IMG/VR virus record: IMGVR_UViG_3300027754_000037
Length of the DNA: 64,000 nucleotides
Direction: 5' to 3' (one strand)
Origin: a virus
Lineage: Duplodnaviria; Caudoviricetes
A program made the position numbers and the translations under genes. Within the stretch, counting starts at the first letter, position 1; the number at the start of each line of letters is the position of its first letter. The notes beneath the pieces were generated by a model, which was not told the origin of the DNA, did no database searches, and saw only the letters and a program-made list of their open reading frames with translations. Below are positions 1-64,000 of the stretch, piece after piece.

Positions 1-2
1 CT

Positions 3-1490
3 ACAATTGGTTTTGGTCCGTTCCCGACTTTCCCAACTAAATTCACATTTGGTAGCTTCCCGACTTTCCCAACTAAGTTTACATTTGGTCCGTTCCCGAC
101 TTATCCAACTCAATTTAGTTTCGGTGATTTTCCAAGCTTTCCAACAAATATCGGATTCGATCCACTTTTCATTCCAACAAGCATTGGTTTTGATAATGTT
201 CCGAACTTTCCGACTTCTATTCCTATTTCTTTTCCTAAAATACCAACTATTCCTGTTGCTCCAATCAATGTGCCAGAGATTAAGGTTGATTTTGGACCTG
301 CACCAAAATTTGATCCAATCGAAATCACCAGCAAAATTACAATACCAACTATAGAATTCGGTCCAGCGCCAACATTCCCGGCATCGATTCCCTTCGTAAA
401 TCCTCCGTGTTTGCCTGCCGTGATCGTTATCACGGCTGCTGGTATTCCTACTATTCCAGACACTATTACAATTACAGGACCTAATATTCCAAATAGTATC
501 AAATTTGAAAATCCACCGGCATTTCCGAAGATCAAATTTGACAATCCTCCGGTATTTCCGAAAATTCAATTCGATAATGCTCCAAAAATTCCAGACAAGA
601 TCACATTCGATAATGCTCCAAAAATTCCTACTACTATCGGCTTCGGACCCGCTCCTAAGTTTCCAGATACAATTAACTTCGGGCCGAATCCTTTACCTAG
701 TCAAATTACCTTTGGTCCCAACCCTCTGCCTACTACAATCGGTTTTGGCCCAGCGCCAAAACTTGGTCCTGTAGAATTTGGTCCACACAACTTACCAGCA
801 CAGATCAACTTTGGAACCGCTCCAACCATTTCGGTTTCATGGGGTACGCCTCCTACTGTATCATGTGTCGTATCGGTGCAATGTCCGTCCAACACTCCTT
901 TCTACAAGCCTGCAAGTTTGTTTGAGGAGGAGAAAGCATATGCTCCTCTTGAACCTCTTGAAGTTCAAATGTCAGATTTGGGAATCCCTTCAGAAATATT
1001 GGTCAAGGTTCCAGAAATACCGGACATCAAAATTCTGCACGATATGCCTGCTGTCATTCGTATAGAAATTCCAAATATTCCAGATATCAGAATTATCGGT
1101 CCTGCGACTCCAATTCCAAGTATTATCAGGATTGACGCAGAAGGACTGCCCTTGGCCATAGAGCTAATTGCAATCAATCTTCCTTCAGCAATCAAGCTGG
1201 ACACTACAGGATTGCCATCTACGATTAAATTGGATATCCCAGATCAATTTCCGATGATTAAATTGGACACATCTGGGATTCCAGACAAAATTCAAGTTGT
1301 TGGAATTCCATCGGTAATCGAATTGATTGGCGCACCAAGTGAAATCAAGTTGGTCCTGCCCGACAAGCCAGAAATTGAACTGGTTTACAGGGGAGCTCCG
1401 ATTGATGTGAAAATCAATCTTGATATCAGCAAACTTACTGGCGAAAACTCCAACGCCCAATGCGTGGCTATCGTGCCCTGCTCAAATTAA
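3..1490 (+). CDS. Pro-rich repeat protein, 5'-truncated by window edge; possible virion fibre
   Basis: Frame open from base 3 (TIGFGPFPTFPTKFTFGSFPTFPTK...) through the 270..1490 ORF; about 11-aa FGPxPxFPTxI repeats, then IKLDxxGxP repeats. Confidence 0.75.
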   Translation, partial: TIGFGPFPTFPTKFTFGSFPTFPTKFTFGPFPTYPTQFSFGDFPSFPTNIGFDPLFIPTSIGFDNVPNFPTSIPISFPKIPTIPVAPINVPEIKVDFGPAPKFDPIEITSKITIPTIEFGPAPTFPASIPFVNPPCLPAVIVITAAGIPTIPDTITITGPNIPNSIKFENPPAFPKIKFDNPPVFPKIQFDNAPKIPDKITFDNAPKIPTTIGFGPAPKFPDTINFGPNPLPSQITFGPNPLPTTIGFGPAPKLGPVEFGPHNLPAQINFGTAPTISVSWGTPPTVSCVVSVQCPSNTPFYKPASLFEEEKAYAPLEPLEVQMSDLGIPSEILVKVPEIPDIKILHDMPAVIRIEIPNIPDIRIIGPATPIPSIIRIDAEGLPLAIELIAINLPSAIKLDTTGLPSTIKLDIPDQFPMIKLDTSGIPDKIQVVGIPSVIELIGAPSEIKLVLPDKPEIELVYRGAPIDVKINLDISKLTGENSNAQCVAIVPCSN

Positions 1491-1591
1491 TCTACAAAGT
1501 AAATCATAGCAACAAATTGCTAGTTTACTCGGAGTTAGTCTGAGCGCAATTTATATGACTAAGACAAATAAGTTTTAAACTATGATATTTC

Positions 1592-2455
1592 ATGGAACCA
1601 ATTATCAAGAAAACGAATGATGGCAACCAATATTATTTGACTCCCCAGAATCTGTGGGTCAGAAATTTCTGTTTGGAGCAAGTGCCATTTGTTGACATCA
1701 ACAAGACAATCAGACCAGAAGATCATTTTACTTTTCTTGAAAATGAAGTGAGAAACGCACAGAACAAATATGTTTGGATTGATACAGAAGAATTCAGTAT
1801 GACGAATGTCGTCATCGTGTCGGACGGATATGAATTTGAAAAAAAACAACAACTGTTGGCCAAATTGCCAAAAGATGTAACGATCATAGCTGTTAACGGA
1901 GCTTTGTCGAAATGGAATCTGCCGAATAGAATTCCATCTTGGTACATAGCCAACAATCCTTACGAAGAATGTATGAGATTTTTTCCCAGAAGGCTTAGAA
2001 TTCTGCCTAGGGTTGTCGCATCAATTAGAACTAATCACAAATTCATGACCCTTTATCGTGGACAAAAATTCAGATACTATCCAGTCAATGAAAAACAATA
2101 TGCGAGTATTGGCCAAAAAGATGTTGCTTGGCAGGTTGATGATTATAGAAATCCAATTTGTGCAGCAATACATATCGCTGTCAAATTTGGAGCATTAAAT
2201 ATTCTTTTGTTTTGTTGCGATAACAGCTTTGAACTTGAAAGGCCGGGTGCGGAAAAGCTCGAAAACGGTTTGTATCAGTATCCTCAGCAAAACATAGTAA
2301 ATGGTTTAATTGACGGTCAATTTTTCTGGTTGAAAAGCCACCCTTATTTTGATTATGAGATCGGCAATTGTTCAAGTGGTAAAGATTATGAGTTTGCTGA
2401 ATATATATCTGAGGAAAAAATGTTTTCCTTTTTTCAACAAGGCGGTGAAAAATGA
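1592..2455 (+). CDS. Hypothetical, DUF115/MptE-like (glycosyltransferase-associated Rossmann) protein
   Basis: IVSDG...IIAVNGAL and AAIHIAVKFGALNILLFCCDNSF resemble the DUF115 IxGxGPS / IAVN / AxxxAxxxGxxxIxLxGxD pattern; weak match. Confidence 0.4.
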   Translation: MEPIIKKTNDGNQYYLTPQNLWVRNFCLEQVPFVDINKTIRPEDHFTFLENEVRNAQNKYVWIDTEEFSMTNVVIVSDGYEFEKKQQLLAKLPKDVTIIAVNGALSKWNLPNRIPSWYIANNPYEECMRFFPRRLRILPRVVASIRTNHKFMTLYRGQKFRYYPVNEKQYASIGQKDVAWQVDDYRNPICAAIHIAVKFGALNILLFCCDNSFELERPGAEKLENGLYQYPQQNIVNGLIDGQFFWLKSHPYFDYEIGNCSSGKDYEFAEYISEEKMFSFFQQGGEK

Positions 2456-2757
2456 ACACAAGGAATGACACGGACCCATTTGGTCCTTTTAATTTTAGTG
2501 ATTTCAAAAAATGGATGTCTCACCAAAACGATGCTCGCAAGAACAGCATGATTGGTGTAAAAGTCGAATCCAAAATACCCATCAAAAAACTTCTTTCAAG
2601 AATTGAAGCACAAGAAGGGGATATCACAGAAGTTGCCAAAGACTTCAAAAAACATGGTGGTACTATAACAGAAGAAAATGGGTATTACATGTATGTCTCT
2701 GTCGATAGTGGAAACTTCATGATCCATAAAATGCACATCAAGCGTGCAGACGACTAG
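2452..2757 (+). CDS. Hypothetical protein
   Basis: 101-aa ORF, ATGA overlap with upstream stop. Confidence 0.7.
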   Translation: MNTRNDTDPFGPFNFSDFKKWMSHQNDARKNSMIGVKVESKIPIKKLLSRIEAQEGDITEVAKDFKKHGGTITEENGYYMYVSVDSGNFMIHKMHIKRADD

Positions 2758-3119
2758 CCCTTCTGAACCATAATTATTCTGGTTGGAAGATTCGCAACAT
2801 TAACGACTGGCGTAGGAAAATTGCTTGCCACAAACTCAGGCTGTTCGCTCATGGGCAGATTGGAATAACCTCTGTTCCTGAGCGATGCCTTAAGCAAATC
2901 ATAGGTATCAGCAGCTTCCAGCCATAATTCCCAAAGCATCCTGTTATCGTAAACAATTTGTTTGATTTCACTCGTCCAGTTAACTGGCAGATTCAAAATA
3001 TCCAGATTTTCAACACGACTAGCCAAAATGGGCCTGCCGAATAACTTTGCAAAAATACGAATTCCAGCCTTGTCTCTTCGTCCCAAATATAGGTAAAGAT
3101 TCACATTCGTAGTAGCCAC
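2754..3119 (-). CDS. Hypothetical protein
   Basis: 121-aa ORF, GTG start overlapping the upstream stop. Confidence 0.65.
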   Translation of the reverse strand: MATTNVNLYLYLGRRDKAGIRIFAKLFGRPILASRVENLDILNLPVNWTSEIKQIVYDNRMLWELWLEAADTYDLLKASLRNRGYSNLPMSEQPEFVASNFPTPVVNVANLPTRIIMVQKG

Positions 3120-3280
3120 TATTGTTTCTCACTCTTATAATTTTCTGGGTTCTGATTGAAAAGTTCTTCAAGAACTATTTCCATTACTAAGCGAGTAAAA
3201 GAATCGTCAGAACCAAACTGCGATGCAAAAGCTTGCAAAGCCTCTACTCCTGAGTTTGCGTCATCTTGGTGTTTTTTCAT
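3119..3280 (-). CDS. Small hypothetical protein (start uncertain, 3280 or 3316)
   Basis: ORF whose stop overlaps the start of the 2754..3119 gene. Confidence 0.5.
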   Translation of the reverse strand: MKKHQDDANSGVEALQAFASQFGSDDSFTRLVMEIVLEELFNQNPENYKSEKQ

Positions 3281-3902
3281 GATTCCACTTCCTGAATATG
3301 TAAAAATCAAAGACAATTATTGCATTGTTTACTTTGGAAATTGCAAAGAATATATCGTGCAACTTCGTTTGCTGCGACCAATCATGGAAAAGACCTTTGC
3401 AGGATTGCAAGTTTATCTAGCCTGCAAAGATGAATATATGTACTTGCTGAACAATGAGTCAAAAACTCTCTCGGCATCGTCTCTCAAGACACAGAAACAA
3501 AAATTCGCTTATATTCGTGAAATTTATACGGAAATCAACAAACATCCAGTTGAAGAACTGATGTTGGAATCTGAAATAACTTTTCAACCAATTTGCAATA
3601 ACATAATCCATCCTGAACTCATTAAGGGGTCGTGCCTGTTGTTAACTACAGCTAATCTTCCGACAAGAAGTCTGAATGCAAATCAAATCACACACGCTTT
3701 GGATTACATCAGAAAACAAGGTTGTCAGGCGCACTTCAATAAAAAAATAGATGATTTTGATTGGGTTGTTGGTGTCGAGAACGAAAATCTTTACGAGGCT
3801 GCGTCTCAGGGCAAAAAAGTTACTCTTATTCCCACAGGATTTGGTGAAAATCTTTTTAAGAAGATGTTTCCTGCTTCTGGAATTCTTCGCATTCCTGCCT
3901 GA
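3279..3902 (+). CDS. Hypothetical protein
   Basis: Track ORF 3156..3902; likely start MIPLPEY at 3279. Confidence 0.65.
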   Translation: MIPLPEYVKIKDNYCIVYFGNCKEYIVQLRLLRPIMEKTFAGLQVYLACKDEYMYLLNNESKTLSASSLKTQKQKFAYIREIYTEINKHPVEELMLESEITFQPICNNIIHPELIKGSCLLLTTANLPTRSLNANQITHALDYIRKQGCQAHFNKKIDDFDWVVGVENENLYEAASQGKKVTLIPTGFGENLFKKMFPASGILRIPA

Positions 3903-3906
3903 ACTG

Positions 3907-3914
3907 CATAAATA
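3907..3914 (+). promoter_or_regulatory. T4-late-like promoter CATAAATA
   Basis: One mismatch to T4 late TATAAATA; intergenic, upstream of 3963 gene. Confidence 0.55.
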
Positions 3915-3962
3915 CACTTGTGAGGTAGCAATTTTTGCTTATAAAAAACTCCAAGGAGAAAA

Positions 3963-4541
3963 ATGAGCGTATTTACAGTAAAGTTAAACAACAGCACTCA
4001 AGGTGGCTTGGATATGAATCCCCAATCTTTGGGCCAGTTTACTACAAGCGTCCAGCGCACTATTTTCGTGACTGGACCAAAAAGAATTTATCGCAAACTT
4101 TTCGATGGCGAAACATTCACGGACTGCAATTACTGGAAGAAATTTGCGGTGCCTAATCTTCCCGCCGATCAAGCTTTCATCGAAGTAACTACCGATGATG
4201 GTTCCATTTACAGCGAAGTGGATGAAGAAAATAACTATCCTAAGGTCTATTCTTTGACCGTGGACGATGGATCGGATTTTGTCGATAATGTATGCGATAT
4301 TGTTGGAGATACAGGTTCCACAGCAAATTTTGTACAGATCAACTCCACCAATTCTTCTGGCGGCGATGTGAGAGTAAAACTCAACGGCATGACCGGAGCG
4401 ATTTTTGACCTCAAAGCTGGTGATACTCAAGTTTTCAACTATGGCGACCTTGCCGTAACCAAGTTGGCATTCGACAACTCCAGCGGAACCGATGCCGAAA
4501 TTCAAGTCATCGTATCCGTCAAGAGTTCCTGCCTTAGCTAA
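3963..4541 (+). CDS. Putative virion structural protein (beta-rich)
   Basis: 192 aa, AGGAG SD, late-like promoter, S/T/N/D/G-rich; N-terminal part similar to 50535..50768. Confidence 0.6.
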   Translation: MSVFTVKLNNSTQGGLDMNPQSLGQFTTSVQRTIFVTGPKRIYRKLFDGETFTDCNYWKKFAVPNLPADQAFIEVTTDDGSIYSEVDEENNYPKVYSLTVDDGSDFVDNVCDIVGDTGSTANFVQINSTNSSGGDVRVKLNGMTGAIFDLKAGDTQVFNYGDLAVTKLAFDNSSGTDAEIQVIVSVKSSCLS

Positions 4542-4559
4542 ATTAAAAATCAATTAAAG

Positions 4560-4590
4560 AAACCCAGCCTTTATTGGCTGGGTTTTTTAT
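4560..4590 (+). terminator. Rho-independent terminator
   Basis: AACCCAGCC-TTTATT-GGCTGGGTT followed by T-run. Confidence 0.85.
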
Positions 4591-4670
4591 TTTGTCGAGA
4601 AAAATAGCGCTATTTTTAATATTGTAGAACTAACTATATTGAATGTGGAGCAAGTATTTCAGGTGTAAAT

Positions 4671-4907
4671 TTGGCAAATTTAATCAGACCAAACAGCGTC
4701 AAAGTTGTGACTCAGGATGGTGAAGTTCAAGTAACTATTGCACTTGAACTTACTATCAACCTGAACGCAAACGGTCTTGATGTATCTGCAAATACACAAG
4801 ATACAAATTATGTCCCTACGGTCAAAAAACCAAAAGAGGACAAGGTTGAGTGGGAAATTCCAGATTTTAGCGCATTTCCCAAGGTGGATTTTGGGAAAAA
4901 AGAGTGA
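4671..4907 (+). CDS. Small hypothetical protein upstream of actin-like ATPase
   Basis: 78-aa ORF, TTG start, same strand and 44 bp before the actin gene. Confidence 0.65.
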   Translation: MANLIRPNSVKVVTQDGEVQVTIALELTINLNANGLDVSANTQDTNYVPTVKKPKEDKVEWEIPDFSAFPKVDFGKKE

Positions 4908-4951
4908 TGTGAAATGATTGGTATATACAGCATAAAAAAAGGAGAGTCCAA

Positions 4952-5956
4952 ATGTTAGGTTTCGATTGCGGGACTTACAACTTGGTTTGTTGTTCCAGAG
5001 ACAAAGAAAGAAATTTTTCCTACAAGAGGGAAGTCAATGCCTTCTTGGAGCTTCCTTTGGAAAACCGATTTGTTTTCAACATGATGAAAACCGCTGGTGT
5101 TCCTTTGATTGAAAGGGAAAAAGTAGCTTATGCCCTAGGTGAGGCGGCGGTTAATATGACCTACACCATGAGCGCACTCGAACTTAAGCGCCCTATGATT
5201 CACGGCTGTGTAAATCCCAAGGAAAAAGACGCTTTCCAGATCATGAGCATCATGATGCATAGTTTGATCGACAATGTCAAAAAAGACGGTGAAGTCCTAT
5301 ATTATTGCGTTCCATCCAACGCCATCAATCAAGACACAGACGCAGACTATCACCAAAGAATCCTCGATGCCATTTTCAAGGCGTATAGGAACGAGACTGG
5401 TTACAAGGTTGATGCGCATCCAATCAATGAAGCTCTTGCTTTGGTCTATGCAGAATTGGCTCAAAAAGCATTTACTGGAATCGCCATGTCATTTGGTGGT
5501 GGCATGATCAATGTCTGCTACGCCATGTATGGCAATCCTGCCTTTAAGTTTGCAATCGTGAATTCCGGCGACTGGATTGATCGTCAAGCTGCCAAGGCTA
5601 CTGGCGAAAGTATCAGCTTTATCAATAAAGAAAAAACAAAGATTGATCTTACAAAGCAACCTACAAACCTTGTTGAAAGAGCAATCCACACGCAATACAG
5701 GCTTATGATTGAACACACCGTGACTGGGCTCAAGCAAGGATTCTCAGATGTTACCAAGACCGTCAGAACTGACGCTCCAGTTGATGTCGTAATTGCAGGA
5801 GGCACAAGCTCTCCTAACGGTTTCGGAGAACTGTTTAGGGAGACAATTTCTCAGGCAGACCTACCAATCAAAATTGGCACAATCATTAAACCATCAGACC
5901 CTCTGTACTCTGTAAGCCGTGGGTGCCTTTTGGCAGCAGAAGCTGCTGTTGGATAA
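4952..5956 (+). CDS. Actin-fold ATPase (volactin/MreB/ParM superfamily)
   Basis: Phosphate-1 GFDCGT, connect INEALA, phosphate-2 SFGGGM, adenosine IAGGTS, C-terminal PLYSVSRG; GGAG SD. Confidence 0.9.
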   Translation: MLGFDCGTYNLVCCSRDKERNFSYKREVNAFLELPLENRFVFNMMKTAGVPLIEREKVAYALGEAAVNMTYTMSALELKRPMIHGCVNPKEKDAFQIMSIMMHSLIDNVKKDGEVLYYCVPSNAINQDTDADYHQRILDAIFKAYRNETGYKVDAHPINEALALVYAELAQKAFTGIAMSFGGGMINVCYAMYGNPAFKFAIVNSGDWIDRQAAKATGESISFINKEKTKIDLTKQPTNLVERAIHTQYRLMIEHTVTGLKQGFSDVTKTVRTDAPVDVVIAGGTSSPNGFGELFRETISQADLPIKIGTIIKPSDPLYSVSRGCLLAAEAAVG

Positions 5957-5978
5957 CACAAAGAAAGAAGGAAAAAGA

Positions 5979-6437
5979 ATGAAGTGTAATCAAAAAAGCG
6001 TCAGCGACCTAGGGGCTGCTGCATATCTTCTCATGCATGATATAAAAGTCACAGGGAGAAAAAGTAAAGAAATTTATTTTTTACTTAATGCAAATTGCAC
6101 TTCAGAACAGTTTGATCAATTGACTCTTGATTATCTTTCCAGCGAATTTCATAGATTTGATGCCTGCATCATGAGCCTCAAGAAAATCGGTGAATACTCC
6201 TTCCAAGCCAAAAATTTCAGGTTTGTAACCGATCTGGGAGCAGCAGCATATCTGCTCATGCACAAGTACAAAGTGGTTGGCAAAAGAGGTAAATCGATCT
6301 ATTTCGAGGTTGATAACACAGCTTCGGACAGGTTTGATGAGACCGCTCTTGAATACATTTCCAGCGATTTTCACCGTTTCGACTCGTGTCTGATGTCTTT
6401 GAAAAAGATTGGCGAATACATCAGCGAACAATATTGA
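5979..6437 (+). CDS. Tandem two-domain protein (DUF5659-like)
   Basis: Two copies of DLGAAAYLLMH...IYF...FD...Y.SS.FHRFD.C.MSLKKIGEY; likely start MKCNQK at 5979. Confidence 0.7.
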   Translation: MKCNQKSVSDLGAAAYLLMHDIKVTGRKSKEIYFLLNANCTSEQFDQLTLDYLSSEFHRFDACIMSLKKIGEYSFQAKNFRFVTDLGAAAYLLMHKYKVVGKRGKSIYFEVDNTASDRFDETALEYISSDFHRFDSCLMSLKKIGEYISEQY

Positions 6438-6468
6438 AAAAATCAATATATAATCACAAGGAGATTAT

Positions 6469-7950
6469 ATGTTGAGATTTAGAGATTATCGCAACAACTC
6501 GAGGGGCGTTGAGCTCTACGAGGCAGAAGTCGCTTCTGATCCGGCAATAAATGCAGCAATTGAAAAAATTGTTGATGACTGGATCGGTGAATTAAAGAGC
6601 GAACTTCTAAGTGGAGAAGGACTTAAAACACCCGGATTGTGGGATCGTTTCAAAAATTCTCTTGCCAATTTCTGGCATGGTGCCTATAGCGACAAAAATC
6701 CCTACCGTCATAGGAATATGTACGGCAATCTCGGTGCAACTACGGAATCTGTTGACAATAGGCTGTCTCTGGATGAATATAAAATTCTAAGAGAATGCTG
6801 TGATCTGCTCGAAGAGGAAGTCAAAACAGCAGCGCCAGCAACAGACCAGAATTCAAAGCTGAAGCTTGTTCAGATCATTAACAAACACGCCAAAAACTTG
6901 AAAGACAGATTGATCAAGGTTTTGACGGGAGCATATGTTCCTGCTCTAAAAAAATTCCATATGCCTTCTTTGAGCTCCTTCCCCCGAAAGATAGAACCCA
7001 TCACTCCTCCCTCAGATACAGTAGACCCAAGCGCAAAGCCCGACACAGAGGTAGAAAAAGAACCTACTGAAGAACCAAAAGAATTTAGTTACACCGAACC
7101 ACCAACCCAAGGAATTGCATGGGCTTCTTTAAATGCTCGTCAAAAAATGGCTTGGAATAAATATGGTGGTGGTGCAGTATCAAGAAGTGAACGCCATAAA
7201 GGAAAATTCCCGTTGCAAGGAAGATTCCCGTTGCCTTGGATTCTTCGTCTAGGAGATCCTAGAAAAGATATGCTTTCTTTGAATACTTCAAGATCGCTTA
7301 TTCGAGATAAGAGACTCGAACTCGATTCGGATTTGATTAACTCCAAAGAAAAACTAGAATCTCGTGTTGAACATTCCAAGACTATTTTTGCAAATAGGAA
7401 GAAGCGTTCTGCCAAGCCAGATGCAGAAATGCCTTCAGAGCCACTTGCTGACACGCCCTCTCCAGAAAACAAAAAGCGTAAACAGCCTCGTCCAGATGTT
7501 GAAACCCCATCTTCCGATGCTGAAAAAATATCTGCTGATTTAGGTCGCCCAGAAGACTCAGAATCAGAAGCTCCCGATGTTGCTACGACTTCTGATTTCA
7601 GAGATGAATCTGAAGAGACCGAAGAAGATAAAGCAACAAATACGCTAAATCGTCTTGTAACCGACTGGTCTGTTGAAGAAGAAAGAAAAAAATTAATCGA
7701 GACTGCAAGAAAAATGAATCTTGACAATTTAAAGGATGAAATAATTAAAATGCTTCAAGCCCATGTTGATGCAGAGCCAGAAGGCGACAGTAAAACTTAT
7801 CATCAAAATGAATTAGATAAAGTAAAAGTACAAAATATTGGAAAAATTGAGGAATTAGACAAGACAGCACGCCTTCTTCTTGGCATTCTGCCTACTTTTG
7901 AAGCCAGAAAGTATTTTGTCAATAAATTCAGACAATTAGTTCATGGCTGA
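6469..7950 (+). CDS. Hypothetical, possible internal virion protein
   Basis: 493 aa, AAGGAG SD, N-terminus MLRFRDY, GLWDRFK motif, P/E/D-rich linkers. Confidence 0.7.
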   Translation: MLRFRDYRNNSRGVELYEAEVASDPAINAAIEKIVDDWIGELKSELLSGEGLKTPGLWDRFKNSLANFWHGAYSDKNPYRHRNMYGNLGATTESVDNRLSLDEYKILRECCDLLEEEVKTAAPATDQNSKLKLVQIINKHAKNLKDRLIKVLTGAYVPALKKFHMPSLSSFPRKIEPITPPSDTVDPSAKPDTEVEKEPTEEPKEFSYTEPPTQGIAWASLNARQKMAWNKYGGGAVSRSERHKGKFPLQGRFPLPWILRLGDPRKDMLSLNTSRSLIRDKRLELDSDLINSKEKLESRVEHSKTIFANRKKRSAKPDAEMPSEPLADTPSPENKKRKQPRPDVETPSSDAEKISADLGRPEDSESEAPDVATTSDFRDESEETEEDKATNTLNRLVTDWSVEEERKKLIETARKMNLDNLKDEIIKMLQAHVDAEPEGDSKTYHQNELDKVKVQNIGKIEELDKTARLLLGILPTFEARKYFVNKFRQLVHG

Positions 7951-8351
7951 TTTTTTTGAAGCATTTTCCCCATGTTTTGCTGTGCCTGCTTTTGTAAAGC
8001 AGCAAGCATGGAAGGATCAACAAACTGCATCGGTGGTTGCGCTGCTGGAGCAGGAGCTTGTTGAGGAGCCTTCTTCACCTCTTCAATAATTTTCTGGTAA
8101 TTAGGATCATCTTCAGTAATCATTTGTTCTTCTACGATTCCAACAATGTATTGCATGGAATAAAAGTTTTTACAATTTGTTAAGTGATGTTTCGTGAAAA
8201 CACCATCTTGGTCAATTGCTTCAACAATTCCTGTGAAGAACTCAGCAAATTGTTGGTCAGGAAAACCTCCCTTGTTAACGCCAACCGTTAATATTGTGCA
8301 AATTTTACCCACAAATGTGCTACGAAGATTTTCCAATGATGAAGAAAGCAT
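7941..8351 (-). CDS. Hypothetical protein
   Basis: 136 aa, Q/P/A-rich C-terminus, GAGG SD. Confidence 0.7.
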   Translation of the reverse strand: MLSSSLENLRSTFVGKICTILTVGVNKGGFPDQQFAEFFTGIVEAIDQDGVFTKHHLTNCKNFYSMQYIVGIVEEQMITEDDPNYQKIIEEVKKAPQQAPAPAAQPPMQFVDPSMLAALQKQAQQNMGKMLQKNQP

Positions 8352-8398
8352 TTTATACCTCGGGACATAAATATTGAGTCATTTTAAAGGAGCGATGG

Positions 8399-8614
8399 AT
8401 GTCTAGCAATTATAGTGAAGTTGCGCCTCCCGGTTGGAGCGGTACTGTCAAGGCCATGAAAAAAAATAAAGAGATCGATAATCCCTACGCTCTCGCATGG
8501 TACATGAAGAACAAAGGCTACAAGCACCATCACAAACCAGAGAAGAAGAAAAAAGACGAGAGCGTTTTTCAGCACAAGTCTTTCATCGAATGGATTAGCG
8601 CCAAATATCGCTGA
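8399..8614 (+). CDS. Small basic hypothetical protein
   Basis: 71 aa, AAGGAG SD, CATAAATA at 8366..8373; NPYALAWYM motif. Confidence 0.7.
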   Translation: MSSNYSEVAPPGWSGTVKAMKKNKEIDNPYALAWYMKNKGYKHHHKPEKKKKDESVFQHKSFIEWISAKYR

Positions 8615-9659
8615 ATCCGAAAAAATCACCAACTGTGCCGTGTGGGCCTGAATAGTCCAACGGACTTTGGTTTTTTTTGATGTAATAATGCAGCATAACT
8701 GCTGAGTTCTTTTGTAAAAACTCGTTCCAGTCGTTGTAGCCTTTTGGTGGCACAACATACATCAATTTTTCGCCTGTCTTTTTACTTGTCTCTAGCGCAG
8801 CAATCATACTGCTCATTTTTGTGGTTCCGGCTTTTCCAGCCTTATCTCTGTCAAGACAAATGCATATTCTATAATCCGACAACAGAATGGCCTGTTTTTC
8901 ACCCATGTTTTTGCCACCGCAGGCAGCAGCATTCAGTTCCGCCTGCTTAAGACTCATGGCGTTGAACTCGCCTTCACAAACATAAACCAAGTCGCCTGAA
9001 TCTGGCCATCTTCCAGCCATAAAAATCACATCTTCTTTTCCAACGCCAACTTCTTTTTCTGGACCTCGGTACTTCATTTTGCTCTGACCAAGAGCTCTAC
9101 CATTGAAATAAATTAATTTACCATGACGGTCATAGTAAGGAATGATGATTCTATTTTTATATTTCATCCCATCTGTGCAAATGTAAAGCCCATCTATCGG
9201 AATCTTTCTTTCATTAAGGTATAATTCAGCCCTCTTTCTCCACCAGTTATTTGTGCCTAAATCCGAAATTAAAAGACAATCAGCAGGCAAACTTAAATCA
9301 GACTTGGGCTGCTCAACCACAACCTCTTCGTCTTGGGCTGCAAATATTTTCTCAAGCTGTCTTTCCAATTCACGAATGCTTGTATGCCCTTGCAACTTGG
9401 CAAGGGCATCATCACGGGAACAAAAATCCACCAGCATAATCAATTTGACAAGTGAGCCTTTTTTGTCTGTTTTCCAACAATGATATGTGCCAAATTTTCT
9501 TTGCTTTTTCCCCCCGGATGGATTGCACCACAGGTGAAAACCATTATCATCAGGCTCAAATATGCTATTTATTTTAACTTCTTTGCCAGCAACAACTACA
9601 TTGTCATCACCAAAACGGCCTTTTGCCCACTTTACAAAATTTTTGAACGAAACTGCCAT
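8595..9659 (-). CDS. DNA primase, DnaG/T4 gp61-like (Toprim)
   Basis: YHCWK zinc-binding remnant, RIIIPYYD...YFNGR, KY.GP, YVCEGEFNA, CLDRDKAG. Confidence 0.85.
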   Translation of the reverse strand: MAVSFKNFVKWAKGRFGDDNVVVAGKEVKINSIFEPDDNGFHLWCNPSGGKKQRKFGTYHCWKTDKKGSLVKLIMLVDFCSRDDALAKLQGHTSIRELERQLEKIFAAQDEEVVVEQPKSDLSLPADCLLISDLGTNNWWRKRAELYLNERKIPIDGLYICTDGMKYKNRIIIPYYDRHGKLIYFNGRALGQSKMKYRGPEKEVGVGKEDVIFMAGRWPDSGDLVYVCEGEFNAMSLKQAELNAAACGGKNMGEKQAILLSDYRICICLDRDKAGKAGTTKMSSMIAALETSKKTGEKLMYVVPPKGYNDWNEFLQKNSAVMLHYYIKKNQSPLDYSGPHGTVGDFFGFSDIWR

Positions 9660-9718
9660 TTCGTAATACCTTTTGTTAAATAAACTCTTTAGAATAGCAT
9701 AACATAATTTGGTGAAAA

Positions 9719-10495
9719 ATGGAACAAGACAGACTTATTTGCGAACACATATCTGTTTCCAGAAAGCAGACATGGAACGAATGTCAACAAAAGTATAAAT
9801 TTAGATATCATTTAAAAATGATTCCAGAAGGTCCTGAACAACCCTACTTCACCTACGGAAAAGTTGTTCATAAAATAGCAGAAGTTTTTGTGCAGGAACA
9901 AGGTCAAAGAACAATTGATGAAATCGCATCAGATGTGCTTGCCGGAAGAATTGAATATCAAGAAGGTATTGGCAAACCAAGTCTTGGTCGTGAATACATG
10001 AGTAAATTGCCTAGCCACATCAGAAACATCAAAGAAATTACTGAAAAAATCGGTTTCGATGGAGAAACAGAATGGCAATTCAAGTTTGACTTACAACCTC
10101 CTGACAACCATATTATCACAGGTTTCATAGACCGTTTGATTGTTCGGGGCGAAAAATATTTCATTCTCGACTACAAAACCACCAAAAAAGGCGGATGGCG
10201 AAAAAACGCCAACACCATCAAGAAAGACCTGCAACTCAGGTGTTATGCAAGGGTTGTACAAAAAAAATTCGGTGCTAAAGCAGAAAATATCAACTGCGCC
10301 CTGTATTATCTTGAAGGTGGTGATCTTGTAAGTGCGAAGTTTTCAGAAGAATCCTTAATTGCAGCAGAGCAAGAAATGCACGATACCTATAAGCACATCA
10401 TTTCCACGCATCCAGATGATGTTTACGGCATGGTTGGCAATCATTGCCACCGATGTGACTATATGCAAGTTTGTCCATCACGCAAGCTTATTTGA
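9719..10495 (+). CDS. PD-(D/E)XK exonuclease (RecB/AddB/Cas4-like)
   Basis: SVS...ECQQKY, GKVVH, GFIDRL, ILDYKT, QLRCY, C-terminal CHRCDY..VC (four Cys, possible Fe-S). Confidence 0.85.
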   Translation: MEQDRLICEHISVSRKQTWNECQQKYKFRYHLKMIPEGPEQPYFTYGKVVHKIAEVFVQEQGQRTIDEIASDVLAGRIEYQEGIGKPSLGREYMSKLPSHIRNIKEITEKIGFDGETEWQFKFDLQPPDNHIITGFIDRLIVRGEKYFILDYKTTKKGGWRKNANTIKKDLQLRCYARVVQKKFGAKAENINCALYYLEGGDLVSAKFSEESLIAAEQEMHDTYKHIISTHPDDVYGMVGNHCHRCDYMQVCPSRKLI

Positions 10496-11384
10496 TAGGA
10501 AATAAAATCAAACCCTGAGTAGGCAAATCTGTTCCTCTGTTGATAATCGGCAGTTTATCTGCAATTCCAATCAACACCTTTTGCTCTAACAAAAAGACAT
10601 AGTCTTTTTGTTTCTTCCAGAAACTGTGAATTGCAAATAGAGGTGTGAAAAATCCCTTACCAGTACCATCACGATATTGAGTTCCCCAACAAGTACCGAT
10701 ATACTGACCTTCGTCGTTCATCAAACCGCCACCAGACCTGCCGGGACGAGGGCTATTCTTGATGGTGACCAAATCATTACCAATGATACCAACCATTTCG
10801 ATGTCATAGTGAGCGACTTCAGAACCGGCATCACATCCGCATGAATGAGAGTGCTGTCTACGCACATACTCATAATTTTCAGGACCAATAGGAAAACAAT
10901 TTGGAACCCAATCTGGAGTGAATGTCACGAGCCCAGTATCTTCCTCTGCCCCTTCAATAAACCTGTAGAATATGACATTTGCATCGTAACTTCTTGGAGC
11001 ATCAAGTTTTAGGTCATTGTGATACCAAACAATTATCTTACATTTCAATTTCTTTTTTTTACCCTCTTCTGCGGTCATCACACCATTCCAAAGGTGGCCA
11101 CAAGTTGCAACATACGCAAGATTCTTCTTTGCATCGTAGTGGACTATGGTTCCAGAGCCTGAACCAGCAGCTACTGCTATTTTGACCGAAGGGGCGAGGA
11201 ATTTCCGAAACTCTATGCCACGCTTGGCTATAGGTGCGGGACTTTCGTTGCCGACTGGAATACTCTCCAGAATCGGCATGTTGTCTAGCGGGTCTTTGTC
11301 CAAAAACTTCAAAGTGTTCTGAGAATTCAAGTTTCCTGTCAGGCACAGGCAGGCAAAAAGACTGTAAATAAGTTTTTTTAACAT
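10488..11384 (-). CDS. Exported trypsin-like (S1) serine protease
   Basis: N-terminal hydrophobic signal; ATCGH (His), EDTGL (Asp), GRSGGGL (Ser). Confidence 0.85.
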   Translation of the reverse strand: MLKKLIYSLFACLCLTGNLNSQNTLKFLDKDPLDNMPILESIPVGNESPAPIAKRGIEFRKFLAPSVKIAVAAGSGSGTIVHYDAKKNLAYVATCGHLWNGVMTAEEGKKKKLKCKIIVWYHNDLKLDAPRSYDANVIFYRFIEGAEEDTGLVTFTPDWVPNCFPIGPENYEYVRRQHSHSCGCDAGSEVAHYDIEMVGIIGNDLVTIKNSPRPGRSGGGLMNDEGQYIGTCWGTQYRDGTGKGFFTPLFAIHSFWKKQKDYVFLLEQKVLIGIADKLPIINRGTDLPTQGLILFPIK

Positions 11385-11415
11385 ATAAGCCCCAAAAATT
11401 AACTATAATTTATGT

Positions 11416-11883
11416 ATGTCTAAGGAAAAAAGAATCATGCCCACACTCACGGTTTGTCACTATTTGTATTTGACTCGTGAACAAAGATATGCGCTGCATG
11501 AAGGGCAGGAGCTTGAAGTCACAGGCATCACAGTTCCTGTCTGGTTTCATAAAGGAAACACCTCAGAACCCGCTCAGGAAATTTTCTGCAAATACAAGCT
11601 CACAAATGACAGACAAGGCACACGAGTTCTCAATAATGCCGAAGGCTATGAAATCAATATGCCTTCAGTAGAAGTTAAAAGCGAAGATATTGATTCTGAA
11701 CTAATTAAAAGCGTTCAAAACAAGCTAGGAACAACCGAAAGGCTGCTGGACCAAGAGGATGGTGGACTGGAATGGTGTGAATTTAAATTTTTTCAAAAAA
11801 TGCAAATCGAAAACAAACAATACTATAACATTCATTTCGTAGAAATTAAACCCTTGCAGATTTTAACCGACACTCTCGGTTAA
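11416..11883 (+). CDS. Hypothetical protein
   Basis: 155-aa ORF filling the space between divergent and convergent neighbours. Confidence 0.65.
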   Translation: MSKEKRIMPTLTVCHYLYLTREQRYALHEGQELEVTGITVPVWFHKGNTSEPAQEIFCKYKLTNDRQGTRVLNNAEGYEINMPSVEVKSEDIDSELIKSVQNKLGTTERLLDQEDGGLEWCEFKFFQKMQIENKQYYNIHFVEIKPLQILTDTLG

Positions 11884-12401
11884 ACATCGTGTAACTGGAC
11901 TGACATCTTCACATTGATGGAATCTCCGCTGACCAAGCTCAGCGCCTGCGTCAAAGGAACAGATGCAATAAGAATACCAGAACCCGCAACAGAACTGGTA
12001 CACATGAAAAGATTTAAAACCGTCAATCCAAAGTTGCCTGTCGCCGTAAATGTGATGACTTGACTATTCGCACGATAAATGGATGGGGAAGTGCCAGTAG
12101 TTTCAAAAACAAAACCGTTCTCAGAACTTACGGCCTGCCTTGCATAACCACCAGAGTTGGGTTCCTGACCACTTAAACTATTGACAGTATCAGCATAGGC
12201 TAAAGTGGACCTACCATCCAAGCCGAAATAGTAACTTCCGGGGGGAGTATCCAGCGTTCCTTTGGCAAAAGCGCATTTCAGAATAAACTGTTCACCTAAT
12301 GTGTGAAGCATATTGGTGAGATTCTCTGCTTTCCAAATCACCTCGCCGTTACGAACATGATTTACTTCCAAGATTTTTAGAATGCCGTGCCAGTCGCTCA
12401 T
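11880..12401 (-). CDS. Putative tail/baseplate-associated structural protein
   Basis: N....G...IL..F...YxGL...GGYARQAV...ITFTA..FG....F......G.L pattern typical of small phage tail proteins. Confidence 0.55.
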   Translation of the reverse strand: MSDWHGILKILEVNHVRNGEVIWKAENLTNMLHTLGEQFILKCAFAKGTLDTPPGSYYFGLDGRSTLAYADTVNSLSGQEPNSGGYARQAVSSENGFVFETTGTSPSIYRANSQVITFTATGNFGLTVLNLFMCTSSVAGSGILIASVPLTQALSLVSGDSINVKMSVQLHDV

Positions 12402-12928
12402 GTTTTCCCCAGCTTATATTTGTTTTTTTGTCCTGTTTTAATGGAGTATACCAGCGCATCAATTGGAAATTTGCGCCCACAAAATTGCTGATTTTCCACA
12501 AATTCTTTACCGCAACCTTTTTTCAAATAAGCAATTGTGATATGAGGAATATACTTTGGAAAATCTGGTTTATTTATGATATTTTTAAAAAGTTGTTTAT
12601 TCAAATTAAGAATTTCATCATCAACAACCTCTATCATCAATACATCAAATTTTGAATTCTGAGTAAATAATTTTATTTTACCAAGTTGACAGGATGTATT
12701 TTTACAACTCGATATCGTTTCCGATACATTTTTTTCAGTATCTTCTATGCAACCCAAAACTGTTAAATGCACATATTCTTCACGACCAAATGAATGGTCT
12801 TCAGAATCGTAGTAAATATCACTTTCCTGCACATAGTCATAACACCATGATATTATGTCATCTGCAAGTGTTTCTGACACTTCTGCTATGATGTAAGATT
12901 TTTCAAATATTGGCTTACCCGAACACAT
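12398..12928 (-). CDS. 2H phosphoesterase, Acb1/T4 57B-like
   Basis: Two HxT motifs (GREEYVHLTV, YIPHITIAY); likely start 12928 within track ORF 12398..12991. Confidence 0.8.
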   Translation of the reverse strand: MCSGKPIFEKSYIIAEVSETLADDIISWCYDYVQESDIYYDSEDHSFGREEYVHLTVLGCIEDTEKNVSETISSCKNTSCQLGKIKLFTQNSKFDVLMIEVVDDEILNLNKQLFKNIINKPDFPKYIPHITIAYLKKGCGKEFVENQQFCGRKFPIDALVYSIKTGQKNKYKLGKT

Positions 12929-13244
12929 TTTGCATCTCTTGGTTATCAGGCAAATCAAAACTCTGTGACTTTTTCTTCTGAATATCTTCAAGTTTGCGCT
13001 TTTCGTTCATGAGCTCATTTTCGATATTCTGTAATACATTTACAGAGCTTTGCGAAGATACAAGCTTGTTTTCTTTTCTCTCCAGCCTTTGCTTTTGCCT
13101 GCTGCCTCTCTTGCTCTCCACATTTTCGACAACCTGCAAAGCCTTGCTCAATAAACCTCTGACTTCTTGCAAAGCAAAATCTTCAGGGATGTTTTTTAAG
13201 GCTTGTAAAATACAAATTTTTAATCCAGCCGTGTTATTTTTCAT
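12915..13244 (-). CDS. Hypothetical coiled-coil protein
   Basis: Likely start MKNNTAG with AAGG SD. Confidence 0.65.
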   Translation of the reverse strand: MKNNTAGLKICILQALKNIPEDFALQEVRGLLSKALQVVENVESKRGSRQKQRLERKENKLVSSQSSVNVLQNIENELMNEKRKLEDIQKKKSQSFDLPDNQEMQNVFG

Positions 13245-14214
13245 TTTGCCCTTTCTTAACCAGTTCAAGCCAACGAACTGGTGCATCTTCTACTAAATGA
13301 TAACTCAACATATCGCCTTCGTGTAACGAACTGATGAGATACTCCTTAGGCAATTTAACACGCCAATAGTCAATATTTTCATCAATAATCATATTGGTCA
13401 GAGTAGTTCCTTCTGGGAGCATGGTTTTATATCCCAAAGCTATTTCCTTCTTTTTTTGCTCAAACAATCTTCTCTTTGCAGTAGGTTGAGGCATGTACAA
13501 AGAAATAATTTGTTTATAGTTTGGATTTTCCTGCAATTTTTTCATCAAAATTTGGTACTGAGTGCTGACTCTATCGGGTAAATTATTGCTTACAAAATTC
13601 TCAGCTTTAAATCCTTGATGCGTATGAGTTAATGTAAAAAGGGCAGGATAAATTCCATTAATTTTGACCAACATGGAATCTACAATCAAGCCATCCTCTG
13701 GCAGAATTGCTTCTAACTCAATTGAATTGCTTAATTCCAATTGCTCGGTAATCATTTCGAGCTTTGCCACAACCTGATTAAAAAGAATATTGCATTCTGT
13801 AACAAGACTGTTTACCACTATATCGACATCTATAGGACCAAAACTTTCTCCGAGATGTTTGGCTTCAAAGTTTTGAATCAACTCTTCAACTACAGCTAAA
13901 TTTGCTGAATTTATTCCATGAATTTTGACCCATGATCTACAACGAGTCATATTCTTCTCTAAACTGTTTATGCTTCCAGATTTAGCAGCTATGCAAAATG
14001 CTTCTATATACGGATAGGCAATTGATTCAAGGTTTTTCTTGATTTTATTTACATCGAGAATATTTTTGACCATATCCGTTGCATCTTGGTTCTTAAGAAT
14101 CAAGGACGAAAAGTTTGCCAAAATGTTTTCTCGATAATTTTGACAACAGCATCTTATTTTGCACCGAGATTCTTGTTTTTCACGAAGGAAATCTGCAAGT
14201 TTTTTTATTGGCAT
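13234..14214 (-). CDS. Hypothetical protein
   Basis: Likely start MPIKKLADFL; follows terminase on the same strand. Confidence 0.65.
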   Translation of the reverse strand: MPIKKLADFLREKQESRCKIRCCCQNYRENILANFSSLILKNQDATDMVKNILDVNKIKKNLESIAYPYIEAFCIAAKSGSINSLEKNMTRCRSWVKIHGINSANLAVVEELIQNFEAKHLGESFGPIDVDIVVNSLVTECNILFNQVVAKLEMITEQLELSNSIELEAILPEDGLIVDSMLVKINGIYPALFTLTHTHQGFKAENFVSNNLPDRVSTQYQILMKKLQENPNYKQIISLYMPQPTAKRRLFEQKKKEIALGYKTMLPEGTTLTNMIIDENIDYWRVKLPKEYLISSLHEGDMLSYHLVEDAPVRWLELVKKGQNEK

Positions 14215-14215
14215 T

Positions 14216-16066
14216 TTACCACCCGAACTCTTTGAGTATTTTATGAGCACGCCTCTGTTGAGTCATAACGACCCCAGACATATAGTTTTCATTATCTGGT
14301 GCTAAAATATCTAACTCGCTATCCATTAAAATTTCCTCTGGCCTACCTTCAAGCAATTCTCTTTTTATATCTTCATACACCTGAGCTTTGACTATCGGCA
14401 TAGGCAATGTAGCTTGACCTCCCACGGGCAAATCTCTCAACATAGAATCACGAACAAACAATCCAATGCACATCGCCATGATAGCATCATCGTGCTTGCC
14501 CTTTTGTGCCTGAGCTTTTCTTGCAACCTTATTGAATTCAAAGGTTTGCAACTCGGTCACAAATCTCATGCTATTGATGCGAAGAGTGCCATTCAAAAGT
14601 CTGCTTTGCAAACTTTCCAAATACAAAGAGCGATTTACCTGACCAATTTTTACTCCGGGTTTAGCATTTGCTTTATTTGATTCAAAATAAAGATTGTCAT
14701 ATTGTAAGCTATGCTGCAAAGCACTTAGGACTGCACCTCCGGGACCCATATTCTCTACAACAACTAGAGAATTGTAGTAGTAAATTGCAACTTCTTTTAC
14801 TACCTGAGCAAATTCATAAGGCACAATTATATTGCTGTAAAATTCAGCAACCTGCTCTAGAGTTGCCGTATCAACTATGTGAAATACGCTGCTATCATTA
14901 TTTTCGCCCTGACCTTCAGCGCAGTCGGCACTCAAGATATATTCGTGTCCATCAACTGGTTCTTTCCAAACCCACAAAGCGCCTTTATTTAAATCATCGT
15001 CCAACTGTGAAATACGACCTATTGGATTGCTCCATTTGGCAAACATCTTTCTGCTGGGATTATTGCTCCTACATTGTTCAGTCAAAGATGTGATTACACT
15101 TGTGGGAAAATATGTTTCACCCGAACCTTGAAACTCACGCAAAACCTCTTGACGAAAACCCTTCTCGCCAAGCTGCGCCTTTTGTTCTGCTACCCAATCT
15201 TCATCGTTGTAGTCTGGATGTTGCCAATAATCCAAATCAATAATATTGAAACGATTGTTGCCTTCTCTTGCATCGTGATATGTTTGTTCATACCAGTTTC
15301 CCAAACCATTGACCGTCGAAACCAAGGTGCAAGAACCACCTGTTGACAGGATAGGCCACATAGCCTTCCAATGCTTCTCCATGTCGTCGATGAACGCTGC
15401 TTCATCAACTATAAGAAATGTAACGGACTTACCACGAGCAGCTTCGGGTGAATAAAACTTGCAGACAGAACCAGTATCCGTAAACATTTTCAAGTGGTCG
15501 TTCCACTTGGCATCTTTTCTAGGCTTCAGCCATTCGGGCATGTTTTCACATGATCTGTCAACCATCATGCCAATATCTGTAGCTTCACGGTCGGTCTTTG
15601 AGATCAACATGATCTGCTGATCTAACTGAAACATGCAACGCCACAAACCCCACAACAAAGTAACTGTTGTCAGACCTCCCTGCCGGAATTTAGAAATGAT
15701 GTTGAACCTATTTTTCTCATAATCATGAATGGTTTTTTTCTGATATTTGAATAAAATAAATGGAATCAAACCCCGCATGGGATGCAAAATCTTGACATAC
15801 TTATGACAAAAATATGAAAAACTTTCAGTACACTTGATGATTTCCTTTTTTCTGCGTGCTGTATCATAATTTTCAACGGCATCCATCGGCTCATCTGGAT
15901 CGATTTCAAGCTCACATTTGTTGAATTCGTAGTATCGTGGATCAAATTCATAACGACCAGTATTTGGGTACATGTTTCCACCCAACTGGTAATATTCTTT
16001 CAAAGATTTGAAATTGCCACGCCAAACTGATTCCTTGACGCTTTTAAAAAATGTTGGCTGATCCAC
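14216..16066 (-). CDS. terL: Terminase large subunit, T4 gp17-like
   Basis: PFILFKYQ, KFRQGGLTT (Walker A), LIVDEAAF (Walker B), STVNG, ADCAEG, HDDAIMA nuclease motifs; no intein. Confidence 0.95.
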   Translation of the reverse strand: MDQPTFFKSVKESVWRGNFKSLKEYYQLGGNMYPNTGRYEFDPRYYEFNKCELEIDPDEPMDAVENYDTARRKKEIIKCTESFSYFCHKYVKILHPMRGLIPFILFKYQKKTIHDYEKNRFNIISKFRQGGLTTVTLLWGLWRCMFQLDQQIMLISKTDREATDIGMMVDRSCENMPEWLKPRKDAKWNDHLKMFTDTGSVCKFYSPEAARGKSVTFLIVDEAAFIDDMEKHWKAMWPILSTGGSCTLVSTVNGLGNWYEQTYHDAREGNNRFNIIDLDYWQHPDYNDEDWVAEQKAQLGEKGFRQEVLREFQGSGETYFPTSVITSLTEQCRSNNPSRKMFAKWSNPIGRISQLDDDLNKGALWVWKEPVDGHEYILSADCAEGQGENNDSSVFHIVDTATLEQVAEFYSNIIVPYEFAQVVKEVAIYYYNSLVVVENMGPGGAVLSALQHSLQYDNLYFESNKANAKPGVKIGQVNRSLYLESLQSRLLNGTLRINSMRFVTELQTFEFNKVARKAQAQKGKHDDAIMAMCIGLFVRDSMLRDLPVGGQATLPMPIVKAQVYEDIKRELLEGRPEEILMDSELDILAPDNENYMSGVVMTQQRRAHKILKEFGW

Positions 16067-16119
16067 GGTCCACCTTACTCTATATAAAGAGCCATCTTAT
16101 ATATCAAAACGGGAGCAAT

Positions 16120-17253
16120 ATGCGCAAATTACAGATAACCGCCCTTGTTTTAGCAATAGTATTTCTTGTTGTTTTACTAAGTAAACCAAGCAACAAGCAT
16201 GAGCCAGTCGAGCGGATTCAAAAGCCAGAAACCAAAAAAGAACTACCTCCAGAGGAGAAAAAGCCTCCAGTTGCCACCGTTGAGGAAGCTGTAAAAAAAA
16301 TTGAAAGACAACCTTTAAAAGAGAATGTTGAACTTCTAGCATCGGATAAATTTGAAGGCAGAATGTCTGGCAAGAATGGTAATAAGCTGGCAGCATCACA
16401 TGTCAAAAAGAATTTTGAATCAATAGGACTGCCCACAGAATATCACAAATTCCCAATTCGCAGAACTAACCCCGGACCCAATAACGAAGTTGGCGATGCG
16501 TTCTCACAAAATGTATATGCTTGGATCGAAGGAAATGATGAGAATCTAAAAGATGAAGTTGTGGTTGTTGGTGCGCACATGGATCACATCGGTTATGGAC
16601 CATCCATGAGCCGTTGGGGAGGAGGCAAAATACATCCCGGTGCCGACGACAACGCAACCGGAACAGCAGCACTCGTGGAAATTGCCCGTGCCTTCAAATA
16701 TCTTGAAGGACAAAACAAGAGAACTGTGGTTTTTATGGCTTTTTCTGGTGAAGAAATGGGCTTGTTAGGCAGTTATCACTATGTCAACAATCCCCTTTTC
16801 CCCAAGGGAAATCCAGATATTACTAAGCATGTATTTATGCTGAACATGGATATGATTGGATATTTAAATCAAGGTAAAACAGTTGCTTTTGAATCAAATG
16901 AAAGTTCACCGGATATCGGTTCAGCAATAAATGAATTGTCAAAAAAATATGCGTTTGCAAAAACCGTAACACTTAGAGGCGCAAGTGGAAGTGATCATGC
17001 GCCTTTCTATAATAAAAAAGTACCAGTAGCTTTCTTACACACAGGACTTCACCCTTACTACCACACTCCCAAAGATACACCGGATAAAATTAACTACGAA
17101 GGTCTTGAGAAAGTTGCAAAATATGGCTTTGAATTGGCTTGGAATGTTTCTAATGCCGATAAAAAACCAGCATTTGACTACGGTTCATTCAAAGAAATGG
17201 ACTACAGTCACGACCACGGCCAGAAAGACATGCAATTTGGAGATAAGCCATGA
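16120..17253 (+). CDS. Membrane-anchored M28 family aminopeptidase
   Basis: N-terminal TM; GAHMDH, GADDNATG, SGEEMGLLGS, NMDMIG, SDHAPF, YHTPKD. Confidence 0.92.
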   Translation: MRKLQITALVLAIVFLVVLLSKPSNKHEPVERIQKPETKKELPPEEKKPPVATVEEAVKKIERQPLKENVELLASDKFEGRMSGKNGNKLAASHVKKNFESIGLPTEYHKFPIRRTNPGPNNEVGDAFSQNVYAWIEGNDENLKDEVVVVGAHMDHIGYGPSMSRWGGGKIHPGADDNATGTAALVEIARAFKYLEGQNKRTVVFMAFSGEEMGLLGSYHYVNNPLFPKGNPDITKHVFMLNMDMIGYLNQGKTVAFESNESSPDIGSAINELSKKYAFAKTVTLRGASGSDHAPFYNKKVPVAFLHTGLHPYYHTPKDTPDKINYEGLEKVAKYGFELAWNVSNADKKPAFDYGSFKEMDYSHDHGQKDMQFGDKP

Positions 17254-17684
17254 ACCTTGAAACTATGCTCAAACTTATGAATGAAGACCTCCATCGTGAA
17301 TGGTCACACATGAGGTTTTACTTGTATCACGCCAGCAAGGTTGTGGGATTGCATTGCCATGAATACAAGGAACTTTTCCTTAAAGAATCGGCAAACGAAA
17401 TGGGCCATGTCACAGAATTTTCAGATATGATTGTCGGTTTAGGCGGTTCAATCGTTAATGGTTGGGGAGATGAGCAAATTCCTGACCTTGCTACTGCCAA
17501 AGATATTATTCAGCACGCTCTGAAGATGGAATCTGAAGTTGTTGACAATTATGTCAAAAGAATGGATCAGGCTGTTGAGTTGGGTGGCACGGATGGCACT
17601 TGGATTGAAATATTTTATGAAAAGCAGGTTGAACACAGCAGGGAAGATGTCGATCACTTCCGGCAAATATTGCGTGGCGTTTGA
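17250..17684 (+). CDS. Ferritin-like / bacterioferritin-like protein
   Basis: E(18)..FY..H, ESANEMGH, E.EVV..Y, EHSREDVDH di-iron pattern; ATGA coupling to M28 gene. Confidence 0.8.
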   Translation: MNLETMLKLMNEDLHREWSHMRFYLYHASKVVGLHCHEYKELFLKESANEMGHVTEFSDMIVGLGGSIVNGWGDEQIPDLATAKDIIQHALKMESEVVDNYVKRMDQAVELGGTDGTWIEIFYEKQVEHSREDVDHFRQILRGV

Positions 17685-17709
17685 CCTTATTCAGATACGA
17701 TCTTAAAAT
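17681..17709 (+). promoter_or_regulatory. Sigma70-type promoter TTGACC-N17-TAAAAT
   Basis: Near-consensus -35/-10 with 17-bp spacer upstream of 17746. Confidence 0.6.
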
Positions 17710-17745
17710 AACTTGTTCATTTAAATTAACAAGAAAGGATTGACT

Positions 17746-18048
17746 ATGAACCGTAAGATCGTTTCTAATTTGCCGGTTGCCCGTTTCTGGTACAAAGGCA
17801 CCCATACTCATCCTGTGCGTAGGACTGTGATCATCACGGCTCAAACCGATGAATCATTCACAGGTTATGAGTTGCGTGAGGGCAATGCTGTCCGTACAGA
17901 AAACACCGCTCCTCTAAAGACTTACTGCCGTAAGAAGATTGCCCGAACCCATAGCCTCAGACTCGACAATCCTCTTCGTAAAAGTAAGACTAACCGCAGC
18001 ACTCTTGTGAGGCGTTCCTATAACGACCTTACCAAGAGCGGAATCTAA
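17746..18048 (+). CDS. Small basic protein, possibly WYL/Sm-like
   Basis: RFWYKG...RRTV...GYELR...KTY..KKI resembles WYL layout; AAGGA SD. Confidence 0.5.
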   Translation: MNRKIVSNLPVARFWYKGTHTHPVRRTVIITAQTDESFTGYELREGNAVRTENTAPLKTYCRKKIARTHSLRLDNPLRKSKTNRSTLVRRSYNDLTKSGI

Positions 18049-18064
18049 GTCAATAAATTTGACA

Positions 18065-18110
18065 AAAAAGCCTATTCACACGCTACATAAAATGTGTGAA
18101 TAGGCTTTTT
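18065..18110. terminator. Bidirectional terminator-like hairpin
   Basis: Perfect 17-bp arms AAAAAGCCTATTCACAC / GTGTGAATAGGCTTTTT. Confidence 0.8.
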
Positions 18111-18133
18111 GCATTAAGAATGGAAGGCAAAAA

Positions 18134-19159
18134 ATGGCATTTTATCAAAATCTTTTCAACGAATATCTCGGCAACTATGTTGTGGGCGATTCCAGAGCTT
18201 TCACGCTGACCTTTAAGGTTCCGCAAAATCGCAACCACGGTGAGTTTTTTATCTGCTGGAATTCTGGTCCTTTTGACTTATCAAGCGTAGGCCCCGATTT
18301 AACCTTTAATTACGCTTTTGGGCCAGACTTTAAAAATTGGTCTAGCTTTACCGTAAGTTTAGGCACAATGTCTTCTGTTACAGCCTATGATCTGGTTGCA
18401 GCTTTAAACAGCGATACTGTATTTGAACAATTCTTTTCGGCATCTCTCTACAACGGCAAACAAATTGGAATTCGACAGTTAAAACCAGCTTCTGTCATGA
18501 AAAGCTATGTTTCAAACAGTAATACGGAATTAGTCTTCGGATTCAACAAGTATGCTGGATATGCTGATATACCCTCTTACTTTGACAAAGATACAATCAA
18601 TAACAGATTTGCAACGCCTGAATCTAACGGACAACTCGTCAGAATCGGCAAAAATATTGTTGGAAATAATGTAGACAACCCAACTGAGGTATTGTGTCCG
18701 GGGCATGGTTTTGCTAATGGAGATGAAGTATACTTTGCCAATAGCAACTCAACTCCATCATTGGATGGATTGCAAATCGTAACGGTAGTTGATGATGATG
18801 CTTTTACTGTAGCTGTCAATGTCACAATCGCTGGAAATACTGGCGATGTTTTCACAGATAGTGAAGTTACAGTTCTTGCCAACGCCGGTTTGAACTACGA
18901 AGATGTTAAACAAGATTATAAACACCTCGGTGGACGCTGCGGAGCTTTTCTTTGCACCATCAACATCGTTGACGGCTCTGATCGTATCACAAACCAATTG
19001 ATTTATCAGACAGGTGCAAAAACAGGCATGTTGGGTACAAAAATTTGCTACACTTACACCAATTCAAACAAAAATCCCGATTCAATATTCTCGCAGCCTT
19101 ATGTTCTTACTGAAAATGATCTGCTAGGCCCGTGCACCGAGCTTGAGCCTGAGCTTTAG
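18134..19159 (+). CDS. Putative virion structural protein
   Basis: Contains GHGFANGDEVYF...G...VTVVDDDAFTV module common in phage tail/structural proteins. Confidence 0.6.
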   Translation: MAFYQNLFNEYLGNYVVGDSRAFTLTFKVPQNRNHGEFFICWNSGPFDLSSVGPDLTFNYAFGPDFKNWSSFTVSLGTMSSVTAYDLVAALNSDTVFEQFFSASLYNGKQIGIRQLKPASVMKSYVSNSNTELVFGFNKYAGYADIPSYFDKDTINNRFATPESNGQLVRIGKNIVGNNVDNPTEVLCPGHGFANGDEVYFANSNSTPSLDGLQIVTVVDDDAFTVAVNVTIAGNTGDVFTDSEVTVLANAGLNYEDVKQDYKHLGGRCGAFLCTINIVDGSDRITNQLIYQTGAKTGMLGTKICYTYTNSNKNPDSIFSQPYVLTENDLLGPCTELEPEL

Positions 19160-19319
19160 CCTGCTTAAAATCAAAATAACTCCAAGTTTCTGCTGATAAA
19201 CCCATATCATACACAGGAACAACAATTGTAGATTTAAACGAAAAAGGCAAGTTGTGTATCTTTACACAGCTTGCCCAATCGTTTGATAGTAATTTTTTCC
19301 ATGCTTCATATGAGGGCAT
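19107..19319 (-). CDS. Small hypothetical protein
   Basis: GAGGA SD; N-terminus MPSYEAWKKL; 53-bp convergent overlap. Confidence 0.55.
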   Translation of the reverse strand: MPSYEAWKKLLSNDWASCVKIHNLPFSFKSTIVVPVYDMGLSAETWSYFDFKQAKAQAQARCTGLADHFQ

Positions 19320-19334
19320 GACATTCCTCTTGTA

Positions 19335-19853
19335 TTACATGAAAAAGAGAATATAGCCCAAACCAATAATTTGAGCAGCAATAACAACCAAAAGCAATTT
19401 GTCCATCATGGACATACCATCCTTTTGTGGTTTTGTCATGTTTTCAAGTTCCTCCGCTAAACCTAAACTTTTAACAACTTTTTTGGGAGATTCAGTTTTA
19501 GCTGCTGCCAAAACTTTGACTTCCTCCTTGTTCTTAAAGGAGCCCAAAACTGCAAGGAGCTCTTCTTTGGTCACAAAGTTGCTCTCTCCACCCTTGGTTC
19601 CAACAAGTGCTTCAATCTTTTCCTCCACGACATTGCCGCTCACAGGGTCAACGACCTCAATCTTGCGCTCATACAACATCGGCTTGGTGCGCTCGATGAT
19701 GCGTTGTTGCAATTTCAAAGGACGCTCGTCCTCAACATGCAACTCAACAATTTTTTCTCCTTGCCCATCGGCATTTTTGATCTCAACGACTCTGCGCTCG
19801 GCTCTTCTGCCGTCTTCCAAAGTCCACTTTTCTACCTTCAGATTATCATCCAT
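19335..19853 (-). CDS. C-terminally anchored membrane protein
   Basis: Likely start MDDNLK; C-terminal TM LLLVVIAAQIIGLGYILFFM. Confidence 0.7.
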   Translation of the reverse strand: MDDNLKVEKWTLEDGRRAERRVVEIKNADGQGEKIVELHVEDERPLKLQQRIIERTKPMLYERKIEVVDPVSGNVVEEKIEALVGTKGGESNFVTKEELLAVLGSFKNKEEVKVLAAAKTESPKKVVKSLGLAEELENMTKPQKDGMSMMDKLLLVVIAAQIIGLGYILFFM

Positions 19854-19887
19854 TTTTACTCCCTTTGACTCGTAGGATGTGCTACAC

Positions 19888-20265
19888 TTATTTATCCCGC
19901 TTGTCGTCAATTTTGGGTTGTACTTTCACACCAGAAATCATGACTTTTTGCTTATTAAAATGATTTTCCGCTAAAATTTCAGCATTTTGCAAAGCAATTT
20001 CTTTTGATGAAGCAATTACATCACTTAAATTCTTATATTCTACACCAAGTCCACGGTTGTAACGCACAGTCACAGCCCAAGTTGCTTCTCTGGGAGTCTT
20101 CAATAGTTGCGAAGCCAACTCTATGGCCTCTGCATATGAATCACACTCATGAGGTTCTATTCGATAATGACTCGATGGAACTGATTCCTTTTTTACTATA
20201 AACTTTCCAGCAGAAGGATAAATCATGAAACCGCTTAATAAGAGGTCTCGAATTTCGTTGCCCAT
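19888..20265 (-). CDS. Hypothetical protein
   Basis: AAGGAG SD before MGNEIR. Confidence 0.65.
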   Translation of the reverse strand: MGNEIRDLLLSGFMIYPSAGKFIVKKESVPSSHYRIEPHECDSYAEAIELASQLLKTPREATWAVTVRYNRGLGVEYKNLSDVIASSKEIALQNAEILAENHFNKQKVMISGVKVQPKIDDKRDK

Positions 20266-20294
20266 ATAACACTCCTTCGATGGTTTCCTACATT

Positions 20295-20816
20295 TTAAGT
20301 AAGTCCCCATTTAGATTTGAATTCATCAAAAATTTCCTTTCTTTTCTTATCTGCTTCTTCAATCATTTTCTTGCGTTCAAGTGGTTTCTGCCGCCTCTCA
20401 ATCAACTTGGCCGACTTGTAAAACGATTCTGCGCTTTCTTCCCAGACACCCGGAGCAAATCTCTCCAGTTCTCCAGCGATTTCTCGATATACTTTTCTCC
20501 CTTCAAATTCTACTACAATTTCTTTGTTGTAATGATGAACAAATATGGAAAGATTCGTTCCACGAGATAACCCGTCAAAATGCAAACCTATCTCATAACT
20601 GTTGTCGTCCTCCTCTAAAGTCGGTAAACTTTCATCCATAAATTCGGCAGCAAAAGGGTCTTCCAAAAAAGTTTGTTTATAACAACTACTGCCCTGCTGC
20701 AACACAGACTCTCCCAATCTTCGTGCTATGGCTGAAAACTTGCCCTCCATGCCCGTGTAGCCCTTCTTCATGGCTTCGGTAGTCCTCGCCTCTCTCAACC
20801 TGTCTTCACGATTCAT
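20295..20816 (-). CDS. Hypothetical protein
   Basis: 173 aa, GAGG SD. Confidence 0.7.
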   Translation of the reverse strand: MNREDRLREARTTEAMKKGYTGMEGKFSAIARRLGESVLQQGSSCYKQTFLEDPFAAEFMDESLPTLEEDDNSYEIGLHFDGLSRGTNLSIFVHHYNKEIVVEFEGRKVYREIAGELERFAPGVWEESAESFYKSAKLIERRQKPLERKKMIEEADKKRKEIFDEFKSKWGLT

Positions 20817-20872
20817 GTTTCAACCTCTGACCACTATATACATATGCGTCTTTCACTTTATAAAGGAGCAAT

Positions 20873-22573
20873 ATGATAAAAGGATTGATCAATTGGCTGA
20901 TAAGAAAAAAAGACCAAGTAGTGCAAGGATTGGCAATCGCTACGCCCAAAGCGTCTCCAAAACCAGTTGTAGCAACAAATAAAACATACCTTGTTGATGC
21001 ATCAGAGCCTCTATATGTAATCAACGAAACGATTACCGCAAACATTCTCCCTATGCGTGCCATTGGCGAAACTACAGGTGGACAAACCTTGGGCAGCATA
21101 CCCCAGCAGGCTTTGGCACTTCGTCAAATTGTCAACAATGCACTTTCCTACATGAAGTCCAAAAGCCCAAAAACAATCAATAAATGGGCTTCAACTTCCG
21201 CATTAAATCTCTATCCCAGAGCAGGCCAAGACATCAACGCATACTACGACAGAAGCTCACTCAAATTCTTTTATTTTAAAGACACAGTCAGAAATAAAAA
21301 TATTTTCGCATGTGATTCCAGAAGCGTTGTCGCCCACGAATTTGGCCACGCTTTTCTCGATATTATAAGACCAGACCTGTGGAGCCTCGCAGCACCAGAA
21401 GTCTGGGCTTTTCATGAGGCTTTTGGTGACATCACAGCACTTATTAGCGGCTTGCAATTTCCACAACTCATAGACAAGGCACTTGCCGACACAGGTTCTG
21501 ATCTCACTAAATCGAATGTGATCAGTAAATTGGCCATAGACATGGGTGTAGGGCTCTACAACCTCACCAATGGCACAGATGGCGAACTCAGCAACTGTCT
21601 TCGTGATCTTTCCATCAAGTTTAAATATGTAAAGCCAGAAACCCTTCCTACACATGGACCTGACAATATTCTCATCAACGAATCACACAACTTTAGCCGT
21701 GTTTTCAGCAGCATGTTTTACGATCTGCTTCTACGCATAATGAACAAAAACATCACCACAGGACAAACTGCTAAAGTTGCCCTTACAGCAGCCCGTGACA
21801 CAATCACGAGCTACTTCCTGCAAGCTTGCACAAAAGCAGCGGCTTCAACAAGATTTTTCAAATCTGTCTGCCAAGAAATGCTTCTCGCAGATCAAAGAAA
21901 TGGCAACAAATATCAGCAAATTATGACTCAATGTTTTACCGATAGCAAAATTACTACCGCTCCAATAGCCATGCTCAGAACCATGTCTCTTGAAGATGTT
22001 TTGAACAACATTAAAGACGAATATGAAATCGATGACGAAGATATGATCGTTGTCAGAACCACTTCTTCAAAAACAATCAAACTTGTTGATGAAGCAGGAA
22101 TTTTAGCCCTTCACTACAATCCTCTTCTCAGCGTTGAAGTCGAAATTGCTGCACAATCAGCCTACTTTTTTTCTCCCGAAGGACAGCTTGAGCATGTAGA
22201 AGAAACAACACATGCTGAAGTTGTTGAAGCGGCACTCAACTGTCTCAATCAACTGAATATAAAAAATTTGGTTGGAAATCACGACAAGGCTATTTTTGAA
22301 GTGATCAACAACAAACTTGTTCGCAAACAAATAGCATGTAGTTGCAACAAACCAAATTACTGCATTCCCGGTTCACCTGAATACCAAAAACCTTGGAAAC
22401 CCAAGAACAACTCAGGCTGCATCAAGTGCGGAAAAGGATGCGAACCCAAACCCTGTGACTGCGCTTCTCCTCCTGCTCCAACCCCTCCTAAAATTGGCTG
22501 TTACACCAAGGTAAGCACAGGGGGAATTACAAAATATTCAGTCGGAAGCAGCATTTCGAGGAAGGTCTGCTGA
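20873..22573 (+). CDS. M4/M36-type zinc metalloprotease with Cys-rich tail
   Basis: INAYY, VVAHEFGH (HExxH), FHEAFGD third ligand, ESH; Cys-rich last ~75 aa. Confidence 0.85.
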   Translation: MIKGLINWLIRKKDQVVQGLAIATPKASPKPVVATNKTYLVDASEPLYVINETITANILPMRAIGETTGGQTLGSIPQQALALRQIVNNALSYMKSKSPKTINKWASTSALNLYPRAGQDINAYYDRSSLKFFYFKDTVRNKNIFACDSRSVVAHEFGHAFLDIIRPDLWSLAAPEVWAFHEAFGDITALISGLQFPQLIDKALADTGSDLTKSNVISKLAIDMGVGLYNLTNGTDGELSNCLRDLSIKFKYVKPETLPTHGPDNILINESHNFSRVFSSMFYDLLLRIMNKNITTGQTAKVALTAARDTITSYFLQACTKAAASTRFFKSVCQEMLLADQRNGNKYQQIMTQCFTDSKITTAPIAMLRTMSLEDVLNNIKDEYEIDDEDMIVVRTTSSKTIKLVDEAGILALHYNPLLSVEVEIAAQSAYFFSPEGQLEHVEETTHAEVVEAALNCLNQLNIKNLVGNHDKAIFEVINNKLVRKQIACSCNKPNYCIPGSPEYQKPWKPKNNSGCIKCGKGCEPKPCDCASPPAPTPPKIGCYTKVSTGGITKYSVGSSISRKVC

Positions 22574-23005
22574 TTTGCGAAGCCTGTTCTTTAGACGAAC
22601 AGGCCTGCCCTCATCGTCATAATTAATTGTGTTTGTATTCGCATCAATCTGATGGTAGATAAGTTCTGCATAAGGCTTGTTACCCATAAAATTGATGCGG
22701 ATTTTTACTTCCGTGATGTGTGGTTTGGCTTCTCTAATCCTGATTTTAAATTTATCACCATCGCCAGCAACTATGTAATATCCATATGATGTTTCTTCTT
22801 CTTTCACAATCGGATAATTCAGTTCCTTTAGTGAATTCTTTGTGGCTCGATACATATTTTTAACTTCTTCGTTGTAATACTTGTGAGCCTCGCCATCTTT
22901 CCACATGATATATCCAGTTACTATTGGACCATAGATAAAAGAAGCGAAACTACAACCTGTTAAAGAAATAATTAAAAAATATAAAAATAAAACTATTTTT
23001 TTCAT
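22538..23005 (-). CDS. Lipoprotein, DUF3568-like
   Basis: Lipobox LTGC; Y.AT...LKEL...KIRI...TEVKIRI...G layout. Confidence 0.65.
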   Translation of the reverse strand: MKKIVLFLYFLIISLTGCSFASFIYGPIVTGYIMWKDGEAHKYYNEEVKNMYRATKNSLKELNYPIVKEEETSYGYYIVAGDGDKFKIRIREAKPHITEVKIRINFMGNKPYAELIYHQIDANTNTINYDDEGRPVRLKNRLRKSADLPRNAASD

Positions 23006-23057
23006 GACATCCTCCTATATTATTTATTATTCATCCCGTAACAAAAGGAGAATATCC

Positions 23058-23342
<285 letters not shown>

Positions 23343-23363
23343 TTTTCGTCATTATTTTCATCA

Positions 23364-23393
23364 AAGCCCAGCTTTTCGCTGGGCTTATTTTTT
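23364..23393 (+). terminator. Rho-independent terminator
   Basis: AAGCCCAGC-TTTTC-GCTGGGCTT then ATTTTTT. Confidence 0.8.
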
Positions 23394-23489
23394 CGATATT
23401 CAAAAATCAACTCATATATATTTTAGTATTATATCAAGATAAATATTATGACAACATCGAACAATACTCTTAACATGACAAGGAGGTTC

Positions 23490-24206
23490 ATGAAAAGATT
23501 TTTTGCGTTTTTTGCTGCTGTTGCGACAGTTTTGCCTGCAATAGCACAAGCGCCATCAGTTGACGATATAAGAAATCGTCAATACCCAAATGTTTATCTG
23601 GCAGCAGACACTAATCCCATCGCAGCCATCGAAGGCGCTGTCGATGAAGATCTTGCTGATGTCATGGTCCCAGTTCCCATAAAGGATAGGGTCTTCAATA
23701 AAACCGGCATTCAATGCGTCTGGGCTTCTACAGAACTACTCGGCAGATATGCCGAAGAGCCTAAACTGATCGGACTTACCAACGATTCTGAATGCAAAAG
23801 CTACGCAAACACATACAGTTTTTCACGCAAAATGAAACAACTCAATGTCAAATTTGAAACAACCACGGACCCCCGTGACCGTAGCCTTATCATCAAAAGC
23901 GTTGTCAAAGAACGCCGTGGTTGCCTGTTCTGCATCCCCGGCCACGCTATGGTCTTAGTCCACTATGATGAAAAAAAAGGCATCGTTAAATATATCAACA
24001 ACAGCGATAGAAGCCTCGCTATCAGAACTTGGACTATGGCAGAATTCAACCGCCACTTCGATGGATGGGTTTCAGCAGTTTACGCTGATAACGACATCGT
24101 CCCCTTAAAATACACTCCTAAAATTCCAGACCTACCCATCATCGACCGTGGACAGGAAAAACAAGCTTACGACAAGGAATACATCCTGCAACCTTTGAAG
24201 CAATAA
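23490..24206 (+). CDS. Exported papain-like (C39-type) cysteine peptidase
   Basis: AGGAGG SD, signal peptide (..AIA), QCVWAS (Cys), GHAMVL (His), INNSD. Confidence 0.7.
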   Translation: MKRFFAFFAAVATVLPAIAQAPSVDDIRNRQYPNVYLAADTNPIAAIEGAVDEDLADVMVPVPIKDRVFNKTGIQCVWASTELLGRYAEEPKLIGLTNDSECKSYANTYSFSRKMKQLNVKFETTTDPRDRSLIIKSVVKERRGCLFCIPGHAMVLVHYDEKKGIVKYINNSDRSLAIRTWTMAEFNRHFDGWVSAVYADNDIVPLKYTPKIPDLPIIDRGQEKQAYDKEYILQPLKQ

Positions 24207-24209
24207 ACT

Positions 24210-24244
24210 AAACCCGCCCTAAAAAGGCGGGTTTTTATTTTTTC
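24210..24244. terminator. Terminator between convergent genes
   Basis: AAACCCGCC-CTAAAAA-GGCGGGTTT followed by T-rich run. Confidence 0.8.
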
Positions 24245-24468
24245 TTGTCGCAATTACAGTCTTTTTTCATATAGCGAATCTTGTTTTTGCGGTTTTTTGC
24301 TGTAATTGGGAGTTCATTGTCCGAATATGTGGGAAATGCTCCCGGTGCAATCATTCTCTTGGCAACTCCATCGCCACCATCGCCCTCGTCCTCCACACTA
24401 GAAGGATCGTTGGCGCTCCCGCCAAACCACTCTTTTTTGTTCAGATAATCAAGGAAAGATTGCTTCAT
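24235..24468 (-). CDS. Small protein with CTS-like N-terminus
   Basis: MKQSFLDYLNKKE; basic C-terminus with CNC. Confidence 0.6.
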   Translation of the reverse strand: MKQSFLDYLNKKEWFGGSANDPSSVEDEGDGGDGVAKRMIAPGAFPTYSDNELPITAKNRKNKIRYMKKDCNCDKKK

Positions 24469-24509
24469 AATGAATATATAGTTTGCCGACATATTTTACA
24501 AGGAGGGTC

Positions 24510-25580
24510 ATGAAAAACGATTTTTCAAAACTGATGCTGATTGGAATCTTATCCCTTGCCTTAGTCTTAATATTTAATCTAAAAACAAAGTCTTACCCTG
24601 AGCCTAAAGTTGCTCAGGTTCCAAAAAAAATAGTTCCTGAAGCAGGACCGCAAACATATCCAGAACCAAAATCTCCACAGATTTCCAACCCTATTCCAAA
24701 ACACCTCTCCTATCCTCAAACCGTCGAACAACTTAAAAATTGGAATAAAGAAGCTCCAGAACTCACAGAAGTTGGCATATACGGCCAATCTAAAAAGGGC
24801 ACAGACCTGTTTTATATTCGAGTCAATAATAAATTAGATAAAAATACCAAACCAGTCATTCTTATTACAGCTTGCATTCACGGAAATGAATCATGGAGCG
24901 CAGGTATCACTATGGGATACTTGGGCAATTTACTCAAGAATTATTCTACCGATCCCAAAATAAAAGCACTCATAAATTCTCGTGATATTTATTTTATTCC
25001 AGTTGTTTCTCCCGACAGTTATACCCAGCAGAGATTTGTTGATGGAGTTGATCCCAACCGTGACTTCCCCACTCCTAAAAACAAAACACACCAAAGCACT
25101 CCCAGCGTTGCTGCACTCCGTGAATTCTACTGGAAAATTAAACCACACGCAGTTTTGTCAGGACACACATACGGCAGGCTTTTTCTCATTCCTTACGGCG
25201 ATCAATATGGGAAAAATTCCAACCAATCTGATTATGATGCGATTGTTGGCAAAATGGCTAAAATGGCCAATTACAAAATGATTCATTGCGTTGAACTTTA
25301 CAAATCACCAATCGACGGTACTGAAGTTGACTGGTTCTATCGAAACGGCAGCTTTGCTGCTGTTATCGAATACGGCACCCACCAACACAAACCCAGTCTG
25401 CAAGAAATTAAAGACGAACTTAAGTGCACCCAAGATGCAATTACATATTTCATAGAAAAATCACCAGATATCAAAATTACTACGGTAGATAATGAAATTG
25501 ACTTTAGCCAGAACACAGGAATTGCAAAAGAATATCACCGCAACTCCGATGGTGCTCTAAAATCAATTAATCCTCACTAA
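24510..25580 (+). CDS. Membrane-anchored M14 zinc carboxypeptidase
   Basis: AGGAGG SD, N-terminal TM, CIHGNE (HxxE), VDPNRDF, SGHTYG, IEYG. Confidence 0.92.
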   Translation: MKNDFSKLMLIGILSLALVLIFNLKTKSYPEPKVAQVPKKIVPEAGPQTYPEPKSPQISNPIPKHLSYPQTVEQLKNWNKEAPELTEVGIYGQSKKGTDLFYIRVNNKLDKNTKPVILITACIHGNESWSAGITMGYLGNLLKNYSTDPKIKALINSRDIYFIPVVSPDSYTQQRFVDGVDPNRDFPTPKNKTHQSTPSVAALREFYWKIKPHAVLSGHTYGRLFLIPYGDQYGKNSNQSDYDAIVGKMAKMANYKMIHCVELYKSPIDGTEVDWFYRNGSFAAVIEYGTHQHKPSLQEIKDELKCTQDAITYFIEKSPDIKITTVDNEIDFSQNTGIAKEYHRNSDGALKSINPH

Positions 25581-26165
25581 ATTCTGAGTCATAAGATAAA
25601 GATAACGCTCATAGGAATCCCTCAAAACATTCATCTCCTTGGGCGTTATCGCATCTAAATTGAATGTTCTCTGAAAAGGAATCAATAAATTTGGATCAAA
25701 ATTGATACTTGTTTTTAGTCCTAAATATTTCTCAAGCAAACCAATACCACGACTACTTGCCAAATCATCATATGTCAATAACAATGACCCCGATGATTTT
25801 TTTGACATTTCATAAAGTCTGCGTAACCTAAAACTGTAATACCTGCAAGCAAATGATGGATTTCTTTTTTCGTTGCCAATCATATAGCCCATCACAGCTT
25901 CCGGTTCTCTCAACACAAATATTAACTTGCAGTAATCATAAGCCGATTTGGTACTAATTTGATGATTCCTTACAACCTCGTCCAAAAAAATTGCTGATTT
26001 ATTGCCTAATTTATGATGATTTTTTGTTAGATAATAGAAATTCAAGGGGCTTTCATATCTGTTTTTGTTTCTAAAACCCTGAATCCTAATATGATCATTC
26101 AACGACTCATATAAGGCTGTCGATCCTGAATACTCATGACTGCAAATTAAAACTATTTTTTTCAT
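25563..26165 (-). CDS. Sulfotransferase-like P-loop protein
   Basis: HEYSGSTAL (5'-PSB-like), IFVLREP, LLTYDDL; likely start MKKIVL. Confidence 0.6.
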   Translation of the reverse strand: MKKIVLICSHEYSGSTALYESLNDHIRIQGFRNKNRYESPLNFYYLTKNHHKLGNKSAIFLDEVVRNHQISTKSAYDYCKLIFVLREPEAVMGYMIGNEKRNPSFACRYYSFRLRRLYEMSKKSSGSLLLTYDDLASSRGIGLLEKYLGLKTSINFDPNLLIPFQRTFNLDAITPKEMNVLRDSYERYLYLMTQNLVRIN

Positions 26166-26236
26166 AATGTCCTTTGGAAGAAAAATACCTTTACTTTGAT
26201 AACTAAAACAAGCGTGATTATGCAAGGGAACTAAAA

Positions 26237-29200
26237 ATGGCTCCGTTATGGTCTGATTTTTTCAAGCTTTTTTCCTACTCCAGCGAAGCCGATCCGCTCG
26301 CTCGCCGTAAAGATCCCCGTCAATTCAGTTCCGCAGGCATCAGCCAACCAGAAGCTATCGGCGCAGATATCAACAATCCGCAGAATGTAAGCGGAGGACT
26401 CAGCAGCTACCGCCAAACAAATGACATGATTGACACCACTACGCTGTCAAATCGTGCTATGCGTTATAAAGAGTATGAAAGACTTCGTAATGTTCCAGAA
26501 ATCGAAGCTGCCATGACCGTCTTTGCAGACGAATCTTGTGTTGCCGGTAACACTAAAATTGCCACTCCCTTTGGATTTATCACCATCAAGGAGCTCACAG
26601 AAAAAAGAGCCGACGAAAGATTTCTTGTTTATTGCTATGATTTTGAGAAAAAAGACTACACCTTGGGCTGGGCATACTCTCCACGAATCGTAAAGCGTGC
26701 CCCCACCATCACAGTCGTCCTCGATGATGGATCAACATTCACAGCCACAGAAGACCACCGTGTTCTGAAAAAAGACGGTACTTGGTGCGAAACAGGAGAC
26801 CTTGAAGTCGAAGATGAACTCATGCCCTTTTACCGTGTGAAAGCCAGCCAAAATCACACCAGACTGAGAACAGCACAATACCCCAGAATCTACACCAAAA
26901 ATAAAGGCTGGATTCACGAAAGACAATTTGTAGACGACTGGAGAACAGGCAAAATAACTCCAAAAATGCAAGCCGTAAATCTGGGATGTAGACTATACGC
27001 AGATGGACTTAAAACTGTACAAGTCGCTGAAAGACTTGGACACGATTGGAGAACAGTTGGAGAATGGCTCGCACGAGAGGGATTTACTACCAAGGAAATT
27101 AAAAGACTCAATCGATTTGAAAAAGAAAGAAGAATCATAGGCATCGAACCCGGACCAGTTCAGGATGTCTACGACCTCTCCGTCGAAAAACACATGTGCT
27201 TTGCCACCGATAGCGTCATTCTCCACAACTGCCAGAAAGACGAAAATGGCAATATTATCAAAATTACCACGGAAAACCAAGATATAAAAGATGAGATTGA
27301 TTTTCTGCTCATGAACCGCAAAATGCTCAACCTCAACAGAAATGCATGGGTTTGGTTCAAAAATCTCTGCATTTCAGGTGACTATTTTGTTGAACTCGTA
27401 ATCAATCCAGAAAATCCCAAAGAAGGCATATACAGAACCATGCCTCTCCCATGCGAAACAATGTATCGCATCGAAACAGTCAAAGGCAAAATTATTGAAT
27501 ATCAACAAAGCAAAGAAGGACCAGATTATCAAGCCATCGTGCGTGGCTCCGTAAACGATATGACCGATACAGAACTCAACCAAACAACAGCTATACGCTT
27601 TGCACCAAGCCAAATCGTTCACTTCCGAATCGGTGATGATCGCAAAACCTTCTATCCCTACGGCCAATCCCTAATCGAACCAGCCCGTGGACCAGCACAT
27701 AGTCTCAGAATGCTAGAAGATGCTATGGTTGTGTATCGACTTTGCCTTGTTGGCGATACAGTCATAAGTTTACAAAACGGAACAAAAAATATTCGTGATA
27801 TCAAGGTTGGCGACACAGTCCTATCCTACGATTGCGACGGAAAATTGATTCCAACCAAAGTCGTTTGTCATGTTAACAACGGAATTCAAAATGTTTTCTC
27901 AGTCAATAGCAAGCACATTGAAATCGTTGGAACAGCAACACATCCCTTACTCGTTAATCGTCAAGGCGTATTGCAATATGTCGATATTCAAGATTTGATT
28001 CCAAAAACCGACAAGCTCATTTGCGTTACAAGAAATGACAATGTATTGACGCAAATACCCAAGTCTACTAAAGAACCTTGGGCCAAACTTTCCTCAGAAA
28101 TGCGAACCGCATTTAGAAATGGAAATTATGAAAATATTTCCAAACTTCTCAAAAATTGCAAAGTAAAAGATAACAGAGCCAAACAGTTTTTGTATGCCGA
28201 AAGCAAAGCCTTGCCTATCAATTTAGCCAAAAATGTTTGCGATATTTTTGAACTCGATCACTCAAAACTCATCATCACTAAAAAAAGTCAAGTTTATTCT
28301 GAAAAAATCAATCTTCCAAAATTTGTTGATGAAGAATTTGCAAGATTGTTTGGATTCTTGATTGGGGATGGTTCCATTTCAAGAAAATTATGCAGAATTG
28401 TTTTTTCTGCTGGCGAAAAGCAAGAAGTCAATCAAAAGTATGCAGGCCTGCTGCAAAAGTATTTTGGTAAGGTATCATACAACCCAGATAAACGAGGAAA
28501 ATTTGGTAATTACTGCGTCTCATCCGCAAGAGGCGCTGAAATTTTCTTGGAATTGGGCTACATCCCCGGAGCAAAAAACAAAAGAATTCCACAATGGGTG
28601 TTTACATCCAACCCCGAAATTCGCAAAGCTTTTGTAGAAGGAATTAGTGATGCTCATGGTTGCCAAAGAACAACATTCAAGGGAACTTGGTTTTCCACGA
28701 TTGAAATTTGCAACAAAGAACTTGTGAAAGACATCAAAAGCGTTTGGGCATCAATCGGTCTTTCTTCTGGTAAAATTAAAGAAAGACAAAGAAAAGGTGG
28801 TCACGAAATCACCAAAAATAGTTTGATGAAATCTACCACATCACATTCCATAACAATAAGCGAAAAAGAATTGCCTCAGTATGAAAATGTTTGTAGCATC
28901 ACGCCCTGTGGTCAAGAAGAAGTTTATGACATCACGGTAGACAATGAACTACACAATTTCATAGCAAACGGTACACCTACCCATAACACACGGGCACCTG
29001 AAAGAAGGGTTTTTTATATTGATGTTGGCCAATTGCCTCCTTTCAAAGCTGAAGCTTTTATGGACCGCATCAAGGATCAATTCCGCAAAAGAAAAGTCAC
29101 TAGCAACAGCGGAAGTCCCGGAGCAAACCAAGTTGAAGAAAAATGGATGCCTCCAGCACAAGACGAAGACTACTGGTTGCCAATTCGTCCAAATAGCAAC

Positions 29201-30013
29201 ACAAGAATCGATACACTACCCGGTGCTGAAAATCTGGGAGAAATCGATGATGCAGTTTATTTCCGAAATAAACTCCTCACGGCTCTCAACTTTCCCAAGA
29301 ATTACTTCAACAATGAAGACCCCGGCGCTACAAGAATTACCCTCTCAGCACAAGATGTTAAATTTGCTCGCATGATCGAGAGACTTCAAAGCTACTTTGA
29401 AGACGGAATCATGGAAATAGCAGAAAGACACCTTCAACTCAGAGGATACCCAGAAGATAGCTACAAGGACCTCCGTATCAAAATGACCCCTCCAAGCGAT
29501 TGGAGAGAACTCTCAAGAGCAGAAGTTGTAAATGCCCGATACGGCAATGCCGGAACACTCAAAGGCAGTCAGTTAATGTCAGATTTTGACATCATGACAA
29601 AAATCCTCAAATATAACCAAGATGATGCCGACGAAATGCTGGCACGCCTCAAAATCCAAAAGCTTGAAGACCTCAAACTGCAAGTATTGGCCCAAAATCC
29701 ACAACTTCTGGGTGTTGGAATCCCAAGTGCCGAAGGCCAAGACCAAGAACTTGGTGCAGAAGCAGGTGGACCTAACTCTATGCCAGAACCCGGAGGCGAA
29801 GGAACTCCACCTGAAGGAGAACTTCCTCCTGAAGCACCGCCCGAGGGCTTGCCAGTACCATCCGAAGGACCGCCATCAGAAAAGGCTGGTACGGCAGAAC
29901 CAGTCAGCATCGCTGAACCCACAGATGATGATATCAAGAAATATGATCTGGAATTACAAGGTTTCGATATTGAATCCGACCTTGAAGACATCGACTTCAG
30001 CGTGAGGAGCTAA
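26237..30013 (+). CDS. gp20: Portal vertex protein (T4 gp20-like) with two inteins; about 612 aa after splicing
   Basis: EDAMVVYR-RAPERRVFYIDVG, EDYWLPIR, IDTLPGAENL..IDD..YFRNKL...L.FP, E.KFARMIERLQ. Confidence 0.95.
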   Translation: MAPLWSDFFKLFSYSSEADPLARRKDPRQFSSAGISQPEAIGADINNPQNVSGGLSSYRQTNDMIDTTTLSNRAMRYKEYERLRNVPEIEAAMTVFADESCVAGNTKIATPFGFITIKELTEKRADERFLVYCYDFEKKDYTLGWAYSPRIVKRAPTITVVLDDGSTFTATEDHRVLKKDGTWCETGDLEVEDELMPFYRVKASQNHTRLRTAQYPRIYTKNKGWIHERQFVDDWRTGKITPKMQAVNLGCRLYADGLKTVQVAERLGHDWRTVGEWLAREGFTTKEIKRLNRFEKERRIIGIEPGPVQDVYDLSVEKHMCFATDSVILHNCQKDENGNIIKITTENQDIKDEIDFLLMNRKMLNLNRNAWVWFKNLCISGDYFVELVINPENPKEGIYRTMPLPCETMYRIETVKGKIIEYQQSKEGPDYQAIVRGSVNDMTDTELNQTTAIRFAPSQIVHFRIGDDRKTFYPYGQSLIEPARGPAHSLRMLEDAMVVYRLCLVGDTVISLQNGTKNIRDIKVGDTVLSYDCDGKLIPTKVVCHVNNGIQNVFSVNSKHIEIVGTATHPLLVNRQGVLQYVDIQDLIPKTDKLICVTRNDNVLTQIPKSTKEPWAKLSSEMRTAFRNGNYENISKLLKNCKVKDNRAKQFLYAESKALPINLAKNVCDIFELDHSKLIITKKSQVYSEKINLPKFVDEEFARLFGFLIGDGSISRKLCRIVFSAGEKQEVNQKYAGLLQKYFGKVSYNPDKRGKFGNYCVSSARGAEIFLELGYIPGAKNKRIPQWVFTSNPEIRKAFVEGISDAHGCQRTTFKGTWFSTIEICNKELVKDIKSVWASIGLSSGKIKERQRKGGHEITKNSLMKSTTSHSITISEKELPQYENVCSITPCGQEEVYDITVDNELHNFIANGTPTHNTRAPERRVFYIDVGQLPPFKAEAFMDRIKDQFRKRKVTSNSGSPGANQVEEKWMPPAQDEDYWLPIRPNSNTRIDTLPGAENLGEIDDAVYFRNKLLTALNFPKNYFNNEDPGATRITLSAQDVKFARMIERLQSYFEDGIMEIAERHLQLRGYPEDSYKDLRIKMTPPSDWRELSRAEVVNARYGNAGTLKGSQLMSDFDIMTKILKYNQDDADEMLARLKIQKLEDLKLQVLAQNPQLLGVGIPSAEGQDQELGAEAGGPNSMPEPGGEGTPPEGELPPEAPPEGLPVPSEGPPSEKAGTAEPVSIAEPTDDDIKKYDLELQGFDIESDLEDIDFSVRS
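26537..27229 (+). mobile_element. Intein 1 (231 aa) in portal
   Basis: S|CVAGNTKI block A, T.DHRVL block B, VYDLSVE..H..F...VILHN|C; no LAGLIDADG. Confidence 0.92.
27743..28987 (+). mobile_element. Intein 2 (415 aa) with LAGLIDADG domain
   Basis: L|CLVGDT, TATHPLL, GFLIGDGS and EGISDAHG, VYDITV...HNFIANG..THN|T. Confidence 0.95.
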
Positions 30014-30267
30014 TGGATCAGACACCCTTGCAACAACTCATGAGCCTTGTATTTAAAAACAAAAGACTCGTCCAGCAGTCAACACAAGCTGGATGTATCT
30101 TTTGTTGCAAGGTATACGAAAGCAAAGACATCACAAAATACACGGATAATGATCAAACATGCCTATGTCCAAACTGCGGTACTGATGCCGTGCTGGGAGA
30201 CATGGGAGGCTACACAATCAACGAGGAAAATCTAAAAAAAGCCAATCAATACTGGTTCAAATACTAA
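30013..30267 (+). CDS. Small zinc-binding protein
   Basis: GCIFC...TCLCPNCGTDAVL. Confidence 0.65.
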   Translation: MDQTPLQQLMSLVFKNKRLVQQSTQAGCIFCCKVYESKDITKYTDNDQTCLCPNCGTDAVLGDMGGYTINEENLKKANQYWFKY

Positions 30268-30623
30268 TTTGTATCGCTAGAGTAACCGTCCGCTGAATGA
30301 GGGGCCAAAGCATCAGGCTCCTGACCAGTCTTGTCTCCAAGTCCCTTCTCCGTGAAGTGAGGATTCATTTTTGGACGCATATCCTGAAAACTATCCAACT
30401 TGTGACGAGTCAATATGGCCTTGATATCGGGATCGTTGCGGTATTGGTTCAGAAAACTTATAATAATTTCAGGCCTTGTGTCGATAATTCTTTTCAAAGC
30501 ATCCATAGCTATATCTAAGTTCTGTTTCGACTGAGGATCATAACCATTGTGGTCCTTGGAGCTTGACTCACCGTCATATGCTGCCACTTCCTTCTGGACA
30601 ACAAACTCCTCAAATGTTTTCAT
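30264..30623 (-). CDS. Hypothetical with CTS-like N-terminus
   Basis: MKTFEEFVVQKE after GAGG SD. Confidence 0.7.
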   Translation of the reverse strand: MKTFEEFVVQKEVAAYDGESSSKDHNGYDPQSKQNLDIAMDALKRIIDTRPEIIISFLNQYRNDPDIKAILTRHKLDSFQDMRPKMNPHFTEKGLGDKTGQEPDALAPHSADGYSSDTN

Positions 30624-30823
30624 ATTTTTCCTCAAATTTAAGTCCAATTGCATACTTATATACTAGAAGGATTTAAAAATAACGATTATTGGTGCGAATT
30701 TGACTCTTGAGGTATACATACTGTCATTAAGAAAGCAATTGTGTTTCTTTGGAACATAAGCAAGTAAGCGCCGTAACGCATGAGTATTCAGACTTTAACA
30801 AGCATAGAGGGAGTCAATTGATT

Positions 30824-32659
30824 ATGAAAAGAACACTAATCAGCTTCGATAACTTCAAGAAAATCGAAGAAAATTCACTAACAAAAGCTCAACAGGAATT
30901 GATTGAAGCAGCAGAAACGCTTGCAAAAACCTTGGGACTCGAAAGTCTCGAACTTCATACATTCGGTGAGTCTGATGTTACCTACCAGTCCAACGATGGT
31001 AATTTTATCCACGCCACATACACCATGACTGACAACGAAGTTTTTCTGGAAAACATCCAGATGCTCGTTATCGAAGAGGAGTCCGAGAAGAGCTTCGCTC
31101 GTGAAACAATCAGTAATATGATCGACAATATCCTTGAAAATAAGGATCACGAAGCAAATAGCATGTTCGAGACCTACATGAGTATGCCCTTCGTTCGTCG
31201 TGAATTGATGGTCAACGAGGCATTCAAGGTCACAATTTCCAAGCCAACAGGCAAGAAGTCTCCCCTCAAGGGTCGCAAGCAAGACCGCTCACTCGTTGCA
31301 AAGCGTGCCCGTGCTCGCAAAGCAACCATTGCTGCAATGAGCCCAAGCGAGCGCAAGAAGCTTGGCCGTCACCGTGATCAAGCTTCCGGCAAACTTAGCG
31401 GTAGCACTAACCCCCGCTGGAGAGTCTACGCTCGCAAGATCAAGCCAAAGACCATGAAAGAATGGTGCACGATGTGCGAGAATGTACTCGGATACATCGA
31501 CTTCAAGACCACAGGCGCTGTCTTGAACGAGTCCGCTATCAAAACCGACGAGCGTGGAAATGTCGTAGCAATCGCCCTGCCCACCCAAAACAAGCGCAAC
31601 GAGGGCAAGATTATCTCCATGAACTTCAAGACGATGGACACCGAACTCAAAGTCCTTCGCTCCAGCATGAAGAAAATCAGCGAAGACCAAATTTTCGTCA
31701 AGGCTATGGCCGACCTCAAGCGTTATAACAACATCTCTGACAACACCGCTCTTGAGGAAACCCTCGAAGCTATCGTTAGCCGTTGGCCCAACCTGCTGTA
31801 CATAACCGAGACAGAACTGGCCGAGCAAATCACACTCGCACTCGAGTCCGCAAGCCTCAGCAACTATGACGATGCAACCTGCTCCTTCATGGCCGAAGCC
31901 ATCCTCCGCACGGCCCACAACGCCTTCACAGACAAGGTCCGCAAGATCGGACAACTCGCTGGAGCCCAAAGCGATGTGAGCTCCGAATGCAGAGATTGCG
32001 AAGATTCCTACAAGGAATTCTCCAACGCTGCCCAACACTTGTTCAACCAGCTTGACGAAAGTGCTACAAACGAACTGAATATCTTCTCCGACCTGTACAA
32101 GGCCCTACACGAGGTTCACCGCATCGCTGCCGAAACCGGCGACGAGGCAACCCGCATCGAAGTCGCTGACTTCATGCGTGAGTGCTCATCCATCCTGAAC
32201 GGCAACAGCGAAACCGACATGGAACTAGCCGAGGCAATCGCTGATTACCTCGCTGACATGCTCGAAGCTTCCGAAGAGCACGAAGAAGGATGGGGACACG
32301 GAGTTGAGGTTTCCGCCACAGGCGAACACCCCATGACCAAGTGGAACGCAAAACAAAACGCAGTCGCCAGCAACAACACAGGTGGCTGGAAGGACGCTGC
32401 TCCAGCCAGCGATGGCAAGAACTACAACAAGGGACACGCCGATGAAATGGGGTACAGCGCCCTGTCAAACTTGGCAAACGATGACACTTGGCCCAACATG
32501 AGCAATCCTTATGTGCCCAAGGCAGTCAACGCAAAGATGAAGGAAAAGAATGTTGTTGACGACAGCGAGGGTCTTGGCGACGACCGCTTCAGCAACACTT
32601 GGCCCGGTCTGAATAACCCAATGTCACTCAAGCCAGTTATGCCCAAACCTGTTGTTTAA
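30824..32659 (+). CDS. Putative prohead core protein
   Basis: Between portal and protease (T4 gp67/gp68 position); Glu-rich helical with a basic RARARK segment; C-ending codon bias; start MKRTLISF. Confidence 0.55.
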   Translation: MKRTLISFDNFKKIEENSLTKAQQELIEAAETLAKTLGLESLELHTFGESDVTYQSNDGNFIHATYTMTDNEVFLENIQMLVIEEESEKSFARETISNMIDNILENKDHEANSMFETYMSMPFVRRELMVNEAFKVTISKPTGKKSPLKGRKQDRSLVAKRARARKATIAAMSPSERKKLGRHRDQASGKLSGSTNPRWRVYARKIKPKTMKEWCTMCENVLGYIDFKTTGAVLNESAIKTDERGNVVAIALPTQNKRNEGKIISMNFKTMDTELKVLRSSMKKISEDQIFVKAMADLKRYNNISDNTALEETLEAIVSRWPNLLYITETELAEQITLALESASLSNYDDATCSFMAEAILRTAHNAFTDKVRKIGQLAGAQSDVSSECRDCEDSYKEFSNAAQHLFNQLDESATNELNIFSDLYKALHEVHRIAAETGDEATRIEVADFMRECSSILNGNSETDMELAEAIADYLADMLEASEEHEEGWGHGVEVSATGEHPMTKWNAKQNAVASNNTGGWKDAAPASDGKNYNKGHADEMGYSALSNLANDDTWPNMSNPYVPKAVNAKMKEKNVVDDSEGLGDDRFSNTWPGLNNPMSLKPVMPKPVV

Positions 32660-32677
32660 CAAAATAAAGGAGTAAAA

Positions 32678-33337
32678 ATGGACAATCAGGTACTGTTTGT
32701 TGACTGCTGCGGAGGCCTCTGCATGAGCCTCAACGAGTCGGTTTCCGATAGGGGACTGACTCGCTTCCGAGGGAAATTCCAAGAAGCCGAAGCCATCAAC
32801 AAAAACAAGAGAATCTATCCCTACGCTGTTCTAGACGAGAATTTCAAGAAACTCACGCCCATCATCGAAGCCCGTGGCCTCATCGGTGAGCTCGACCACC
32901 CTACAGACAGCATTATCCACTTCGAGAAGGCATCCCACATCATCACTAAGCTGTGGTGGGATGGAAACAGCCTGATGGGAGAAGGAGAAATCCTCAATAC
33001 CCCACATGGAAAAATCCTCAAGAGCCTCCTCAATGACGGAGTACGCATCGGTATCAGCAGCCGTGGAGTAGGAAACGGAAGAAGCGATGAGAACGGCATC
33101 CTCGTCATCGGTGAAAGCTACAAGCTCATCACCTTCGACGCTGTAGCCGATCCCAGCACCCACTCCGCTTTCCAAGAGAAAGTAGCAGGAGCCAAAAAGG
33201 AAAGCTACAATCCTACACCCTCAGCAGCAGCATCAACAAACACGACTGCTCGCAAAACCGTCAACAAGGATGCCCTCCTAGCTTGCTTGGGTGGTATCAT
33301 CGAAAGCAAGACCAAGAAAATCACAAGCAGACTGTGA
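32678..33337 (+). CDS. gp21: Prohead core scaffolding protease, T4 gp21-like
   Basis: NKNKRIYP, GELDHP, IGISSRGVG, FDAVADPS. Confidence 0.95.
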   Translation: MDNQVLFVDCCGGLCMSLNESVSDRGLTRFRGKFQEAEAINKNKRIYPYAVLDENFKKLTPIIEARGLIGELDHPTDSIIHFEKASHIITKLWWDGNSLMGEGEILNTPHGKILKSLLNDGVRIGISSRGVGNGRSDENGILVIGESYKLITFDAVADPSTHSAFQEKVAGAKKESYNPTPSAAASTNTTARKTVNKDALLACLGGIIESKTKKITSRL

Positions 33338-33359
33338 AATTAATCTAATCCCCACCTTT

Positions 33360-33398
33360 AAAAAGAAACCGTGACCAAAAATCACGGTTTCTTTTTTT
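33360..33398. terminator. Bidirectional terminator
   Basis: 15-bp arms AAAAAGAAACCGTGA / TCACGGTTTCTTTTT. Confidence 0.85.
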
Positions 33399-33403
33399 AA
33401 CAC

Positions 33404-34306
33404 CTAAGGAAACTTACGACCCTCCACCAGCTTTTCCATCAAAAAACGAGCCCTCGCTCCACATATCTCATGCTCCCATTCCGATCCCTCATTGCAACGC
33501 AAATTCCTTAATTTCTTGTTTAATTCTGGATACCAAGAATCAAACCAACCCTTAACCCATGTCAAAAGATCACGACTACCATACAACTTCAAAACCACAC
33601 CAACACAACCCTGACCATCCACCAGTCCAGCTATGAAAGCCAAAGATTTGTCCTCATCAAGAATCGATACATCACCATAATTCAAACGCAAATCCTCAAC
33701 CCAACTCTCAACTCCATGCAAAACCAACATCAACCTGCCACTACTCACCCTCTGAAGCAATCCAGTATGACATATAAAATCTTGAAAAGATCTTAATACG
33801 CCCTCTTGACCCACAGGAACCCTCAGGAAAAATGAACCTCGACCATCAATCCTGTAATGATGACCACACAAATAACCAGCCCAATAACTGTTCACCAAAC
33901 CCGCAACCCGAAAGAAATCCTTGTCAAAAAAATACCTCCTGCCACGACCACGACAAGCAATACTCATCACCTTCGACCTGTTTCCCCGAAGTCCTAACAC
34001 GGCAGCACGAGACTTAACAGAACCGTATGTCTTGTTTTTTAATCGAGATAATATCTCCGAACGACCCACACGACCATAACATTCTCGCAATATATAATCC
34101 TCATCCTTTGTCCACAATCCAACACAATCCTTGCAGCACTCACCACGACGGACTCTCTGTCTAAACTTGTCCAGACTTATTTTTCCAACTACACCACATG
34201 TGCAACGATAATCCACAGGTGTGCTAAAACCACTATATTCCCCGAGCAATTCGCAAGCATACGATGCAAACTCAGCCTTCACAGAATCTTGAGATAATTT
34301 TTTCAC
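33404..34306 (-). mobile_element. Free-standing degenerate LAGLIDADG homing endonuclease
   Basis: YRCTCG Zn motif, WTKDED..L HTH, SYWAGYLCG and AFIAGLVDGQG motifs; antisense within head operon; GTG start. Confidence 0.7.
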
Positions 34307-34428
34307 TTTAAGTCCAAAAAAATAGATATTGATGCATACTTATATTATGTGTCGCCACCAAAGAACCTGCGAAATTAAGTTGCTTTTTTGAGCGGAATAG
34401 TTTTTTGGTTAAAAAATTCATTGTTCAG

Positions 34429-34436
34429 CATATATA
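34429..34436 (+). promoter_or_regulatory. Late-like promoter CATATATA for scaffold-capsid unit
   Basis: Same octamer class as other late genes; 21 bp before scaffold ATG. Confidence 0.55.
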
Positions 34437-34457
34437 AAACAAAGCGAGGATAGGCTA

Positions 34458-35357
34458 ATGGAAAAGATTGTAAATGCATTAAAGAAGCTTCTTCCCGAGA
34501 ATGAGGTCAACGAAGTTGCCGAGTCGGTCAACAGTTTGCTCGAGCAAGCCAAGCAAAATCTCGAAACCGAATACAACCAGAAACTCGAAGAGGCTTATGC
34601 CGAACTGACCAACGAGCTTGCAGATGCAGAGAAGACTGCCGAGCAAGGCTATGAAGAAGCATACGCCATCATCGGTGACCTCCGCACCCGCCTCGAAGTC
34701 CAAGGCGAAGAGTACAAGTCCGCTCTAGAAGAGGGATACGAGGAAGCCTATCAGATGCTTAAGGGCGAGCGTGAAAAGAACAACAACTTGGAAGTCGATA
34801 TGTACGAAGAGTACGATCACAAGCTGGCCGAGATGAAGGAATACATCGTTGACAAGGTTGATCAATTCCTGCAAATCAAGGGCTCTGAAATCTACGAGCA
34901 AGCCCGTCAAGATATCCTTAAAGACCCCCGCATGGCAGAGCATAGAGTTGCTCTCGACCGCATCATCGACATCACATCAAACTACCTGTCCGACGACGAC
35001 TTTGCAGGTGTCAACAGCGCCAAGCTGCAAGAAACCTCAAAGCAAGTCGAGGAACTCAGGGGCCAACTGCGTATTCTCGAAGCACGCAATATTCGCATCA
35101 ACACAGAGAATACAAAGCTCAACGAAGCCGTCCGTCAGGCTCAGGAACTCATTACTGAAAGCCGTAAGGTCGTCTCTAAAGAGAGGAAGTACGCTGTTAT
35201 CAGCGAACAGAAAGAAAGATTACAGAAAGCAGAGAAAGTAACGGGGAGAGGTACAACCGCTAATGACAATGTAGTCATCAGCGAGTACGCAGCTTCGGCT
35301 GCAAATACCGACCATGACCAATTGTTGGTCCTGTCGGGTCTGAAGAAACAACAGTAA
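34458..35357 (+). CDS. Prohead scaffold protein, T4 gp22-like
   Basis: Glu-rich coiled coil directly upstream of MCP; IVDKVDQFL. Confidence 0.85.
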   Translation: MEKIVNALKKLLPENEVNEVAESVNSLLEQAKQNLETEYNQKLEEAYAELTNELADAEKTAEQGYEEAYAIIGDLRTRLEVQGEEYKSALEEGYEEAYQMLKGEREKNNNLEVDMYEEYDHKLAEMKEYIVDKVDQFLQIKGSEIYEQARQDILKDPRMAEHRVALDRIIDITSNYLSDDDFAGVNSAKLQETSKQVEELRGQLRILEARNIRINTENTKLNEAVRQAQELITESRKVVSKERKYAVISEQKERLQKAEKVTGRGTTANDNVVISEYAASAANTDHDQLLVLSGLKKQQ

Positions 35358-35387
35358 TTCCCTTAACCTAAAGAATAGGAAAAACAG

Positions 35388-36824
35388 ATGAACGCAAATT
35401 CAAGATTTTTGAACGAAGCTAGGGAGTTAGAAACTCGCTGGAAGAAGACCGGACTCCTCGAAGGTATCCAAGACCGCCACATTCGCTCTGCTACCGCAGT
35501 TCTACTCGAAAACCAAAGGCTGATGAACGAAGTCAGCACCGACACAGGTGATGTTGCTCAATTCAAACGCATCAGCATTCCCCTTGTTCGTCGTATTTAC
35601 CCCCAGTTGATCGCTAACAAAGTCGTCAGCGTTCAACCCCTGCTCGGACCAACCGGCTTGGTGTACTATCTCCGCTTCCGCTACTCCACTAACAAGGGTG
35701 CTACCCGTGGTGCTGATAACAACGGCGGTTTCCCCGGTGACGATGCAAACTCATTGATGCAGAAGGCTGATGGTACTGCAAATTTGGATATCTTCTACTC
35801 CAGCCAATTCGTTCAAAACGAAAGCACCAATACTGATGCTGGCTTGGGAGTTGTGTCCACCTATGCTCCTCTTGAACACACACCAGTCCTCGCCGGAACT
35901 ATGACCGGAACTGTCTATGACGGCGCTACCGCTGTCCAGACATTCACCGTTTCCGCTGCTAACTCTTTCACCTTCACCACCATTGGCACTCCCGACCCTT
36001 CAGTATCTAGCGGTAGCCTGAACACCACCACCGGCCAACTGGTACTCAACTGGAGCGGCGCTCCCGGTCCTAACCGTGTTGTAGTCTCCTACGAGTACAA
36101 TATGGAGTGCAATCAAGACCTCCCCGAAATCAATCTCGTCATTGAGTCGGAAGAGATCGCTGCCAAAACCCGCAAGCTGAAAGCCGTATGGAGCTACGAG
36201 GCCCAACAGGACCTCCGCAGCCAACACAACCTCGACGCAGAGGCCGAATTGACTGCTGTTCTCGCTCAAGAAATCAACCTCGAAATCGACCGTGAAGTTC
36301 TGACCGACCTCCGTAACAACGCCGGTACTGTCAGCGCATGGGACTTCAACACCGCACTCGGTGAGACCATCAAGGAAAAGTACGAGAGCCTCTATGTTAA
36401 GGTTGTCGAGATTTCCAATGTCATCCACAGGAAGACCCTGCGTGGTGGCGCTAACTGGATCGTGACCAGCCCCGAAGTCGCTTCGATCTTCGAGACTGCA
36501 ACCGCCGGTTTCGCTCCCGCTCCTTCCGAGACATTCACCAGCAGCTTGGGCATCCAATATGTCGGTACTGTCAACAACCGTTGGAGGCTCTACAAGGACC
36601 CCCTGTTCCCAAGCAACCAATTGCTCATGGGATACAAGGGCGACTCCTACATGGACAGCGGATATTTCTACTGCCCCTATGTGCCTCTCACCCAGACCCC
36701 CGTTGTGCTTGACCCAGAGAGCTTTTGCCCACGCAAGGGAATTCTCACAAGATATGGAAAAAAGTTATTACGGGAAGGTGCCAAGTTCTATGCCCGCATG
36801 AGTATCGCAAATTTTGTGATTTGA
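35388..36824 (+). CDS. gp23: Major capsid protein, T4 gp23-like
   Basis: IPLVRR, VSVQPLLGPTGLVY.LR, AKTRKLKA.WSYE.QQDL...H.LDAEAEL...EI..EIDREV, FYCPYVPL, TRYG. Confidence 0.98.
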   Translation: MNANSRFLNEARELETRWKKTGLLEGIQDRHIRSATAVLLENQRLMNEVSTDTGDVAQFKRISIPLVRRIYPQLIANKVVSVQPLLGPTGLVYYLRFRYSTNKGATRGADNNGGFPGDDANSLMQKADGTANLDIFYSSQFVQNESTNTDAGLGVVSTYAPLEHTPVLAGTMTGTVYDGATAVQTFTVSAANSFTFTTIGTPDPSVSSGSLNTTTGQLVLNWSGAPGPNRVVVSYEYNMECNQDLPEINLVIESEEIAAKTRKLKAVWSYEAQQDLRSQHNLDAEAELTAVLAQEINLEIDREVLTDLRNNAGTVSAWDFNTALGETIKEKYESLYVKVVEISNVIHRKTLRGGANWIVTSPEVASIFETATAGFAPAPSETFTSSLGIQYVGTVNNRWRLYKDPLFPSNQLLMGYKGDSYMDSGYFYCPYVPLTQTPVVLDPESFCPRKGILTRYGKKLLREGAKFYARMSIANFVI

Positions 36825-36852
36825 CGGAAGTAGCATAAAACAAGGAAAAAAC

Positions 36853-36896
36853 AAACAAAAACCTCCTGCGAAAGTAGGAGGTTTTTGTTTTTTATT
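36853..36896 (+). terminator. Terminator after MCP
   Basis: AAACAAAAACCTCCTGC-GAAA-GTAGGAGGTTTTTGTTT. Confidence 0.88.
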
Positions 36897-36911
36897 TTTT
36901 TGTCCCTCTAG

Positions 36912-36940
36912 TTGTTTTTTGACTAGATATGTGCTATAAT
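36912..36940 (+). promoter_or_regulatory. Sigma70-type promoter TTGTTT-N17-TATAAT with extended -10 (TGc)
   Basis: Perfect -10 with TG extension upstream of 36969. Confidence 0.65.
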
Positions 36941-36968
36941 GAAGTTATCCAACATAAAGGAGGCTTCG

Positions 36969-37763
36969 ATGTCCACGAATAAGTACACACGCAAGCATTA
37001 CTACGAAACCAAAAAAGCTGCTGCTCCCGTTCATGCGGAGTCCTCATATGAATTACGAGCCGTAGTTCTGATCGATGATAACGACGACATTGTATTCTTT
37101 GAGGACCATCAAAGTTTCATAGCAAGTAGCGGTCAAAAAAGACTGTTTGATTTTTTGGTCACTTTGAGAAATGGCGATAAAAAAATAATCGAGATCAAAC
37201 CAAAAAAAAGACTCGGTCAATTTACGGAACAAATCAGAGACAATCGTGAATATGCTGCCTCCAAGGGCTGGCTGTTTGAGCTTTGGACTGAAGAAGAACT
37301 TGGATTTAGAGATAGCAAACAAATCACAAGCTGGGCTGATGAATTCATCAAACAGAGAACTGGAATAGATTATGGTGAAGTCCGTAGGCAAAAAACAAAT
37401 TTAAAAGCCAAGAGGCATTATCGTTCAAAAATAGCCAACGACACGGTGACGGTCTTCTGTGCATTCTGTAATGAGGAGCATCATCCCTTGAGGCTCACGC
37501 ATGGCCGTAATATCGCCAGAAATGGCCATTACATCTGCGAACGAGAGGGTGGCCACATAGCTGGGAGCAAGCCTAAAACCAGCCGTATAAAGGAAAATCC
37601 CTATGCTTCTGAGGGAAAGAAGAAGTGTGCTGGTGAGTGTGGTCAGATATTGGAGTTTGAGTGTTTTTCACCTGACAACAGCAAGCGTGATGGTTATTGC
37701 TCATCCTGTAAAGTTTGCAGGAGCGCCAAGGGCAAAAAGAGATATCACGAGAATAAACGGTAG
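36969..37763 (+). CDS. TnsA-like PD-(D/E)XK endonuclease with C-terminal Zn finger (probable mobile endonuclease)
   Basis: ESSYE, FDFLV...IEIKP, F.LWTE; C-terminal KKC..CG.....F.....DGY.S.CK.C; AAGGAGG SD. Confidence 0.75.
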   Translation: MSTNKYTRKHYYETKKAAAPVHAESSYELRAVVLIDDNDDIVFFEDHQSFIASSGQKRLFDFLVTLRNGDKKIIEIKPKKRLGQFTEQIRDNREYAASKGWLFELWTEEELGFRDSKQITSWADEFIKQRTGIDYGEVRRQKTNLKAKRHYRSKIANDTVTVFCAFCNEEHHPLRLTHGRNIARNGHYICEREGGHIAGSKPKTSRIKENPYASEGKKKCAGECGQILEFECFSPDNSKRDGYCSSCKVCRSAKGKKRYHENKR

Positions 37764-37790
37764 ATAATAAAGTCCGAGCATGACTAATGA

Positions 37791-37824
37791 AAAAAACCGG
37801 GGTTTTTTAGGCCCCGGTTTTTTA
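37791..37824. terminator. Bidirectional terminator
   Basis: AAAAAACCGGGG / CCCCGGTTTTTT. Confidence 0.85.
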
Positions 37825-37880
37825 TAAATGGCTATATTTTTTCCATTTTAGATTTTTAAACTGGCTGGGTTTATTGTTTT

Positions 37881-38771
37881 TTATGACTGTTGAACTATCT
37901 GCTGCTGTGACTGCATCTGTGGCATCTGTTGTTTGTTAGCGCCTGTTGCTTGAGGCTGCGACTGCATCTGTGGCACCCCAGAAACCTGTTGTTGGTTCAT
38001 TCCCGCTCCTTGAGGTGGTGTCCAAGTGACACCTTGAAGTCTTGGGAAGTGGTCAGCACCTAGGAAAAGCAAGCCGCCATTTTTTTTAGCAAATGGCACA
38101 ATCTGATCCTCTCTATTTTTTTCTGCTGCGTCTCCAAGTACGCTGAGTGTATTTCCCTTTTCTTCCCACATTTTATTTTCTGCTTGCAGAAGCCATTGTT
38201 TGAATTCAGCAGCTTTATCTCCTTTGAATTCCTGCTGCTCGAAATCTGGGAATACTTCTCGCACAACATCAAATATTTGTTTTATTTCTGCATCGCTTAG
38301 TTTTTTATTTACACCTTTATTTGCGAAAGTTCCAGCGCCGTTTGCTAGTGCGCTTCTGAGAGCATCGCCTATTGTATTTGAATTTTGGAAGTCGATCTTT
38401 GGTGAGTTCGTATCCCAATTAGCTTTAACGCTGGAGAAGACTGGTACACCGGCATGAAATCCGGGCATAGTGACATCGTCATCGTAGGAGCCGTTGTTTT
38501 TGGGGTTTTGGACACCCAGAACTTTTTCTAAATACGATTTTTCGGGACCGTTACCAAATTGTCCCTCTTCGCCTATGCCCTCATACCGATATCCATACTT
38601 CTCGCAGATATTTTTTGCATATTCTTTTGCGATGTTATCGGATGGTGGTGCAATTTTTGTGGTGCCGGGTTTATCTCCATGTGCTGATGGAATGATAATC
38701 GCATTGCCGACATAGGCGAAACCGTTTCCGGCTTGTTCGATCAAATATAGCCATTCTTTGAAATTCAGCAT
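37881..38771 (-). CDS. Hypothetical with CTS-like N-terminus and Q-rich tail
   Basis: MLNFKEWLYLIE; no SD; CATAGATA 4 nt upstream. Confidence 0.75.
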   Translation of the reverse strand: MLNFKEWLYLIEQAGNGFAYVGNAIIIPSAHGDKPGTTKIAPPSDNIAKEYAKNICEKYGYRYEGIGEEGQFGNGPEKSYLEKVLGVQNPKNNGSYDDDVTMPGFHAGVPVFSSVKANWDTNSPKIDFQNSNTIGDALRSALANGAGTFANKGVNKKLSDAEIKQIFDVVREVFPDFEQQEFKGDKAAEFKQWLLQAENKMWEEKGNTLSVLGDAAEKNREDQIVPFAKKNGGLLFLGADHFPRLQGVTWTPPQGAGMNQQQVSGVPQMQSQPQATGANKQQMPQMQSQQQIVQQS

Positions 38772-38775
38772 AAAT

Positions 38776-38783
38776 TATCTATG
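38776..38783 (-). promoter_or_regulatory. Late-like promoter CATAGATA 4 nt before ATG, inside a 12-bp hairpin
   Basis: Arms 38761..38772 and 38780..38791 are perfect inverted repeats. Confidence 0.65.
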
Positions 38784-38789
38784 CTGAAT

Positions 38790-39443
38790 TTATTTTTTTT
38801 TTCTGATTTCAGAGATGAGATTTTTGAGCAGGTTGGAGGCTTCGTTTATAAGTTGGCTTTTGCGCACATCGATATTGTTTTGGCTGTAGGGTTTTTTGTA
38901 GCCGAAAACAGCGCCTTGGATGCAATTATCGGGAACGAAGATGCCTGAGTAGCGGCATTGGTTAACGATGGGCATGATAGCTTCTTTGGGGCTGATATTG
39001 TCTTGTGTTTTGTAATCAGCCATAGCTAAGGGCAATTTACGGTTATTGTAGTCATTAGCTCCGTCATCGCCGTGTATGAAAAACGCTCCTACTTTGCCTT
39101 CGTAGTGATTTTTGAGCAGTTCCTTGTATTTTCCTGACTGTTCTAATTTGGTGGTTTTATTGGGGTCTTTGATATCTTTTCCCATGAGTTCTTTGGCATC
39201 TTCACGGGTAAGTGTGAGGTTGATGCAGACGAGGCGGTCAAATAGTGCTTTGACTTGGCTGGATGGTGCGGACCAATGTACTGGGGTAAATACGGCAAAG
39301 CCGTGTGCTTTTTCAAGTCTTTCGTAGACATTTTCTTGGTGCATGAGGTCATCTGTGCCATCATTTTTGTCATAGCAACTGCAAGGGTAGTGGCAATGGA
39401 AGCCGTTAGCAGAAGAACTACACAAAAGTTGCATTGTCGGCAA
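38790..39443 (-). pseudogene. NAD(P)H-dependent FMN reductase/flavodoxin-like, apparently N-terminally truncated
   Basis: CH.PCSCY, VFTPVHW.APSSQVKALFDRL present; N-terminal GSxR FMN-phosphate loop absent, in-frame stop about 11 codons upstream. Confidence 0.6.
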
Positions 39444-39454
39444 ACAGGCTTCAC

Positions 39455-39664
39455 ATGACAGATGTAGAAAATGTCAAGAACAAAAAGGCTATAGAAAGAA
39501 TTTTGAAGAGAACGGATAGTGGAAAAGCATTTCCGACTGACTTTAAGACTTTAGAAGATTTAGAAAAAAAAGATAGAGATATTGAAATGAAATTAGCGCA
39601 AGCCAAGAGAAATCATCAGGCAGCTTTGCAGAGGAGGCGTGGTGGTTGGGAGGTGGTTCAATGA
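39455..39664 (+). CDS. Small hypothetical protein or gene remnant
   Basis: Charged coiled-coil ORF, no clear SD. Confidence 0.45.
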   Translation: MTDVENVKNKKAIERILKRTDSGKAFPTDFKTLEDLEKKDRDIEMKLAQAKRNHQAALQRRRGGWEVVQ

Positions 39665-39744
39665 ATTTCAGGGAATACGCTATACAGGGTGTTGTTTCGG
39701 TGTTAAGTTAGTTCTGGGTGCAAATTTCATATAGTTATAAATTA

Positions 39745-39987
39745 ATGAATAAAGCTATGAAATACAAGCATGTGTTATATCCTGTGACCAGCCAAGGTAA
39801 GTTGAGGCAGCTTCTCAGATTTTATCAGTCTGATTTAGCATTTGGTAAAACTTCTAGAGACCCTAAAGAGGTAGCTGAGGTTTTGTTGTGGTTTGATAAT
39901 GAAAGTGCCAAATTCAAAAATTCAACTAAAAGGGTGTCGAGTCTTATTGCTGCTCTCTGGTCGCAGTATTGTCGGAGCAATGGTTAA
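39745..39987 (+). CDS. Hypothetical protein
   Basis: Track ORF 39718..39987; ATG candidates 39745 or 39757. Confidence 0.55.
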   Translation: MNKAMKYKHVLYPVTSQGKLRQLLRFYQSDLAFGKTSRDPKEVAEVLLWFDNESAKFKNSTKRVSSLIAALWSQYCRSNG

Positions 39988-41138
39988 TAGCCGCTTGACA
40001 GAAGACCTCGCACCCGCCAACCAGAAAGGTATCTCTTCACAACTATTTTGCCTAGGTCAGCGATAGCTTGGTTTACAACTTTCAAATACCTCTCCACAAG
40101 GACTTTCTTGCTGATATCTACAGATTTTTCTTTGTATAGCATATACATTGCCAGTACGGTATTGAAAGCTCCTATAGCCAGCAAAGTACCTCCCGACAAA
40201 GCTCCAGCAACTGCTGAGAAAGCAGCGCCAGCGACTCCGGCGTACTTCTCGATGCTTGTGAGGGCACTTGAGCTTTGAGGCTTATCTATAATCTCCTGAA
40301 TTTCTCCAGCAAGCAACCTAAACTTAGGATGTTCTTGGTCGATAAATCCTACTAACTCCTCTGTGCTCATATTGTTGATATTGCGCATGATGATTTGAGC
40401 TTCCCTCAAGTTGGCAGAGGGATTGCGTTGTTTGAGGAGCAAGTTTAAAAATTGTTCCAAGCCTTGAAGGGTGGGCTCACCGCTTGAAATTTGTTTCATT
40501 TGGCCTTGTTTCAAATCCATTTTTTTCTTGTCACCAAGGGCACGAAGATCATTCTTGATAGTATCCAAATCGCCGTCAAATTTCTTGGAAATTTTGTCGG
40601 TGCCAGTACGCTTTTCTGGTGTTGCCAACCAATTCTTATAAAAAATGGCAGCTTTATCGTACATTAAATTACGATAATCATTCAGATTGTAGGTCTCATC
40701 GAGTGCTTCTACGCTTTCAAATTTTCTGCCGAACCAGTTAGCAAGAATCCAATTCTTATAGCGAGCTCCCAAGGCTTTTTTATAGTTGTCTAGAGTTAAA
40801 GCAGCACGATAGTAAGCATCGCTTTCCTTATTTTTTTTGGAGTATGCACCGAGTGTTATGCTAATCATCTTGGCCAGCATGTCGTTAAGACCGCCGAGAA
40901 ACCTATTGGCGAGAAATTTCATGTCGGATTGTTTAAGTTTTGAATCAATTTTTGAAGGTGGAGGTGGTTCTGGCATGGGGACATCTTTAATTCCAGAGGC
41001 ATTTAGGGATGCTGCCTTATCATCGCCTTTGGCGTTAATGTCTTCTAATTGCAGTATTTGAATCTTTGACTCTCTTAGGTCAAAGTCATTGATGCTGAAG
41101 CATTCTTCGGTGTTGAGCCATTCTTTAAGATTAAGCAT
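39984..41138 (-). CDS. CTS-like protein with C-terminal Gly/Ala hydrophobic segment
   Basis: MLNLKEWLNTEE; TATAGATA 4 nt upstream; AGVAGAAFSAVAGALSGGTLLAIGAF. Confidence 0.75.
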   Translation of the reverse strand: MLNLKEWLNTEECFSINDFDLRESKIQILQLEDINAKGDDKAASLNASGIKDVPMPEPPPPSKIDSKLKQSDMKFLANRFLGGLNDMLAKMISITLGAYSKKNKESDAYYRAALTLDNYKKALGARYKNWILANWFGRKFESVEALDETYNLNDYRNLMYDKAAIFYKNWLATPEKRTGTDKISKKFDGDLDTIKNDLRALGDKKKMDLKQGQMKQISSGEPTLQGLEQFLNLLLKQRNPSANLREAQIIMRNINNMSTEELVGFIDQEHPKFRLLAGEIQEIIDKPQSSSALTSIEKYAGVAGAAFSAVAGALSGGTLLAIGAFNTVLAMYMLYKEKSVDISKKVLVERYLKVVNQAIADLGKIVVKRYLSGWRVRGLLSSGY

Positions 41139-41166
41139 AATGTATCTATATTTTTGGTCTCTGGTT

Positions 41167-41607
41167 TTAAGAGATTTGTTGGTCTGATGTTTTAGGTTTT
41201 CTGATCATGGTATCTTGGTCATCTCTCCGCAGGGAGTTGAAGCCGAATGATTTATAAAAGTTTTTCAATTTCCTTGAGGGAATTCTCTCATCAGTTTTTA
41301 GAGGAACTGCGTTGAGTTCCAGCCAAGTATTTGTCTCATCTGCCATCCTTGTGATTTTTTCCATGAATCTTTGGCCTGCGCCTGTTTTGGTTGGTACGGT
41401 GTGAATTTCTTCGATATGGATGCCACCGGGTTTCATTACCGATGAATTGATTTTGAACATTACAACGGTTTCGCCGTCTGTGTAGTAGTAATTGTGGCCA
41501 AAGGGATTCATTTGTGCATTTACGCTTGCAAAGAATCTACTGATAAATTGTTGGGAATTTGCGGGATTTACTGTTTCAACTGTTAGCCAATCTTTGAAAT
41601 TTAACAT
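41167..41607 (-). CDS. GNAT-fold acetyltransferase with CTS-like N-terminus
   Basis: IEEIHT..TKTGAGQRFM (motif A), LELNA, L.NFYKSFGF. Confidence 0.75.
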   Translation of the reverse strand: MLNFKDWLTVETVNPANSQQFISRFFASVNAQMNPFGHNYYYTDGETVVMFKINSSVMKPGGIHIEEIHTVPTKTGAGQRFMEKITRMADETNTWLELNAVPLKTDERIPSRKLKNFYKSFGFNSLRRDDQDTMIRKPKTSDQQIS

Positions 41608-41611
41608 AAAT

Positions 41612-41619
41612 TATTTATG
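41612..41619 (-). promoter_or_regulatory. Late-like promoter CATAAATA 4 nt before ATG, inside a 13-bp hairpin
   Basis: Arms 41598..41610 and 41614..41626, one G-U pair on the minus-strand RNA. Confidence 0.65.
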
Positions 41620-41704
41620 TCAAATTATGTTTTTTTTATTGGGCTCATTTGAAACGAGAAACAAAAGTAAAAAAAATTTTAAATCAATCATTCTTTGTTA
41701 AGTC

Positions 41705-42295
41705 ATGGACAGAATTCAGATTATCAACAAGATCATATCGACACTTAATTTTAAGAGATATCTTGAGATAGGAGTTGAGGATGGCGAGTGTTTAAGGAAT
41801 GTGGTGTGTGGGGAGAAGGTAGGTGTTGATCCAGAACCTATAGATGGCGTGATTGGATTGACGAGTGACGAGTTTTTTGCGAGTTATCGTGGTCTTGCAT
41901 TTGATTTAATTTTCATAGATGGATTGCATCATTCTGAGCAGGTCATAAGCGACATTGAAAATGCTTTCATGAATTTGTCTGAGCGTGGGGTGGTGATTTG
42001 TCATGATTGTTTGCCACCGAGTGAGTTGTTGCAGAGGAGGCCGAGGCCACAGAGGTTGTGGAATGGTGATGTATGGAAGGCTATTCATCACATTCGAGCG
42101 AATCGTGGTGATTTGCGGTTATTTACTTTGGATTGTGACTGGGGATGTACGGTCATAGAGCGTGGTGAATCTAAAAAGTATATTGGTCCTTGTGAGGAAG
42201 TGGATTGGGAATATTTCAAGAGTCATGGGCGTGAGTTTATGAATATTGTTCAGCCTGAATATTTAGATGAATTTTTAAATGGGAGATTGTCATGA
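41705..42295 (+). CDS. Class I SAM-dependent methyltransferase (Methyltransf_24-like)
   Basis: YLEIGV, GVDP, FDLIFIDGLH, HDCLP. Confidence 0.85.
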   Translation: MDRIQIINKIISTLNFKRYLEIGVEDGECLRNVVCGEKVGVDPEPIDGVIGLTSDEFFASYRGLAFDLIFIDGLHHSEQVISDIENAFMNLSERGVVICHDCLPPSELLQRRPRPQRLWNGDVWKAIHHIRANRGDLRLFTLDCDWGCTVIERGESKKYIGPCEEVDWEYFKSHGREFMNIVQPEYLDEFLNGRLS

Positions 42296-42753
42296 ATTTG
42301 AGACAGTTGTTGAGTCATTTGGCGGCTAATTTTTTGTTACCGGTATCGATTCGTTTGCCGGATGGCAGCATGGTTCCACCGCATTTTCACATCACGGAGG
42401 TGGGTGTAGTTGCGAAGAATTCCAAGGATTGTGGTGGCGAGAACATGAGTTCTGCCAAGGCTTACATGCAGATTTGGGTGGCGAATGATGTAGAGCACAG
42501 GCTTTTATGCAAGAAATTTTTTGATATTATTGGAAAGTGCGTCAATCAGATTATTGTTGACACGATGGAAGTTGATTTCGAGTATCAAAATGGGACTATC
42601 AACACATTCAAGCTTGATGGTTTGAGTGTTGAGAGTGATACTATTGTTTTGATTTTGGGTAATTACTATACAGCCTGCATGTCGCCTGACAAGTGCGGTA
42701 TTGAGGTGTTGATGGCATCGAAGTATTGTTCAGAGGGAAGTGGTTGTTGTTAA
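42292..42753 (+). CDS. DUF6428-like protein
   Basis: VPPHFHITEVG...DCGG...QIWVA.D..HRL, C-terminal Cys motif. Confidence 0.7.
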   Translation: MNLRQLLSHLAANFLLPVSIRLPDGSMVPPHFHITEVGVVAKNSKDCGGENMSSAKAYMQIWVANDVEHRLLCKKFFDIIGKCVNQIIVDTMEVDFEYQNGTINTFKLDGLSVESDTIVLILGNYYTACMSPDKCGIEVLMASKYCSEGSGCC

Positions 42754-42758
42754 AAAGA

Positions 42759-42791
42759 AAAAGAGACCAGAATTGCTTCTGATCTCTTTTT
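42759..42791. terminator. Bidirectional terminator-like hairpin
   Basis: AAAAGAGACCAGAA-TTGC-TTCTGATCTCTTTT (one mismatch). Confidence 0.7.
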
Positions 42792-42808
42792 AGATTTTGT
42801 GTTTAAAA

Positions 42809-43285
42809 TCAATAAGTGTTAAAGCTTTTACCGCCACCTGTTTTCAGAACGACATAAGCGAACTTACGGGGGTAGCCGGAATCGGTTCCATCATCGTCTC
42901 CTGTGTGGAGGATGAAGCCACCGAAGGTCACGCCTTGCTCCCATTTGTAGGTGGTTTCATCTCCTGAGTCATCGTCGGTAAAATCCGAATCGTCGAAGTT
43001 ATTGCCATTGCTGTCAATCTTTTCGATGTGAGGAGGATTGTCTCCACGACCATCAGAGTTGGTCCAGTCGGATTGGGTGACGAGTACGACCACATCATCG
43101 GGGTTCTCGTTGATACCGGGAATACGGACTTCGAGTTGCCAAACATCTTCGTAGTCCCAAACTTCTCCAGCAGCGAGAATAGCTGCGCCGTTTGCGGGTT
43201 GATAGATAGTTCTCTTGTTTCCGGGTCCTTTATTGAGGCCATCGGAGGAACCATTTCCTGTTCCAGTAACGCTAGTAGCTGACAT
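42809..43285 (-). CDS. Putative virion protein, xATxxxGTGxG family
   Basis: MSATSVTGTGNGS N-terminus; AGGAG SD. Confidence 0.6.
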   Translation of the reverse strand: MSATSVTGTGNGSSDGLNKGPGNKRTIYQPANGAAILAAGEVWDYEDVWQLEVRIPGINENPDDVVVLVTQSDWTNSDGRGDNPPHIEKIDSNGNNFDDSDFTDDDSGDETTYKWEQGVTFGGFILHTGDDDGTDSGYPRKFAYVVLKTGGGKSFNTY

Positions 43286-43311
43286 ATTTTTTTTCTCCTG
43301 TTAAAAAATGA

Positions 43312-43599
43312 TTAAGCAAGCTTGACGACGACATAATCTTCAGAGTTGTGTTCGGCGCTAACAACAGCTTTGCCGTTCACGACGACTTCTAAACTGCCAG
43401 AAGCACCGGCATCGACCTTACCAAGAACTTCGAGAGCGTTGACAACGGTATCAACATGCTTCTTTTTCATATCGGCAACTGTGACTTTGACGAGGTTGTC
43501 AGCGACAACAGCTTCGGTCATTTTGTTTTTAACGCCCATGACAACAAACTTGTCTTCCTTATGTGCGTTGAGAACTTCGAGAAGTGCATTCAGGTTCAT
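43312..43599 (-). CDS. Hypothetical protein, highly-expressed codon style
   Basis: GGGAG SD; V/K/A-rich, C-ending codons. Confidence 0.7.
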   Translation of the reverse strand: MNLNALLEVLNAHKEDKFVVMGVKNKMTEAVVADNLVKVTVADMKKKHVDTVVNALEVLGKVDAGASGSLEVVVNGKAVVSAEHNSEDYVVVKLA

Positions 43600-43755
43600 A
43601 ATAATCTCCCATAAAAAGATGAGTCGAAAGTATTTATGGTTTTGCTTTTAACAATGCGTTTTATACAGATGTTGTTTCGCAAAATTATTTTATTTTTACA
43701 TTTTTGCATTTATTGTCATGGCAAAAACTAAATATTTCTTGAAAGGGCAAAAAAA

Positions 43756-44028
43756 ATGAAGTCATTTGATGAATATCTGGTTGAGACTGCTGCAAAAAAG
43801 GGTGAGAAGAAGAAGTCTGACAAGAGCAGCAGCAATAAAATCATGGCTATGCAGGACATAGCGAACCATCTAAAGTCAATCTTGGCCGATTATGATATTT
43901 CGGTGCGAAGGTTTGTTTGGGATAGGTTGACGAGTGCCAAGGGGCATGAGTTGATGGAAAAGATTTTGCGTAATCCCAAGACTTATTTAAGCATGAGTGA
44001 GTTTACTCAACTGGTAACCAAGAAGTGA
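43756..44028 (+). CDS. Small protein with CTS-like N-terminus
   Basis: MKSFDEYLVE. Confidence 0.75.
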   Translation: MKSFDEYLVETAAKKGEKKKSDKSSSNKIMAMQDIANHLKSILADYDISVRRFVWDRLTSAKGHELMEKILRNPKTYLSMSEFTQLVTKK

Positions 44029-44038
44029 GGACATTGAA

Positions 44039-44349
44039 ATGAGAGCATTTTTAGTATTTGTTTTTGGGATATTATTGGTGGCAGAGGTTCAAGGTGGTCC
44101 TTTTGGCAGGCTTTTCAAGCGCAATCAACCACAGGTTAATCCTCCTGCCGAAAAGGTTGAGCCTAAGAAGGAGAATCCTAAAGTTGATTCCAAGAAAGAG
44201 CAGCCGAAGAAGGCAGAGCCAAAGTTGGAGGGTCGTCCTAAGAAGGAGGAGCCTAAGAAGGCAGAACCAAAGCCAAAGTTGGAGGGTCGTCCCAAGACCG
44301 AGGTTGCATCTCAGGCTATTCGCAAGGTTCCTGCGCCAAATTTCAGGGA

Positions 44350-44353
<4 letters not shown>
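44039..44353 (+). CDS. Exported Lys/Pro/Glu-rich protein
   Basis: Signal peptide; duplicated KKAEPK(PK)LEGRPK; GAGG SD. Confidence 0.65.
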
Positions 44354-44706
<353 letters not shown>

Positions 44707-44721
44707 AGACTTATAGAGTAG

Positions 44722-45060
44722 TTAGCATCGACATTTCCATACTCTTAGTGCCGCATTGATTTTACTCTTTGGGTCATTGGCTGTTTTGGCAGATGTATTG
44801 TGTTTTCGCATTCCGCACATGCGACTGCAAAATGATTTGCGGCGACTTTTCGTTTTGTCGGACATCTTGCTTACGCCACCTTTGCGTTCTGCCTCACGCT
44901 TGGTTTCAATACCAGCGTGGATGCCGAGTTTTTTAGCGTAGGCTGGTTTAAGCCCGCCTTCTGGGTGATTCTTTTTGGGGTTATAGCCTTTATATGGCTT
45001 CTTTCCTTCATGTAGGAAATCTTCATCTCGTTCTTGCAGCCATTCGGAAAAAGATTGCAT
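44722..45060 (-). CDS. DUF6321-like basic protein with CTS-like N-terminus
   Basis: MQSFSEWLQE; RRKSFCSRM.GM...DPKSKINAALRVWKC; CATAAATA at 45083..45090. Confidence 0.7.
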   Translation of the reverse strand: MQSFSEWLQERDEDFLHEGKKPYKGYNPKKNHPEGGLKPAYAKKLGIHAGIETKREAERKGGVSKMSDKTKSRRKSFCSRMCGMRKHNTSAKTANDPKSKINAALRVWKCRC

Positions 45061-45100
45061 AATTCACCTCAATTGATGAATTTATTTATGGTTCGTCCTG

Positions 45101-45108
45101 TATAAATA
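45101..45108 (+). promoter_or_regulatory. Exact T4 late promoter TATAAATA, 5 nt before ATG
   Basis: Exact match; no SD between it and ATG 45114. Confidence 0.65.
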
Positions 45109-45113
45109 TCATT

Positions 45114-45317
45114 ATGAAATTTGCAGACTGGTTATCAAGATTGAACGAGATGATGTCCTCTAAAGGCAAGGGTCATCCATTCAAACCCGGACCTAGGGAT
45201 GTAAAGCCAAAGCCACATGATTTAAAATTGTGTGGTCAGGGAGGAGGGCCGGGGCCTTGTGAGGGTGGTGGAGGTGGAGGTGGAGGTGCTATGCCTGCTG
45301 CGCCTCCTGCTGGTTAA
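45114..45317 (+). CDS. Small Gly/Pro-rich protein with CTS-like N-terminus
   Basis: MKFADWLSRLNE; poly-Gly. Confidence 0.65.
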   Translation: MKFADWLSRLNEMMSSKGKGHPFKPGPRDVKPKPHDLKLCGQGGGPGPCEGGGGGGGGAMPAAPPAG

Positions 45318-45679
45318 ATAATATCAACTTCAAGAGATCTGACTTCTACTGATGCATAGCATATATCACAATCTTGTGTGAAAGAAGAAGCGATCACGAC
45401 TGCATCGTGGACTAAATATTTATTATTATTTGTTTTAAAAATCATACAAATTTTATGATTCAATGGTTCATTTCTGGTTCTTGTGAATACAAACTTGCTG
45501 AGTTCTTCTGATTCATCACAATAAAAGCTAAATTCAACTTTTGCGGATCGAAAGGCGACATCGAGAGTTACATTTTTGACTGGAATATTTTCAACATGTG
45601 GAATCCAAGAATTGGAGTCCACGATTGTTAACAAAAAAATGTTTTCTGCGAATAATTCTTTTTGTATGATTGCATTCAT
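45314..45679 (-). CDS. Hypothetical protein
   Basis: 121-aa ORF. Confidence 0.6.
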   Translation of the reverse strand: MNAIIQKELFAENIFLLTIVDSNSWIPHVENIPVKNVTLDVAFRSAKVEFSFYCDESEELSKFVFTRTRNEPLNHKICMIFKTNNNKYLVHDAVVIASSFTQDCDICYASVEVRSLEVDII

Positions 45680-45696
45680 TTTTGAAAAATAATCTT

Positions 45697-46269
45697 TTAT
45701 TCAAAAAAAGTCAACATGCAATTTGGTATTTTTGGCCCTACTATTTTTAAGAATTCTTGAGCACCTTGATTGCTGAATACGATTTCGTGGCGATTGCGAC
45801 ATTGGTGTGTAGTACAATCGCAATCTAGGCTGTTGAAGTAATCTGCTATAATTTTCGTGCCTTCCTCGCCAAACTTATGTGTTCTGAGGTAAGCTTTTCT
45901 TACGCCTTTTCTTCCAGCGTCGATGAACCAAGTCATCCAAGCCTCATCGGTGAGTATTTCCAGAATTTCACGGGTAATTATTTTATCATTATCTTGGTAA
46001 AAAGTTTTGTAGACATCGTTAAAGACTGGGAAGGCGATGCTGTAGCATCGAAATGTGTTTTTGTCTTGTTTGATGGTATTTTGGTCAATTTTGAAGAAAT
46101 CTTGGAGGACTTGGACCTTGTATTGGAGCCAAGTGTGGTTGTTGTCACGCATGGCTAGGTAGCAATTCTTGCCACGGTCTGGTCGAATTATGGACGAACC
46201 GCCGAGAATGGTGCCATACAGGATTTGCCTCTGGCAGTCTTTGAGGCTTGGACCGCATTGATATGTCAT
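45697..46269 (-). CDS. Degenerate double-motif LAGLIDADG (I-SceI-like) protein
   Basis: QILYGTILGGSSI and WMTWFIDAG; GAGG SD; CATATATA at 46286..46293. Confidence 0.75.
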   Translation of the reverse strand: MTYQCGPSLKDCQRQILYGTILGGSSIIRPDRGKNCYLAMRDNNHTWLQYKVQVLQDFFKIDQNTIKQDKNTFRCYSIAFPVFNDVYKTFYQDNDKIITREILEILTDEAWMTWFIDAGRKGVRKAYLRTHKFGEEGTKIIADYFNSLDCDCTTHQCRNRHEIVFSNQGAQEFLKIVGPKIPNCMLTFFE

Positions 46270-46392
46270 TGTTTACCTCTTGATTTATATATGATTTTTC
46301 GCAAAATTTTGTCCGATATGTGGCAAATTGATTTGAATTGTTTGATTGATTTTAATAAATACCTGAGTTCTTTTCTTTAAAGGAGAAATAAA

Positions 46393-46941
46393 ATGGGAGC
46401 TACAACAACGCAAGGAACTGGACCCGGTTCTACATATAACATTAAGCCTTTGGTTTTCAACGGAATTGTTAAGACTGGCAACTTGGGGCCTATGGCTGTT
46501 CAAGACAATCTGTCTGGCGAGAGCAAGCTGTTGGCTTTGTCCAATGCAACTGTTACTTTGACCGAAGCTGATCATGCTGGCAAGATTTTGGTTCTGAATA
46601 TTGCTGATGGAGTGACTGTCACCCTGCCTGCCACTAGTGGCAATGGCGCAAAGTATACTTTTGTTGTAAAAACAACTGTCACCAGCAACAACTACATCAT
46701 CAAGGTTGCTAATACTACTGACAGCCTTGTTGGTCGTGCTTTGGCATGTGCTGACGGTGGCAACACCGTTAACGGCTGGGAAGTTACTGGTGGCGATGAC
46801 ACCATCACCCTGAATGGTGGCACTAAGGGTGGATATGCTGGAGACACTATTGAATTGATCGACATCGGTGGCAAGTTTGTTGTGAACGCTTTCTTGAATC
46901 AAACCGCCAGCGAAGCAACTCCTTTCAGCGCAACCGTCTAA
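46393..46941 (+). CDS. Putative virion decoration/fibre protein
   Basis: MGATTTQGTGPG; VTLTEADHAGKILV...VTVTLPA.SG.G..YTF pattern typical of capsid-decoration/fibre proteins. Confidence 0.7.
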   Translation: MGATTTQGTGPGSTYNIKPLVFNGIVKTGNLGPMAVQDNLSGESKLLALSNATVTLTEADHAGKILVLNIADGVTVTLPATSGNGAKYTFVVKTTVTSNNYIIKVANTTDSLVGRALACADGGNTVNGWEVTGGDDTITLNGGTKGGYAGDTIELIDIGGKFVVNAFLNQTASEATPFSATV

Positions 46942-46956
46942 ATTTAGGAATTTATC

Positions 46957-47307
46957 ATGGGAGCCACAACCACACAAGGAACTGGACCCGGAATGGCTCA
47001 CCCCAAACCGGGACTTCAAAACAAGAAGATTAATGAAGCTGCGCAAGTTAGTTTATCTTTGAATAATTTTTTTGGTCCTAGGGTTGTGGCTGCTGGAATT
47101 ATCAAATTGCAGGGCGAAACCGGTAAGGTTTGTTTTGCAGCGCAAGTTGGCAACATCAAGGATTACTGTGTGCTGTTGACGAACAACAGCCCCAGTAATC
47201 CTTTTCTTTCATATCCTCTATCTGAGGAATCCCAGTTTTGGTCATTTGAGGTGACGGCTGGCATCAACGATGTAGTTTCCTATGTTGTTTTGAGGTCAGG
47301 AAGCTGA
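46957..47307 (+). CDS. Protein sharing the N-terminus of 46393 gene
   Basis: Identical first 12 aa MGATTTQGTGPG. Confidence 0.7.
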   Translation: MGATTTQGTGPGMAHPKPGLQNKKINEAAQVSLSLNNFFGPRVVAAGIIKLQGETGKVCFAAQVGNIKDYCVLLTNNSPSNPFLSYPLSEESQFWSFEVTAGINDVVSYVVLRSGS

Positions 47308-47308
47308 C

Positions 47309-47869
47309 TTATTCTTCCTTGGGTTTATAAAACTTGATATTTTTGTCGGCCCATTCGATGGCCATATGCGAGCCTCTGGTGAGTAGTCCCACGAGTTGAG
47401 TTGGGTTTCCGCTGCCTTCGATGGCGATATTGTCTCGTTCCGTGTTTTCGATCCAGACGAGTGCAAAGGTTAATCCGCTTCTTTGTTTGAGTTCGGTTGC
47501 CATTTGACGGATGGTGACGAGAGAGAGGTCTGGAAGTCCGAGTTCTGACTGTTTGGCTTTCTTGTCATCGCCTCCAGCGGACAGCATATTGTCGAGTTTT
47601 TTAGTGAGAAGGATGATGGCGTTAAGGGTGTTGTGGTCTTCGATGACGAGTTGGTAGGAGGTGTCTTTGGATTTGGAATTACCAGCAAGCACTATTAGGT
47701 TGCAGGCGTATTGTTCTTTAACTTCTTTGATCTGACTTGATATGGTAGCCAGAGTGTTTTCGTTATCTGTTTTGAAATGAATCCAGTTGTATTCTGTACT
47801 TTTGTCAATGATTTCAAGCCCCTCGAATTGGACGAGGGTTTTTGCGAGTTTTTCAAATTCCTTTTCCAT
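47309..47869 (-). CDS. Hypothetical protein
   Basis: 186 aa, GGAGG SD. Confidence 0.7.
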   Translation of the reverse strand: MEKEFEKLAKTLVQFEGLEIIDKSTEYNWIHFKTDNENTLATISSQIKEVKEQYACNLIVLAGNSKSKDTSYQLVIEDHNTLNAIILLTKKLDNMLSAGGDDKKAKQSELGLPDLSLVTIRQMATELKQRSGLTFALVWIENTERDNIAIEGSGNPTQLVGLLTRGSHMAIEWADKNIKFYKPKEE

Positions 47870-47872
47870 TTT

Positions 47873-48409
47873 TTAATCCTCCAAGATACCGGCATCGTTG
47901 AGTGAGCGTGCAAGTTTTATTAGGTGCTTGCACATACCCGGAAGTTCGAGCGGATTGCTTGAACCCGGATTTGTTTTCGCCTCGTACTTCTTCCTGACTG
48001 TGCCGTACAGCGACTTATCTTTTTTGTCTTCAAAATTGAAACGATAATAAAAATCGCTACAGTTACAACGAAGGGCTACTTCGTTGTTGGCATTAAGTTT
48101 GTCGAAAAAGTAATTGCGTCCATCGCTTGCGACTATTTCCACCCAATTCCGATTATCTTTGGAGTTGTGATAATTCACTTTTTTGAAGAGAATTATTGGG
48201 TTGTATTCCTTACCATTTCCTTCGTTCTTCGCCAGACCTTTGACGAATAATGTTCTGACACCCTTGTAGGGTAGCCAATTCATTTGTTTGATAACAATTT
48301 CATCGATTGAGTGTTGTCTTTTAGCTGTTTTGGGAAAAGCCTGTACTGTAGATTTGTATAAATCGTACAGGTTGGATTCCTTGATCAACAGATAATCGTT
48401 GAAATTCAT
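47873..48409 (-). CDS. SWIM zinc-finger protein with CTS-like N-terminus
   Basis: MNFNDYLLIKE; RCNCSDF...MCKH; TGTAAATA 4 nt upstream. Confidence 0.75.
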   Translation of the reverse strand: MNFNDYLLIKESNLYDLYKSTVQAFPKTAKRQHSIDEIVIKQMNWLPYKGVRTLFVKGLAKNEGNGKEYNPIILFKKVNYHNSKDNRNWVEIVASDGRNYFFDKLNANNEVALRCNCSDFYYRFNFEDKKDKSLYGTVRKKYEAKTNPGSSNPLELPGMCKHLIKLARSLNDAGILED

Positions 48410-48495
48410 GTAGTATTTACACATTTCCTGATTATTTCGTAAACAGCATACTTAATTATCGTTGATAATGGTGAAATTAATGTTTGAGGTGCATC

Positions 48496-48792
48496 GTGAG
48501 TGAAGAGCAGCCTGAATTGACACCTGAACAGTTGGGCAAGAAAAGTTTTGAAGTGCGTTATGGGATGGGCAAGAATAGCACGATTGAGAAGGCTATTTTC
48601 ATAGATGGTGAGTTATTGGATTGGCGTGTGGACATGAGCACTTACTTGGATGCAATGAAAATGGGTCCAATGTACATGAGGGAAATTCAAAAAGACATTG
48701 AGAAACACTTTATTGAGTCTGTATCCGACTTTTTGGGTCGGAATGTGACTGTAGAGGACATCAAGCAGGCCACGAAGAGTGGCTGGATTTGA
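48496..48792 (+). CDS. Hypothetical protein
   Basis: GAGGTG SD before GTG 48496. Confidence 0.65.
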   Translation: MSEEQPELTPEQLGKKSFEVRYGMGKNSTIEKAIFIDGELLDWRVDMSTYLDAMKMGPMYMREIQKDIEKHFIESVSDFLGRNVTVEDIKQATKSGWI

Positions 48793-48795
48793 GAC

Positions 48796-48895
48796 ATTTC
48801 CCTGTAATTGTTTACTAGTATGTTTTTGAAACCGAATGGGGGTGATTTCTTTATATACATCCTGCGAAGGGAAATAGACGCAGCTTAGTAAACAA
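48796..48895 (+). ncRNA. Candidate structured RNA (unclassified)
   Basis: 10-bp closing stem 48808..48817/48886..48895, inner hairpins, 8-bp loop-to-5' pairing; no family recognised. Confidence 0.3.
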
Positions 48896-48899
48896 AGTA

Positions 48900-48938
48900 A
48901 GGCTGGCTGATTTATTTCAGCCAGCCTCTTCTTTTTTA
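48900..48938. terminator. Terminator hairpin
   Basis: AGGCTGGCTGA-TTTATT-TCAGCCAGCCT then T-rich run. Confidence 0.85.
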
Positions 48939-50432
48939 TTCGTGGAACATCCAACTGGTCTTTTTTCTATAAGCTCCGTAAATCGACTCCATGAAAGCCT
49001 CATCATCATCGTATTTTGTCCAACTTTTATCGGTTGGTGTTGTTTCAGGCGGTTCAAAAGCAGGAGCTTTAGGAGGTGTTACACCTGTGACATATTGTCT
49101 AAATAGGGCTTTTTCATGATCGGATAATTTTATCCATGTATAGCTTTTTCGGAGATCTATAAATTCTCCTAATTTACGAGGGTCTCTGAATTCTATTGTG
49201 CCATAGTTTATAGCCATACCATTTTCGGGTTCCTTACGAAGACTTTCATAAATTTCCCTAAGTTTATCGTCTGTTATATCGGGTACTGGCTGTTTTCCAC
49301 CTTCAGGTTGACCTTTGGGAGCCATTACACCTGTGACATATTGTCTGAATAGTGCATGTTGATCAGAACTCAGATTGCCCCAGACATTTGCTTTGTTTTC
49401 ATCGATGAACTTTTCGGCCTCTGGTGAAGTATCTTTGAGTACGATATTTTTATTGTTATATGTTGGTTGTTGGCCTTGTCTTACTTTCTCCCAAATATTT
49501 GCGAGCTCTGTTTCTGAAATGCTTTCAGGCGCAATTTCTCCTCCGGGTTGTTCTCCTCCGGGTTGTTCTGCGGGAGCTTGCTGTTGTTGTTGTTTAATGT
49601 TTTTAAGAGTAAATTTTATAAAATGTGCATATTTTGCGAAATCTCGATGAGGTGCGCTGCCGGAAAATTGCAAAGTTTTTTCCATAGCATCGATTTTTGC
49701 GAGCACATTATCGATTGATTTGCGTGCATTTTCTTGGTCGATTTGTGTGCCTTTTTCTTGCCAACCAGTATGAAAACCTTTATTGCCCATCCAACTCATA
49801 ACTCCAGAGCCTAATTGGCGTGCGTAGTCCCACAATCCTTCGTTGAGTTCTTTGCCTTGAAGATTTGCGATATAGAACTCATAAACTATTTCTGGGGACA
49901 TGCCAAATCTTGTAATATCTTTGAGTGTTTGGCGAATTTCATTCTTGATTTTTGCTTTGCTTGATACCGATTCAGGTAGATATGGGTTATTATGGACGGT
50001 GTGATCCTTAACCTCTTCTTTCTCAGCGCCGAAAATTTTGAGACTGTTGATCAGTCCCATGATTGTATCGTTGAATCTGGGGTTATTGATTTGTTGTTGG
50101 AGTGTAGACGACCTTTGAAATCTTGCTGAAAAATCGCTGAGTGCAGATTGAAGTTCCGAGGATGCTTTTTGGACATTATTTTGGCCGAATCCGAATAACT
50201 CAGAGAAAACATCGTTGGGATTGATATTCTTTTGTACAAAATGGAGTTGATGTTGAAGCCACTTTTGTGCAGATTCTTGGAGTTCATTTCTTTGCTGATA
50301 GTGGATTCCATTTGAGAAGTACCATTCAACAAATTTTTTGGGGCTTACGCCAGCTTGCTCCATGAGATCAAGACAATTTTGCAAATTTTTTATATGGTTT
50401 GTAAAACGAAGACTTTCAGAAAATGTTTTCAT
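48936..50432 (-). CDS. Modular hypothetical protein with internal duplications
   Basis: MKTFSESL; two ALFRQYVTGV repeats 82 aa apart; GAGG SD. Confidence 0.75.
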   Translation of the reverse strand: MKTFSESLRFTNHIKNLQNCLDLMEQAGVSPKKFVEWYFSNGIHYQQRNELQESAQKWLQHQLHFVQKNINPNDVFSELFGFGQNNVQKASSELQSALSDFSARFQRSSTLQQQINNPRFNDTIMGLINSLKIFGAEKEEVKDHTVHNNPYLPESVSSKAKIKNEIRQTLKDITRFGMSPEIVYEFYIANLQGKELNEGLWDYARQLGSGVMSWMGNKGFHTGWQEKGTQIDQENARKSIDNVLAKIDAMEKTLQFSGSAPHRDFAKYAHFIKFTLKNIKQQQQQAPAEQPGGEQPGGEIAPESISETELANIWEKVRQGQQPTYNNKNIVLKDTSPEAEKFIDENKANVWGNLSSDQHALFRQYVTGVMAPKGQPEGGKQPVPDITDDKLREIYESLRKEPENGMAINYGTIEFRDPRKLGEFIDLRKSYTWIKLSDHEKALFRQYVTGVTPPKAPAFEPPETTPTDKSWTKYDDDEAFMESIYGAYRKKTSWMFHE

Positions 50433-50479
50433 GCTTCCTCACCTAGAACTGTCGTTATTTTATATATTTAGTGAGGCTT

Positions 50480-50519
50480 AAAATAAAACACCCGTTCTTT
50501 GGGAACGGGTATTTTATTT
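50480..50519. terminator. Terminator-like hairpin
   Basis: ACCCGTTC / GAACGGGT core with A- and T-rich flanks. Confidence 0.7.
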
Positions 50520-50534
50520 AATTTTGAATTAAAC

Positions 50535-50768
50535 TTAGACGATCCAGTTTCCACCAGCGCCATTGCTGTAGTCGGTGGGATCTTCAGGAGTGTCGGTGAA
50601 AGCCTCTCCGTCGAGCAGTTCGAGGACCTTACGGCCACCGTCAGAGTCAACGGTCTCGAGGTAAGCGGTGCGTTGAATGGAAACGCCACTCACGACTGCT
50701 GTGTCGAGAGAGCCTTCGCTGGCCAGATTGACCAAAGAAGGGGTGAGTTGAATAGTGTAACTTGCCAT
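50535..50768 (-). CDS. Small putative virion protein, related to N-terminus of 3963 gene
   Basis: AAGGA SD, CATATATA at 50805..50812, C-ending codons, SIQRT...L.DGE.FTD. Confidence 0.65.
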   Translation of the reverse strand: MASYTIQLTPSLVNLASEGSLDTAVVSGVSIQRTAYLETVDSDGGRKVLELLDGEAFTDTPEDPTDYSNGAGGNWIV

Positions 50769-50829
50769 GTTTGTGTTCCTTTTTGCAAAAAGATTTTAAC
50801 AGATTATATATGCTTATTATCTCAAATTC

Positions 50830-51378
50830 TTAACTAAGGGGTTTCAGAGTAAAATTAAATTGTCTTTCACCCGGTTTTTTCGCACTTGCATTCGTATACA
50901 GGGTCACGCAGACATTCTTGCTTACCGGATCAAATGCCACTATTTTCCAATCTGGACTGGTTAGCAGCATCCTACGGGGCATGATTTCCTCGTAGTAAAT
51001 CCAAGTCTTGTTATTTATGTACTTGTAGATATTATTATACATCAAATACTTTGCTGTTGATGTATTTTTGATTAATTTTACGGTTTTAATGGAAACATTA
51101 TTGACGATCATTTTAGTTTTATTGATATCAACGACTTCGCCTTGGTTTGTCAATTTGAAGGATGGCCTGAGGTATGAATCGGCGTAGCTCCATGCGTTAG
51201 AATCGACTTTTTCTTGTAAAACTTGATTATATGCTGCTGCTGCTATGGGGCTTAGATCTATGATTTTTCCCGTGTTTACTACGATAGTTTTACTGCGATC
51301 TAGTTTGGAATCCAGCATGGCCAAAAGTGTTTCTTTGGCAAGTTTTTCGTAGGTTGTACAAGGTTGTTTGTAAATCAT
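50830..51378 (-). CDS. Hypothetical protein
   Basis: 182-aa ORF. Confidence 0.6.
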   Translation of the reverse strand: MIYKQPCTTYEKLAKETLLAMLDSKLDRSKTIVVNTGKIIDLSPIAAAAYNQVLQEKVDSNAWSYADSYLRPSFKLTNQGEVVDINKTKMIVNNVSIKTVKLIKNTSTAKYLMYNNIYKYINNKTWIYYEEIMPRRMLLTSPDWKIVAFDPVSKNVCVTLYTNASAKKPGERQFNFTLKPLS

Positions 51379-51413
51379 AAGGTTTTTTCTCTACTACTAC
51401 AGGTATTTAGGCT

Positions 51414-51629
51414 ATGACCGAACAAAACGAAGACTGCTATTTTTGGGTTGACATTTCTCTGCCTGAGGCGGAGCGTGTCGTAAATGCCATGTGCGTCAAT
51501 TGTCATGACACCAATCCAACCAAGGGCTGGCTTTGGGAAGGATCGAATAGGGGTTACGGCCCCCACGAAATGACTTGTGATGTTTGTGGTCACATCATAT
51601 ATCAACCACCAGTTCTGAGGCCACAATGA
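51414..51629 (+). CDS. Small zinc-ribbon protein
   Basis: MCVNCH and TCDVCG. Confidence 0.65.
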   Translation: MTEQNEDCYFWVDISLPEAERVVNAMCVNCHDTNPTKGWLWEGSNRGYGPHEMTCDVCGHIIYQPPVLRPQ

Positions 51630-52381
51630 AGCAATTGCGTCCCATCATAAAATTAAACAACGAGAAGTATGCCTTGCGTGATTGGATTTTGTCGCAATTT
51701 CCAGAAAATTACGAGGCAATGACATATGTCGAACCCTACGGTGGCAGCGCAGACATTCTTTTTTGCAAAAACAGGTCCACCACAGAAATCATCAATGATA
51801 GAGATGTAGAAATCGTCAATATTCTGCGAGCGGTCAGAGATGAATCCAGCGAATTAGTCAAAAGGTTGAGCGCTTTTAAAACTGTTGCAGATGTCTTTGA
51901 AAAAGTAAATAAAAAGAAGAATTTTGATGACTATCTGGACCACGCCACTCACGACCTATACCTAAGAAAAATCAGCAGAAATGGAAATAAAAGCCAATTT
52001 TCTAAACCGAGTAGTCCTACAATTTGGAAGAATAACATCAAATCAATTAATGATTATAGCATAAGATTGCAAGATGTTTATCTTTTTTGTAAACCTGCTT
52101 TAGAAGTTATCTATGCTTTTAACTGTGAGGACACATTTTTGTATTGTGATCCATCGTATTTGATAGACAACAAGGTATCGAAGACGGTTTACACATCAGA
52201 TATGCCACCTGAAGATCATATTGAGTTGAGCAGGTTTTTGAATGACTTTTCTGGCAAGGTTGTTTTAAGTGGTGTGATGTCACCTTTATACGCCAGACTT
52301 TACAAGAATTGGAACATGTCGAAGAAGCGTATTGCGACAGGCAAAGAGAAAAGAACAGAGATTATCTGGAAGAATTTTTAG
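51626..52381 (+). CDS. Dam-like (D12) DNA adenine methyltransferase, variant catalytic motif
   Basis: YVEPYGGSA, EIIND.D, LYCDPSY, H.EL...L....GKVVLS, KRTE.IW.NF. Confidence 0.85.
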   Translation: MKQLRPIIKLNNEKYALRDWILSQFPENYEAMTYVEPYGGSADILFCKNRSTTEIINDRDVEIVNILRAVRDESSELVKRLSAFKTVADVFEKVNKKKNFDDYLDHATHDLYLRKISRNGNKSQFSKPSSPTIWKNNIKSINDYSIRLQDVYLFCKPALEVIYAFNCEDTFLYCDPSYLIDNKVSKTVYTSDMPPEDHIELSRFLNDFSGKVVLSGVMSPLYARLYKNWNMSKKRIATGKEKRTEIIWKNF

Positions 52382-52429
52382 TCGCCCAACTTGCATAGAT
52401 AAATCTCACAAAAAGTGGGAGGTCGATGC

Positions 52430-52990
52430 GTGTTAAGTTTTTTTCAAATGTGCGAAGTTTTAGAAAACTACATCGGCTACACAATTTACTGTGATTTAGA
52501 TGGAGTATTGGTCGATCTAGAAAGAGGCGTAAGAGAAAATCTTGGCATGGGAAGTCCCATGAGTAGACTTGAGATGGTGAGATCTTTGGCGAGGATGAGG
52601 CGCAATAGTGATGAAGAGTTGGTGGAATTTTTCGCAAATTTGCCTTGGACTGAGGATGGGGAAAGATTATGGACATATCTAACGCCTTACGAGCCTTTGA
52701 TTTTGACAGGCGGAGCGGAAGAAGCCAATGCGATTGGAGCAGGCAAAAACAGATGGGTACAGAGAAATCTTGGAATATCTGCAAGTAAAATTATTCACGA
52801 GAGTAACAAATCTAAGTTTGCGGGTCCAAATAAAATTATAATTGATGATTATGACAAGAATGCCCGAGATTTCACTTCTGCTGGTGGCATAGGAATTTTA
52901 CATACCAATACAGGTAACACGATTTCGCAGCTTAAAAACATTATTGTTGGTCAAATAAAGCCTAATCTTAGTGTGAGGGGGTTATCATGA
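52430..52990 (+). CDS. HAD-family 5'(3')-deoxyribonucleotidase-like
   Basis: IYCDLDGVLVD, ILTG, GK..W, IIDDY..N, GGIGILH; GTG 52430 is 7 nt after GGAGG. Confidence 0.85.
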   Translation: MLSFFQMCEVLENYIGYTIYCDLDGVLVDLERGVRENLGMGSPMSRLEMVRSLARMRRNSDEELVEFFANLPWTEDGERLWTYLTPYEPLILTGGAEEANAIGAGKNRWVQRNLGISASKIIHESNKSKFAGPNKIIIDDYDKNARDFTSAGGIGILHTNTGNTISQLKNIIVGQIKPNLSVRGLS

Positions 52991-53205
52991 AGTGTGACAT
53001 GCCGGACTGTTGTAACGATTTTGTTAAAACTTATAAATTACATGGAATTTATGCGGGAGTGGCGCAAAAAGTCGAAGTGTATTTTTGCAATAATCACAAG
53101 ATCAATGAAATCAACAAAAGAATTGATGAAATATGCGATAACAAGATTTGTACTTTGCAGAATGTGAATCCATTTAAAGATGTGAAAATGCACATCAATT
53201 CATAG
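52987..53205 (+). CDS. Small Cys-containing protein
   Basis: CDMPDC, FCNNH; ATGA overlap. Confidence 0.6.
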   Translation: MKCDMPDCCNDFVKTYKLHGIYAGVAQKVEVYFCNNHKINEINKRIDEICDNKICTLQNVNPFKDVKMHINS

Positions 53206-53212
53206 ATAAAGC

Positions 53213-53419
53213 ATGAGGTCTTTTAAAGAATATCTATCAGACAAGCTTTCACATGACCAGCCTCCTAGTGCTGGCGATTTGGGAGACAATCACTCCAATG
53301 CTGACAGGAATTTTGGTCGTAGTGGCGCTAAGTCGAAGAATGTGATGTCCGGGGGGTCTAAGTCGATTAGTGATTTGAATCCAGATCGTTTATTTGGCAA
53401 AAAAAGGTTTAAAAAATGA
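53213..53419 (+). CDS. Small protein with CTS-like N-terminus
   Basis: MRSFKEYLSD; CATAGATA at 53201..53208. Confidence 0.7.
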   Translation: MRSFKEYLSDKLSHDQPPSAGDLGDNHSNADRNFGRSGAKSKNVMSGGSKSISDLNPDRLFGKKRFKK

Positions 53420-53721
53420 ATTTTCAAAGATTGTGGGAAAACATGAAGTTGGGGGAAGAGAAAAAGCAGTCTCCCGATGACAAGGCCATGTCTGCAATCA
53501 GAACTGGTTTGGGTTTGCGTGAAGACTTTTGGGATGATTTCAATCTGATTGTGAATAACGCAGAGGGGTTATCAGCCCTGTTGGACATACCTGTGGAGAA
53601 GATATCCACATGGCGCAGCAAAGTTGAAGAGGTTCTTGACAAGGTTCGTGAGGCAGATGGCCAAAGCGAAGTGGGCAAGAACAAGAAAATTGTTAAAACT
53701 GGAATATCGGTGGGAGAATAA
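53416..53721 (+). CDS. Hypothetical protein
   Basis: 101 aa, coupled by ATGA. Confidence 0.7.
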   Translation: MNFQRLWENMKLGEEKKQSPDDKAMSAIRTGLGLREDFWDDFNLIVNNAEGLSALLDIPVEKISTWRSKVEEVLDKVREADGQSEVGKNKKIVKTGISVGE

Positions 53722-54104
53722 TGAAAAATTTCCTTGAATTTATGCAGATGAAAGAAGACGATAACCAATCCCAAATTGCACCGGGGGGTCAAACTCCCTT
53801 GGGTCACGCATCTGGCGCTGGAGCACTACCTCAGACTGCTCCCGGTTCTCAACACGAGGAAAAAATCATAGAGGAATTGGGCAATTCTTTGCGCCGTGTT
53901 CTGGAAGAGAAATTATTTCCAGCTTTGGAAAAAAGCCATTTAAGCAAGACTAGTGCCATGAAACTGCTGCAAACAATAGTGAGTGAGGTTGCCAACAAGT
54001 TTGGATTGAGCGCATCGGCAGTTCAACAGACAGGCAAGAATGCTATGACTACGAATTCTGAGCCTCGGATGCCTGCTCCGAATCAACCAACGGCTGCTGG
54101 CTGA
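53721..54104 (+). CDS. Protein with CTS-like N-terminus
   Basis: MKNFLEFMQMKE; TAATG overlap. Confidence 0.7.
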   Translation: MKNFLEFMQMKEDDNQSQIAPGGQTPLGHASGAGALPQTAPGSQHEEKIIEELGNSLRRVLEEKLFPALEKSHLSKTSAMKLLQTIVSEVANKFGLSASAVQQTGKNAMTTNSEPRMPAPNQPTAAG

Positions 54105-54840
54105 GAAAATCCTTGATTTCTTCGTAATTGGCTATTTTTTGATATAGATTTTCATCATTGAGTTTATTGCTTGGACCCATGATGTCCTCAAGATGTTGCC
54201 AATTAATTATTTTGCAATTTAGGAAATCAAATATTCTTTGTATTTCTGCTTTCCAATTATCTGAATATAAGTCCTCGTAATAGACTTGGATGCCATTTTT
54301 GATTTTATCTTCGTAAATTTTTATGAGTTCAAAATTTTTTTTTGTGATTTCTAGGTTGACAAGAGGAACTGAACCCATTCTTTCGTACAAAAGCTGTAAG
54401 TCTCTATCTCTGTTGTCTTGTCTGATTGAGCCATTTTTATTTCTTTTTGTGGCGTGCCAAATTTCACTAATTTTAGCAACATGGAATGATAGGGCAGCAA
54501 GAGCTAAATCTTTTCTGGTGAGAAAAATTACAGGGTATTTTTCAAGAATTATTTCATTATTGATTTGACTCAATTGCAAGAAAATATGTTTAAAAACTTG
54601 GCATTTTTGAAAAATTTGATTGAAAACTTCAGTTGGTTTTTCAGTTTGGATTAATTTTGTGAATATGTTATCGAATTTGTCATCGTTATTTAAACAATTA
54701 GCACGATTGAATGGTTCATCGAATACTGATATTCCCTGTGATCTAAGTGCTTCTAGAAGACTTCTGCTCCCTGCCCTGTAATGTGTAAAAATAACAAAAT
54801 TTTTACGATTTACATATAACATAATTGTTTGTCGATCCAT
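54049..54840 (-). CDS. Stf0-like sulfotransferase
   Basis: THYRAGS..L, DEPFN, IFLTRKD....LSF..A...W, VYYEDL. Confidence 0.75.
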   Translation of the reverse strand: MDRQTIMLYVNRKNFVIFTHYRAGSRSLLEALRSQGISVFDEPFNRANCLNNDDKFDNIFTKLIQTEKPTEVFNQIFQKCQVFKHIFLQLSQINNEIILEKYPVIFLTRKDLALAALSFHVAKISEIWHATKRNKNGSIRQDNRDRDLQLLYERMGSVPLVNLEITKKNFELIKIYEDKIKNGIQVYYEDLYSDNWKAEIQRIFDFLNCKIINWQHLEDIMGPSNKLNDENLYQKIANYEEIKDFLSQQPLVDSEQASEAQNS

Positions 54841-54882
54841 TTAAACATGCCACAATCATATATAACTAAACATGGAGGTTTT

Positions 54883-55302
54883 ATGCAAAAATCATTGACA
54901 ACAGATGAAGTGCAGGAAGTTTTAAAAAGATTACAGAATTTTTTAGAAGATGCCAAGGGGCAATGGGCGACTGAAAATCCAACATCTAGCTCTTGGGTTC
55001 AGATCAACAAAACCAACTTGGTGAATGTGACTGTCTTTTTGCTGAATAAGACTGACGATTTGATTCAGTATGTTGAAACATTTATTTCATATGGCCCTGA
55101 CAAGAAAGCTGCGGCTCTTCTTATTCTTGCCAAATTATTCGATTCAATAGCAGGTTCTGCTTTTCCTATTTGGATCAAACCTTTTGTACCTACTATCAAA
55201 CAAATATTGATCAATATTGTTCTGGGCAATTTGATTGACTTTATCGTTTCCAAGTACAAGGGTGGTTTTTGGAAAATGGAGCAAAATGACGCAACAAAAT
55301 AA
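54883..55302 (+). CDS. Hypothetical, possibly membrane-associated
   Basis: GGAGG SD, CATATATA at 54857..54864; amphipathic C-terminal helices. Confidence 0.65.
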   Translation: MQKSLTTDEVQEVLKRLQNFLEDAKGQWATENPTSSSWVQINKTNLVNVTVFLLNKTDDLIQYVETFISYGPDKKAAALLILAKLFDSIAGSAFPIWIKPFVPTIKQILINIVLGNLIDFIVSKYKGGFWKMEQNDATK

Positions 55303-56236
55303 CACCATAGGGCTTTTGCCTTTTATTCGTGAAGATGTCTTGAGTGTTCAAGATGTTCAGCAAAAATCTGGATGGGAGATCACGGCGTTTGATCTACCTA
55401 ACGCTTGGAATTTCACCGAGGGCGAAGGCGTTAAGGTTGCAGTTCTTGATACTGGAGCGGATTTAAATCATCCCGATTTGAAAGACAATTTGCTTCCGGG
55501 GAAGAACTTTGTCGATACGAATAATCCACCGCAAGATGATAACGGCCACGGCAGTCATGTATCGGGAATTATTTGTGCACTTAACAATGATTTAGGAATT
55601 GTTGGCGTTGCTCCTAAGGCTAAAGTCGTGCCTGTTAAAGTATTGGACAGCAACGGAAACGGGACCTTACAAACAGTAGCTGCGGGCATTCGTTGGGCTG
55701 CTGATGCTGGAGTTGATTTTATCACGATGTCTTTAGGATCTCCCGAACCGACTCCTTCGATACATAGTGCGATTGTTTATGCTGCATCCAAGGGAATTGT
55801 GACATTTTGCGCTGCTGGCAACGCTGGCCAGACTAGACAAATTTTTTATCCCGCAGCTTATCCAGAAGCTGTTGGTATTGGAGCGATTGATGAAAATTTT
55901 AATCGTGCGAATTTTTCATGTACTGGCCCCGACCTAGACTTCTTGGCTCCCGGTGTGAAAATTTTGAGCACAGTTCCCGTCAATTGGTACTCTGTATTGT
56001 CTGGTACGAGCATGGCGAATCCATTTGCGGTGGGCATTGCATGTTTGATGCTTTCTCACAAGCGCAAGCACAATTTGAAAATTAAGCTTGAAACAGCACA
56101 AGATTATATCGAAATGCTAAAAAGCTACACGATTCCCACCAGCGATCCTGAATTTGCTGGAAAACACTTCTTTGAGGGTTTTGGAATTATTGATGCACGC
56201 AAAATGAATGAGTGGATCAAAACCAACAAAGACTGA
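55286..56236 (+). CDS. S8 subtilisin-like serine protease
   Basis: VAVLDTG, HGSHVSG, AAGN, GTSMANP; no signal peptide. Confidence 0.95.
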   Translation: MTQQNNTIGLLPFIREDVLSVQDVQQKSGWEITAFDLPNAWNFTEGEGVKVAVLDTGADLNHPDLKDNLLPGKNFVDTNNPPQDDNGHGSHVSGIICALNNDLGIVGVAPKAKVVPVKVLDSNGNGTLQTVAAGIRWAADAGVDFITMSLGSPEPTPSIHSAIVYAASKGIVTFCAAGNAGQTRQIFYPAAYPEAVGIGAIDENFNRANFSCTGPDLDFLAPGVKILSTVPVNWYSVLSGTSMANPFAVGIACLMLSHKRKHNLKIKLETAQDYIEMLKSYTIPTSDPEFAGKHFFEGFGIIDARKMNEWIKTNKD

Positions 56237-56254
56237 TTTTGTTCCCAAGGGAAA

Positions 56255-56803
56255 TTAAATTTCGTAGTTTCCCTTGGGGTTTTCCAATTCTTGGATCATT
56301 TTTTTAAGTTCAGCAGCAACTTCGTAGTTTTCAACAGCTACGACTTTTTTAATTTTTTCTCTTAATTTTCTGATTTTTTCCACGGTTGCCTCATTAAGAA
56401 CTGTGCATCCCCAAGTGTTCGGCTTTTTTCCGATATGTTTAACACCATCTTGGCAACGATAAAAAAGATCAATTGCCAGATTTTCAAATGTCGAATAGCA
56501 ATTTGCGCATCCAAATCTAGAATTTTCAATGATTTTTTTATAATTGATGCCACAAGTGCATTTTTTGGTATAAATATCCGTATCCAAGTTGGCTATCTTG
56601 TCAATCAAATTGATTAATGAATCAATATTTGGTGTAGTGGGAATCTTGATAAGTGACAATTTTTGTGAATATTCAATTCCACACTCATCACAGAGTTGTA
56701 AATCAATTATTTGTTCTTTTTTAATATCAGTAACATTAATGCTTTTGTGTTTCGAGCATGCTTTGCCAGACAGAGGGCATTTATCCACAGTATCAATCCT
56801 CAA
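56255..56803 (-). CDS. mcsA: McsA-like zinc-finger/UVR-domain protein
   Basis: LCDECG, CTCG...RFGCANCY..F, Q.G..HIGK.P, UVR motif L...V..ENYE.AA..K..I. Confidence 0.8.
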   Translation of the reverse strand: MRIDTVDKCPLSGKACSKHKSINVTDIKKEQIIDLQLCDECGIEYSQKLSLIKIPTTPNIDSLINLIDKIANLDTDIYTKKCTCGINYKKIIENSRFGCANCYSTFENLAIDLFYRCQDGVKHIGKKPNTWGCTVLNEATVEKIRKLREKIKKVVAVENYEVAAELKKMIQELENPKGNYEI

Positions 56804-57626
56804 AAAGTGTTCCTGCGACTCTCAGGATAAATCCATCTGTTTCGATTGCGCCAGAACCAGCGGGAATGGTTCTTCTAATCCAAATCGGAATAATATCCAA
56901 ACCTTTCATTTCACCAAGCACCGCATCGGTTGCATCGAATGTTACATTGTTTGGTGCTGTTGTGTCTATATCAATTGAATCGGCTTCGCTGTTTACTGGA
57001 GAGCCATTACTGGTTTTTTGTACTGTAGCCGTGGGTTGTGGATTTGATGGATTTGAAAGTGTAATGTTAAGAGTTTCCATGATATCGTGAAATCTATTAC
57101 CAGCTTTGGTTACAAAGTCTACTTGGAAAGTCAAGGGGTTGCCGGGAATTTGACTGCCTGTAACTGTCACATTTCCTGCTCCTAATGCACTTTCCATACC
57201 GCTCAATACTGAAGCTGTCATGTTCGTGATAGTGTCTGCGTTTACCGTGAAGGTGCTGTTGCCTTGTGCATTTGTGTATTTGACATCAAAACTTCCGGTT
57301 GTAGTTCCTTCTGTAAAATTGCCGACAAAAATATATTGCCTTTCGTTTTGAAAAATAAACCCGAAATCTACAGTCACATCCCCCGGCGCATCGTAATACA
57401 TGGAAACTGTAGTTGCAAATAAAGAATCTGATGCATTTTCGTTTACCAAGTAAACGCAACGATAGTCTACTCTGCCAACTAATGCTTGATTAGCGGACAC
57501 ATTGTTAAATAGATTTGTGCCAATTACATACTGGAGAGATGGCGTTCCTCCAATTGATAGTTGAGGTGAAGTCGGACTTCCGTCGCCGCTGTACACATAT
57601 CTAATTTTTGTTTTGTCGATTGGCAT
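56793..57626 (-). CDS. Putative tail/structural protein
   Basis: S.GG.PS.....NLF.NVS......G..DYRC.Y..N pattern; T/N/G-rich; CATAGATA at 57643..57650. Confidence 0.6.
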   Translation of the reverse strand: MPIDKTKIRYVYSGDGSPTSPQLSIGGTPSLQYVIGTNLFNNVSANQALVGRVDYRCVYLVNENASDSLFATTVSMYYDAPGDVTVDFGFIFQNERQYIFVGNFTEGTTTGSFDVKYTNAQGNSTFTVNADTITNMTASVLSGMESALGAGNVTVTGSQIPGNPLTFQVDFVTKAGNRFHDIMETLNITLSNPSNPQPTATVQKTSNGSPVNSEADSIDIDTTAPNNVTFDATDAVLGEMKGLDIIPIWIRRTIPAGSGAIETDGFILRVAGTLFED

Positions 57627-57651
57627 AATTTACCTCGGAAAATATCTATGT

Positions 57652-57680
57652 TTGACTCTTATAAGTTAGAAATATAAAAT
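57652..57680 (+). promoter_or_regulatory. Sigma70-type promoter TTGACT-N17-TAAAAT
   Basis: Near-consensus, upstream of the 57714 two-gene unit. Confidence 0.65.
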
Positions 57681-57713
57681 TAATTGTTGCGTTTATTTAA
57701 ATAACGAGGCGAA

Positions 57714-58550
57714 ATGCGAACTACAGCAAAACATGCTGGTGTGATGGATTTTCCTCGTGCGAAAGCATACAAGCGTCATATTGTCTGGAAGGCAAGTGAA
57801 GCTACGCCTTCTTTCTTGCAGATCTACACCAAAGGTTTAGAATACGCTCTGGTTTCAGACAATTACGAGCAAGTCCATGAATTCGTTTTATGCAAGGATT
57901 TCTTGCACGATGTGATATTTTCTTGTACAAACAACTTGCCGTTTCAAATTTACAAATTTTCATATAGTCCTGATTTATCACCAAAATGCAGCTTTAAGAA
58001 GTTAAAACTTTTAGTTACGAATTCTCAGGACAAAAAGTTTTCATCTAAAGTTAAAACTGCTTTGGAATTTATAAATCAATTTGAAGATATGCTTAAAATG
58101 CCTCGCAGCAGGTTTCGAGAGTGTTCTAATCTACCGGCAAAGTATGGACACTCTGGAATTTACTTGTTTGAAGCTCATCGAAGGTGGTTACAGGCACCTC
58201 CTTTGATTTCTCTTTATACGCTTTTGTTGCGGATAGGTTTTGTTCATGTGAGTGGCGAAAATTTCTGGTGTACTATTGAAAAAGTCAACAACAAATTAGT
58301 GAGTCCCTATCAAAAAAAAGATGCCAAGTGGTTGCGGGTTGTAGATTCTGCAATTCGCAAAATTGCAAAATACGGTGACAGGAAAATATTTTACAAAGAT
58401 ATTTCTTACAATTATCCCAGAAATTTGCATATGGAAACCGTGCATAATCGTCTGGGTATATTGAATTTTTCACACGACATGATTTGTGCTGAAAAAGGTC
58501 AACATGTAATCATGCAGTATTGGCATCGTTCAATTAAGGGGGCTTTATGA
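57714..58550 (+). CDS. Hypothetical protein coupled to amidoligase
   Basis: 278 aa, GAGG SD, ATGA overlap with the next gene. Confidence 0.7.
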   Translation: MRTTAKHAGVMDFPRAKAYKRHIVWKASEATPSFLQIYTKGLEYALVSDNYEQVHEFVLCKDFLHDVIFSCTNNLPFQIYKFSYSPDLSPKCSFKKLKLLVTNSQDKKFSSKVKTALEFINQFEDMLKMPRSRFRECSNLPAKYGHSGIYLFEAHRRWLQAPPLISLYTLLLRIGFVHVSGENFWCTIEKVNNKLVSPYQKKDAKWLRVVDSAIRKIAKYGDRKIFYKDISYNYPRNLHMETVHNRLGILNFSHDMICAEKGQHVIMQYWHRSIKGAL

Positions 58551-59461
58551 ACTTTACATTTGGTAGCGATCCTGAGTTTATGGTTGGCAAGAACGAGGAA
58601 ATTGTCTCAGCAATTCCGCACTTGCCAAGAAAAGAATCAGCGTTAAATCGCAATGGGCACAAGTTTTACTACGACAATGTATTGGCAGAAATCGCCATTA
58701 AGCCAGCCTCCACAAGAAATCAAGCTGTCGAACATACTCAACAAGCGTTGGGGCAACTTTCAAAGTTGATAAAGCCATATAAACTTCTGATTAGATCATC
58801 TGCAAAATATCCGATTAAGCAATTAACACACAAGGAAGCGAGAATTGCAGGATGCAATCCTGAATGGAATGTTTATACCTTGAAGTGTGTGTTGCCTCCA
58901 GAAGATACGATTTCAAACACCTCATTCCGCACGGCTGGAGGTCATATCCATGTTGGGGCAGAGGGTTTGAACAATCCCGTAAAAGCTTTTGATGTTATAA
59001 GAATGATGGATTTGTTTATTGGAATACCTGCCCTATTTTTGGACAAAGATGAAACTTCCAAGGAACGCAGAAAAATTTATGGTCATGCTGGCAGTCACAG
59101 AGCAACTAATTATGGTTTTGAATACCGAAGTCTGGGTAATTTTTGGTTTCAATCACCGGATCATGTTAAATTAATTTACGATTTGGTCAATTTTGTATTG
59201 GAATTTATTGAAGAAGATGGTCATAAAAAGTTTTGGATTGTGAACGAAGCTTTGTTGGAAAGTAACGACCCGAGCAAGGCCTACAAATGTACAGGCTATG
59301 ATTCTAAACTTTTGTGTAAAACAATCAACGGATGCGATATGCAACAGGCAGAAAAGTTTTTGATGTTTATAAACAATTATCTGCCTGATGATTTGTCTAA
59401 TAAGATTGATTCGCTTTCTAATCAAGAGATGAGTGATCCTTACGAGACTTGGTGTTTGTGA
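58547..59461 (+). CDS. phiEco32-like COOH-NH2 ligase (amidoligase)
   Basis: FGSDPEF, DNVLAE....PA, GCNPEWN, RTAGGHIHVG, RR.IYG.AG..R...YG.EYRSL.NFW. Confidence 0.88.
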   Translation: MNFTFGSDPEFMVGKNEEIVSAIPHLPRKESALNRNGHKFYYDNVLAEIAIKPASTRNQAVEHTQQALGQLSKLIKPYKLLIRSSAKYPIKQLTHKEARIAGCNPEWNVYTLKCVLPPEDTISNTSFRTAGGHIHVGAEGLNNPVKAFDVIRMMDLFIGIPALFLDKDETSKERRKIYGHAGSHRATNYGFEYRSLGNFWFQSPDHVKLIYDLVNFVLEFIEEDGHKKFWIVNEALLESNDPSKAYKCTGYDSKLLCKTINGCDMQQAEKFLMFINNYLPDDLSNKIDSLSNQEMSDPYETWCL

Positions 59462-60158
59462 TTTTACGGAACTCACGACAATCTTCACGAATATCGATTG
59501 TCCTGCAATCCTTGCACATCCAAAGCATCTTGTAATTTCTGAAAACCTGTACTTCTAGTCGCAATCTAGTATCGTGAATATAATACTTATTTTTGCAGCG
59601 ATTACATTGTGTTTTACGGTGATGTTTTTTTTGTTTTCTCGGTTTGTTGGCGTGTTTTGTTTTACTTTGTTGTGAGTCTCTTGTCTTTTTATTTTTAAAA
59701 TAAAACTCCTTCAGTTCCTCTGGCATTGGAGGAATGGGGAATTTGCTTCCTGCCAACCAAGCATATTCTGTTCCAGACTCGTGTTTGCTAGGAGGAAAAA
59801 CTGATTGATGCAGATATCCTCGAAATTCGATTCCTGAAACTACCAGCCTTTGCAAAGTTGGGTCTGGATTGATAAAAAGATTGTGGATGGATTTGTAGCT
59901 TCTGAATTTAGGCCTTTCAATTCCATCAATCATGCGTTCCAGACGGTCGTTTGCCTCTTCTGAATCAGCCTCAACATCTACAATGTCTCCCAACAAAACA
60001 CCCATGTTCATGGTGGGATCGTTGAAAAAAAATCTCCATTTTTCCACAGACCAATTTTGGTTCCAACCTACGCCAATAGGCAATTTGTTCTGTGGATAAA
60101 TTGCAATCGGTTTAAAACCCAATTGCACATATTTGTCAAAGAATCTTAAGAGGCGCAT
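59418..60158 (-). CDS. Bifunctional primase-polymerase (Prim-Pol) N-terminal domain protein
   Basis: KPIAI....KLP...W, NMGVLLG..VD.E.D, H.LF, EFRG...Q.V.PPS.H..G..Y.W; C-terminal CxxC pair. Confidence 0.8.
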   Translation of the reverse strand: MRLLRFFDKYVQLGFKPIAIYPQNKLPIGVGWNQNWSVEKWRFFFNDPTMNMGVLLGDIVDVEADSEEANDRLERMIDGIERPKFRSYKSIHNLFINPDPTLQRLVVSGIEFRGYLHQSVFPPSKHESGTEYAWLAGSKFPIPPMPEELKEFYFKNKKTRDSQQSKTKHANKPRKQKKHHRKTQCNRCKNKYYIHDTRLRLEVQVFRNYKMLWMCKDCRTIDIREDCREFRKITNTKSRKDHSSLD

Positions 60159-60213
60159 TTTTTTCTCTTGGTGATTTTTTAACATAATAACAAAAAAAAT
60201 TCTTAGGACAAAT

Positions 60214-60246
60214 AAAAAAAAGGGACGAGAATAATTCTCGTCCCTT
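60214..60246 (-). terminator. Terminator of 60268 gene
   Basis: 12-bp stem AAGGGACGAGAA / TTCTCGTCCCTT with T-run on minus strand. Confidence 0.8.
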
Positions 60247-60267
60247 AAAATTGTTTTTTTAAATTTT

Positions 60268-61365
60268 TTACCAGTCAGAACGAATAGCTTGAGTCAAATT
60301 GTTTACATCGACGGGTGTGAACAATCCATCGCTGTACTTGGTGTCTGCATTGCCAACCATGCTGTGGACGCTGTCCCACCAAGCTTGCTCTTCATTCTTG
60401 GATTCAGCCTTCTTGTGCTTCTTGCCCTTGTGCTTCTTGTTTCTCAGCATCGCAAAGTCGCCTGCGTCAATCTTGCCGTTTTTGTTCATATCCATTTTGC
60501 TTTGACCGCCCTTGAGCATCTTTTTCTTGCTCTTCTTTGCAAATTTAAGCTTGTTTTCATCCTCATCCTCATCCTCATCCTCATCCTCATCCTCATCCTC
60601 ATCCTCATCCTCATCCTCATCCTCATCCTCATCCTCATCCTCATCCTCATCCTCATCCTCATCATCGTCTTGCTGATCATCATCATCGGACCAAGCTTCG
60701 GCCTTCATCTTCTTTGTGCCGTATTTCTTTGACTTCTTTTTGCTCATCATTTTAGGAGATTCTTCATCATGATCTTCTTCATCATGATCTTCTTCATCAT
60801 GATCTTCTTCATCATGATCTTCTTCATCGTGATCTTCTTCATCATGGTCCTCGTGACCCTCTTCGTCATGATCTTCTTCGTCATGATCTTCTTCGTCATG
60901 ATCTTCTTCGTCGTGAACTGGTTTACCGACACCCTTCATGCCTTTATTTTGTTTTACACTATCCATGTCCTCATGTTCTTCATCATCATGATGATCTTCT
61001 TCTCCTTGTCCCATGTCCATCTTCTTCTTGGATTTCATGTGAGATTTCTTGCTGGACATAGCACCGCACTTAGAGCACTTCTTTTTAGACATTGAGCCAC
61101 ACTTAGAGCAGACGCTGATGTCGCCATCATCGTCGTGGCCGACAACATCGACATCTGCATCGTCAGAAGGTTTATCTTTGGCAGAGGAGGGCTTCACGAT
61201 CTCTCCATCACCTGTAACCATCTTCTTTTTCTTCTTCTTTTCAGACTTGACTTCTTCAAATCCATACTGAGATTGAATGCCAAGATTGCTGACCCTGCCC
61301 AATCCAAGGTTAAAGCTGGGAAGAATGGACTCATTCAAAGTCTTCCATTTTGTGTACGATAACAT
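60268..61365 (-). CDS. Acidic/basic low-complexity protein with CTS-like start and EF-hand-like loop
   Basis: MLSYTKWKTLNE; CSKCG x2; (DHDEE)n; (ED)17; DMNKNGKIDAGDF. Confidence 0.75.
   Translation of the reverse strand: MLSYTKWKTLNESILPSFNLGLGRVSNLGIQSQYGFEEVKSEKKKKKKMVTGDGEIVKPSSAKDKPSDDADVDVVGHDDDGDISVCSKCGSMSKKKCSKCGAMSSKKSHMKSKKKMDMGQGEEDHHDDEEHEDMDSVKQNKGMKGVGKPVHDEEDHDEEDHDEEDHDEEGHEDHDEEDHDEEDHDEEDHDEEDHDEEDHDEESPKMMSKKKSKKYGTKKMKAEAWSDDDDQQDDDEDEDEDEDEDEDEDEDEDEDEDEDEDEDEDEDEDENKLKFAKKSKKKMLKGGQSKMDMNKNGKIDAGDFAMLRNKKHKGKKHKKAESKNEEQAWWDSVHSMVGNADTKYSDGLFTPVDVNNLTQAIRSDW
60557..60658. repeat. (TCATCC)17 perfect tandem repeat
   Basis: 102 bp, encodes alternating Asp/Glu on minus strand. 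Confidence 0.95.
60761..60915. repeat. 15-bp tandem repeat (about 10 imperfect copies)
   Basis: TCATGATCTTCTTC(A/G) units encoding DHDEE on minus strand. Confidence 0.9.
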
Positions 61366-61454
61366 GATTGTCCTCTTAATAAAGAATATGAAACATAAGG
61401 AGAGTATATCAAAACTATATATGTCGAATAAAAATATTTTAGCAAGGAAATAAG

Positions 61455-62258
61455 ATGAATAAGGTGGTTCTGGCAACAGTCGCTTTAGTAGGTTTTTTAA
61501 TTTTTTTTTGGTATGCAAAGAACAACAGCATTCATGTTTCAGAATATGTAGATGAATCGATAATATCTCCTGAATCAAAAAACAGGGACAAGAACATCAT
61601 AAAAATAGTCGAAAAAATCAATCAAAAAAATCAAAACATCAAAACTTTAGCCGTAGACTACATGCCTATGCGTGTTTCGACAGGCGGTGCAACATATAAG
61701 CTGAACGGGAATCTACTCTACGAAAAAGAAAAAAATTTCAGGCTAAAAGTTCATCATCGTCTAACTGGATTGGAAATGGATATTGGCTCAAATAAGTCAG
61801 AATTTTGGTTTTGGTCCAAAAGAATGCAGCCCCCAGCCCTATATTTTAGTCCTCACGACAAGCTAGGCATTACCAACTTAAAGACACCTCTGAATCCTGA
61901 TTGGATGATTGAATCCTTGAATATTGGACTCGTGGACACAAAAAATATTGCTCAAACCTCACAAAAGGGAAATTTGTGTTTCACCTACGAACCAAGAACT
62001 AGTGCTTTGGGAGATCCCGTGACCATGATTACTGTTTATAATCTTAAAAATCTCTGTGTTGTCGGCAGAAATTTGATTGATGAAGACGGCAATAAAATCA
62101 TAACAACTTCATATGAAGGCGACACCATGAACACCTTGTGGCACAACGAAGGTATCATAATGGAATGGAATCTAGCTACAAAACAAGTAAATCCAGATGT
62201 GGACAGAAAAATGTTTGTGTTGCCAGATTACAAGAAGAAAATAGACCTGTCTAAATAA
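61455..62258 (+). CDS. Membrane-anchored LolA-fold-like protein
   Basis: N-terminal TM; MDIGSN..EFWFW....PP.LYF..H motif. Confidence 0.55.
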   Translation: MNKVVLATVALVGFLIFFWYAKNNSIHVSEYVDESIISPESKNRDKNIIKIVEKINQKNQNIKTLAVDYMPMRVSTGGATYKLNGNLLYEKEKNFRLKVHHRLTGLEMDIGSNKSEFWFWSKRMQPPALYFSPHDKLGITNLKTPLNPDWMIESLNIGLVDTKNIAQTSQKGNLCFTYEPRTSALGDPVTMITVYNLKNLCVVGRNLIDEDGNKIITTSYEGDTMNTLWHNEGIIMEWNLATKQVNPDVDRKMFVLPDYKKKIDLSK

Positions 62259-62261
62259 AAA

Positions 62262-62290
62262 TTGCCGCCCTTTCGGACGGCAAGTTTTTT
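62262..62290. terminator. Bidirectional terminator-like hairpin
   Basis: TTGCCGCCC-TTTC-GGACGGCAA between convergent genes. Confidence 0.65.
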
Positions 62291-62310
62291 TGTTGTAAAA
62301 CTTGACAACC

Positions 62311-62550
62311 TTATTTGTTGAGAGCTCTTCTAATCGCATCTCTTCGTAAAGCCTGCGTCTTCCTTTGTTCAGAAGTAACACCGCCGGAATTTCTGACGGG
62401 AGCAGGAGTCATTGAATTGTTGGTTTGTGCAGGATTCATGGCTGCTGTTACCGATCCTTGGATTCCACGAACATTGCCCGTGGGCCTGAGCATAGGTCTG
62501 CTACGGTAACTGCCGCCTGCCCCGCCTCCTTTACTGCATCCACAAGCCAT
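62311..62550 (-). CDS. Small basic protein (MACGC start)
   Basis: GGAGG SD; Gly/Arg-rich. Confidence 0.7.
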   Translation of the reverse strand: MACGCSKGGGAGGSYRSRPMLRPTGNVRGIQGSVTAAMNPAQTNNSMTPAPVRNSGGVTSEQRKTQALRRDAIRRALNK

Positions 62551-62563
62551 TTTGCCTCCGTAA

Positions 62564-62722
62564 TTATAAATATTTGATTCTGGCTATCTTGCTTTTTCTC
62601 TCTTCTACGGCCTTGATGCGATCTGCCAAATCCTTTTGACTTACCGTAAGAGGCCTAAAACCAAAATTTTTGGGTAGTGCTGATTTAGCTCCACAACCAC
62701 AACCTTTTTGATTTTTCTCCAT
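62564..62722 (-). CDS. Small basic protein (GCGCG), not in ORF track
   Basis: 52 aa MEKNQKGCGCGAKS...; CATAAATA at 62727..62734, 4 nt before ATG. Confidence 0.6.
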   Translation of the reverse strand: MEKNQKGCGCGAKSALPKNFGFRPLTVSQKDLADRIKAVEERKSKIARIKYL

Positions 62723-62750
62723 ACTCTATTTATGCTAGGAGATTTGCATT

Positions 62751-64000
62751 ATGGTAGATGAAGCTGAAATTGAGAGTCTTATCAAACAAGCTATTGATGC
62801 ATCCTACAAAAAACTTACCGAAGAGCAGTATGAAGCAGTCTGCGTCATCACTAAACAGGTTTTAAAAATCTTTCCAGAAAATACTCACGCTCTTCACATG
62901 CTCGGAGTTGCGCTCCACGCCTTGGGTGAATTCAAGGATGCATTGCAAATTATTGAGAAATTACATCAATTGGAGCCCAAAAATTATGAAAACATCAACA
63001 ACATGGCGCTGACGCTGTCTAGTTTGGGCCAACATGAAAAAAGCGTGGAACTACTTATACAAGCAATCGAGGTAAAGTGTGATTTGCCAAGCCTTTACAA
63101 CAATTTGGCCCTCAGCTACCGAAGCTTGGATCAGCACGAAAATGCCATCAATGTTCTCCTCAAGTCGTTGAATCTCACACAAGAACCAAAAACATATGGT
63201 TTGTTGGGTGCTTGTCATGGTGAAATGCAAAATTTAGAGAAAGCCAAGGACTTTTTCATGAAAGCCTTAGAGCTTGATCCTGAGTATTATCCCGCAAGAG
63301 TTGACCTCGCTGCGGTATATCATTTAATGGGTGATTATGATGCAGGATTCAGGGAATATGAACATCGTTTCAAGGTTTATGAACAACTAAGTTTATGGAT
63401 GCGTGTTTACAAATCTGAAAAAAGATGGCAGGGGCAAAGTCTTGATGGAAAAACAATTATAATACACACGGAACAAGGTTTAGGCGACAATATTCATTTT
63501 GTAAGATATGTCCCGCTTTTAAGGCGATGGAATGTGAAGATAATCATTCATTGCAGCGAGTCTTTAAGAGAATTATTTTCGCCATTTGCAGATGAGATTT
63601 ACACAGAAGACCCCAAAAAAATTGAGCAAAATCCCGAAGAGTTCAAAACTCCAGAACATGATTATGCCTGCTCAGTTGTGAGTTTATTGCATCTTTTGGA
63701 CAATCCTCCGATACCATCTTGTTCTTACATTCATTTAAAAACCGCTGTGGACATGTCTGCATATGAGGGTCTTTTCAAGATAGGAATAGTGTGGGCTGGT
63801 AATCCCCAGCACCCGAATGATCGCAAGAGATCATGCCATTTGAAGATGTTTAGGGATATTCAGAACTTGCCGGGAGTAAAACTATTCAGCCTTATGAAGG
63901 ACACAAGGCTTAGGTTTTATAGCGATAAAGACTCTCCAATTGACTTGACGGCAGGCACAGAGGACATGAAAATCGTTGATATGTCGGAGAAAATGAATTC
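62751..64000 (+). CDS. TPR-repeat glycosyltransferase (GT9-like), 3'-truncated by window edge; not in ORF track
   Basis: AGGAG SD; several TPRs, then WQGQSLDGKTIIIHTEQGLGDNIHFVRY and IGIVWAGNP.HPNDR.RS. Confidence 0.88.
   Translation, partial: MVDEAEIESLIKQAIDASYKKLTEEQYEAVCVITKQVLKIFPENTHALHMLGVALHALGEFKDALQIIEKLHQLEPKNYENINNMALTLSSLGQHEKSVELLIQAIEVKCDLPSLYNNLALSYRSLDQHENAINVLLKSLNLTQEPKTYGLLGACHGEMQNLEKAKDFFMKALELDPEYYPARVDLAAVYHLMGDYDAGFREYEHRFKVYEQLSLWMRVYKSEKRWQGQSLDGKTIIIHTEQGLGDNIHFVRYVPLLRRWNVKIIIHCSESLRELFSPFADEIYTEDPKKIEQNPEEFKTPEHDYACSVVSLLHLLDNPPIPSCSYIHLKTAVDMSAYEGLFKIGIVWAGNPQHPNDRKRSCHLKMFRDIQNLPGVKLFSLMKDTRLRFYSDKDSPIDLTAGTEDMKIVDMSEKMN

Follow-up and report, generated by a model that had tools for sequence, protein, structure and literature searches.

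Gene organization of the locus

The locus is composed of three genes on the forward strand of a 64,000-nt stretch of viral DNA, referred to as a whole as the window. The first gene (4671–4907, +) starts with TTG and encodes p78, a protein of 78 residues. The second (4952–5956, +) starts with ATG, has AAAGGAGAG just 5′ of it, and encodes a predicted volactin-family actin-fold ATPase of 334 residues. The third (5979–6437, +) encodes p152, a protein of 152 residues. The open reading frame list gives 5919–6437 for this gene, but translation almost certainly begins with the ATG of position 5979, since all homologues begin with MK.NQKSVSDLG at that point. The preliminary description of this DNA had reported a complete actin-fold ATPase between a 78-residue protein and a tandem two-domain protein, just 3′ of a terminator, and all of these elements lie where it had placed them.

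The intrinsic terminator (4557–4588, +) has a 13-bp G+C-rich stem with six G-C pairs, a 6-nt loop, and a T-run. It is found directly 3′ of the preceding gene (3963–4541) and appears to close it, so the actin unit would begin a new transcription unit. A candidate promoter-like box, ACTAACTATATT (4628–4640, +), is located ~30 nt 5′ of p78. A comparison of upstream regions by eye shows similar boxes (ACTAACTATAWT and variants) in the same position in many related loci, and the window has two copies of TAACTATAWT where 0.17 would be expected. Directly 3′ of p152 is p493 (6469–7950, +), a low-complexity protein rich in K, E, P, and S. This protein is syntenic but weakly kept, and its membership in the actin unit is doubtful. 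No PHROGs family was found for the actin, p78, p152, or p493, and p493 has no Pfam match either.

Source phage and its relatives

By its structural and packaging genes, the window belongs to a T4-type phage. It encodes a Gp23-type capsid protein (PF07068, 291.7 bits), a Gp20-type portal (PF07230, 224.5 bits), and a T4-type large terminase (PF03237, 40.6 bits), which bear out the earlier label of "T4-like". Contigs bearing relatives are 250–670 kb long, and the sequencing runs that contain its DNA are mainly freshwater metagenomes. Very large freshwater phages of a widespread clade have the volactin as a highly conserved, single-copy gene; at 90% identity, there are more than 1,300 clusters. 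In the Phage GenBank collection, an actin homologue is present in two uncultured huge phages only and in no cultured phage.

A single-protein scan of prokaryote genomes returned four MAG contigs with unrelated taxonomic assignments (Chloracidobacterium, Acidimicrobiaceae, Nitrosotalea, and Flavobacteriaceae). These are read as mis-binned phage contigs, so no host can be named from the scan. In one lake metatranscriptome library, only two 151-nt contigs (4663–4813 and 4794–4944, 100% identical) map to the window; they cover p78, the rest of the unit is uncovered, and they may stem from DNA carry-over rather than from expression.

The volactin-family actin

The product of 4952–5956 matches the Pfam family Volactin (PF25216) with 216.9 bits (cut-off 35; E = 6e-64). 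The alignment is full length, with residues 2–329 on profile positions 3–321 of 321, and this is the sole Pfam match of the protein at E ≤ 0.1; at the same threshold, it has no match to the MreB/Mbl/MamK family (PF06723). All 48 diverse relatives compared also match PF25216, and 12 of the 48 have sub-threshold or weak matches to PF06723. The profile is specific: among 14 control genomes, only that of Haloferax volcanii has a protein above the cut-off. By sequence, the window actin is thus a member of the volactin family and not an MreB, ParM, or FtsA. The preliminary description had preferred volactin to MreB and ParM on the strength of motifs, and the Pfam result agrees with it. No chain of a solved structure was matched by sequence at E ≤ 1.

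The phosphate-1 loop is GFDCGTYN (4958–4981, +; residues 3–10), where D5 and G7 are invariant and T8 is kept in at least 90% of 48 members. The phosphate-2 loop is TGIAMSFGGGMINVC (5474–5518, +; residues 175–189), with S180, G182, and G184 conserved. The adenosine-binding motif is VIAGGTSSPNGF (5789–5824, +; residues 280–291), in which G283 and G284 are invariant and T285, G290, and F291 are kept in at least 90%. Other motifs are INEALALVYAEL (residues 158–169), SGDWIDRQAAKATG (residues 205–218), and PLYSVSRGC (residues 317–325), and every motif quoted in the preliminary description is found in the protein. The nucleotide-site residues D5, G7, E160, S180, G182, G184, D210, G283, and G284 are conserved across the same 48 members, and, judged by these residues, the nucleotide site is intact.

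Ser180 of the phosphate-2 loop stands where other actin families have Asp. It is invariant or nearly so in the 48 diverse members, and the serine noted earlier in this single protein is therefore a family-wide replacement of the canonical residue. This replacement may affect hydrolysis and is counted as a point against reading the protein as a functional filament-former. The same loop harbors inteins with Hint and LAGLIDADG domains, inserted after about residue 180, in four sequences (P0121, P0128, P0132, and P0150).

The actin was modeled with a pLDDT of 95.7 and a pTM of 0.93. The nearest solved structures are the MamK filament (TM 0.71), Mbl/MreB, the BeeR filament, and eukaryotic F-actin, at 14–19% identity; the likeness to MamK and Mbl/MreB (TM 0.66–0.71) is one of structure only. 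The protein is about the size of MreB and MamK and has no substrate-binding or lid domain. Among solved structures, the predicted fold groups with polymerizing actins and not with ASKHA enzymes; a grouping with non-polymerizing enzymes, which the preliminary description had named as refuting its reading, did not occur. A viral structure library returned only Hsp70 homologues and distant actin-like proteins, e.g., Gp506 of Bacillus phage G, with TM values of about 0.55–0.63.

The partner proteins p78 and p152

p78 is a small, acidic protein (pI 4.8) with a variable K/E-rich linker between conserved ends. In an alignment of 40 sequences, the N-terminal segment is conserved and beta-like (LIKP..VKV.T.DGE.QV.I.LELNINLN). 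The C-terminal tail, W-E-IPDF-x4-K-V-D-FGK (4851–4904, +), is a candidate actin-binding peptide. Its consensus, W-x-IPDF...K-x-x-FGK, is near-invariant: P64, F66, F74, and G75 are the same in all 40 sequences, and D65, K71, and K76 are kept in at least 90%. p78 has no Pfam match, and a search of the ESM Atlas gave no usable match.

Upstream proteins of three more distant lineages, though different in other respects, have similar tails. Small upstream proteins of this kind include those of L087, which has an N-terminal transmembrane helix, and L088. In a quick, midpoint-rooted tree, the phage volactins form a strongly supported sub-clade of their own, and a single clade of 12 representatives (SH-aLRT 100) holds all six sequences with a p78-like-tailed upstream gene.

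A predicted complex of p78 with the actin scored 0.44, against 0.01 for the best of three controls, a weak pass; by calibration, passes of this kind are mostly wrong unless the pairing was likely beforehand. At least 57% of contacts were shared between runs, and the pLDDT of the partner was at least 42. Of 80 solved complexes, 58 reach the mark used for such predictions, as do 2 of 110 mismatched pairs; passes at or below 0.60 include seven of the 80 solved complexes and both of the passing mismatches. The prediction hints that p78 binds the actin.

p152 is made up of two repeats of ~70 residues (5988–6197 and 6213–6422) that are 61% identical. Each is modeled as a beta-alpha-beta-beta-alpha-alpha domain (pLDDT 91.6). 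By shape, the repeat is similar to a DUF5659 cluster in the ESM Atlas (TM 0.71 by the hit, rmsd 1.9 Å over 65 residues), and a weak AFDB row also indicates DUF5659. The DUF5659 profile (PF18903) does not match the window p152 even at E ≤ 10 and matches one of 36 homologues (E = 0.008). Judged from the models, each repeat appears to be DUF5659-like, a fold of no assigned function. Single-domain forms of p152 are found in L063, L073, L079, L083, and L086.

No convincing solved relative of p152 was found with Foldseek or VIA-align (best Z 4.9), and profile and fold searches gave no ribbon-helix-helix or helix-turn-helix match. The pI of p152 is neutral (6.9), and together with the lack of a solved relative this leaves no sign of DNA binding or of a specific activity. 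The Pfam family LidA_Long_CC is matched by 32 of the 36 homologues (best 6e-9) and by the window protein with 27.8 bits in the long open reading frame (cut-off 26.5) or 26.2 bits from the 5979 start. LidA is a coiled-coil effector of Legionella. The model of p152 is an alpha/beta domain, and the match was thus set aside as a chance or compositional likeness.

Conservation of the cassette

The order p78, actin, p152 is kept in about 75 of 80 IMG/VR relatives, with p78 present in 76 and p152 in 77. The trio is also found in the 595-kb phage LR756511.1 and in lineage L083, whose actin is only 42% identical and lies among different neighbors (GT9, ribosomal S21, PhoH, and GyrB). The flanking genes are thus co-conserved with the actin, even where the wider neighborhood has changed; a lack of such co-conservation, which the preliminary description had named as refuting its reading, was not seen. 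Most of the 80 loci belong to one collinear clade, within which all neighboring genes are syntenic, so the argument for a cassette rests mainly on a few distant lineages. The distant volactin-bearing contexts L084, L085, and L089 are without both partners.

Across the 31 loci that hold all compared genes, the actin has a median identity of 74% and p152 one of 72%. The primase reaches 53%, the PD-(D/E)XK nuclease 55%, and p493 29% over about a third of its length. The actin and p152 are the best-kept genes nearby, and the actin outranks the adjacent primase. This pattern indicates strong purifying selection on the actin. Taken together, the comparisons describe a conserved three-gene cassette of a volactin with two probably dedicated partners.

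Comparison with known cytoskeletal systems

To our knowledge, the only characterized member of the volactin family is that of H. volcanii, and the family has until now been known only as a haloarchaeal cell-shape protein. In vivo, H. volcanii volactin (VolA, HVO_2015) assembles into dynamic, tip-anchored filaments (PMC10869688). The window actin matches the same Pfam family over its full length and has the same motif set, including the phosphate-2 serine. It differs in being about 30–35% identical to cellular-type volactins and in its source, a T4-type phage that apparently infects freshwater bacteria rather than a haloarchaeon's own genome. It is also accompanied by two partner genes, which descriptions of volactin do not mention.

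The main known phage cytoskeleton is the PhuZ tubulin of phiKZ-like jumbo phages; AlpC, of a corynebacterial prophage, is the one actin-like case known to us. PhuZ is a cytoskeletal polymer of very large phages with a role in intracellular positioning (PMC7950403). The volactin gene is likewise a cytoskeletal gene of very large phages, and by analogy it may serve in positioning. Unlike PhuZ, its product has an actin fold rather than a tubulin fold, and the phage is of a T4-like rather than a phiKZ-like lineage. Two complete genomes of volactin-bearing huge phages have no match to tubulin (PF00091), so the actin may fill the niche of PhuZ. Across all five related records searched, no tubulin match was seen; three of the five are fragments, and PhuZ-like proteins are divergent.

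Proposed function and alternatives

The reading favored here, which we hold to be probable, is that 4952–5956 encodes a functional, filament-forming volactin-family actin that the phage uses for its own ends together with p78 and p152. Filament formation would be expected from membership in the volactin family and from the behavior of H. volcanii volactin. Polymerization, contact between p78 and the actin, the role of p152, and the cargo are all inferences. The C-terminal tail of p78 would most likely dock on the actin, leaving the N-terminal part, which is a transmembrane helix in one related lineage, to fasten the filament elsewhere. p152 would most likely act on the polymer as a regulator, bundler, nucleator, or cargo adaptor. 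This very large T4-type phage would organize the interior of the infected cell with ATP-driven filaments, which would position DNA under replication or particles under assembly as an actin counterpart of the PhuZ spindle or of AlpC/AlpA.

A more specific form of this proposal is tentative and, as a whole, rather unlikely. Huge freshwater T4-type phages would encode a self-contained, tip-anchored actin cytoskeleton. The volactin polymer would be capped or tethered at its filament ends by the p78 tail, and p152 would bridge subunits as a nucleator or bundler. The other end of p78 would be its beta-hairpin domain or, in the sister lineage, the transmembrane helix.

It is improbable that the cassette is instead a segregation system of the ParMRC or AlpAC type, in which the actin would push or pull phage genomes (or else an episomal prophage), with p152 as a DNA adaptor linking a centromere-like site to the filament tip. 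An actin followed by a small conserved protein is the parM-parR gene order, a tandem p152 with presumably dimerizing single-domain versions would suit a two-fold DNA site, and one IMG/VR relative is classed as a provirus. ParM has the same fold and size as the window actin; so do MamK and MreB, the nearest solved structures. In the CGP3 prophage of Corynebacterium glutamicum, the actin-like AlpC is co-transcribed with AlpA, an adaptor that ties phage DNA to the filaments for the spatial organization of viral replication (PMC4446434). The phage cassette is similar in that an actin-like ATPase lies beside a small partner. However, AlpC is probably of a different actin family (no sequence relation was detected in the family-profile and Phage GenBank searches), and AlpA binds a defined DNA site 5′ of its operon, whereas the searches here gave neither such a site nor a DNA-binding fold. 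The unit and its surroundings (4400–8600) were free of iterated or centromere-like repeats, and the 18-bp palindrome at 4598–4615 is unique in the window and is not kept 5′ of p78 in relatives. Unlike in ParM/ParR/parC, the partners are of different folds and the actin has no match to a ParM-type Pfam family; p152, moreover, is not basic and had no ribbon-helix-helix or helix-turn-helix match in the profile and fold searches. T4-type phages are also typically lytic.

Remodeling of the host is also given a low probability. Here, the filaments would carry no phage cargo but would alter the shape or size of the host or block its division, much as volactin and MreB act on cell shape, making room and time for the phage. 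The p78-like tail of the L087 upstream protein, joined to a transmembrane helix, suggests membrane anchoring, and the p78 tail may resemble the C-terminal FtsZ peptide that binds FtsA. H. volcanii volactin itself acts on cell shape, with filaments that run across the cytoplasm and reach the membrane with their tips (PMC10869688). However, p78 of the window has no transmembrane segment, and the window shows no connection between the unit and genes for the cell wall or for division.

It is very improbable that the protein is a non-polymerizing, chaperone- or kinase-like ATPase with mere syntenic neighbors: the actin fold is common to Hsp70 and sugar kinases, Hsp70 homologues lead the viral structure matches at a TM of about 0.6, and the synteny comes mostly from one collinear clade, but no Hsp70, sugar-kinase, or other ASKHA family in Pfam is matched by the window actin, the best solved-structure matches are all cytomotive actins, the size is that of MreB and MamK with no added substrate-binding or lid domain, the whole-length conservation is extreme for a phage protein, and the partners recur in a lineage with different neighbors.

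Significance

No description of phage volactins was found in the literature searched. Phages with the volactin cassette probably assemble actin filaments of their own in the infected cell, and the range of the family is widened to bacterial viruses and bacteria-like genomes. If the filaments are real, large T4-type phages would organize the infected cell by means of actin, and two orphan protein families would gain a role. The cassette would also offer a tractable in vitro system made up of a 334-residue actin, an 18-residue peptide, and a 152-residue partner. Should the tip-anchored cytoskeleton prove true, the PhuZ spindle would have its first actin-based counterpart, and DUF5659 and the p78 family would gain a first function, as actin-binding proteins of prokaryotic viruses.

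The volactin-type actin

The actin-fold ORF of the window (4952-5956, 334 aa) has an ATG start preceded by AAAGGAGAG and contains all of the motifs listed for it in the preliminary description. Its only match in Pfam is Volactin (PF25216), which covers the whole domain at E = 6e-64 and 216.9 bits against a cut-off of 35; the MreB, ParM, FtsA, actin, and Hsp70 families give no match at E ≤ 0.1. The protein is thus volactin-type rather than MreB or ParM, as had been proposed. The Pfam model is specific, and Haloferax volcanii alone among 14 control genomes passes its cut-off.

No solved chain is detectably related by sequence. Structure prediction gives a model of very high confidence (pLDDT 95.7, pTM 0.93), to which the MamK filament, Mbl/MreB, the BeeR filament, and eukaryotic F-actin come closest among solved structures (TM 0.6-0.7, identity 14-19%). 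The nucleotide site is intact, and its residues are conserved over 48 diverse relatives. Ser in the phosphate-2 loop is a family trait, as had been supposed. Dynamic filaments are compatible with this Ser, as the volactin of H. volcanii assembles and disassembles in vivo (PMC10869688).

Several phage volactin homologues carry a Hint and LAGLIDADG intein exactly in the phosphate-2 loop, and one of them is 67% identical to the window actin. The intein-bearing homologues P0121, P0128, P0132, and P0150 are about 700 aa long, with the insertion after about residue 180. Inteins usually lie at conserved positions of indispensable proteins; inteins within an actin-like protein seem unusual.

Family breadth

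A word-indexed search with the window actin returns more than 1,300 clusters, the best 120 of which are all 74-100% identical. Exhaustive searching of 50%-identity representatives gives 901 clusters at E ≤ 1e-3 and 248 at E ≤ 1e-30. In the ESM Atlas, the neighbouring Volactin clusters are 92-96% viral in content, apart from one that is mostly bacterial.

In a quick tree of 97 representatives, rooted at the midpoint, the actin of the window belongs to a 12-member clade (SH-aLRT 100) that is separate from the other 85. These 85 include forms with long N-terminal extensions and an acidic pair from a cellular MAG. This very acidic genome (GCA_964580675.1; locus L081, 7939-10708) encodes two adjacent volactin-family paralogues of 381 and 517 aa, the second with a zinc-ribbon-like, low-complexity N-terminus, and the pair adjoins PAS-GGDEF-EAL and GatCAB genes. 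Volactins are thus not limited to haloarchaea and phages but extend to bacteria-like genomes.

The phage and its distribution

The label T4-like is correct, because the window encodes a Gp23-type major capsid protein, a Gp20-type portal, a T4-type large terminase, a primase, and a PD-(D/E)XK nuclease. The portal gene (26237-30013, + strand) is split by an intein with a LAGLIDADG homing endonuclease (residues ~500-917), giving a precursor of 1258 aa.

An identical actin is found on a 241-kb contig, and close relatives are on contigs of 428-673 kb. Three IMG/VR relatives of 251-323 kb have an estimated completeness of 50-64%. The stretch or near copies of it appear in runs from 13 studies, labelled mostly as freshwater or lake metagenomes.

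Organization and conservation of the three-gene unit

A clear intrinsic terminator (4557-4588) stands before four co-directional ORFs. The first is p78 (4671-4907, 78 aa, TTG start), followed by the actin and p152 (5979-6437, 152 aa). The ORF list starts p152 at 5919, but the later ATG at 5979 is the MK.NQKSVSDLG start of every homologue. The next gene, p493 (6469-7950, 493 aa), is of low complexity, rich in K/E/P/S, and poorly conserved.

A promoter-like box, ACTAACTATATT (4628-4640), lies ~30 nt upstream of p78 and has the same position in many relatives. Further boxes of this ACTATAWT type at 11400-11409 (+) and 8409-8416 (-) sit just upstream of ORFs 11416-11883 and 8351-7941, and the boxes may mark one promoter class. 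A lake metatranscriptome library contains two contigs over p78 at 100% identity, which falls short of establishing transcription. Most of the 80 IMG/VR relatives (L001-L080) have a glycosyltransferase-9-like gene between the homologues of p192, a structural-looking upstream gene, and p78, directly upstream of the latter. It is also found at L086 (1748-2752) and L083 (5725-7788), and it ends in a Cys-rich tail, CGPC...C...KPCLTE. In the window, the terminator and promoter-like box take its place.

Among the 80 IMG/VR relatives, p78 is present in 76 and p152 in 77, with constant gene order. Taken alone, this is weak evidence because the entire 12-kb neighbourhood is collinear in this clade; stronger evidence comes from more distant lineages. 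In the 595-kb phage LR756511.1, whose actin is 64% identical, a 76-aa homologue of p78 precedes the actin, and an inserted 230-aa ORF separates the actin from a single-domain homologue of p152. At locus L083 (42%), the protein encoded upstream of the actin is 73 aa long, with the N-terminal pattern of p78 and a tail Y-IPDE...F, and a 73-aa single-domain p152 homologue follows the actin; the remaining neighbours differ from those around the window unit. L087 (41%) and L088 (39%) retain a small upstream protein with a p78-like tail (...F...K-x-x-FG); in L087 the N-terminus of this protein is a transmembrane helix. Both partners are absent from three more distant contexts, L084, L085 (LR745208.1), and L089.

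The unit tolerates insertions at the actin/p152 junction, as several loci (e.g., L005, L011, L046, L076, L086) have 1-3 kb of extra DNA there, a 230-aa ORF in L086. Across 31 related loci with all compared genes, median identity is 74% for actin and 72% for p152, compared with 55% for the nuclease and p192, 53% for the primase, 46% for p78, and 29% for p493.

The partner proteins

p78 consists of a beta-like conserved N-terminal segment, a charged variable linker, and a tail with invariant P64, F66, F74, and G75. Searches of Pfam, PHROGs, and the ESM Atlas matched it to no family. Complex prediction with actin scores 0.44, against 0.01 for the best of three controls, and gives weak support. 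At least 57% of contacts agree between runs, with a partner pLDDT of at least 42. In calibration, 58 of the 80 solved complexes passed the prediction mark, as did 2 of the 110 mismatched pairs; only seven of those 80 passed with scores ≤ 0.60, the range that also contains both passing mismatches. The prediction modestly raises the odds that the p78 tail docks on actin, short of proof.

p152 is confidently modelled (pLDDT 91.6) as two beta-alpha-beta-beta-alpha-alpha domains. Comparison with solved structures brought up no convincing relative (Foldseek E > 0.03, best VIA-align Z 4.9). A single repeat matches a DUF5659 cluster of viral proteins in shape (TM 0.71 by hit, rmsd 1.9 A, 65 residues), and the profile evidence for DUF5659 is marginal. 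DUF5659 is not mentioned in the literature searched.

Proposed function

The reading with the strongest support is that the phage makes a filament-forming actin of the volactin type, which works with two dedicated partners. The C-terminal peptide of p78 would let this protein serve as a tether, p152 may be a filament-binding or cargo-binding factor, and together with actin they would serve spatial organisation of the infected cell.

A DNA segregation machine resembling ParMRC or AlpAC is less well supported. No repeat array or conserved palindrome was found near the unit as a centromere candidate, and p152 is not basic (pI 6.9). A perfect 18-bp palindrome, AAAAATAGCGCTATTTTT (4598-4615), between the terminator and p78 occurs once in the window and lacks conservation among relatives; L050 and L052 have a similar string within the coding region of the p192 homologue. 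A manipulator of host shape or division is also less well supported than the filament-forming actin with its two partners. The same applies to a non-polymerising ATPase, and sugar kinases and Hsp70 are absent among the top solved-structure matches listed for the actin model.

Phage-encoded cytoskeletal polymers are already known, namely the tubulin PhuZ (PMC7950403) and AlpC (PMC4446434), and the volactin family is in Pfam, with some members labelled "actin-like ATPase" by IMG. No description of phage volactins was found in the literature searched. Among papers mentioning volactin, compared by title, none has a phage-related one, and the huge-phage survey behind the two GenBank relatives mentions tubulin and not actin. 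The phage unit stands apart in that its actin comes from a distinct family, is accompanied by novel partners, and is conserved throughout a large clade of huge phages.

Follow-up and report, generated by a model that had tools for sequence, protein, structure and literature searches.

In a stretch of 64,000 nt of phage DNA (hereafter, the window), 11 open reading frames begin with the pattern M-[KLR]-[TSN]-F-x-[DE]-[WYF]-[LVIM], followed in 10 of the 11 cases, after a spacing of one to four residues, by a glutamate at residue 10–13. By analogy with phage T4, this leader is probably a capsid-targeting sequence (CTS), that is, a propeptide removed by a gp21-like protease, and the proteins carrying it would be packaged into the head, cleaved after the glutamate and injected into the host. 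The window is part of a 239-kb contig from a freshwater metagenome and represents an uncultivated jumbo phage of the T4 superfamily; a megablast search of the head region against INPHARED gave zero matches. Genes are designated below by the position of their start codon.

The shared N-terminal leader

The original prediction listed about 19 CTS-like starts. A start codon is indeed present at all 19 positions (ATG in 18 cases, GTG at 52430), with the sequences as quoted, and 11 of these starts form a strong set with tags of 10–13 residues (Table 1). About five or six more are plausible variants, two or three are doubtful, and those at 19319 and 52430 were rejected. A strict cleavage site of the form [LIVMF]-x-E is found in 6 of the 11 strong leaders, and the leader at 53213 has no glutamate after the motif.

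We searched all six frames of the window with a pattern derived from T4 and fixed beforehand, M-x-x-[FYW]-x-[DE]-[FYW]-[LIVM]. It matched seven times, each time at the start of an ORF; 200 dinucleotide shuffles had on average 0.33 matches, of which 0.02 were at ORF starts. This is an approximately 350-fold enrichment at ORF starts. A looser pattern, composed post hoc when the data had already been seen, gave 12 matches, 10 of them N-terminal (shuffle means of 1.38 and 0.10, respectively), and for 10 of the 12 pattern matches a stop codon is located no more than 22 codons upstream. In two T4-like control genomes without the leader, XacN1 (385 kb) and a cyanophage (197 kb), the looser pattern matched once each, a rate that predicts 0.22 matches in the window (P for at least 10 matches, 6e-14). 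When any hydrophobic residue was allowed, the sole additional matches were the N-terminus of the portal and two ORFs, both unconvincing.

In all orthologue families, no usable start lies upstream of the methionine that directly precedes the motif. The codons used at the conserved residues differ (TTT/TTC, GAA/GAG/GAT/GAC and CTA/CTC/CTG/TTA/GTT), indicating that selection acts on the peptide and not on the DNA. Judged by their sequences, the cargo proteins are unrelated to one another apart from the leader: an all-against-all BLASTP comparison with the first 15 residues removed yielded no pair below E = 0.07, which supports their initial description as unrelated. Most of the leader proteins are small and basic, with a mature pI of 8.6–10.2 in 8 of the 11. 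Searches of the leader proteins against Pfam and PHROGs returned nothing useful beyond the DUF6321-like C-terminus of the 45060 protein and weak matches to PHROGs of unknown function.

The leader and its glutamate are kept in related phages while the bodies of the proteins diverge, as seen in the families of 30623, 24468, 43756, 45114, 48409 and 41607, with body identities of 26–50% (26–74% in the 30623 family). The 30623 protein, which starts with MKTFEEF, belongs to the sole clade-wide leader family, located inside the head module; in its 16 orthologues M1, K2, F4 and E12 are invariant. Altogether, 89% of 73 unique leaders of the clade have a glutamate at any of residues 9–13, compared with 51% of internal pattern matches (p = 2e-5), and the strict hydrophobic-x-Glu site is present in 70% and 38%, respectively. 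Further leaders occur just outside the window, a 595-kb relative has 19, and the window lacks homologues of many leader proteins of related phages.

Table 1. Leader genes, head-module genes and possible variant leaders in the window.
Feature	Coordinates	Strand	Remarks
77-aa leader protein (MKQSFLDYLNKKE)	24235..24468	-	Orthologues MKSFVEWLKKLE, then NFGGSA, and similar
119-aa leader protein (MKTFEEFVVQKE)	30264..30623	-	Adjoins portal gene; clade-wide internal-protein-like family
296-aa leader protein (MLNFKEWLYLIE)	37881..38771	-	ORFan; late-promoter-like box 4 nt before ATG
384-aa leader protein (MLNLKEWLNTEE)	39984..41138	-	Hydrophobic C-terminal segment; promoter-like box 4 nt before ATG
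146-aa leader protein (MLNFKDWLTVE)	41167..41607	-	Predicted GNAT acetyltransferase fold (Atlas, AF2, Foldseek)
90-aa basic leader protein (MKSFDEYLVE)	43756..44028	+	Orthologues MKSFDEFLTE, MESFKEYINE, MKTFGEYLTE
112-aa very basic leader protein (MQSFSEWLQE)	44722..45060	-	DUF6321-like C-terminal domain
67-aa Gly-rich basic leader protein (MKFADWLSRLNE)	45114..45317	+	TATAAATA box 5 nt before ATG
178-aa leader protein (MNFNDYLLIKE)	47873..48409	-	Invariant SWIM-type CxC...CxH motif
68-aa basic leader protein (MRSFKEYLSDK)	53213..53419	+	Promoter-like box 4 nt before ATG
127-aa leader ORF (MKNFLEFMQMKE)	53721..54104	+	Upstream GGGAG Shine-Dalgarno; gene status less certain
gp20-type portal	26237..30013	+	Pfam Portal_T4
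611-aa head-module protein	30824..32659	+	Conserved; gp67/gp68 position; N-terminus MKRTLISFDNFKKIEE
gp21-type prohead serine protease	32678..33337	+	Pfam Peptidase_S77, 1.5e-24; PHROG head maturation protease
Putative gp22-like scaffold, 299 aa	34458..35357	+	Glu-rich, predicted helical; between protease and capsid genes
gp23-type major capsid protein	35388..36824	+	Pfam Gp23, 1.4e-86, match from residue 56
326-aa protein, possible variant leader (MPIKKLADFLRE)	13234..14214	-	G001 orthologue starts MSSFAKYLE
101-aa protein, short variant leader (MNFQRLWE)	53416..53721	+	G001 orthologue retains SFQKLWE
365-aa protein, variant leader (MLSYTKWKTLNE)	60268..61365	-	G001 orthologue starts MLSYKQWKMLNE

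The head module and the comparison with known systems

A head module of the T4 type is encoded in the window. The portal gene is split by an intein with a LAGLIDADG endonuclease (Pfam Intein_splicing, LAGLIDADG_3 and Hom_end). The prohead protease, presumably the enzyme that removes the leader, is 28% identical to T4 gp21 (E = 1e-23), and the catalytic GELDHP, SSRG and DAV blocks align. The major capsid protein is 29% identical to T4 gp23 and has an N-terminal propeptide with four [LM]-x-E sites (LNE10, LLE25, LLE41 and MNE48) before the mature domain. The scaffold-like gene is kept in 79 loci; its product, presumably the docking target for the leaders, contains 18 [LIVM]xE sites (6 per 100 aa) and had zero family matches in Pfam and PHROG. 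The 611-aa protein encoded at 30824, also without a match in Pfam and PHROG searches, has 3.4 such sites per 100 aa, and MKRKLISFDAFKKIEE is kept in 72 orthologues; it may be a component of the prohead core with a variant leader.

In the T4 record (NC_000866), ipII and ipIII start with MKTYQEFIAE, the CTS as quoted in PMC8442874, and ipI starts with MKTFKEF... The consensus of the leaders in the clade of our phage (56–73 leaders), MKTFKE[YWF][LV], is the same as T4 IPI over the first seven residues, so that the proposed likeness to the T4 CTS is well founded. The internal proteins of T4 are highly basic (PMC8442874), and those of T-even phages are diverse, with the conserved CTS, which brings them into the scaffolding core, as their only common part (PMC3012670); the propeptide is removed by gp21 (PMC5694885). 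In T4 as in our phage, an N-terminal leader of 10–19 residues, near-identical in sequence and here mostly with a glutamate at its end, is found on unrelated, fast-evolving, mostly small and basic proteins, and our phage has a head module with gp20, gp21, gp23 and a putative gp22-like protein. There are, however, several differences. At least 11 strong leaders are found here in 64 kb, whereas T4 has three and the uncharacterised gp61.1; the spacing between the motif and the glutamate (residue 10–13) is variable; the cargo additionally includes GNAT-fold, SWIM-finger, hydrophobic-tail and polyacidic proteins; and the carrier is an uncultivated jumbo phage with a distant gp23, known from its sequence alone.

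Two other systems are similar in part. The propeptides of T4 Alt, gp24, gp67 and gp68, which are also removed by gp21, follow the scheme M-x-x-hydrophobic-x-E-hydrophobic-hydrophobic-x-E (MELITELFDE in Alt, MAKINELLRE in gp24), but have aliphatic residues where the leaders described here have aromatic ones. Alt is a precedent for an enzyme that is packaged and injected; we did not detect an ADP-ribosyltransferase of the Alt type in the cargo of our phage. In phiKZ-like giants such as SPN3US, a gp21-related protease cuts many head-internal proteins after a glutamate, and the propeptides of the ejection proteins are presumed to direct these proteins to the prohead; in contrast to the leaders described here, these propeptides are mostly longer than 100 residues, the cleavage motif is A/S-x-E, and a short common leader is lacking (PMC5694885). 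In the open-access literature, we found no paper that joins capsid targeting with huge, jumbo or cyanophages.

Proposed role of the leader and alternative readings

If the T4 analogy holds, the leader would fold into a short amphipathic helix, one face of which would carry F4, W/Y7 and L8, and this helix would dock the protein onto the scaffolding core, formed by the gp22-like protein, perhaps together with the 611-aa protein, during prohead assembly. The gp21-family serine protease would cleave after the glutamate at residue 10–13, and would also act on [LIVM]-x-E sites in the scaffold and in the capsid propeptide. The mature proteins would remain in the head with the DNA, reach the host upon infection and work early, either against host defences or for host takeover. 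Conservation of the tag between phages whose capsid proteins share only 29% identity suggests that its receptor in the prohead core is also conserved.

It is unlikely, although conceivable, that the leader is an address or recognition tag for another process and that its likeness to the T4 CTS is convergent. In one version, similar to RiPP-like systems, a modifying enzyme would recognize the tag; in others, the tag would target the protein to a membrane or an intracellular compartment, dock it to another part of the virion or mark it for regulated degradation. Short amphipathic helices at the N-terminus are generic binding elements, and the aromatic motif is missing in some orthologues. Moreover, the leader does not invariably accompany an S77 protease: XacN1 and the cyanophage have one of the same family but no leader. 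However, convergence would have to account for the agreement with IPI across seven residues and for a glutamate at the end as in T4. In addition, the single clade-wide leader family is located in the head module, no radical-SAM protein or other candidate modifying enzyme was detected with Pfam among about 65 ORFs, and no leader resembles a signal peptide. Capsid targeting remains our preferred reading.

A late-promoter-like box (TATAAATA or CATAGATAA) is found just upstream of 6 of the 11 leader genes but only 10 of 76 other genes (p = 0.004). In five of the six cases, the box is located 4–5 nt before the ATG and there is no Shine-Dalgarno sequence, so that these mRNAs may have no leader region; we infer that many of the leader genes are expressed late. 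This arrangement, together with the near-identity of 38771, 41138 and 41607 over the first eight codons, could mean that conservation is at the nucleotide level, in the form of a promoter with a 5' cassette or an initiation element of leaderless mRNAs, and that the peptide is a by-product. We consider this very improbable: the codons for the conserved residues differ freely at their wobble positions; an ordinary Shine-Dalgarno sequence precedes at least five other leader genes, which lack the box; orthologues from genomes with 41–53% GC encode the same amino-acid pattern by different codons; and an identically spaced copy of the box precedes 62722 (minus strand), a gene that lacks the motif. 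Chance or compositional bias, as well as hidden paralogues with a common N-terminal domain, are effectively refuted, even though the pattern is short and its looser version post hoc, because the matches to the T4-derived pattern are concentrated at ORF starts and the protein bodies are dissimilar and differ in fold (GNAT versus beta-rich SWIM).

With capsid targeting as the probable function, the wider proposition can be made that the CTS is an ancient portable tag, hardly altered between T4 and uncultivated phages of 240–600 kb and in the latter placed on dozens of unrelated proteins, which include enzymes and a hydrophobic-tail protein and are in some cases made from leaderless late mRNAs; we give this proposition an even chance. 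If it is true, all proteins that a huge phage injects could be predicted from the genome sequence, and every ORFan with the leader could be regarded as a candidate early effector against host defences. Hardly any huge phages have been cultured, and knowledge of the proteins that they deliver with their DNA is correspondingly scant. A leader that works as in T4 would allow the injected proteins to be listed from the sequence only, a rule that would span at least 382 related IMG/VR contigs and the curated 595-kb genome. In T4, the injected proteins include inhibitors of host restriction (IPI*) and the host-modifying enzyme Alt. The ORFans would thereby become testable candidate effectors, among them one GNAT-fold protein with some structural likeness to the anti-CRISPR protein AcrVA5.

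Individual cargo proteins and variant leaders

This GNAT-fold protein, 41607, is also what remains of the original prediction that the cargo includes enzymes; for the HAD-like protein at 52430, both the start and the leader are doubtful. The 41607 protein had no match in Pfam, but is predicted to have a GNAT acetyltransferase fold: its Atlas score to GNAT clusters was 0.95, and with the AF2 model (pLDDT 79) the best 22 Foldseek matches in the PDB were all GNAT proteins, with probabilities of 0.72–1.0 and E-values of only about 1e-3. AcrVA5 was matched with a TMt of 0.70. In the homologues, TKTGAGxRF is invariant, which corresponds to the acetyl-CoA-binding motif Q/R-x-x-G-x-G/A; they retain the leader and have indels directly after it.

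In the family of the SWIM-type protein 48409, M1 and E11 are invariant and the length of the leader differs among orthologues. Some of them lack the aromatic motif but have kept the glutamate (MSEIAE..., MGMNRNLKE...), and therefore the motif may be dispensable for this protein. Its AF2 model, built from an alignment with one GenBank-derived row left out, is beta-rich (pLDDT 69) and had no fold match in the PDB. For the 296-aa and 384-aa proteins, Atlas searches gave only unnamed viral clusters or chance-level scores. Orthologues of 24468 keep the glutamate before [NW][YF]GGSA, and the orthologue of 53213 in genome G001 starts with MRLSFKDWLHE. No orthologues were found for the ORF at 53721, which is absent from the JGI gene calls.

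Orthologue N-termini make variant leaders plausible at 14214, 61365, 53416 and 30824, and weakly suggest one at 50432. The start at 19319 does not fit the motif, and that at 52430 is probably wrong, as the JGI gene call begins 18 nt downstream; both were rejected. The 61365 protein, for which the JGI start is identical, is extremely acidic and repetitive, with a mature pI of 4.5. Such a polyacidic protein would be odd cargo for a DNA-packed head, as would the hydrophobic C-terminal segment of the 41138 protein.

Leader motif at the N-termini

The original prediction listed about 19 proteins with an N-terminus resembling the capsid targeting sequence (CTS) of T4. A start codon is present at each of the coordinates, and the sequences read as quoted (19/19). 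The tight pattern M-[KLR]-[TSN]-F-x-[DE]-[WYF]-[LVIM] was found at 11 of these starts, and, judged by the N-termini of orthologues and the JGI-called start, about five others are plausible and two to three doubtful. Plausible variant leaders, backed by orthologue N-termini, are 14214 (MPIKKLADFLRE in the window, MSSFAKYLE in G001, a related huge-phage genome), 61365 (MLSYxxWKxLNE kept in orthologues), 53416 (SFQ[RK]LWE likewise kept) and 30824 (MKRKLISFDAFKKIEE kept in 72 loci); the case for 50432 is weak. Two starts were rejected: the sequence at 19319 lies outside the motif, and the GTG at 52430 lies 18 nt upstream of the JGI-called start.

Head genes, tight-pattern leader genes and box-abutting genes in the window (box, late-promoter-like box close to the ATG without a Shine-Dalgarno sequence)
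Feature	Position	Detail
Large terminase	14216-16066	
Portal, Portal_T4 (gp20-type)	26237-30013	split by an intein (~residues 500-917 of 1258) containing a LAGLIDADG homing endonuclease
Conserved protein, no known family	30824-32659	611 aa
Prohead protease, Peptidase_S77	32678-33337	
Protein at the place of T4 gp22	34458-35357	299 aa, Glu-rich
Major capsid protein, Gp23 family	35388-36824	
Leader gene	24468-	one residue more than the tight pattern
Leader gene	30623-	
Leader gene	38771-	box
Leader gene	41138-	box
Leader gene	41607-	box
Leader gene	43756+	
Leader gene	45060-	
Leader gene	45114+	box
Leader gene	48409-	
Leader gene	53213+	box
Leader gene	53721+	
Other gene	23448+	box
Other gene	62722-	box

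The predicted enrichment at N-termini over shuffled controls was borne out. The pattern M-x-x-[FYW]-x-[DE]-[FYW]-[LIVM], drawn up beforehand from the T4 CTS alone, matched seven times in the six frames of the window, each time opening an ORF of 68-296 aa, versus means of 0.33 matches anywhere and 0.02 at ORF starts in 200 dinucleotide-preserving shuffles. A looser pattern, composed post hoc with the data already seen, gave 12 matches, 10 of them N-terminal (shuffle means 1.38 and 0.10). The five-residue core was counted 23 times within called genes, in about 10 cases immediately after the start Met. The T4-like control genomes, XacN1 (385 kb) and a cyanophage (197 kb), contain one N-terminal match each; at this rate, 0.22 matches are expected per 64 kb (P(>=10) = 6e-14). 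A census with the looser pattern yielded 10 N-terminal matches in the window (64 kb), 19 in the related huge phage LR756511 (595 kb), eight in G001 (533 kb) and three in the first 150 kb of T4, where ipI is a variant missed by the pattern.

The window is a leader hot spot beside the head genes. Further leaders lie just past its end, MMWIKFSEWVELRE (254 aa) and MAFEFVEWLAKRD (235 aa). In addition, an adjacent paralogue pair ~1.5 kb past the end (L174:14049-14584, L174 being the DNA that follows), MKTFVKWAEKTKKELPVY (MKTFVKW) and MRTFVQWAGKTKKELPVY (MRTFVQW), has a leader-like N-terminus in which position 6 is not acidic. Amid the leader genes of the window is a free-standing gene for a LAGLIDADG_2 homing endonuclease (45697-46269), which might help in shuffling cargo cassettes.

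The bodies of the 19 proteins appear unrelated. After removal of the first 15 residues, no pair reached BLASTP E < 0.07, and Pfam and PHROGs recognised almost nothing. Judging by these searches, the proteins share only the leader.

T4-type head module and leader orthologues

The window is part of a 239,391-bp contig from JGI metagenome 3300009181, and a megablast of its head region against INPHARED found no close relative among sequenced phages. By its gene content, the head module is of T4 type: the protease shares 28% identity with T4 gp21, with the GELDHP, SSRG and DAV blocks aligned, and the capsid protein shares 29% with gp23. The capsid protein places the phage in a large uncultivated clade, with 382 related IMG/VR contigs, the best 80 of which are 83-94% identical and reach 533 kb. 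The nearest GenBank capsid protein (81%) is that of the 595-kb 'uncultured phage' LR756511.1, followed by relatives of only 32-34% identity in a Microcystis phage, XacN1 and cyanophages.

Across related contigs, orthologue families retain the leader, followed within a few residues by a Glu, and their bodies change fast. In the 30623 family (119 aa, gene adjoining the portal gene; n = 16), M1, K2, F4 and E12 never vary and Y7 is almost constant. Body identity is 26-74% in this family, versus 83-94% for the capsid proteins that these contigs encode. In the 24468 family, [NW][YF]GGSA always follows directly after the Glu. M1 and E11 are invariant in the 48409 family, the mature part always begins with S/T-S/T/N, and the stretch between the two is of variable length, with a few orthologues lacking the aromatic motif. 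Homologues of 41607 keep MLNFK[DK]W[LF], followed by indels ahead of the folded domain. Such conservation would be expected if the leader can be removed, with a cut site between it and a separate mature protein.

From the window, 80 related loci, G001 and LR756511, 73 distinct N-terminal leaders were collected, with the consensus M-K-T-F-K-E-[YWF]-[LV]-K-[EL]-K-E. A Glu at residue 9-13 is present in 89% of these versus 51% of 39 internal hits of this pattern (p = 2e-5), and [LIVMF]-x-E in 70% versus 38% (p = 0.002).

Leaders as probable capsid targeting sequences

[quoted passage not shown] The propeptides are taken off by gp21, which cuts after Glu (PMC5694885). In the T4 record, ipII and ipIII begin with this sequence and ipI with MKTFKEFTSTTTPVSTITE, the first seven residues of which are identical to the clade consensus. 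T4 Alt (MELITELFDE) and gp24 (MAKINELLRE) have the same hydrophobic/acidic spacing as the clade leaders. The window capsid protein contains LNE10, LLE25, LLE41 and MNE48 ahead of the Gp23 domain and of the alignment to mature T4 gp23, and in the scaffold-like protein (34458-35357) [LIVM]-x-E occurs 18 times, or 6 per 100 residues. Judging by these sites, protease specificity looks the same as in T4. Taken together, the leaders are probably T4-type CTSs.

That the tag serves another function, directing the proteins to a modifying enzyme or another compartment, is unlikely: it matches a CTS that was defined by experiment, its last residue is Glu, and the protein in which it is best conserved is encoded in the head module. 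A signal at the nucleotide level is contradicted by the codons of the conserved residues, which vary (Phe TTT/TTC; Asp/Glu GAA/GAG/GAT/GAC; aliphatic CTA/CTC/CTG/TTA/GTT/ATG), and by the ordinary ribosome-binding sites of some leader genes. The varied codons, together with an amino-acid pattern kept in relatives of 42% and 53% GC, indicate selection on the peptide. Chance is ruled out by the seven ORF-start matches to the prior pattern, and hidden paralogy by the unrelated bodies.

Some further proteins deserve mention. T4 gene 61.1 (L108:18966-19130, L108 being the T4 stretch that carries it) encodes an uncharacterised 54-aa protein starting with MKTFKEFIKE, a near-perfect CTS, and gp61.1 may thus bring the T4 proteins with a CTS to four. 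The window portal begins with MAPLWSDFF (26237), which matches a broadened hydrophobic-x-acid-hydrophobic-hydrophobic pattern; portal processing is documented for phiKZ-like phages and is not known for T4. In the huge relatives, a second S77 protease gene lies distant from the head module (G001:C1:238202-238600; LR756511.1:242615-242986). Its product is a diverged paralogue, 37-45% identical to the window protease over about 125-130 residues, and brings to mind the protease paralogue reported for SPN3US.

Cargo, upstream boxes and novelty

Mature parts are basic (pI 8.6-10.2) in eight of the 11 strong leader proteins, like the T4 internal proteins. The 146-aa protein 41607 is predicted to have a GNAT fold: its Atlas feature score to GNAT clusters is 0.95, and the top 22 Foldseek PDB matches of its AF2 model (pLDDT 79) are all GNAT, with E-values of only ~1e-3. 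AcrVA5, an anti-CRISPR acetyltransferase, gave the most compact superposition (TMt 0.70, rmsd 3.3 Å), and a TKTGAG-x-RF motif is invariant among homologues. The proposal that the cargo includes enzymes is supported by this one predicted fold. In 48409 (178 aa), a SWIM-type CxC...CxH motif is invariant, and the predicted structure had no fold match in the PDB. The 41138 protein has a hydrophobic C-terminal segment. The 61365 protein (60268-61365, 365 aa, pI 4.5), which consists mostly of acidic repeats of the types (DEEDH)n and (DE)n with Lys-rich flanking runs, could be a DNA mimic or counter-ion protein.

A box like the T4 late-promoter consensus TATAAATA, in the window mostly CATA[GA]ATA, lies at most 48 nt upstream of 6/11 leader genes versus 10/76 others (p = 0.004), and, by analogy with T4, these boxes may be late promoters. 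In five of the 11 leader genes versus two of the 76 others, the box ends 4-5 nt before the ATG (2-5 nt across all seven genes) and a Shine-Dalgarno sequence is missing (p = 2e-4). This arrangement suggests that the late mRNAs of these genes may be without a leader region.

That variable cargo carries a conserved CTS is already established for T-even phages, whose internal proteins are diverse defence proteins with the CTS as their only common feature (PMC3012670). New are the nearly letter-for-letter tag in jumbo to huge phages that form a distant, uncultivated clade, the scale (at least 11 leaders in the window, 19 in the 595-kb relative), the kinds of cargo, and the position of some leader genes straight behind a late-promoter-like box. 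Among the open-access papers searched, we found none connecting capsid targeting with jumbo or huge phages of this kind.

The window also encodes an actin of the volactin family (4952-5956; Pfam PF25216, E = 6e-64) and four more peptidases: a weakly trypsin-like protein (10488-11384), an M28 aminopeptidase (16051-17253), an M14 carboxypeptidase (24483-25580) and an S8 subtilase (55235-56236). At least two of these four have an N-terminus resembling a signal peptide or transmembrane segment.

Follow-up and report, generated by a model that had tools for sequence, protein, structure and literature searches.

The window analyzed here, 64 kb of the ~0.5-Mb genome of a very large uncultured freshwater phage, encodes six non-capsid peptidases of six families, and the question it raises is whether they work together and on what. 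An initial annotation had read all six as one envelope-directed proteolytic system. All six ORFs are present and intact as judged by profiles, folds and alignments, the start codons originally chosen are backed by alignments of homologues, and the catalytic residues had been correctly assigned. The peptidases are, however, three separate groups and not one system: an exported accessory set, a core zincin, and a separate S8 subtilase. A role in the envelope is plausible only for the S1-like, C39-like, M28 and M14 enzymes, whose presence varies among relatives, whereas the M4/M36-like zincin and the S8 enzyme have no signal peptide.

Identity of the six peptidases

10488..11384, − strand: S1-like peptidase (invariant His-Asp-Ser triad; Trypsin_2 below threshold)
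16120..17253, + strand: M28 aminopeptidase, membrane-anchored at its N-terminus, with a stalk rich in Pro, Glu and Lys (Pfam, 154.6 bits)
20873..22573, + strand: thermolysin/fungalysin-like (M4/M36 fold) zincin with a Cys-rich C-terminal region (motifs, Foldseek)
23490..24206, + strand: C39-like cysteine peptidase of papain fold; signal peptide cleavable at ..AIAQA|P (fold, motifs)
24510..25580, + strand: M14 zinc carboxypeptidase, membrane-anchored at its N-terminus, with a Pro-rich stalk (Pfam, 94 bits)
55286..56236, + strand: S8 subtilase of the intracellular-subtilisin (ISP) type (Pfam, 178.6 bits)

The M28, M14 and S8 enzymes pass Pfam thresholds. The S1-like protein scores 21.1 bits against Trypsin_2, below the cut-off of 27.6; its His97, Asp149 and Ser217 (motif GRSGGG) are invariant in an alignment of 19 phage homologues, and the region around the serine aligns to DegQ/HhoA, with a weak match to the DegQ profile. 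The C39-like protein and the zincin are without a sequence-family match, in Pfam for the former and in Pfam, PHROG and NCBIfam for the latter, and are instead identified by predicted folds and invariant catalytic motifs that fit. For the C39-like protein these are Gln89-Cys90 (QC(90)VW), His166 and NNSD(184-187), kept in all 25 homologues; its predicted fold matches C39 double-glycine peptidases/PCAT1 in the PDB (Foldseek), and the nearest named ESM Atlas clusters are C39_2/C39. No double-glycine substrate gene was recognized near it.

The export features that the initial annotation had seen on four of the enzymes are there and are kept in homologues, as judged by hydropathy and by eye. The S1-like protein has a cleavable signal peptide here and either a signal peptide or an anchor in all of its homologues, while the C39-like signal peptide is found in all 25. 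Anchor and stalk are maintained in 28 homologues of the M28 enzyme and 13 of the M14 enzyme. All M28 metal-ligand motifs align with those of solved leucyl aminopeptidases (2ek8/1amp), and the M14 protein, which aligns to carboxypeptidase T, has its full set of catalytic residues (HGNE, NR, His, Tyr and Glu). The nearest solved relatives are secreted leucyl aminopeptidases for M28, with Legionella LapA as the nearest NCBIfam model, and carboxypeptidases T/A for M14; by homology, both would be broad exopeptidases of nutritional type.

The two endopeptidases share a further feature. The C-terminus of the C39-like protein carries a tail (LPIIDRG...ILQPLK) that is common to the S1-like protein, and in other phages a third exported family, caspase-like, bears it too. 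In all 20 viral hits the tail lies at the C-terminus of an S1-like, C39-like or caspase-like exported protein, and a search of 185,579 prokaryote genomes returned only three hits, which are chance matches. The tail is phage-specific.

The zincin motifs HEFGH, HEAFGD and NAYYDR, along with His272, are invariant in 25 homologues. Its structure is predicted with a pLDDT of 80, the top 30 Foldseek matches in the PDB are all M36/M4 enzymes, and the same families lead the ESM Atlas search. Alignment and hydropathy reveal neither a signal peptide nor a hydrophobic stretch at its N-terminus; the Cys-rich C-terminal region and amphipathic N-terminus could nonetheless point to a non-cytoplasmic fate. 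The S8 enzyme matches thermitase with E = 5e-60 and an intact Asp/His/Ser triad, and its N-terminal NNTIGLLPFIRED aligns to the ISP motif of 7xr8/7y6m. It likewise has no signal peptide or hydrophobic stretch at its N-terminus, and its gene lies 30 kb away from the other peptidase genes. Homologues occur in three of five large relatives and in 83 GenBank phages.

Linkage and distribution in relatives

14216..16066, − strand: large terminase subunit, TerL (Pfam Terminase_6N, PHROG 2)
17250..17684, + strand: ferritin-like protein directly downstream of M28 (Pfam Ferritin, 49 bits)
20295..20816, − strand: conserved 173-aa partner gene, divergent from the zincin gene (conservation)
22538..23005, − strand: DUF3568 lipoprotein with lipobox LTGC, its gene separating those of the zincin and the C39-like protein (Pfam DUF3568, 47.6 bits)
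26237..30013, + strand: T4-type portal protein, intein-interrupted (Portal_T4, 224 bits; Intein_splicing, 68 bits; tblastn)
32678..33337, + strand: prohead maturation protease, the capsid protease left out of the six (PHROG 207, 160 bits)

The zincin belongs to the core genes of the clade as a whole and, between terminase and portal, has a conserved partner gene beside it. It is present in 32 of 33 TerL-anchored loci, and hence in essentially every relative, and it is directly adjoined in 79 of 81 loci by the gene for the 173-aa partner, which has no match in Pfam, PHROG, NCBIfam or the Atlas. The exported peptidases vary around this core. Of the 81 loci, 37 have M28 within 10 kb of the zincin gene, 35 have C39, 33 have S1 and 16 have M14, in every case in the interval from primase/terminase to portal; the ferritin-like gene is found in 60. 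At least one exported peptidase occurs in 27 of 38 dereplicated full-flank neighborhoods, and at least two in 21. Every M14 locus among these 38 also contains C39 (9/9), and S1 does not co-vary with C39, M28 or M14 in the 10-kb neighborhoods, both statistics ignoring kinship. S1 is found in 36 of the 36 loci of the TerL ≥59% clade whose flank reaches far enough, and M28 has a clean presence/absence pattern next to TerL. The DUF3568 lipoprotein, with a lipobox kept in about 30 homologues, co-occurs with C39, M14 and M28.

Complete genomes extend this picture, and the genes prove to be linked in relatives rather than sporadic. All six follow the window's order in a complete 532-kb relative (G001), and two others (G002 and G003) carry most of the six, some duplicated or moved, with M14, S1 and C39 located elsewhere. 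In LR756511.1 (595 kb) and G005 the zincin is the only one of the six, which shows that part of the clade can do without the exported set. Iyer et al. 2021 (PMC7824862) give as a general rule that conserved peptidases of jumbo phages follow virion type, whereas those with a patchy distribution probably target the host.

A proposed role for the exported set

The identities, catalytic residues, conserved export features, synteny and co-occurrence of these enzymes are shown above; their cellular location, timing, substrates and purpose we infer. Since four peptidases with conserved export signals occur together in related phages, it is probable that the phage breaks down proteins or peptides in the envelope of its host cell. 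The S1-like and C39-like endopeptidases would be released into the periplasm through their cleavable signal peptides, and the M28 and M14 enzymes would be held at the inner membrane by their anchors, with the Pro-rich stalk placing the catalytic domains in the periplasm. An infected cell would thereby gain phage-made periplasmic proteolysis that combines endo-, amino- and carboxypeptidase activities, and this set may degrade envelope or periplasmic proteins as well as imported peptides to amino acids that feed a long and costly infection. We slightly favor this nutritional reading on inference, although leader-peptide processing, not bulk digestion, is what the C39-like fold is chiefly known for, and nothing ties the peptidase products to an uptake system. 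Instead, or in addition, the tagged endopeptidases may help to breach the envelope at lysis. The zincin would be cytoplasmic, within the packaging/head module, and most likely processes phage or host proteins in morphogenesis or takeover, while the S8 enzyme would be a cytoplasmic protease of the intracellular-subtilisin type, unlinked to the other peptidases. To this three-group explanation, taken whole, we assign a probability of roughly 0.55.

It is possible, if unlikely, that the place of a conventional endolysin or spanin is taken, or its action complemented, by the exported peptidases, chiefly the S1-like and C39-like proteins that bear the tail (and the caspase-like ones elsewhere). Their targets would then be the stem peptides or cross-links of peptidoglycan, or else proteins anchoring the outer membrane to the wall, and the interchangeable catalytic domains would share, in the tail, a module for wall binding or regulation. 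A single tail on three unrelated folds does recall the way modular endolysins swap domains, the neighboring genes are late-type ones for heads and packaging, and S1 is present in every nearer-clade locus whose flank extends far enough. Some members of the S1 family (Lysobacter alpha-lytic-type L1/L5) and of M14 (Csd4/Pgp1, MpaA) have peptidoglycan as their substrate, as do the papain-fold NlpC/P60 and CHAP enzymes. As the initial annotation noted, no endolysin is seen in the window: among roughly 45 of its proteins scanned, none matches an endolysin family. On its own this argues little, since the window covers 64 kb of some 0.5 Mb, but complete relatives, in which M23 is the only recognizable endolysin family, lend it some weight. 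In a six-frame screen of three 100%-complete relatives and LR756511.1, covering 16 peptidoglycan-hydrolase or -binding Pfam families (GH24, SLT, Amidase_2, Amidase_3, GH19, GH25, GH108, M15_3, M15_4, VanY, NlpC/P60, CHAP, Hydrolase_2, Glucosaminidase, Lysozyme_like and PG_binding_1), M23 alone turned up; it occurs in 4 of 9 records, and G002 (572 kb, terminal repeats) has none. Missing matches in this screen do not, however, equal a missing endolysin, and the GH19 and GH108 controls were silent. The structural neighbors also speak against a lytic function: the C39-like protein has leader peptidases and toxins beside it rather than NlpC/P60 or CHAP, and M14 has carboxypeptidases of the T/A types rather than MpaA/Csd4. 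M28 needs a free N-terminus, exopeptidases cannot open the sacculus, no holin or spanin pair was recognized beside the peptidase genes, and LR756511.1 and G005 manage without the whole exported set.

Two other explanations are less likely. Known superinfection-exclusion proteins include T4 Imm/Sp and the lipoproteins Llp and Ltp of T5, and the peptidases, with the same predicted periplasmic location, might degrade receptors, transport proteins or incoming phages' ejection proteins, or trim surface proteins so that progeny virions avoid debris. The conserved DUF3568 lipoprotein, given its position and co-occurrence, possibly takes part. We know of no exclusion protein that is a peptidase of these families, exclusion as a rule depends on genes expressed early, whereas those discussed here are part of the head/packaging region, and amino- and carboxypeptidases would add little to receptor destruction; we therefore think exclusion distinctly improbable, even though patchiness and copy-number changes among close relatives are what one would expect of conflict genes, a case made for the peptidases of jumbo phages (PMC7824862). 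There is about as slim a chance that the genes have no common function and are independently acquired morons, with unrelated roles or none, in a permissive terminase-portal insertion hot-spot, the set being a by-product of location. Each gene is its own small transcription unit, often divergent from its neighbor; M28 beside TerL has a clean insertion/deletion pattern; the region also holds the ferritin-like gene, a weak Acb1/2H-like match and the portal intein; and the displaced M14, S1 and C39 genes of G002 and G003 fit as well. Against this, the same four exported families recur across wide divergence, with zincins sharing as little as about 31% identity; C39 retains 60-75% identity at distances that leave the core zincin at about 50%; and the S1-like and C39-like proteins share a specific tail that, chance hits aside, cellular genomes lack. 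Furthermore, these peptidase families are almost absent from 50,697 GenBank phage records and are therefore not common mobile cargo.

Comparison with known systems

Envelope digestion by an exported set has partial precedents in the cyanophage PstS/PhoA nutrient-acquisition proteins and in Sec-exported or SAR endolysins, phage proteins that act in the periplasm via host Sec; none of the known cases is a multi-family peptidase set or bears the shared tail, and we found no description of a comparable exported set in the literature searched. The phage M28 and M14 enzymes are clear family members with all metal and catalytic residues, like the secreted leucyl aminopeptidases (Vibrio/Aeromonas proteolytica AAP, 1amp; Legionella LapA) and carboxypeptidase T, respectively, and would likewise be extracytoplasmic. 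The bacterial enzymes, however, are released, whereas the phage ones are tethered by an N-terminal anchor and Pro-rich stalk, and the M14 segment around the Arg/Asn-Arg substrate-binding region is shortened relative to carboxypeptidase T. The C39-like protein shares the papain-like fold and Gln-Cys...His...Asp/Asn residues of the C39 leader peptidases (PCAT1, ComA, LahT150) and stand-alone Peptidase_C39_2 proteins, but in place of the leader peptidases' ABC-transporter fusion it has a Sec signal peptide and the phage-specific tail.

Like the Bacillus ISPs (2x8j, 7xr8, 7y6m), the phage S8 enzyme has the S8 triad without a signal peptide or an I9 propeptide, and LLPF in its short N-terminal extension aligns with the ISP LIPY/F motif. 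Similar genes are the S8 proteases of Bacillus and Staphylococcus phages, annotated in the 83 GenBank phages; unlike those systems, the gene here is carried by a huge phage from freshwater whose host is of Gram-negative type. The zincin has the two-lobed fold of thermolysin (M4) and fungalysin (M36) enzymes (4k90, 1ezm, 4tln; Foldseek probability 1.00), and its HExxH, the downstream Glu in HEAFGD, the NAYY edge strand (NAFW in thermolysin) and a conserved distal His are thermolysin-like. Its identity to solved M4/M36 enzymes is only 11-15%, the Pfam M4 and M36 models do not match it, and it has no signal peptide or FTP/PepSY propeptide but an additional C-terminal beta domain and Cys-rich tail. 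While M4/M36 enzymes are secreted by bacteria or fungi, the zincin is a core phage gene located beside terminase and portal.

Catalytic identity of the six peptidases

We read the six non-capsid peptidase genes of the window as three groups: a putatively exported set of four enzymes, a thermolysin-like zincin, and a subtilisin.

10488-11384, minus strand: S1-like peptidase, exported set
16120-17253, plus strand: M28 peptidase, exported set
20873-22573, plus strand: M4/M36-like zincin (P0001)
23490-24206, plus strand: C39-like peptidase (P0002), exported set
24510-25580, plus strand: M14 peptidase, exported set
55286-56236, plus strand: S8 peptidase

The initial annotation had described six non-capsid proteases, and their catalytic motifs are confirmed by family match, alignment or fold; homologues also support its start codons at 16120, 23490, 24510 and 55286. 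Pfam recognizes M28 (154.6 bits), in which HMDH, DDNATG, GEEMG, DMIG and SDH align with 2ek8 and 1amp and cover the co-catalytic zinc ligands, as well as M14 (94 bits), where HGNE, PNRDF, GHTYG, LY and IEYG are all present and cover the zinc ligands, the substrate-binding residues, the Tyr and the catalytic Glu. In S8 (178.6 bits) the triad motifs DTG, HGSH and GTSMA are intact. This protein has neither a signal peptide nor an I9 propeptide, as in the intracellular-subtilisin (ISP) subgroup, and because its N-terminus can be aligned, position by position, with the short inhibitory extension that Bacillus ISPs carry (LLPF against LIPF/LIPY in 7xr8, 7y6m and 2x8j) we take it to be a cytoplasmic enzyme of known type. 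Similar genes are found in 83 GenBank phages, and S8 is, judged from its sequence, an ordinary phage protease of the intracellular-subtilisin type.

The S1-like protein scores 21.1 bits against Pfam Trypsin_2, below the curated cut-off of 27.6, and its profile matches DegQ in the PDB only weakly (E = 0.022), with DegQ and HhoA aligning to its serine region. All 19 aligned sequences keep His97, Asp149 and Ser217 (in GRSGGG), with the order and the GxSGG-type serine motif of Peptidase S1, and the alignment points to an S1 peptidase with an apparently intact triad. The C39-like protein matches neither PF03412 nor PF13529 in Pfam nor any other sequence family, and a sequence-only search of the PDB gave chance matches; no PHROG matched this protein, the S1-like protein or the zincin. 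It has 249 homologues, and Q89, C90, H166 and N184/N185/D187 are invariant in an alignment of 25 sequences. Foldseek pairs its predicted model with 6mpz, 3zua and PCAT1 at a probability of 1.00, and the nearest ESM Atlas rows are C39_2/C39; the predicted fold is papain-like and nearest the C39 double-glycine peptidases.

Export features of the S1-like, C39-like, M28 and M14 proteins were judged by hydropathy, manual reading and conservation in all homologues. On these grounds the putative signal or transmembrane N-termini first noticed in these four proteins are conserved: a likely signal peptide or anchor is seen in every S1-like homologue, and all 25 C39-like sequences start with a basic residue followed by a hydrophobic core and an AxA-type site. 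The N-termini of 28 M28 and 13 M14 homologues begin with M-K/R followed by about 18–20 hydrophobic residues, and in all of them a low-complexity Pro/Glu/Lys-rich stretch of 30–60 residues separates this segment from the catalytic domain, the predicted architecture being that of a stalked, membrane-anchored enzyme. Homology suggests that M28 and M14 are broad exopeptidases of the type that bacteria secrete for nutrition.

The zincin and its divergent neighbour

At E <= 0.01 the zincin matches nothing in Pfam (PF01447, PF02868 and PF02128 included), PHROG or NCBIfam, a sequence-only PDB search returned chance matches only, and its neighbouring ESM Atlas clusters carry an M36/M4 label in just 10–29% of their members. 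Its full-length homologues, more than 245 of them, lie on phage-like contigs, the longest of 603 kb. HEFGH, HEAFGD, NAYYDR and one distal His are unchanged across an alignment of 25 sequences, as are H155, E156, H159 and the third zinc ligand E182, which together give the HExxH-plus-Glu arrangement of clan MA(E). The top 30 PDB matches that Foldseek finds for the predicted model (pLDDT 80) are all M36 fungalysin or M4 thermolysin-type enzymes (best E = 4.5e-6; TM by target 0.50–0.62), and a search of the BFVD viral-protein structures with this fold gave a single significant match. The model thus places the protein in a thermolysin-type, M4/M36-like fold. Its N-terminus is amphipathic only, by hydropathy and manual reading, and its last ~75 residues (22300-22573, plus strand) contain about 11 Cys, many of them invariant, and end in a conserved SRKVC; model confidence in this Cys-rich region is low.

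Capsid targeting of the zincin and S8 was considered and set aside, as neither carries the T4-internal-protein-like leader of neighbouring genes or an L/I-x-E site near its N-terminus. Divergent to the zincin gene lies g20295 (20295-20816, minus strand), a protein of 173 aa that belongs to no known family and has no match in the ESM Atlas. It keeps this arrangement in 79 of 81 related loci and is likely a functional partner of the zincin, as inhibitor, substrate or chaperone. In jumbo phages, well-conserved peptidases follow virion type and probably have a role in maturation (PMC7824862); the zincin fits this rule and by analogy probably acts in maturation.

A C-terminal tail shared by unrelated endopeptidases

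The S1-like and C39-like proteins end alike, in a tail of ~22 residues that is conserved in both families (10488-10560, minus strand, and 24130-24206, plus strand, respectively), has the consensus I-P-I-x-D-R-N-x-P-Q-G-x-Y-x-x-D-Y-I-x-x-P and is disordered in the predicted model. The back-translated pattern finds 20 matches in the viral collection, all 20 at the C-terminus of an ORF, and a loosened pattern adds just one viral locus. Eleven of the 20 are S1-like, six are C39-like, and three belong to a third family, all on the minus strand:

L099:8992-9903
L100:4587-5489
L105:1423-2337

These proteins of ~305 residues have a signal peptide or lipobox along with GHG and QLSC motifs, and match nothing in Pfam; the motifs and the Atlas offer a lead, and only that, towards caspase-like C14/C13 peptidases. 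Against 185,579 prokaryote genomes the tail pattern gave three matches, all by chance in non-genic frames, and a role as a host sorting signal was dropped on this result. Because the tail is viral-only, always C-terminal and present in three families, it looks like a phage-specific mark on putatively exported endopeptidases of unrelated folds.

Genome setting and linkage in related phages

The window comes from a very large uncultured phage whose head module is of the T4 type. Along with the peptidases, it encodes:

8.6-10.5 kb: primase and PD-(D/E)XK exonuclease
12398-12991, minus strand: weak match to the anti-CBASS Acb1 and 2H phosphoesterase families (22.8 and 22.3 bits, below cut-off)
14216-16066, minus strand: large terminase
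17250-17684, plus strand: ferritin-like (Dps-type) protein directly 3' of M28, kept in 60 of 81 loci
19335-19856, minus strand: tail-anchored membrane protein with a single C-terminal TM (residues about 172-190)
22538-23005, minus strand: DUF3568 lipoprotein, its lipobox conserved; in 39 of 81 loci it separates the zincin gene from the C39-like gene
26237-30013, plus strand: T4-type portal of 1258 aa, 57% identical to its nearest GenBank relative, LR756511.1 (a 595-kb metagenomic phage)
portal residues about 510-917: intein that interrupts the portal gene, with a LAGLIDADG-type homing endonuclease (Intein_splicing, 68 bits)
32678-33337: prohead protease
35388-36824: major head protein
36939-37763, plus strand: TnsA-like endonuclease N-domain protein
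51584-52381, plus strand: Dam-type N6-adenine methyltransferase
58547-59461, plus strand: phiEco32-like COOH-NH2 ligase
59418-60185, minus strand: Prim-Pol

A small ORF between the C39 and M14 genes (24235-24468, minus strand) has a likely start, MKQSFLDYLNKKE, like the leader common to many genes at 37.9-64 kb. Elsewhere, a small protein (44350-44706, minus strand) has a (Pro-Glu)n repeat after its N-terminal TM helix, recalling the N-terminus of TonB, and its neighbour (44039-44353, plus strand) has a signal peptide. The T4 late-promoter motif TATAAATA occurs three times in the window, never before a peptidase gene; ATATATA is enriched (14 occurrences against 4.3 expected), an enrichment that does not single out these genes. 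The stretch at 16-26 kb had no megablast match among GenBank phages.

Eighty viral contigs were collected via the zincin and each window gene was compared against them; the counts are out of 81 loci. The stable backbone consists of the zincin, its partner (79 loci), the terminase (71 loci) and the portal (60 loci). Up to 10 kb from the zincin we find M28 in 37 loci, C39 in 35, S1 in 33, M14 in 16 and the DUF3568 lipoprotein in 39, and the exported-set genes and lipoprotein always lie in the same stretch from primase/terminase to portal, at zincin identities down to 31%. M28, beside the terminase, shows a clean pattern of presence or absence. Among 38 dereplicated neighbourhoods with full flanks, counted without correction for phylogeny, 27 have at least one exported peptidase and 21 at least two, and all nine M14 loci also have C39 and the lipoprotein (shared ancestry likewise uncorrected). 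The lipoprotein co-occurs with C39, M14 and M28, if not strictly with S1 or C39, and the tail-anchored protein is carried by 24 of these neighbourhoods, 21 of which also have S1 or C39.

A second sample was anchored on the terminase and hence has no bias towards the zincin. The zincin is present in 32 of the 33 loci whose terminase is at least 49% identical and whose flank is long enough, the 33rd having the partner gene at the edge of its flank; 23 loci of ordinary T4-like phages (27–29% terminase identity) lack it. S1 is found in all 36 nearer-clade loci where the flank reaches. Large or complete related genomes vary in content: G001 (532 kb) has all six peptidases in the order of the window; G002 (572 kb) has M28, zincin, C39 and S1 grouped, with M14 and another C39-like gene located elsewhere, and no S8; G003 (527 kb) has M28, zincin, two S1, two M14 and S8 without C39; LR756511.1 and G005 have the zincin only. 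In 50,697 GenBank phage records the zincin occurs in LR756511.1 alone, apart from a weak partial match (22% of the query) on a 9.5-kb faecal contig; there are no C39-like or S1-like genes, and scarcely any M28 or M14.

Co-occurrence across relatives, which the initial annotation had proposed as a check, finds the four exported families recurring in one neighbourhood, uncorrected for ancestry. Its envelope-directed system of six holds in part: export features and linkage support S1, C39, M28 and M14, while the zincin and S8 form separate groups.

Lysis genes and the role of the exported set

As initially reported, no endolysin is seen in the window, none of its ~45 scanned proteins matching an endolysin family; because the window is only a small part of the genome, related records were also searched for lysis families. 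A six-frame screen of nine records, three of them rated 100% complete, for 16 Pfam families that hydrolyse or bind peptidoglycan, an approach that can miss divergent enzymes, found M23 alone, in four records (G001, G002, G003 and LR756511.1 were among those searched). The complete 572-kb G002 gave none of the 16 families. The GH19 and GH108 searches were uninformative because their controls were silent. None of the four exported peptidases falls in a recognized endolysin family.

We read the four exported enzymes as a variable but persistent set that would act proteolytically in the periplasm. The set looks most like a digestive cascade, a reading based on homology: M28 and M14 exopeptidases combined with two endopeptidases could break down imported peptides, or proteins of the envelope or periplasm, to amino acids in the course of a long and costly infection. 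Only slightly below this we place a role of the tagged endopeptidases in lysis or egress, for which the recovery of M23 alone from the 16 families leaves room, being compatible with such a role rather than a demonstration of it. Superinfection exclusion by the exported set ranks lower. So does the null model of unrelated cargo gathered in an insertion hot-spot; the shared tail argues that at least the tagged enzymes have a common partner, address or control.

A bolder version of the lysis reading, which we consider improbable, is that the clade has swapped the usual glycosidase or amidase endolysin for a Sec-exported protease toolkit, in which S1-like, C39-like and caspase-like domains would be addressed or regulated by the ~22-residue tail and anchored exopeptidases would finish digestion. 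If true, this would be a previously undescribed protease-based opening, perhaps consumption, of the host envelope.

Comparison with known systems

The peptidases that phages encode usually mature the capsid, cut the cell wall as lysins or act in the cytoplasm in host takeover. If the digestive cascade feeds infection, the exported set would represent an auxiliary metabolic function of a new class, the scavenging of nitrogen or amino acids, with relevance to nutrient cycling in fresh water; should it open the envelope instead, it would amount to a new strategy of lysis and could yield new lytic enzymes. Under either reading, the shared tail provides a testable handle on a sorting or docking step. 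In the literature searched, no phage is described with an exported peptidase set of several families or with the shared tail, and a 2026 preprint on huge-phage proteins associated with the envelope names peptidases only as a frequent class. Phage accessory enzymes that act in the host envelope are already a known kind; here, a clade of uncultured phages of 0.2–0.6 Mb carries up to four unrelated peptidases apparently exported into the host envelope, two of them tagged with a common phage-specific tail, and has a thermolysin-like enzyme among the core genes of its head and packaging module.
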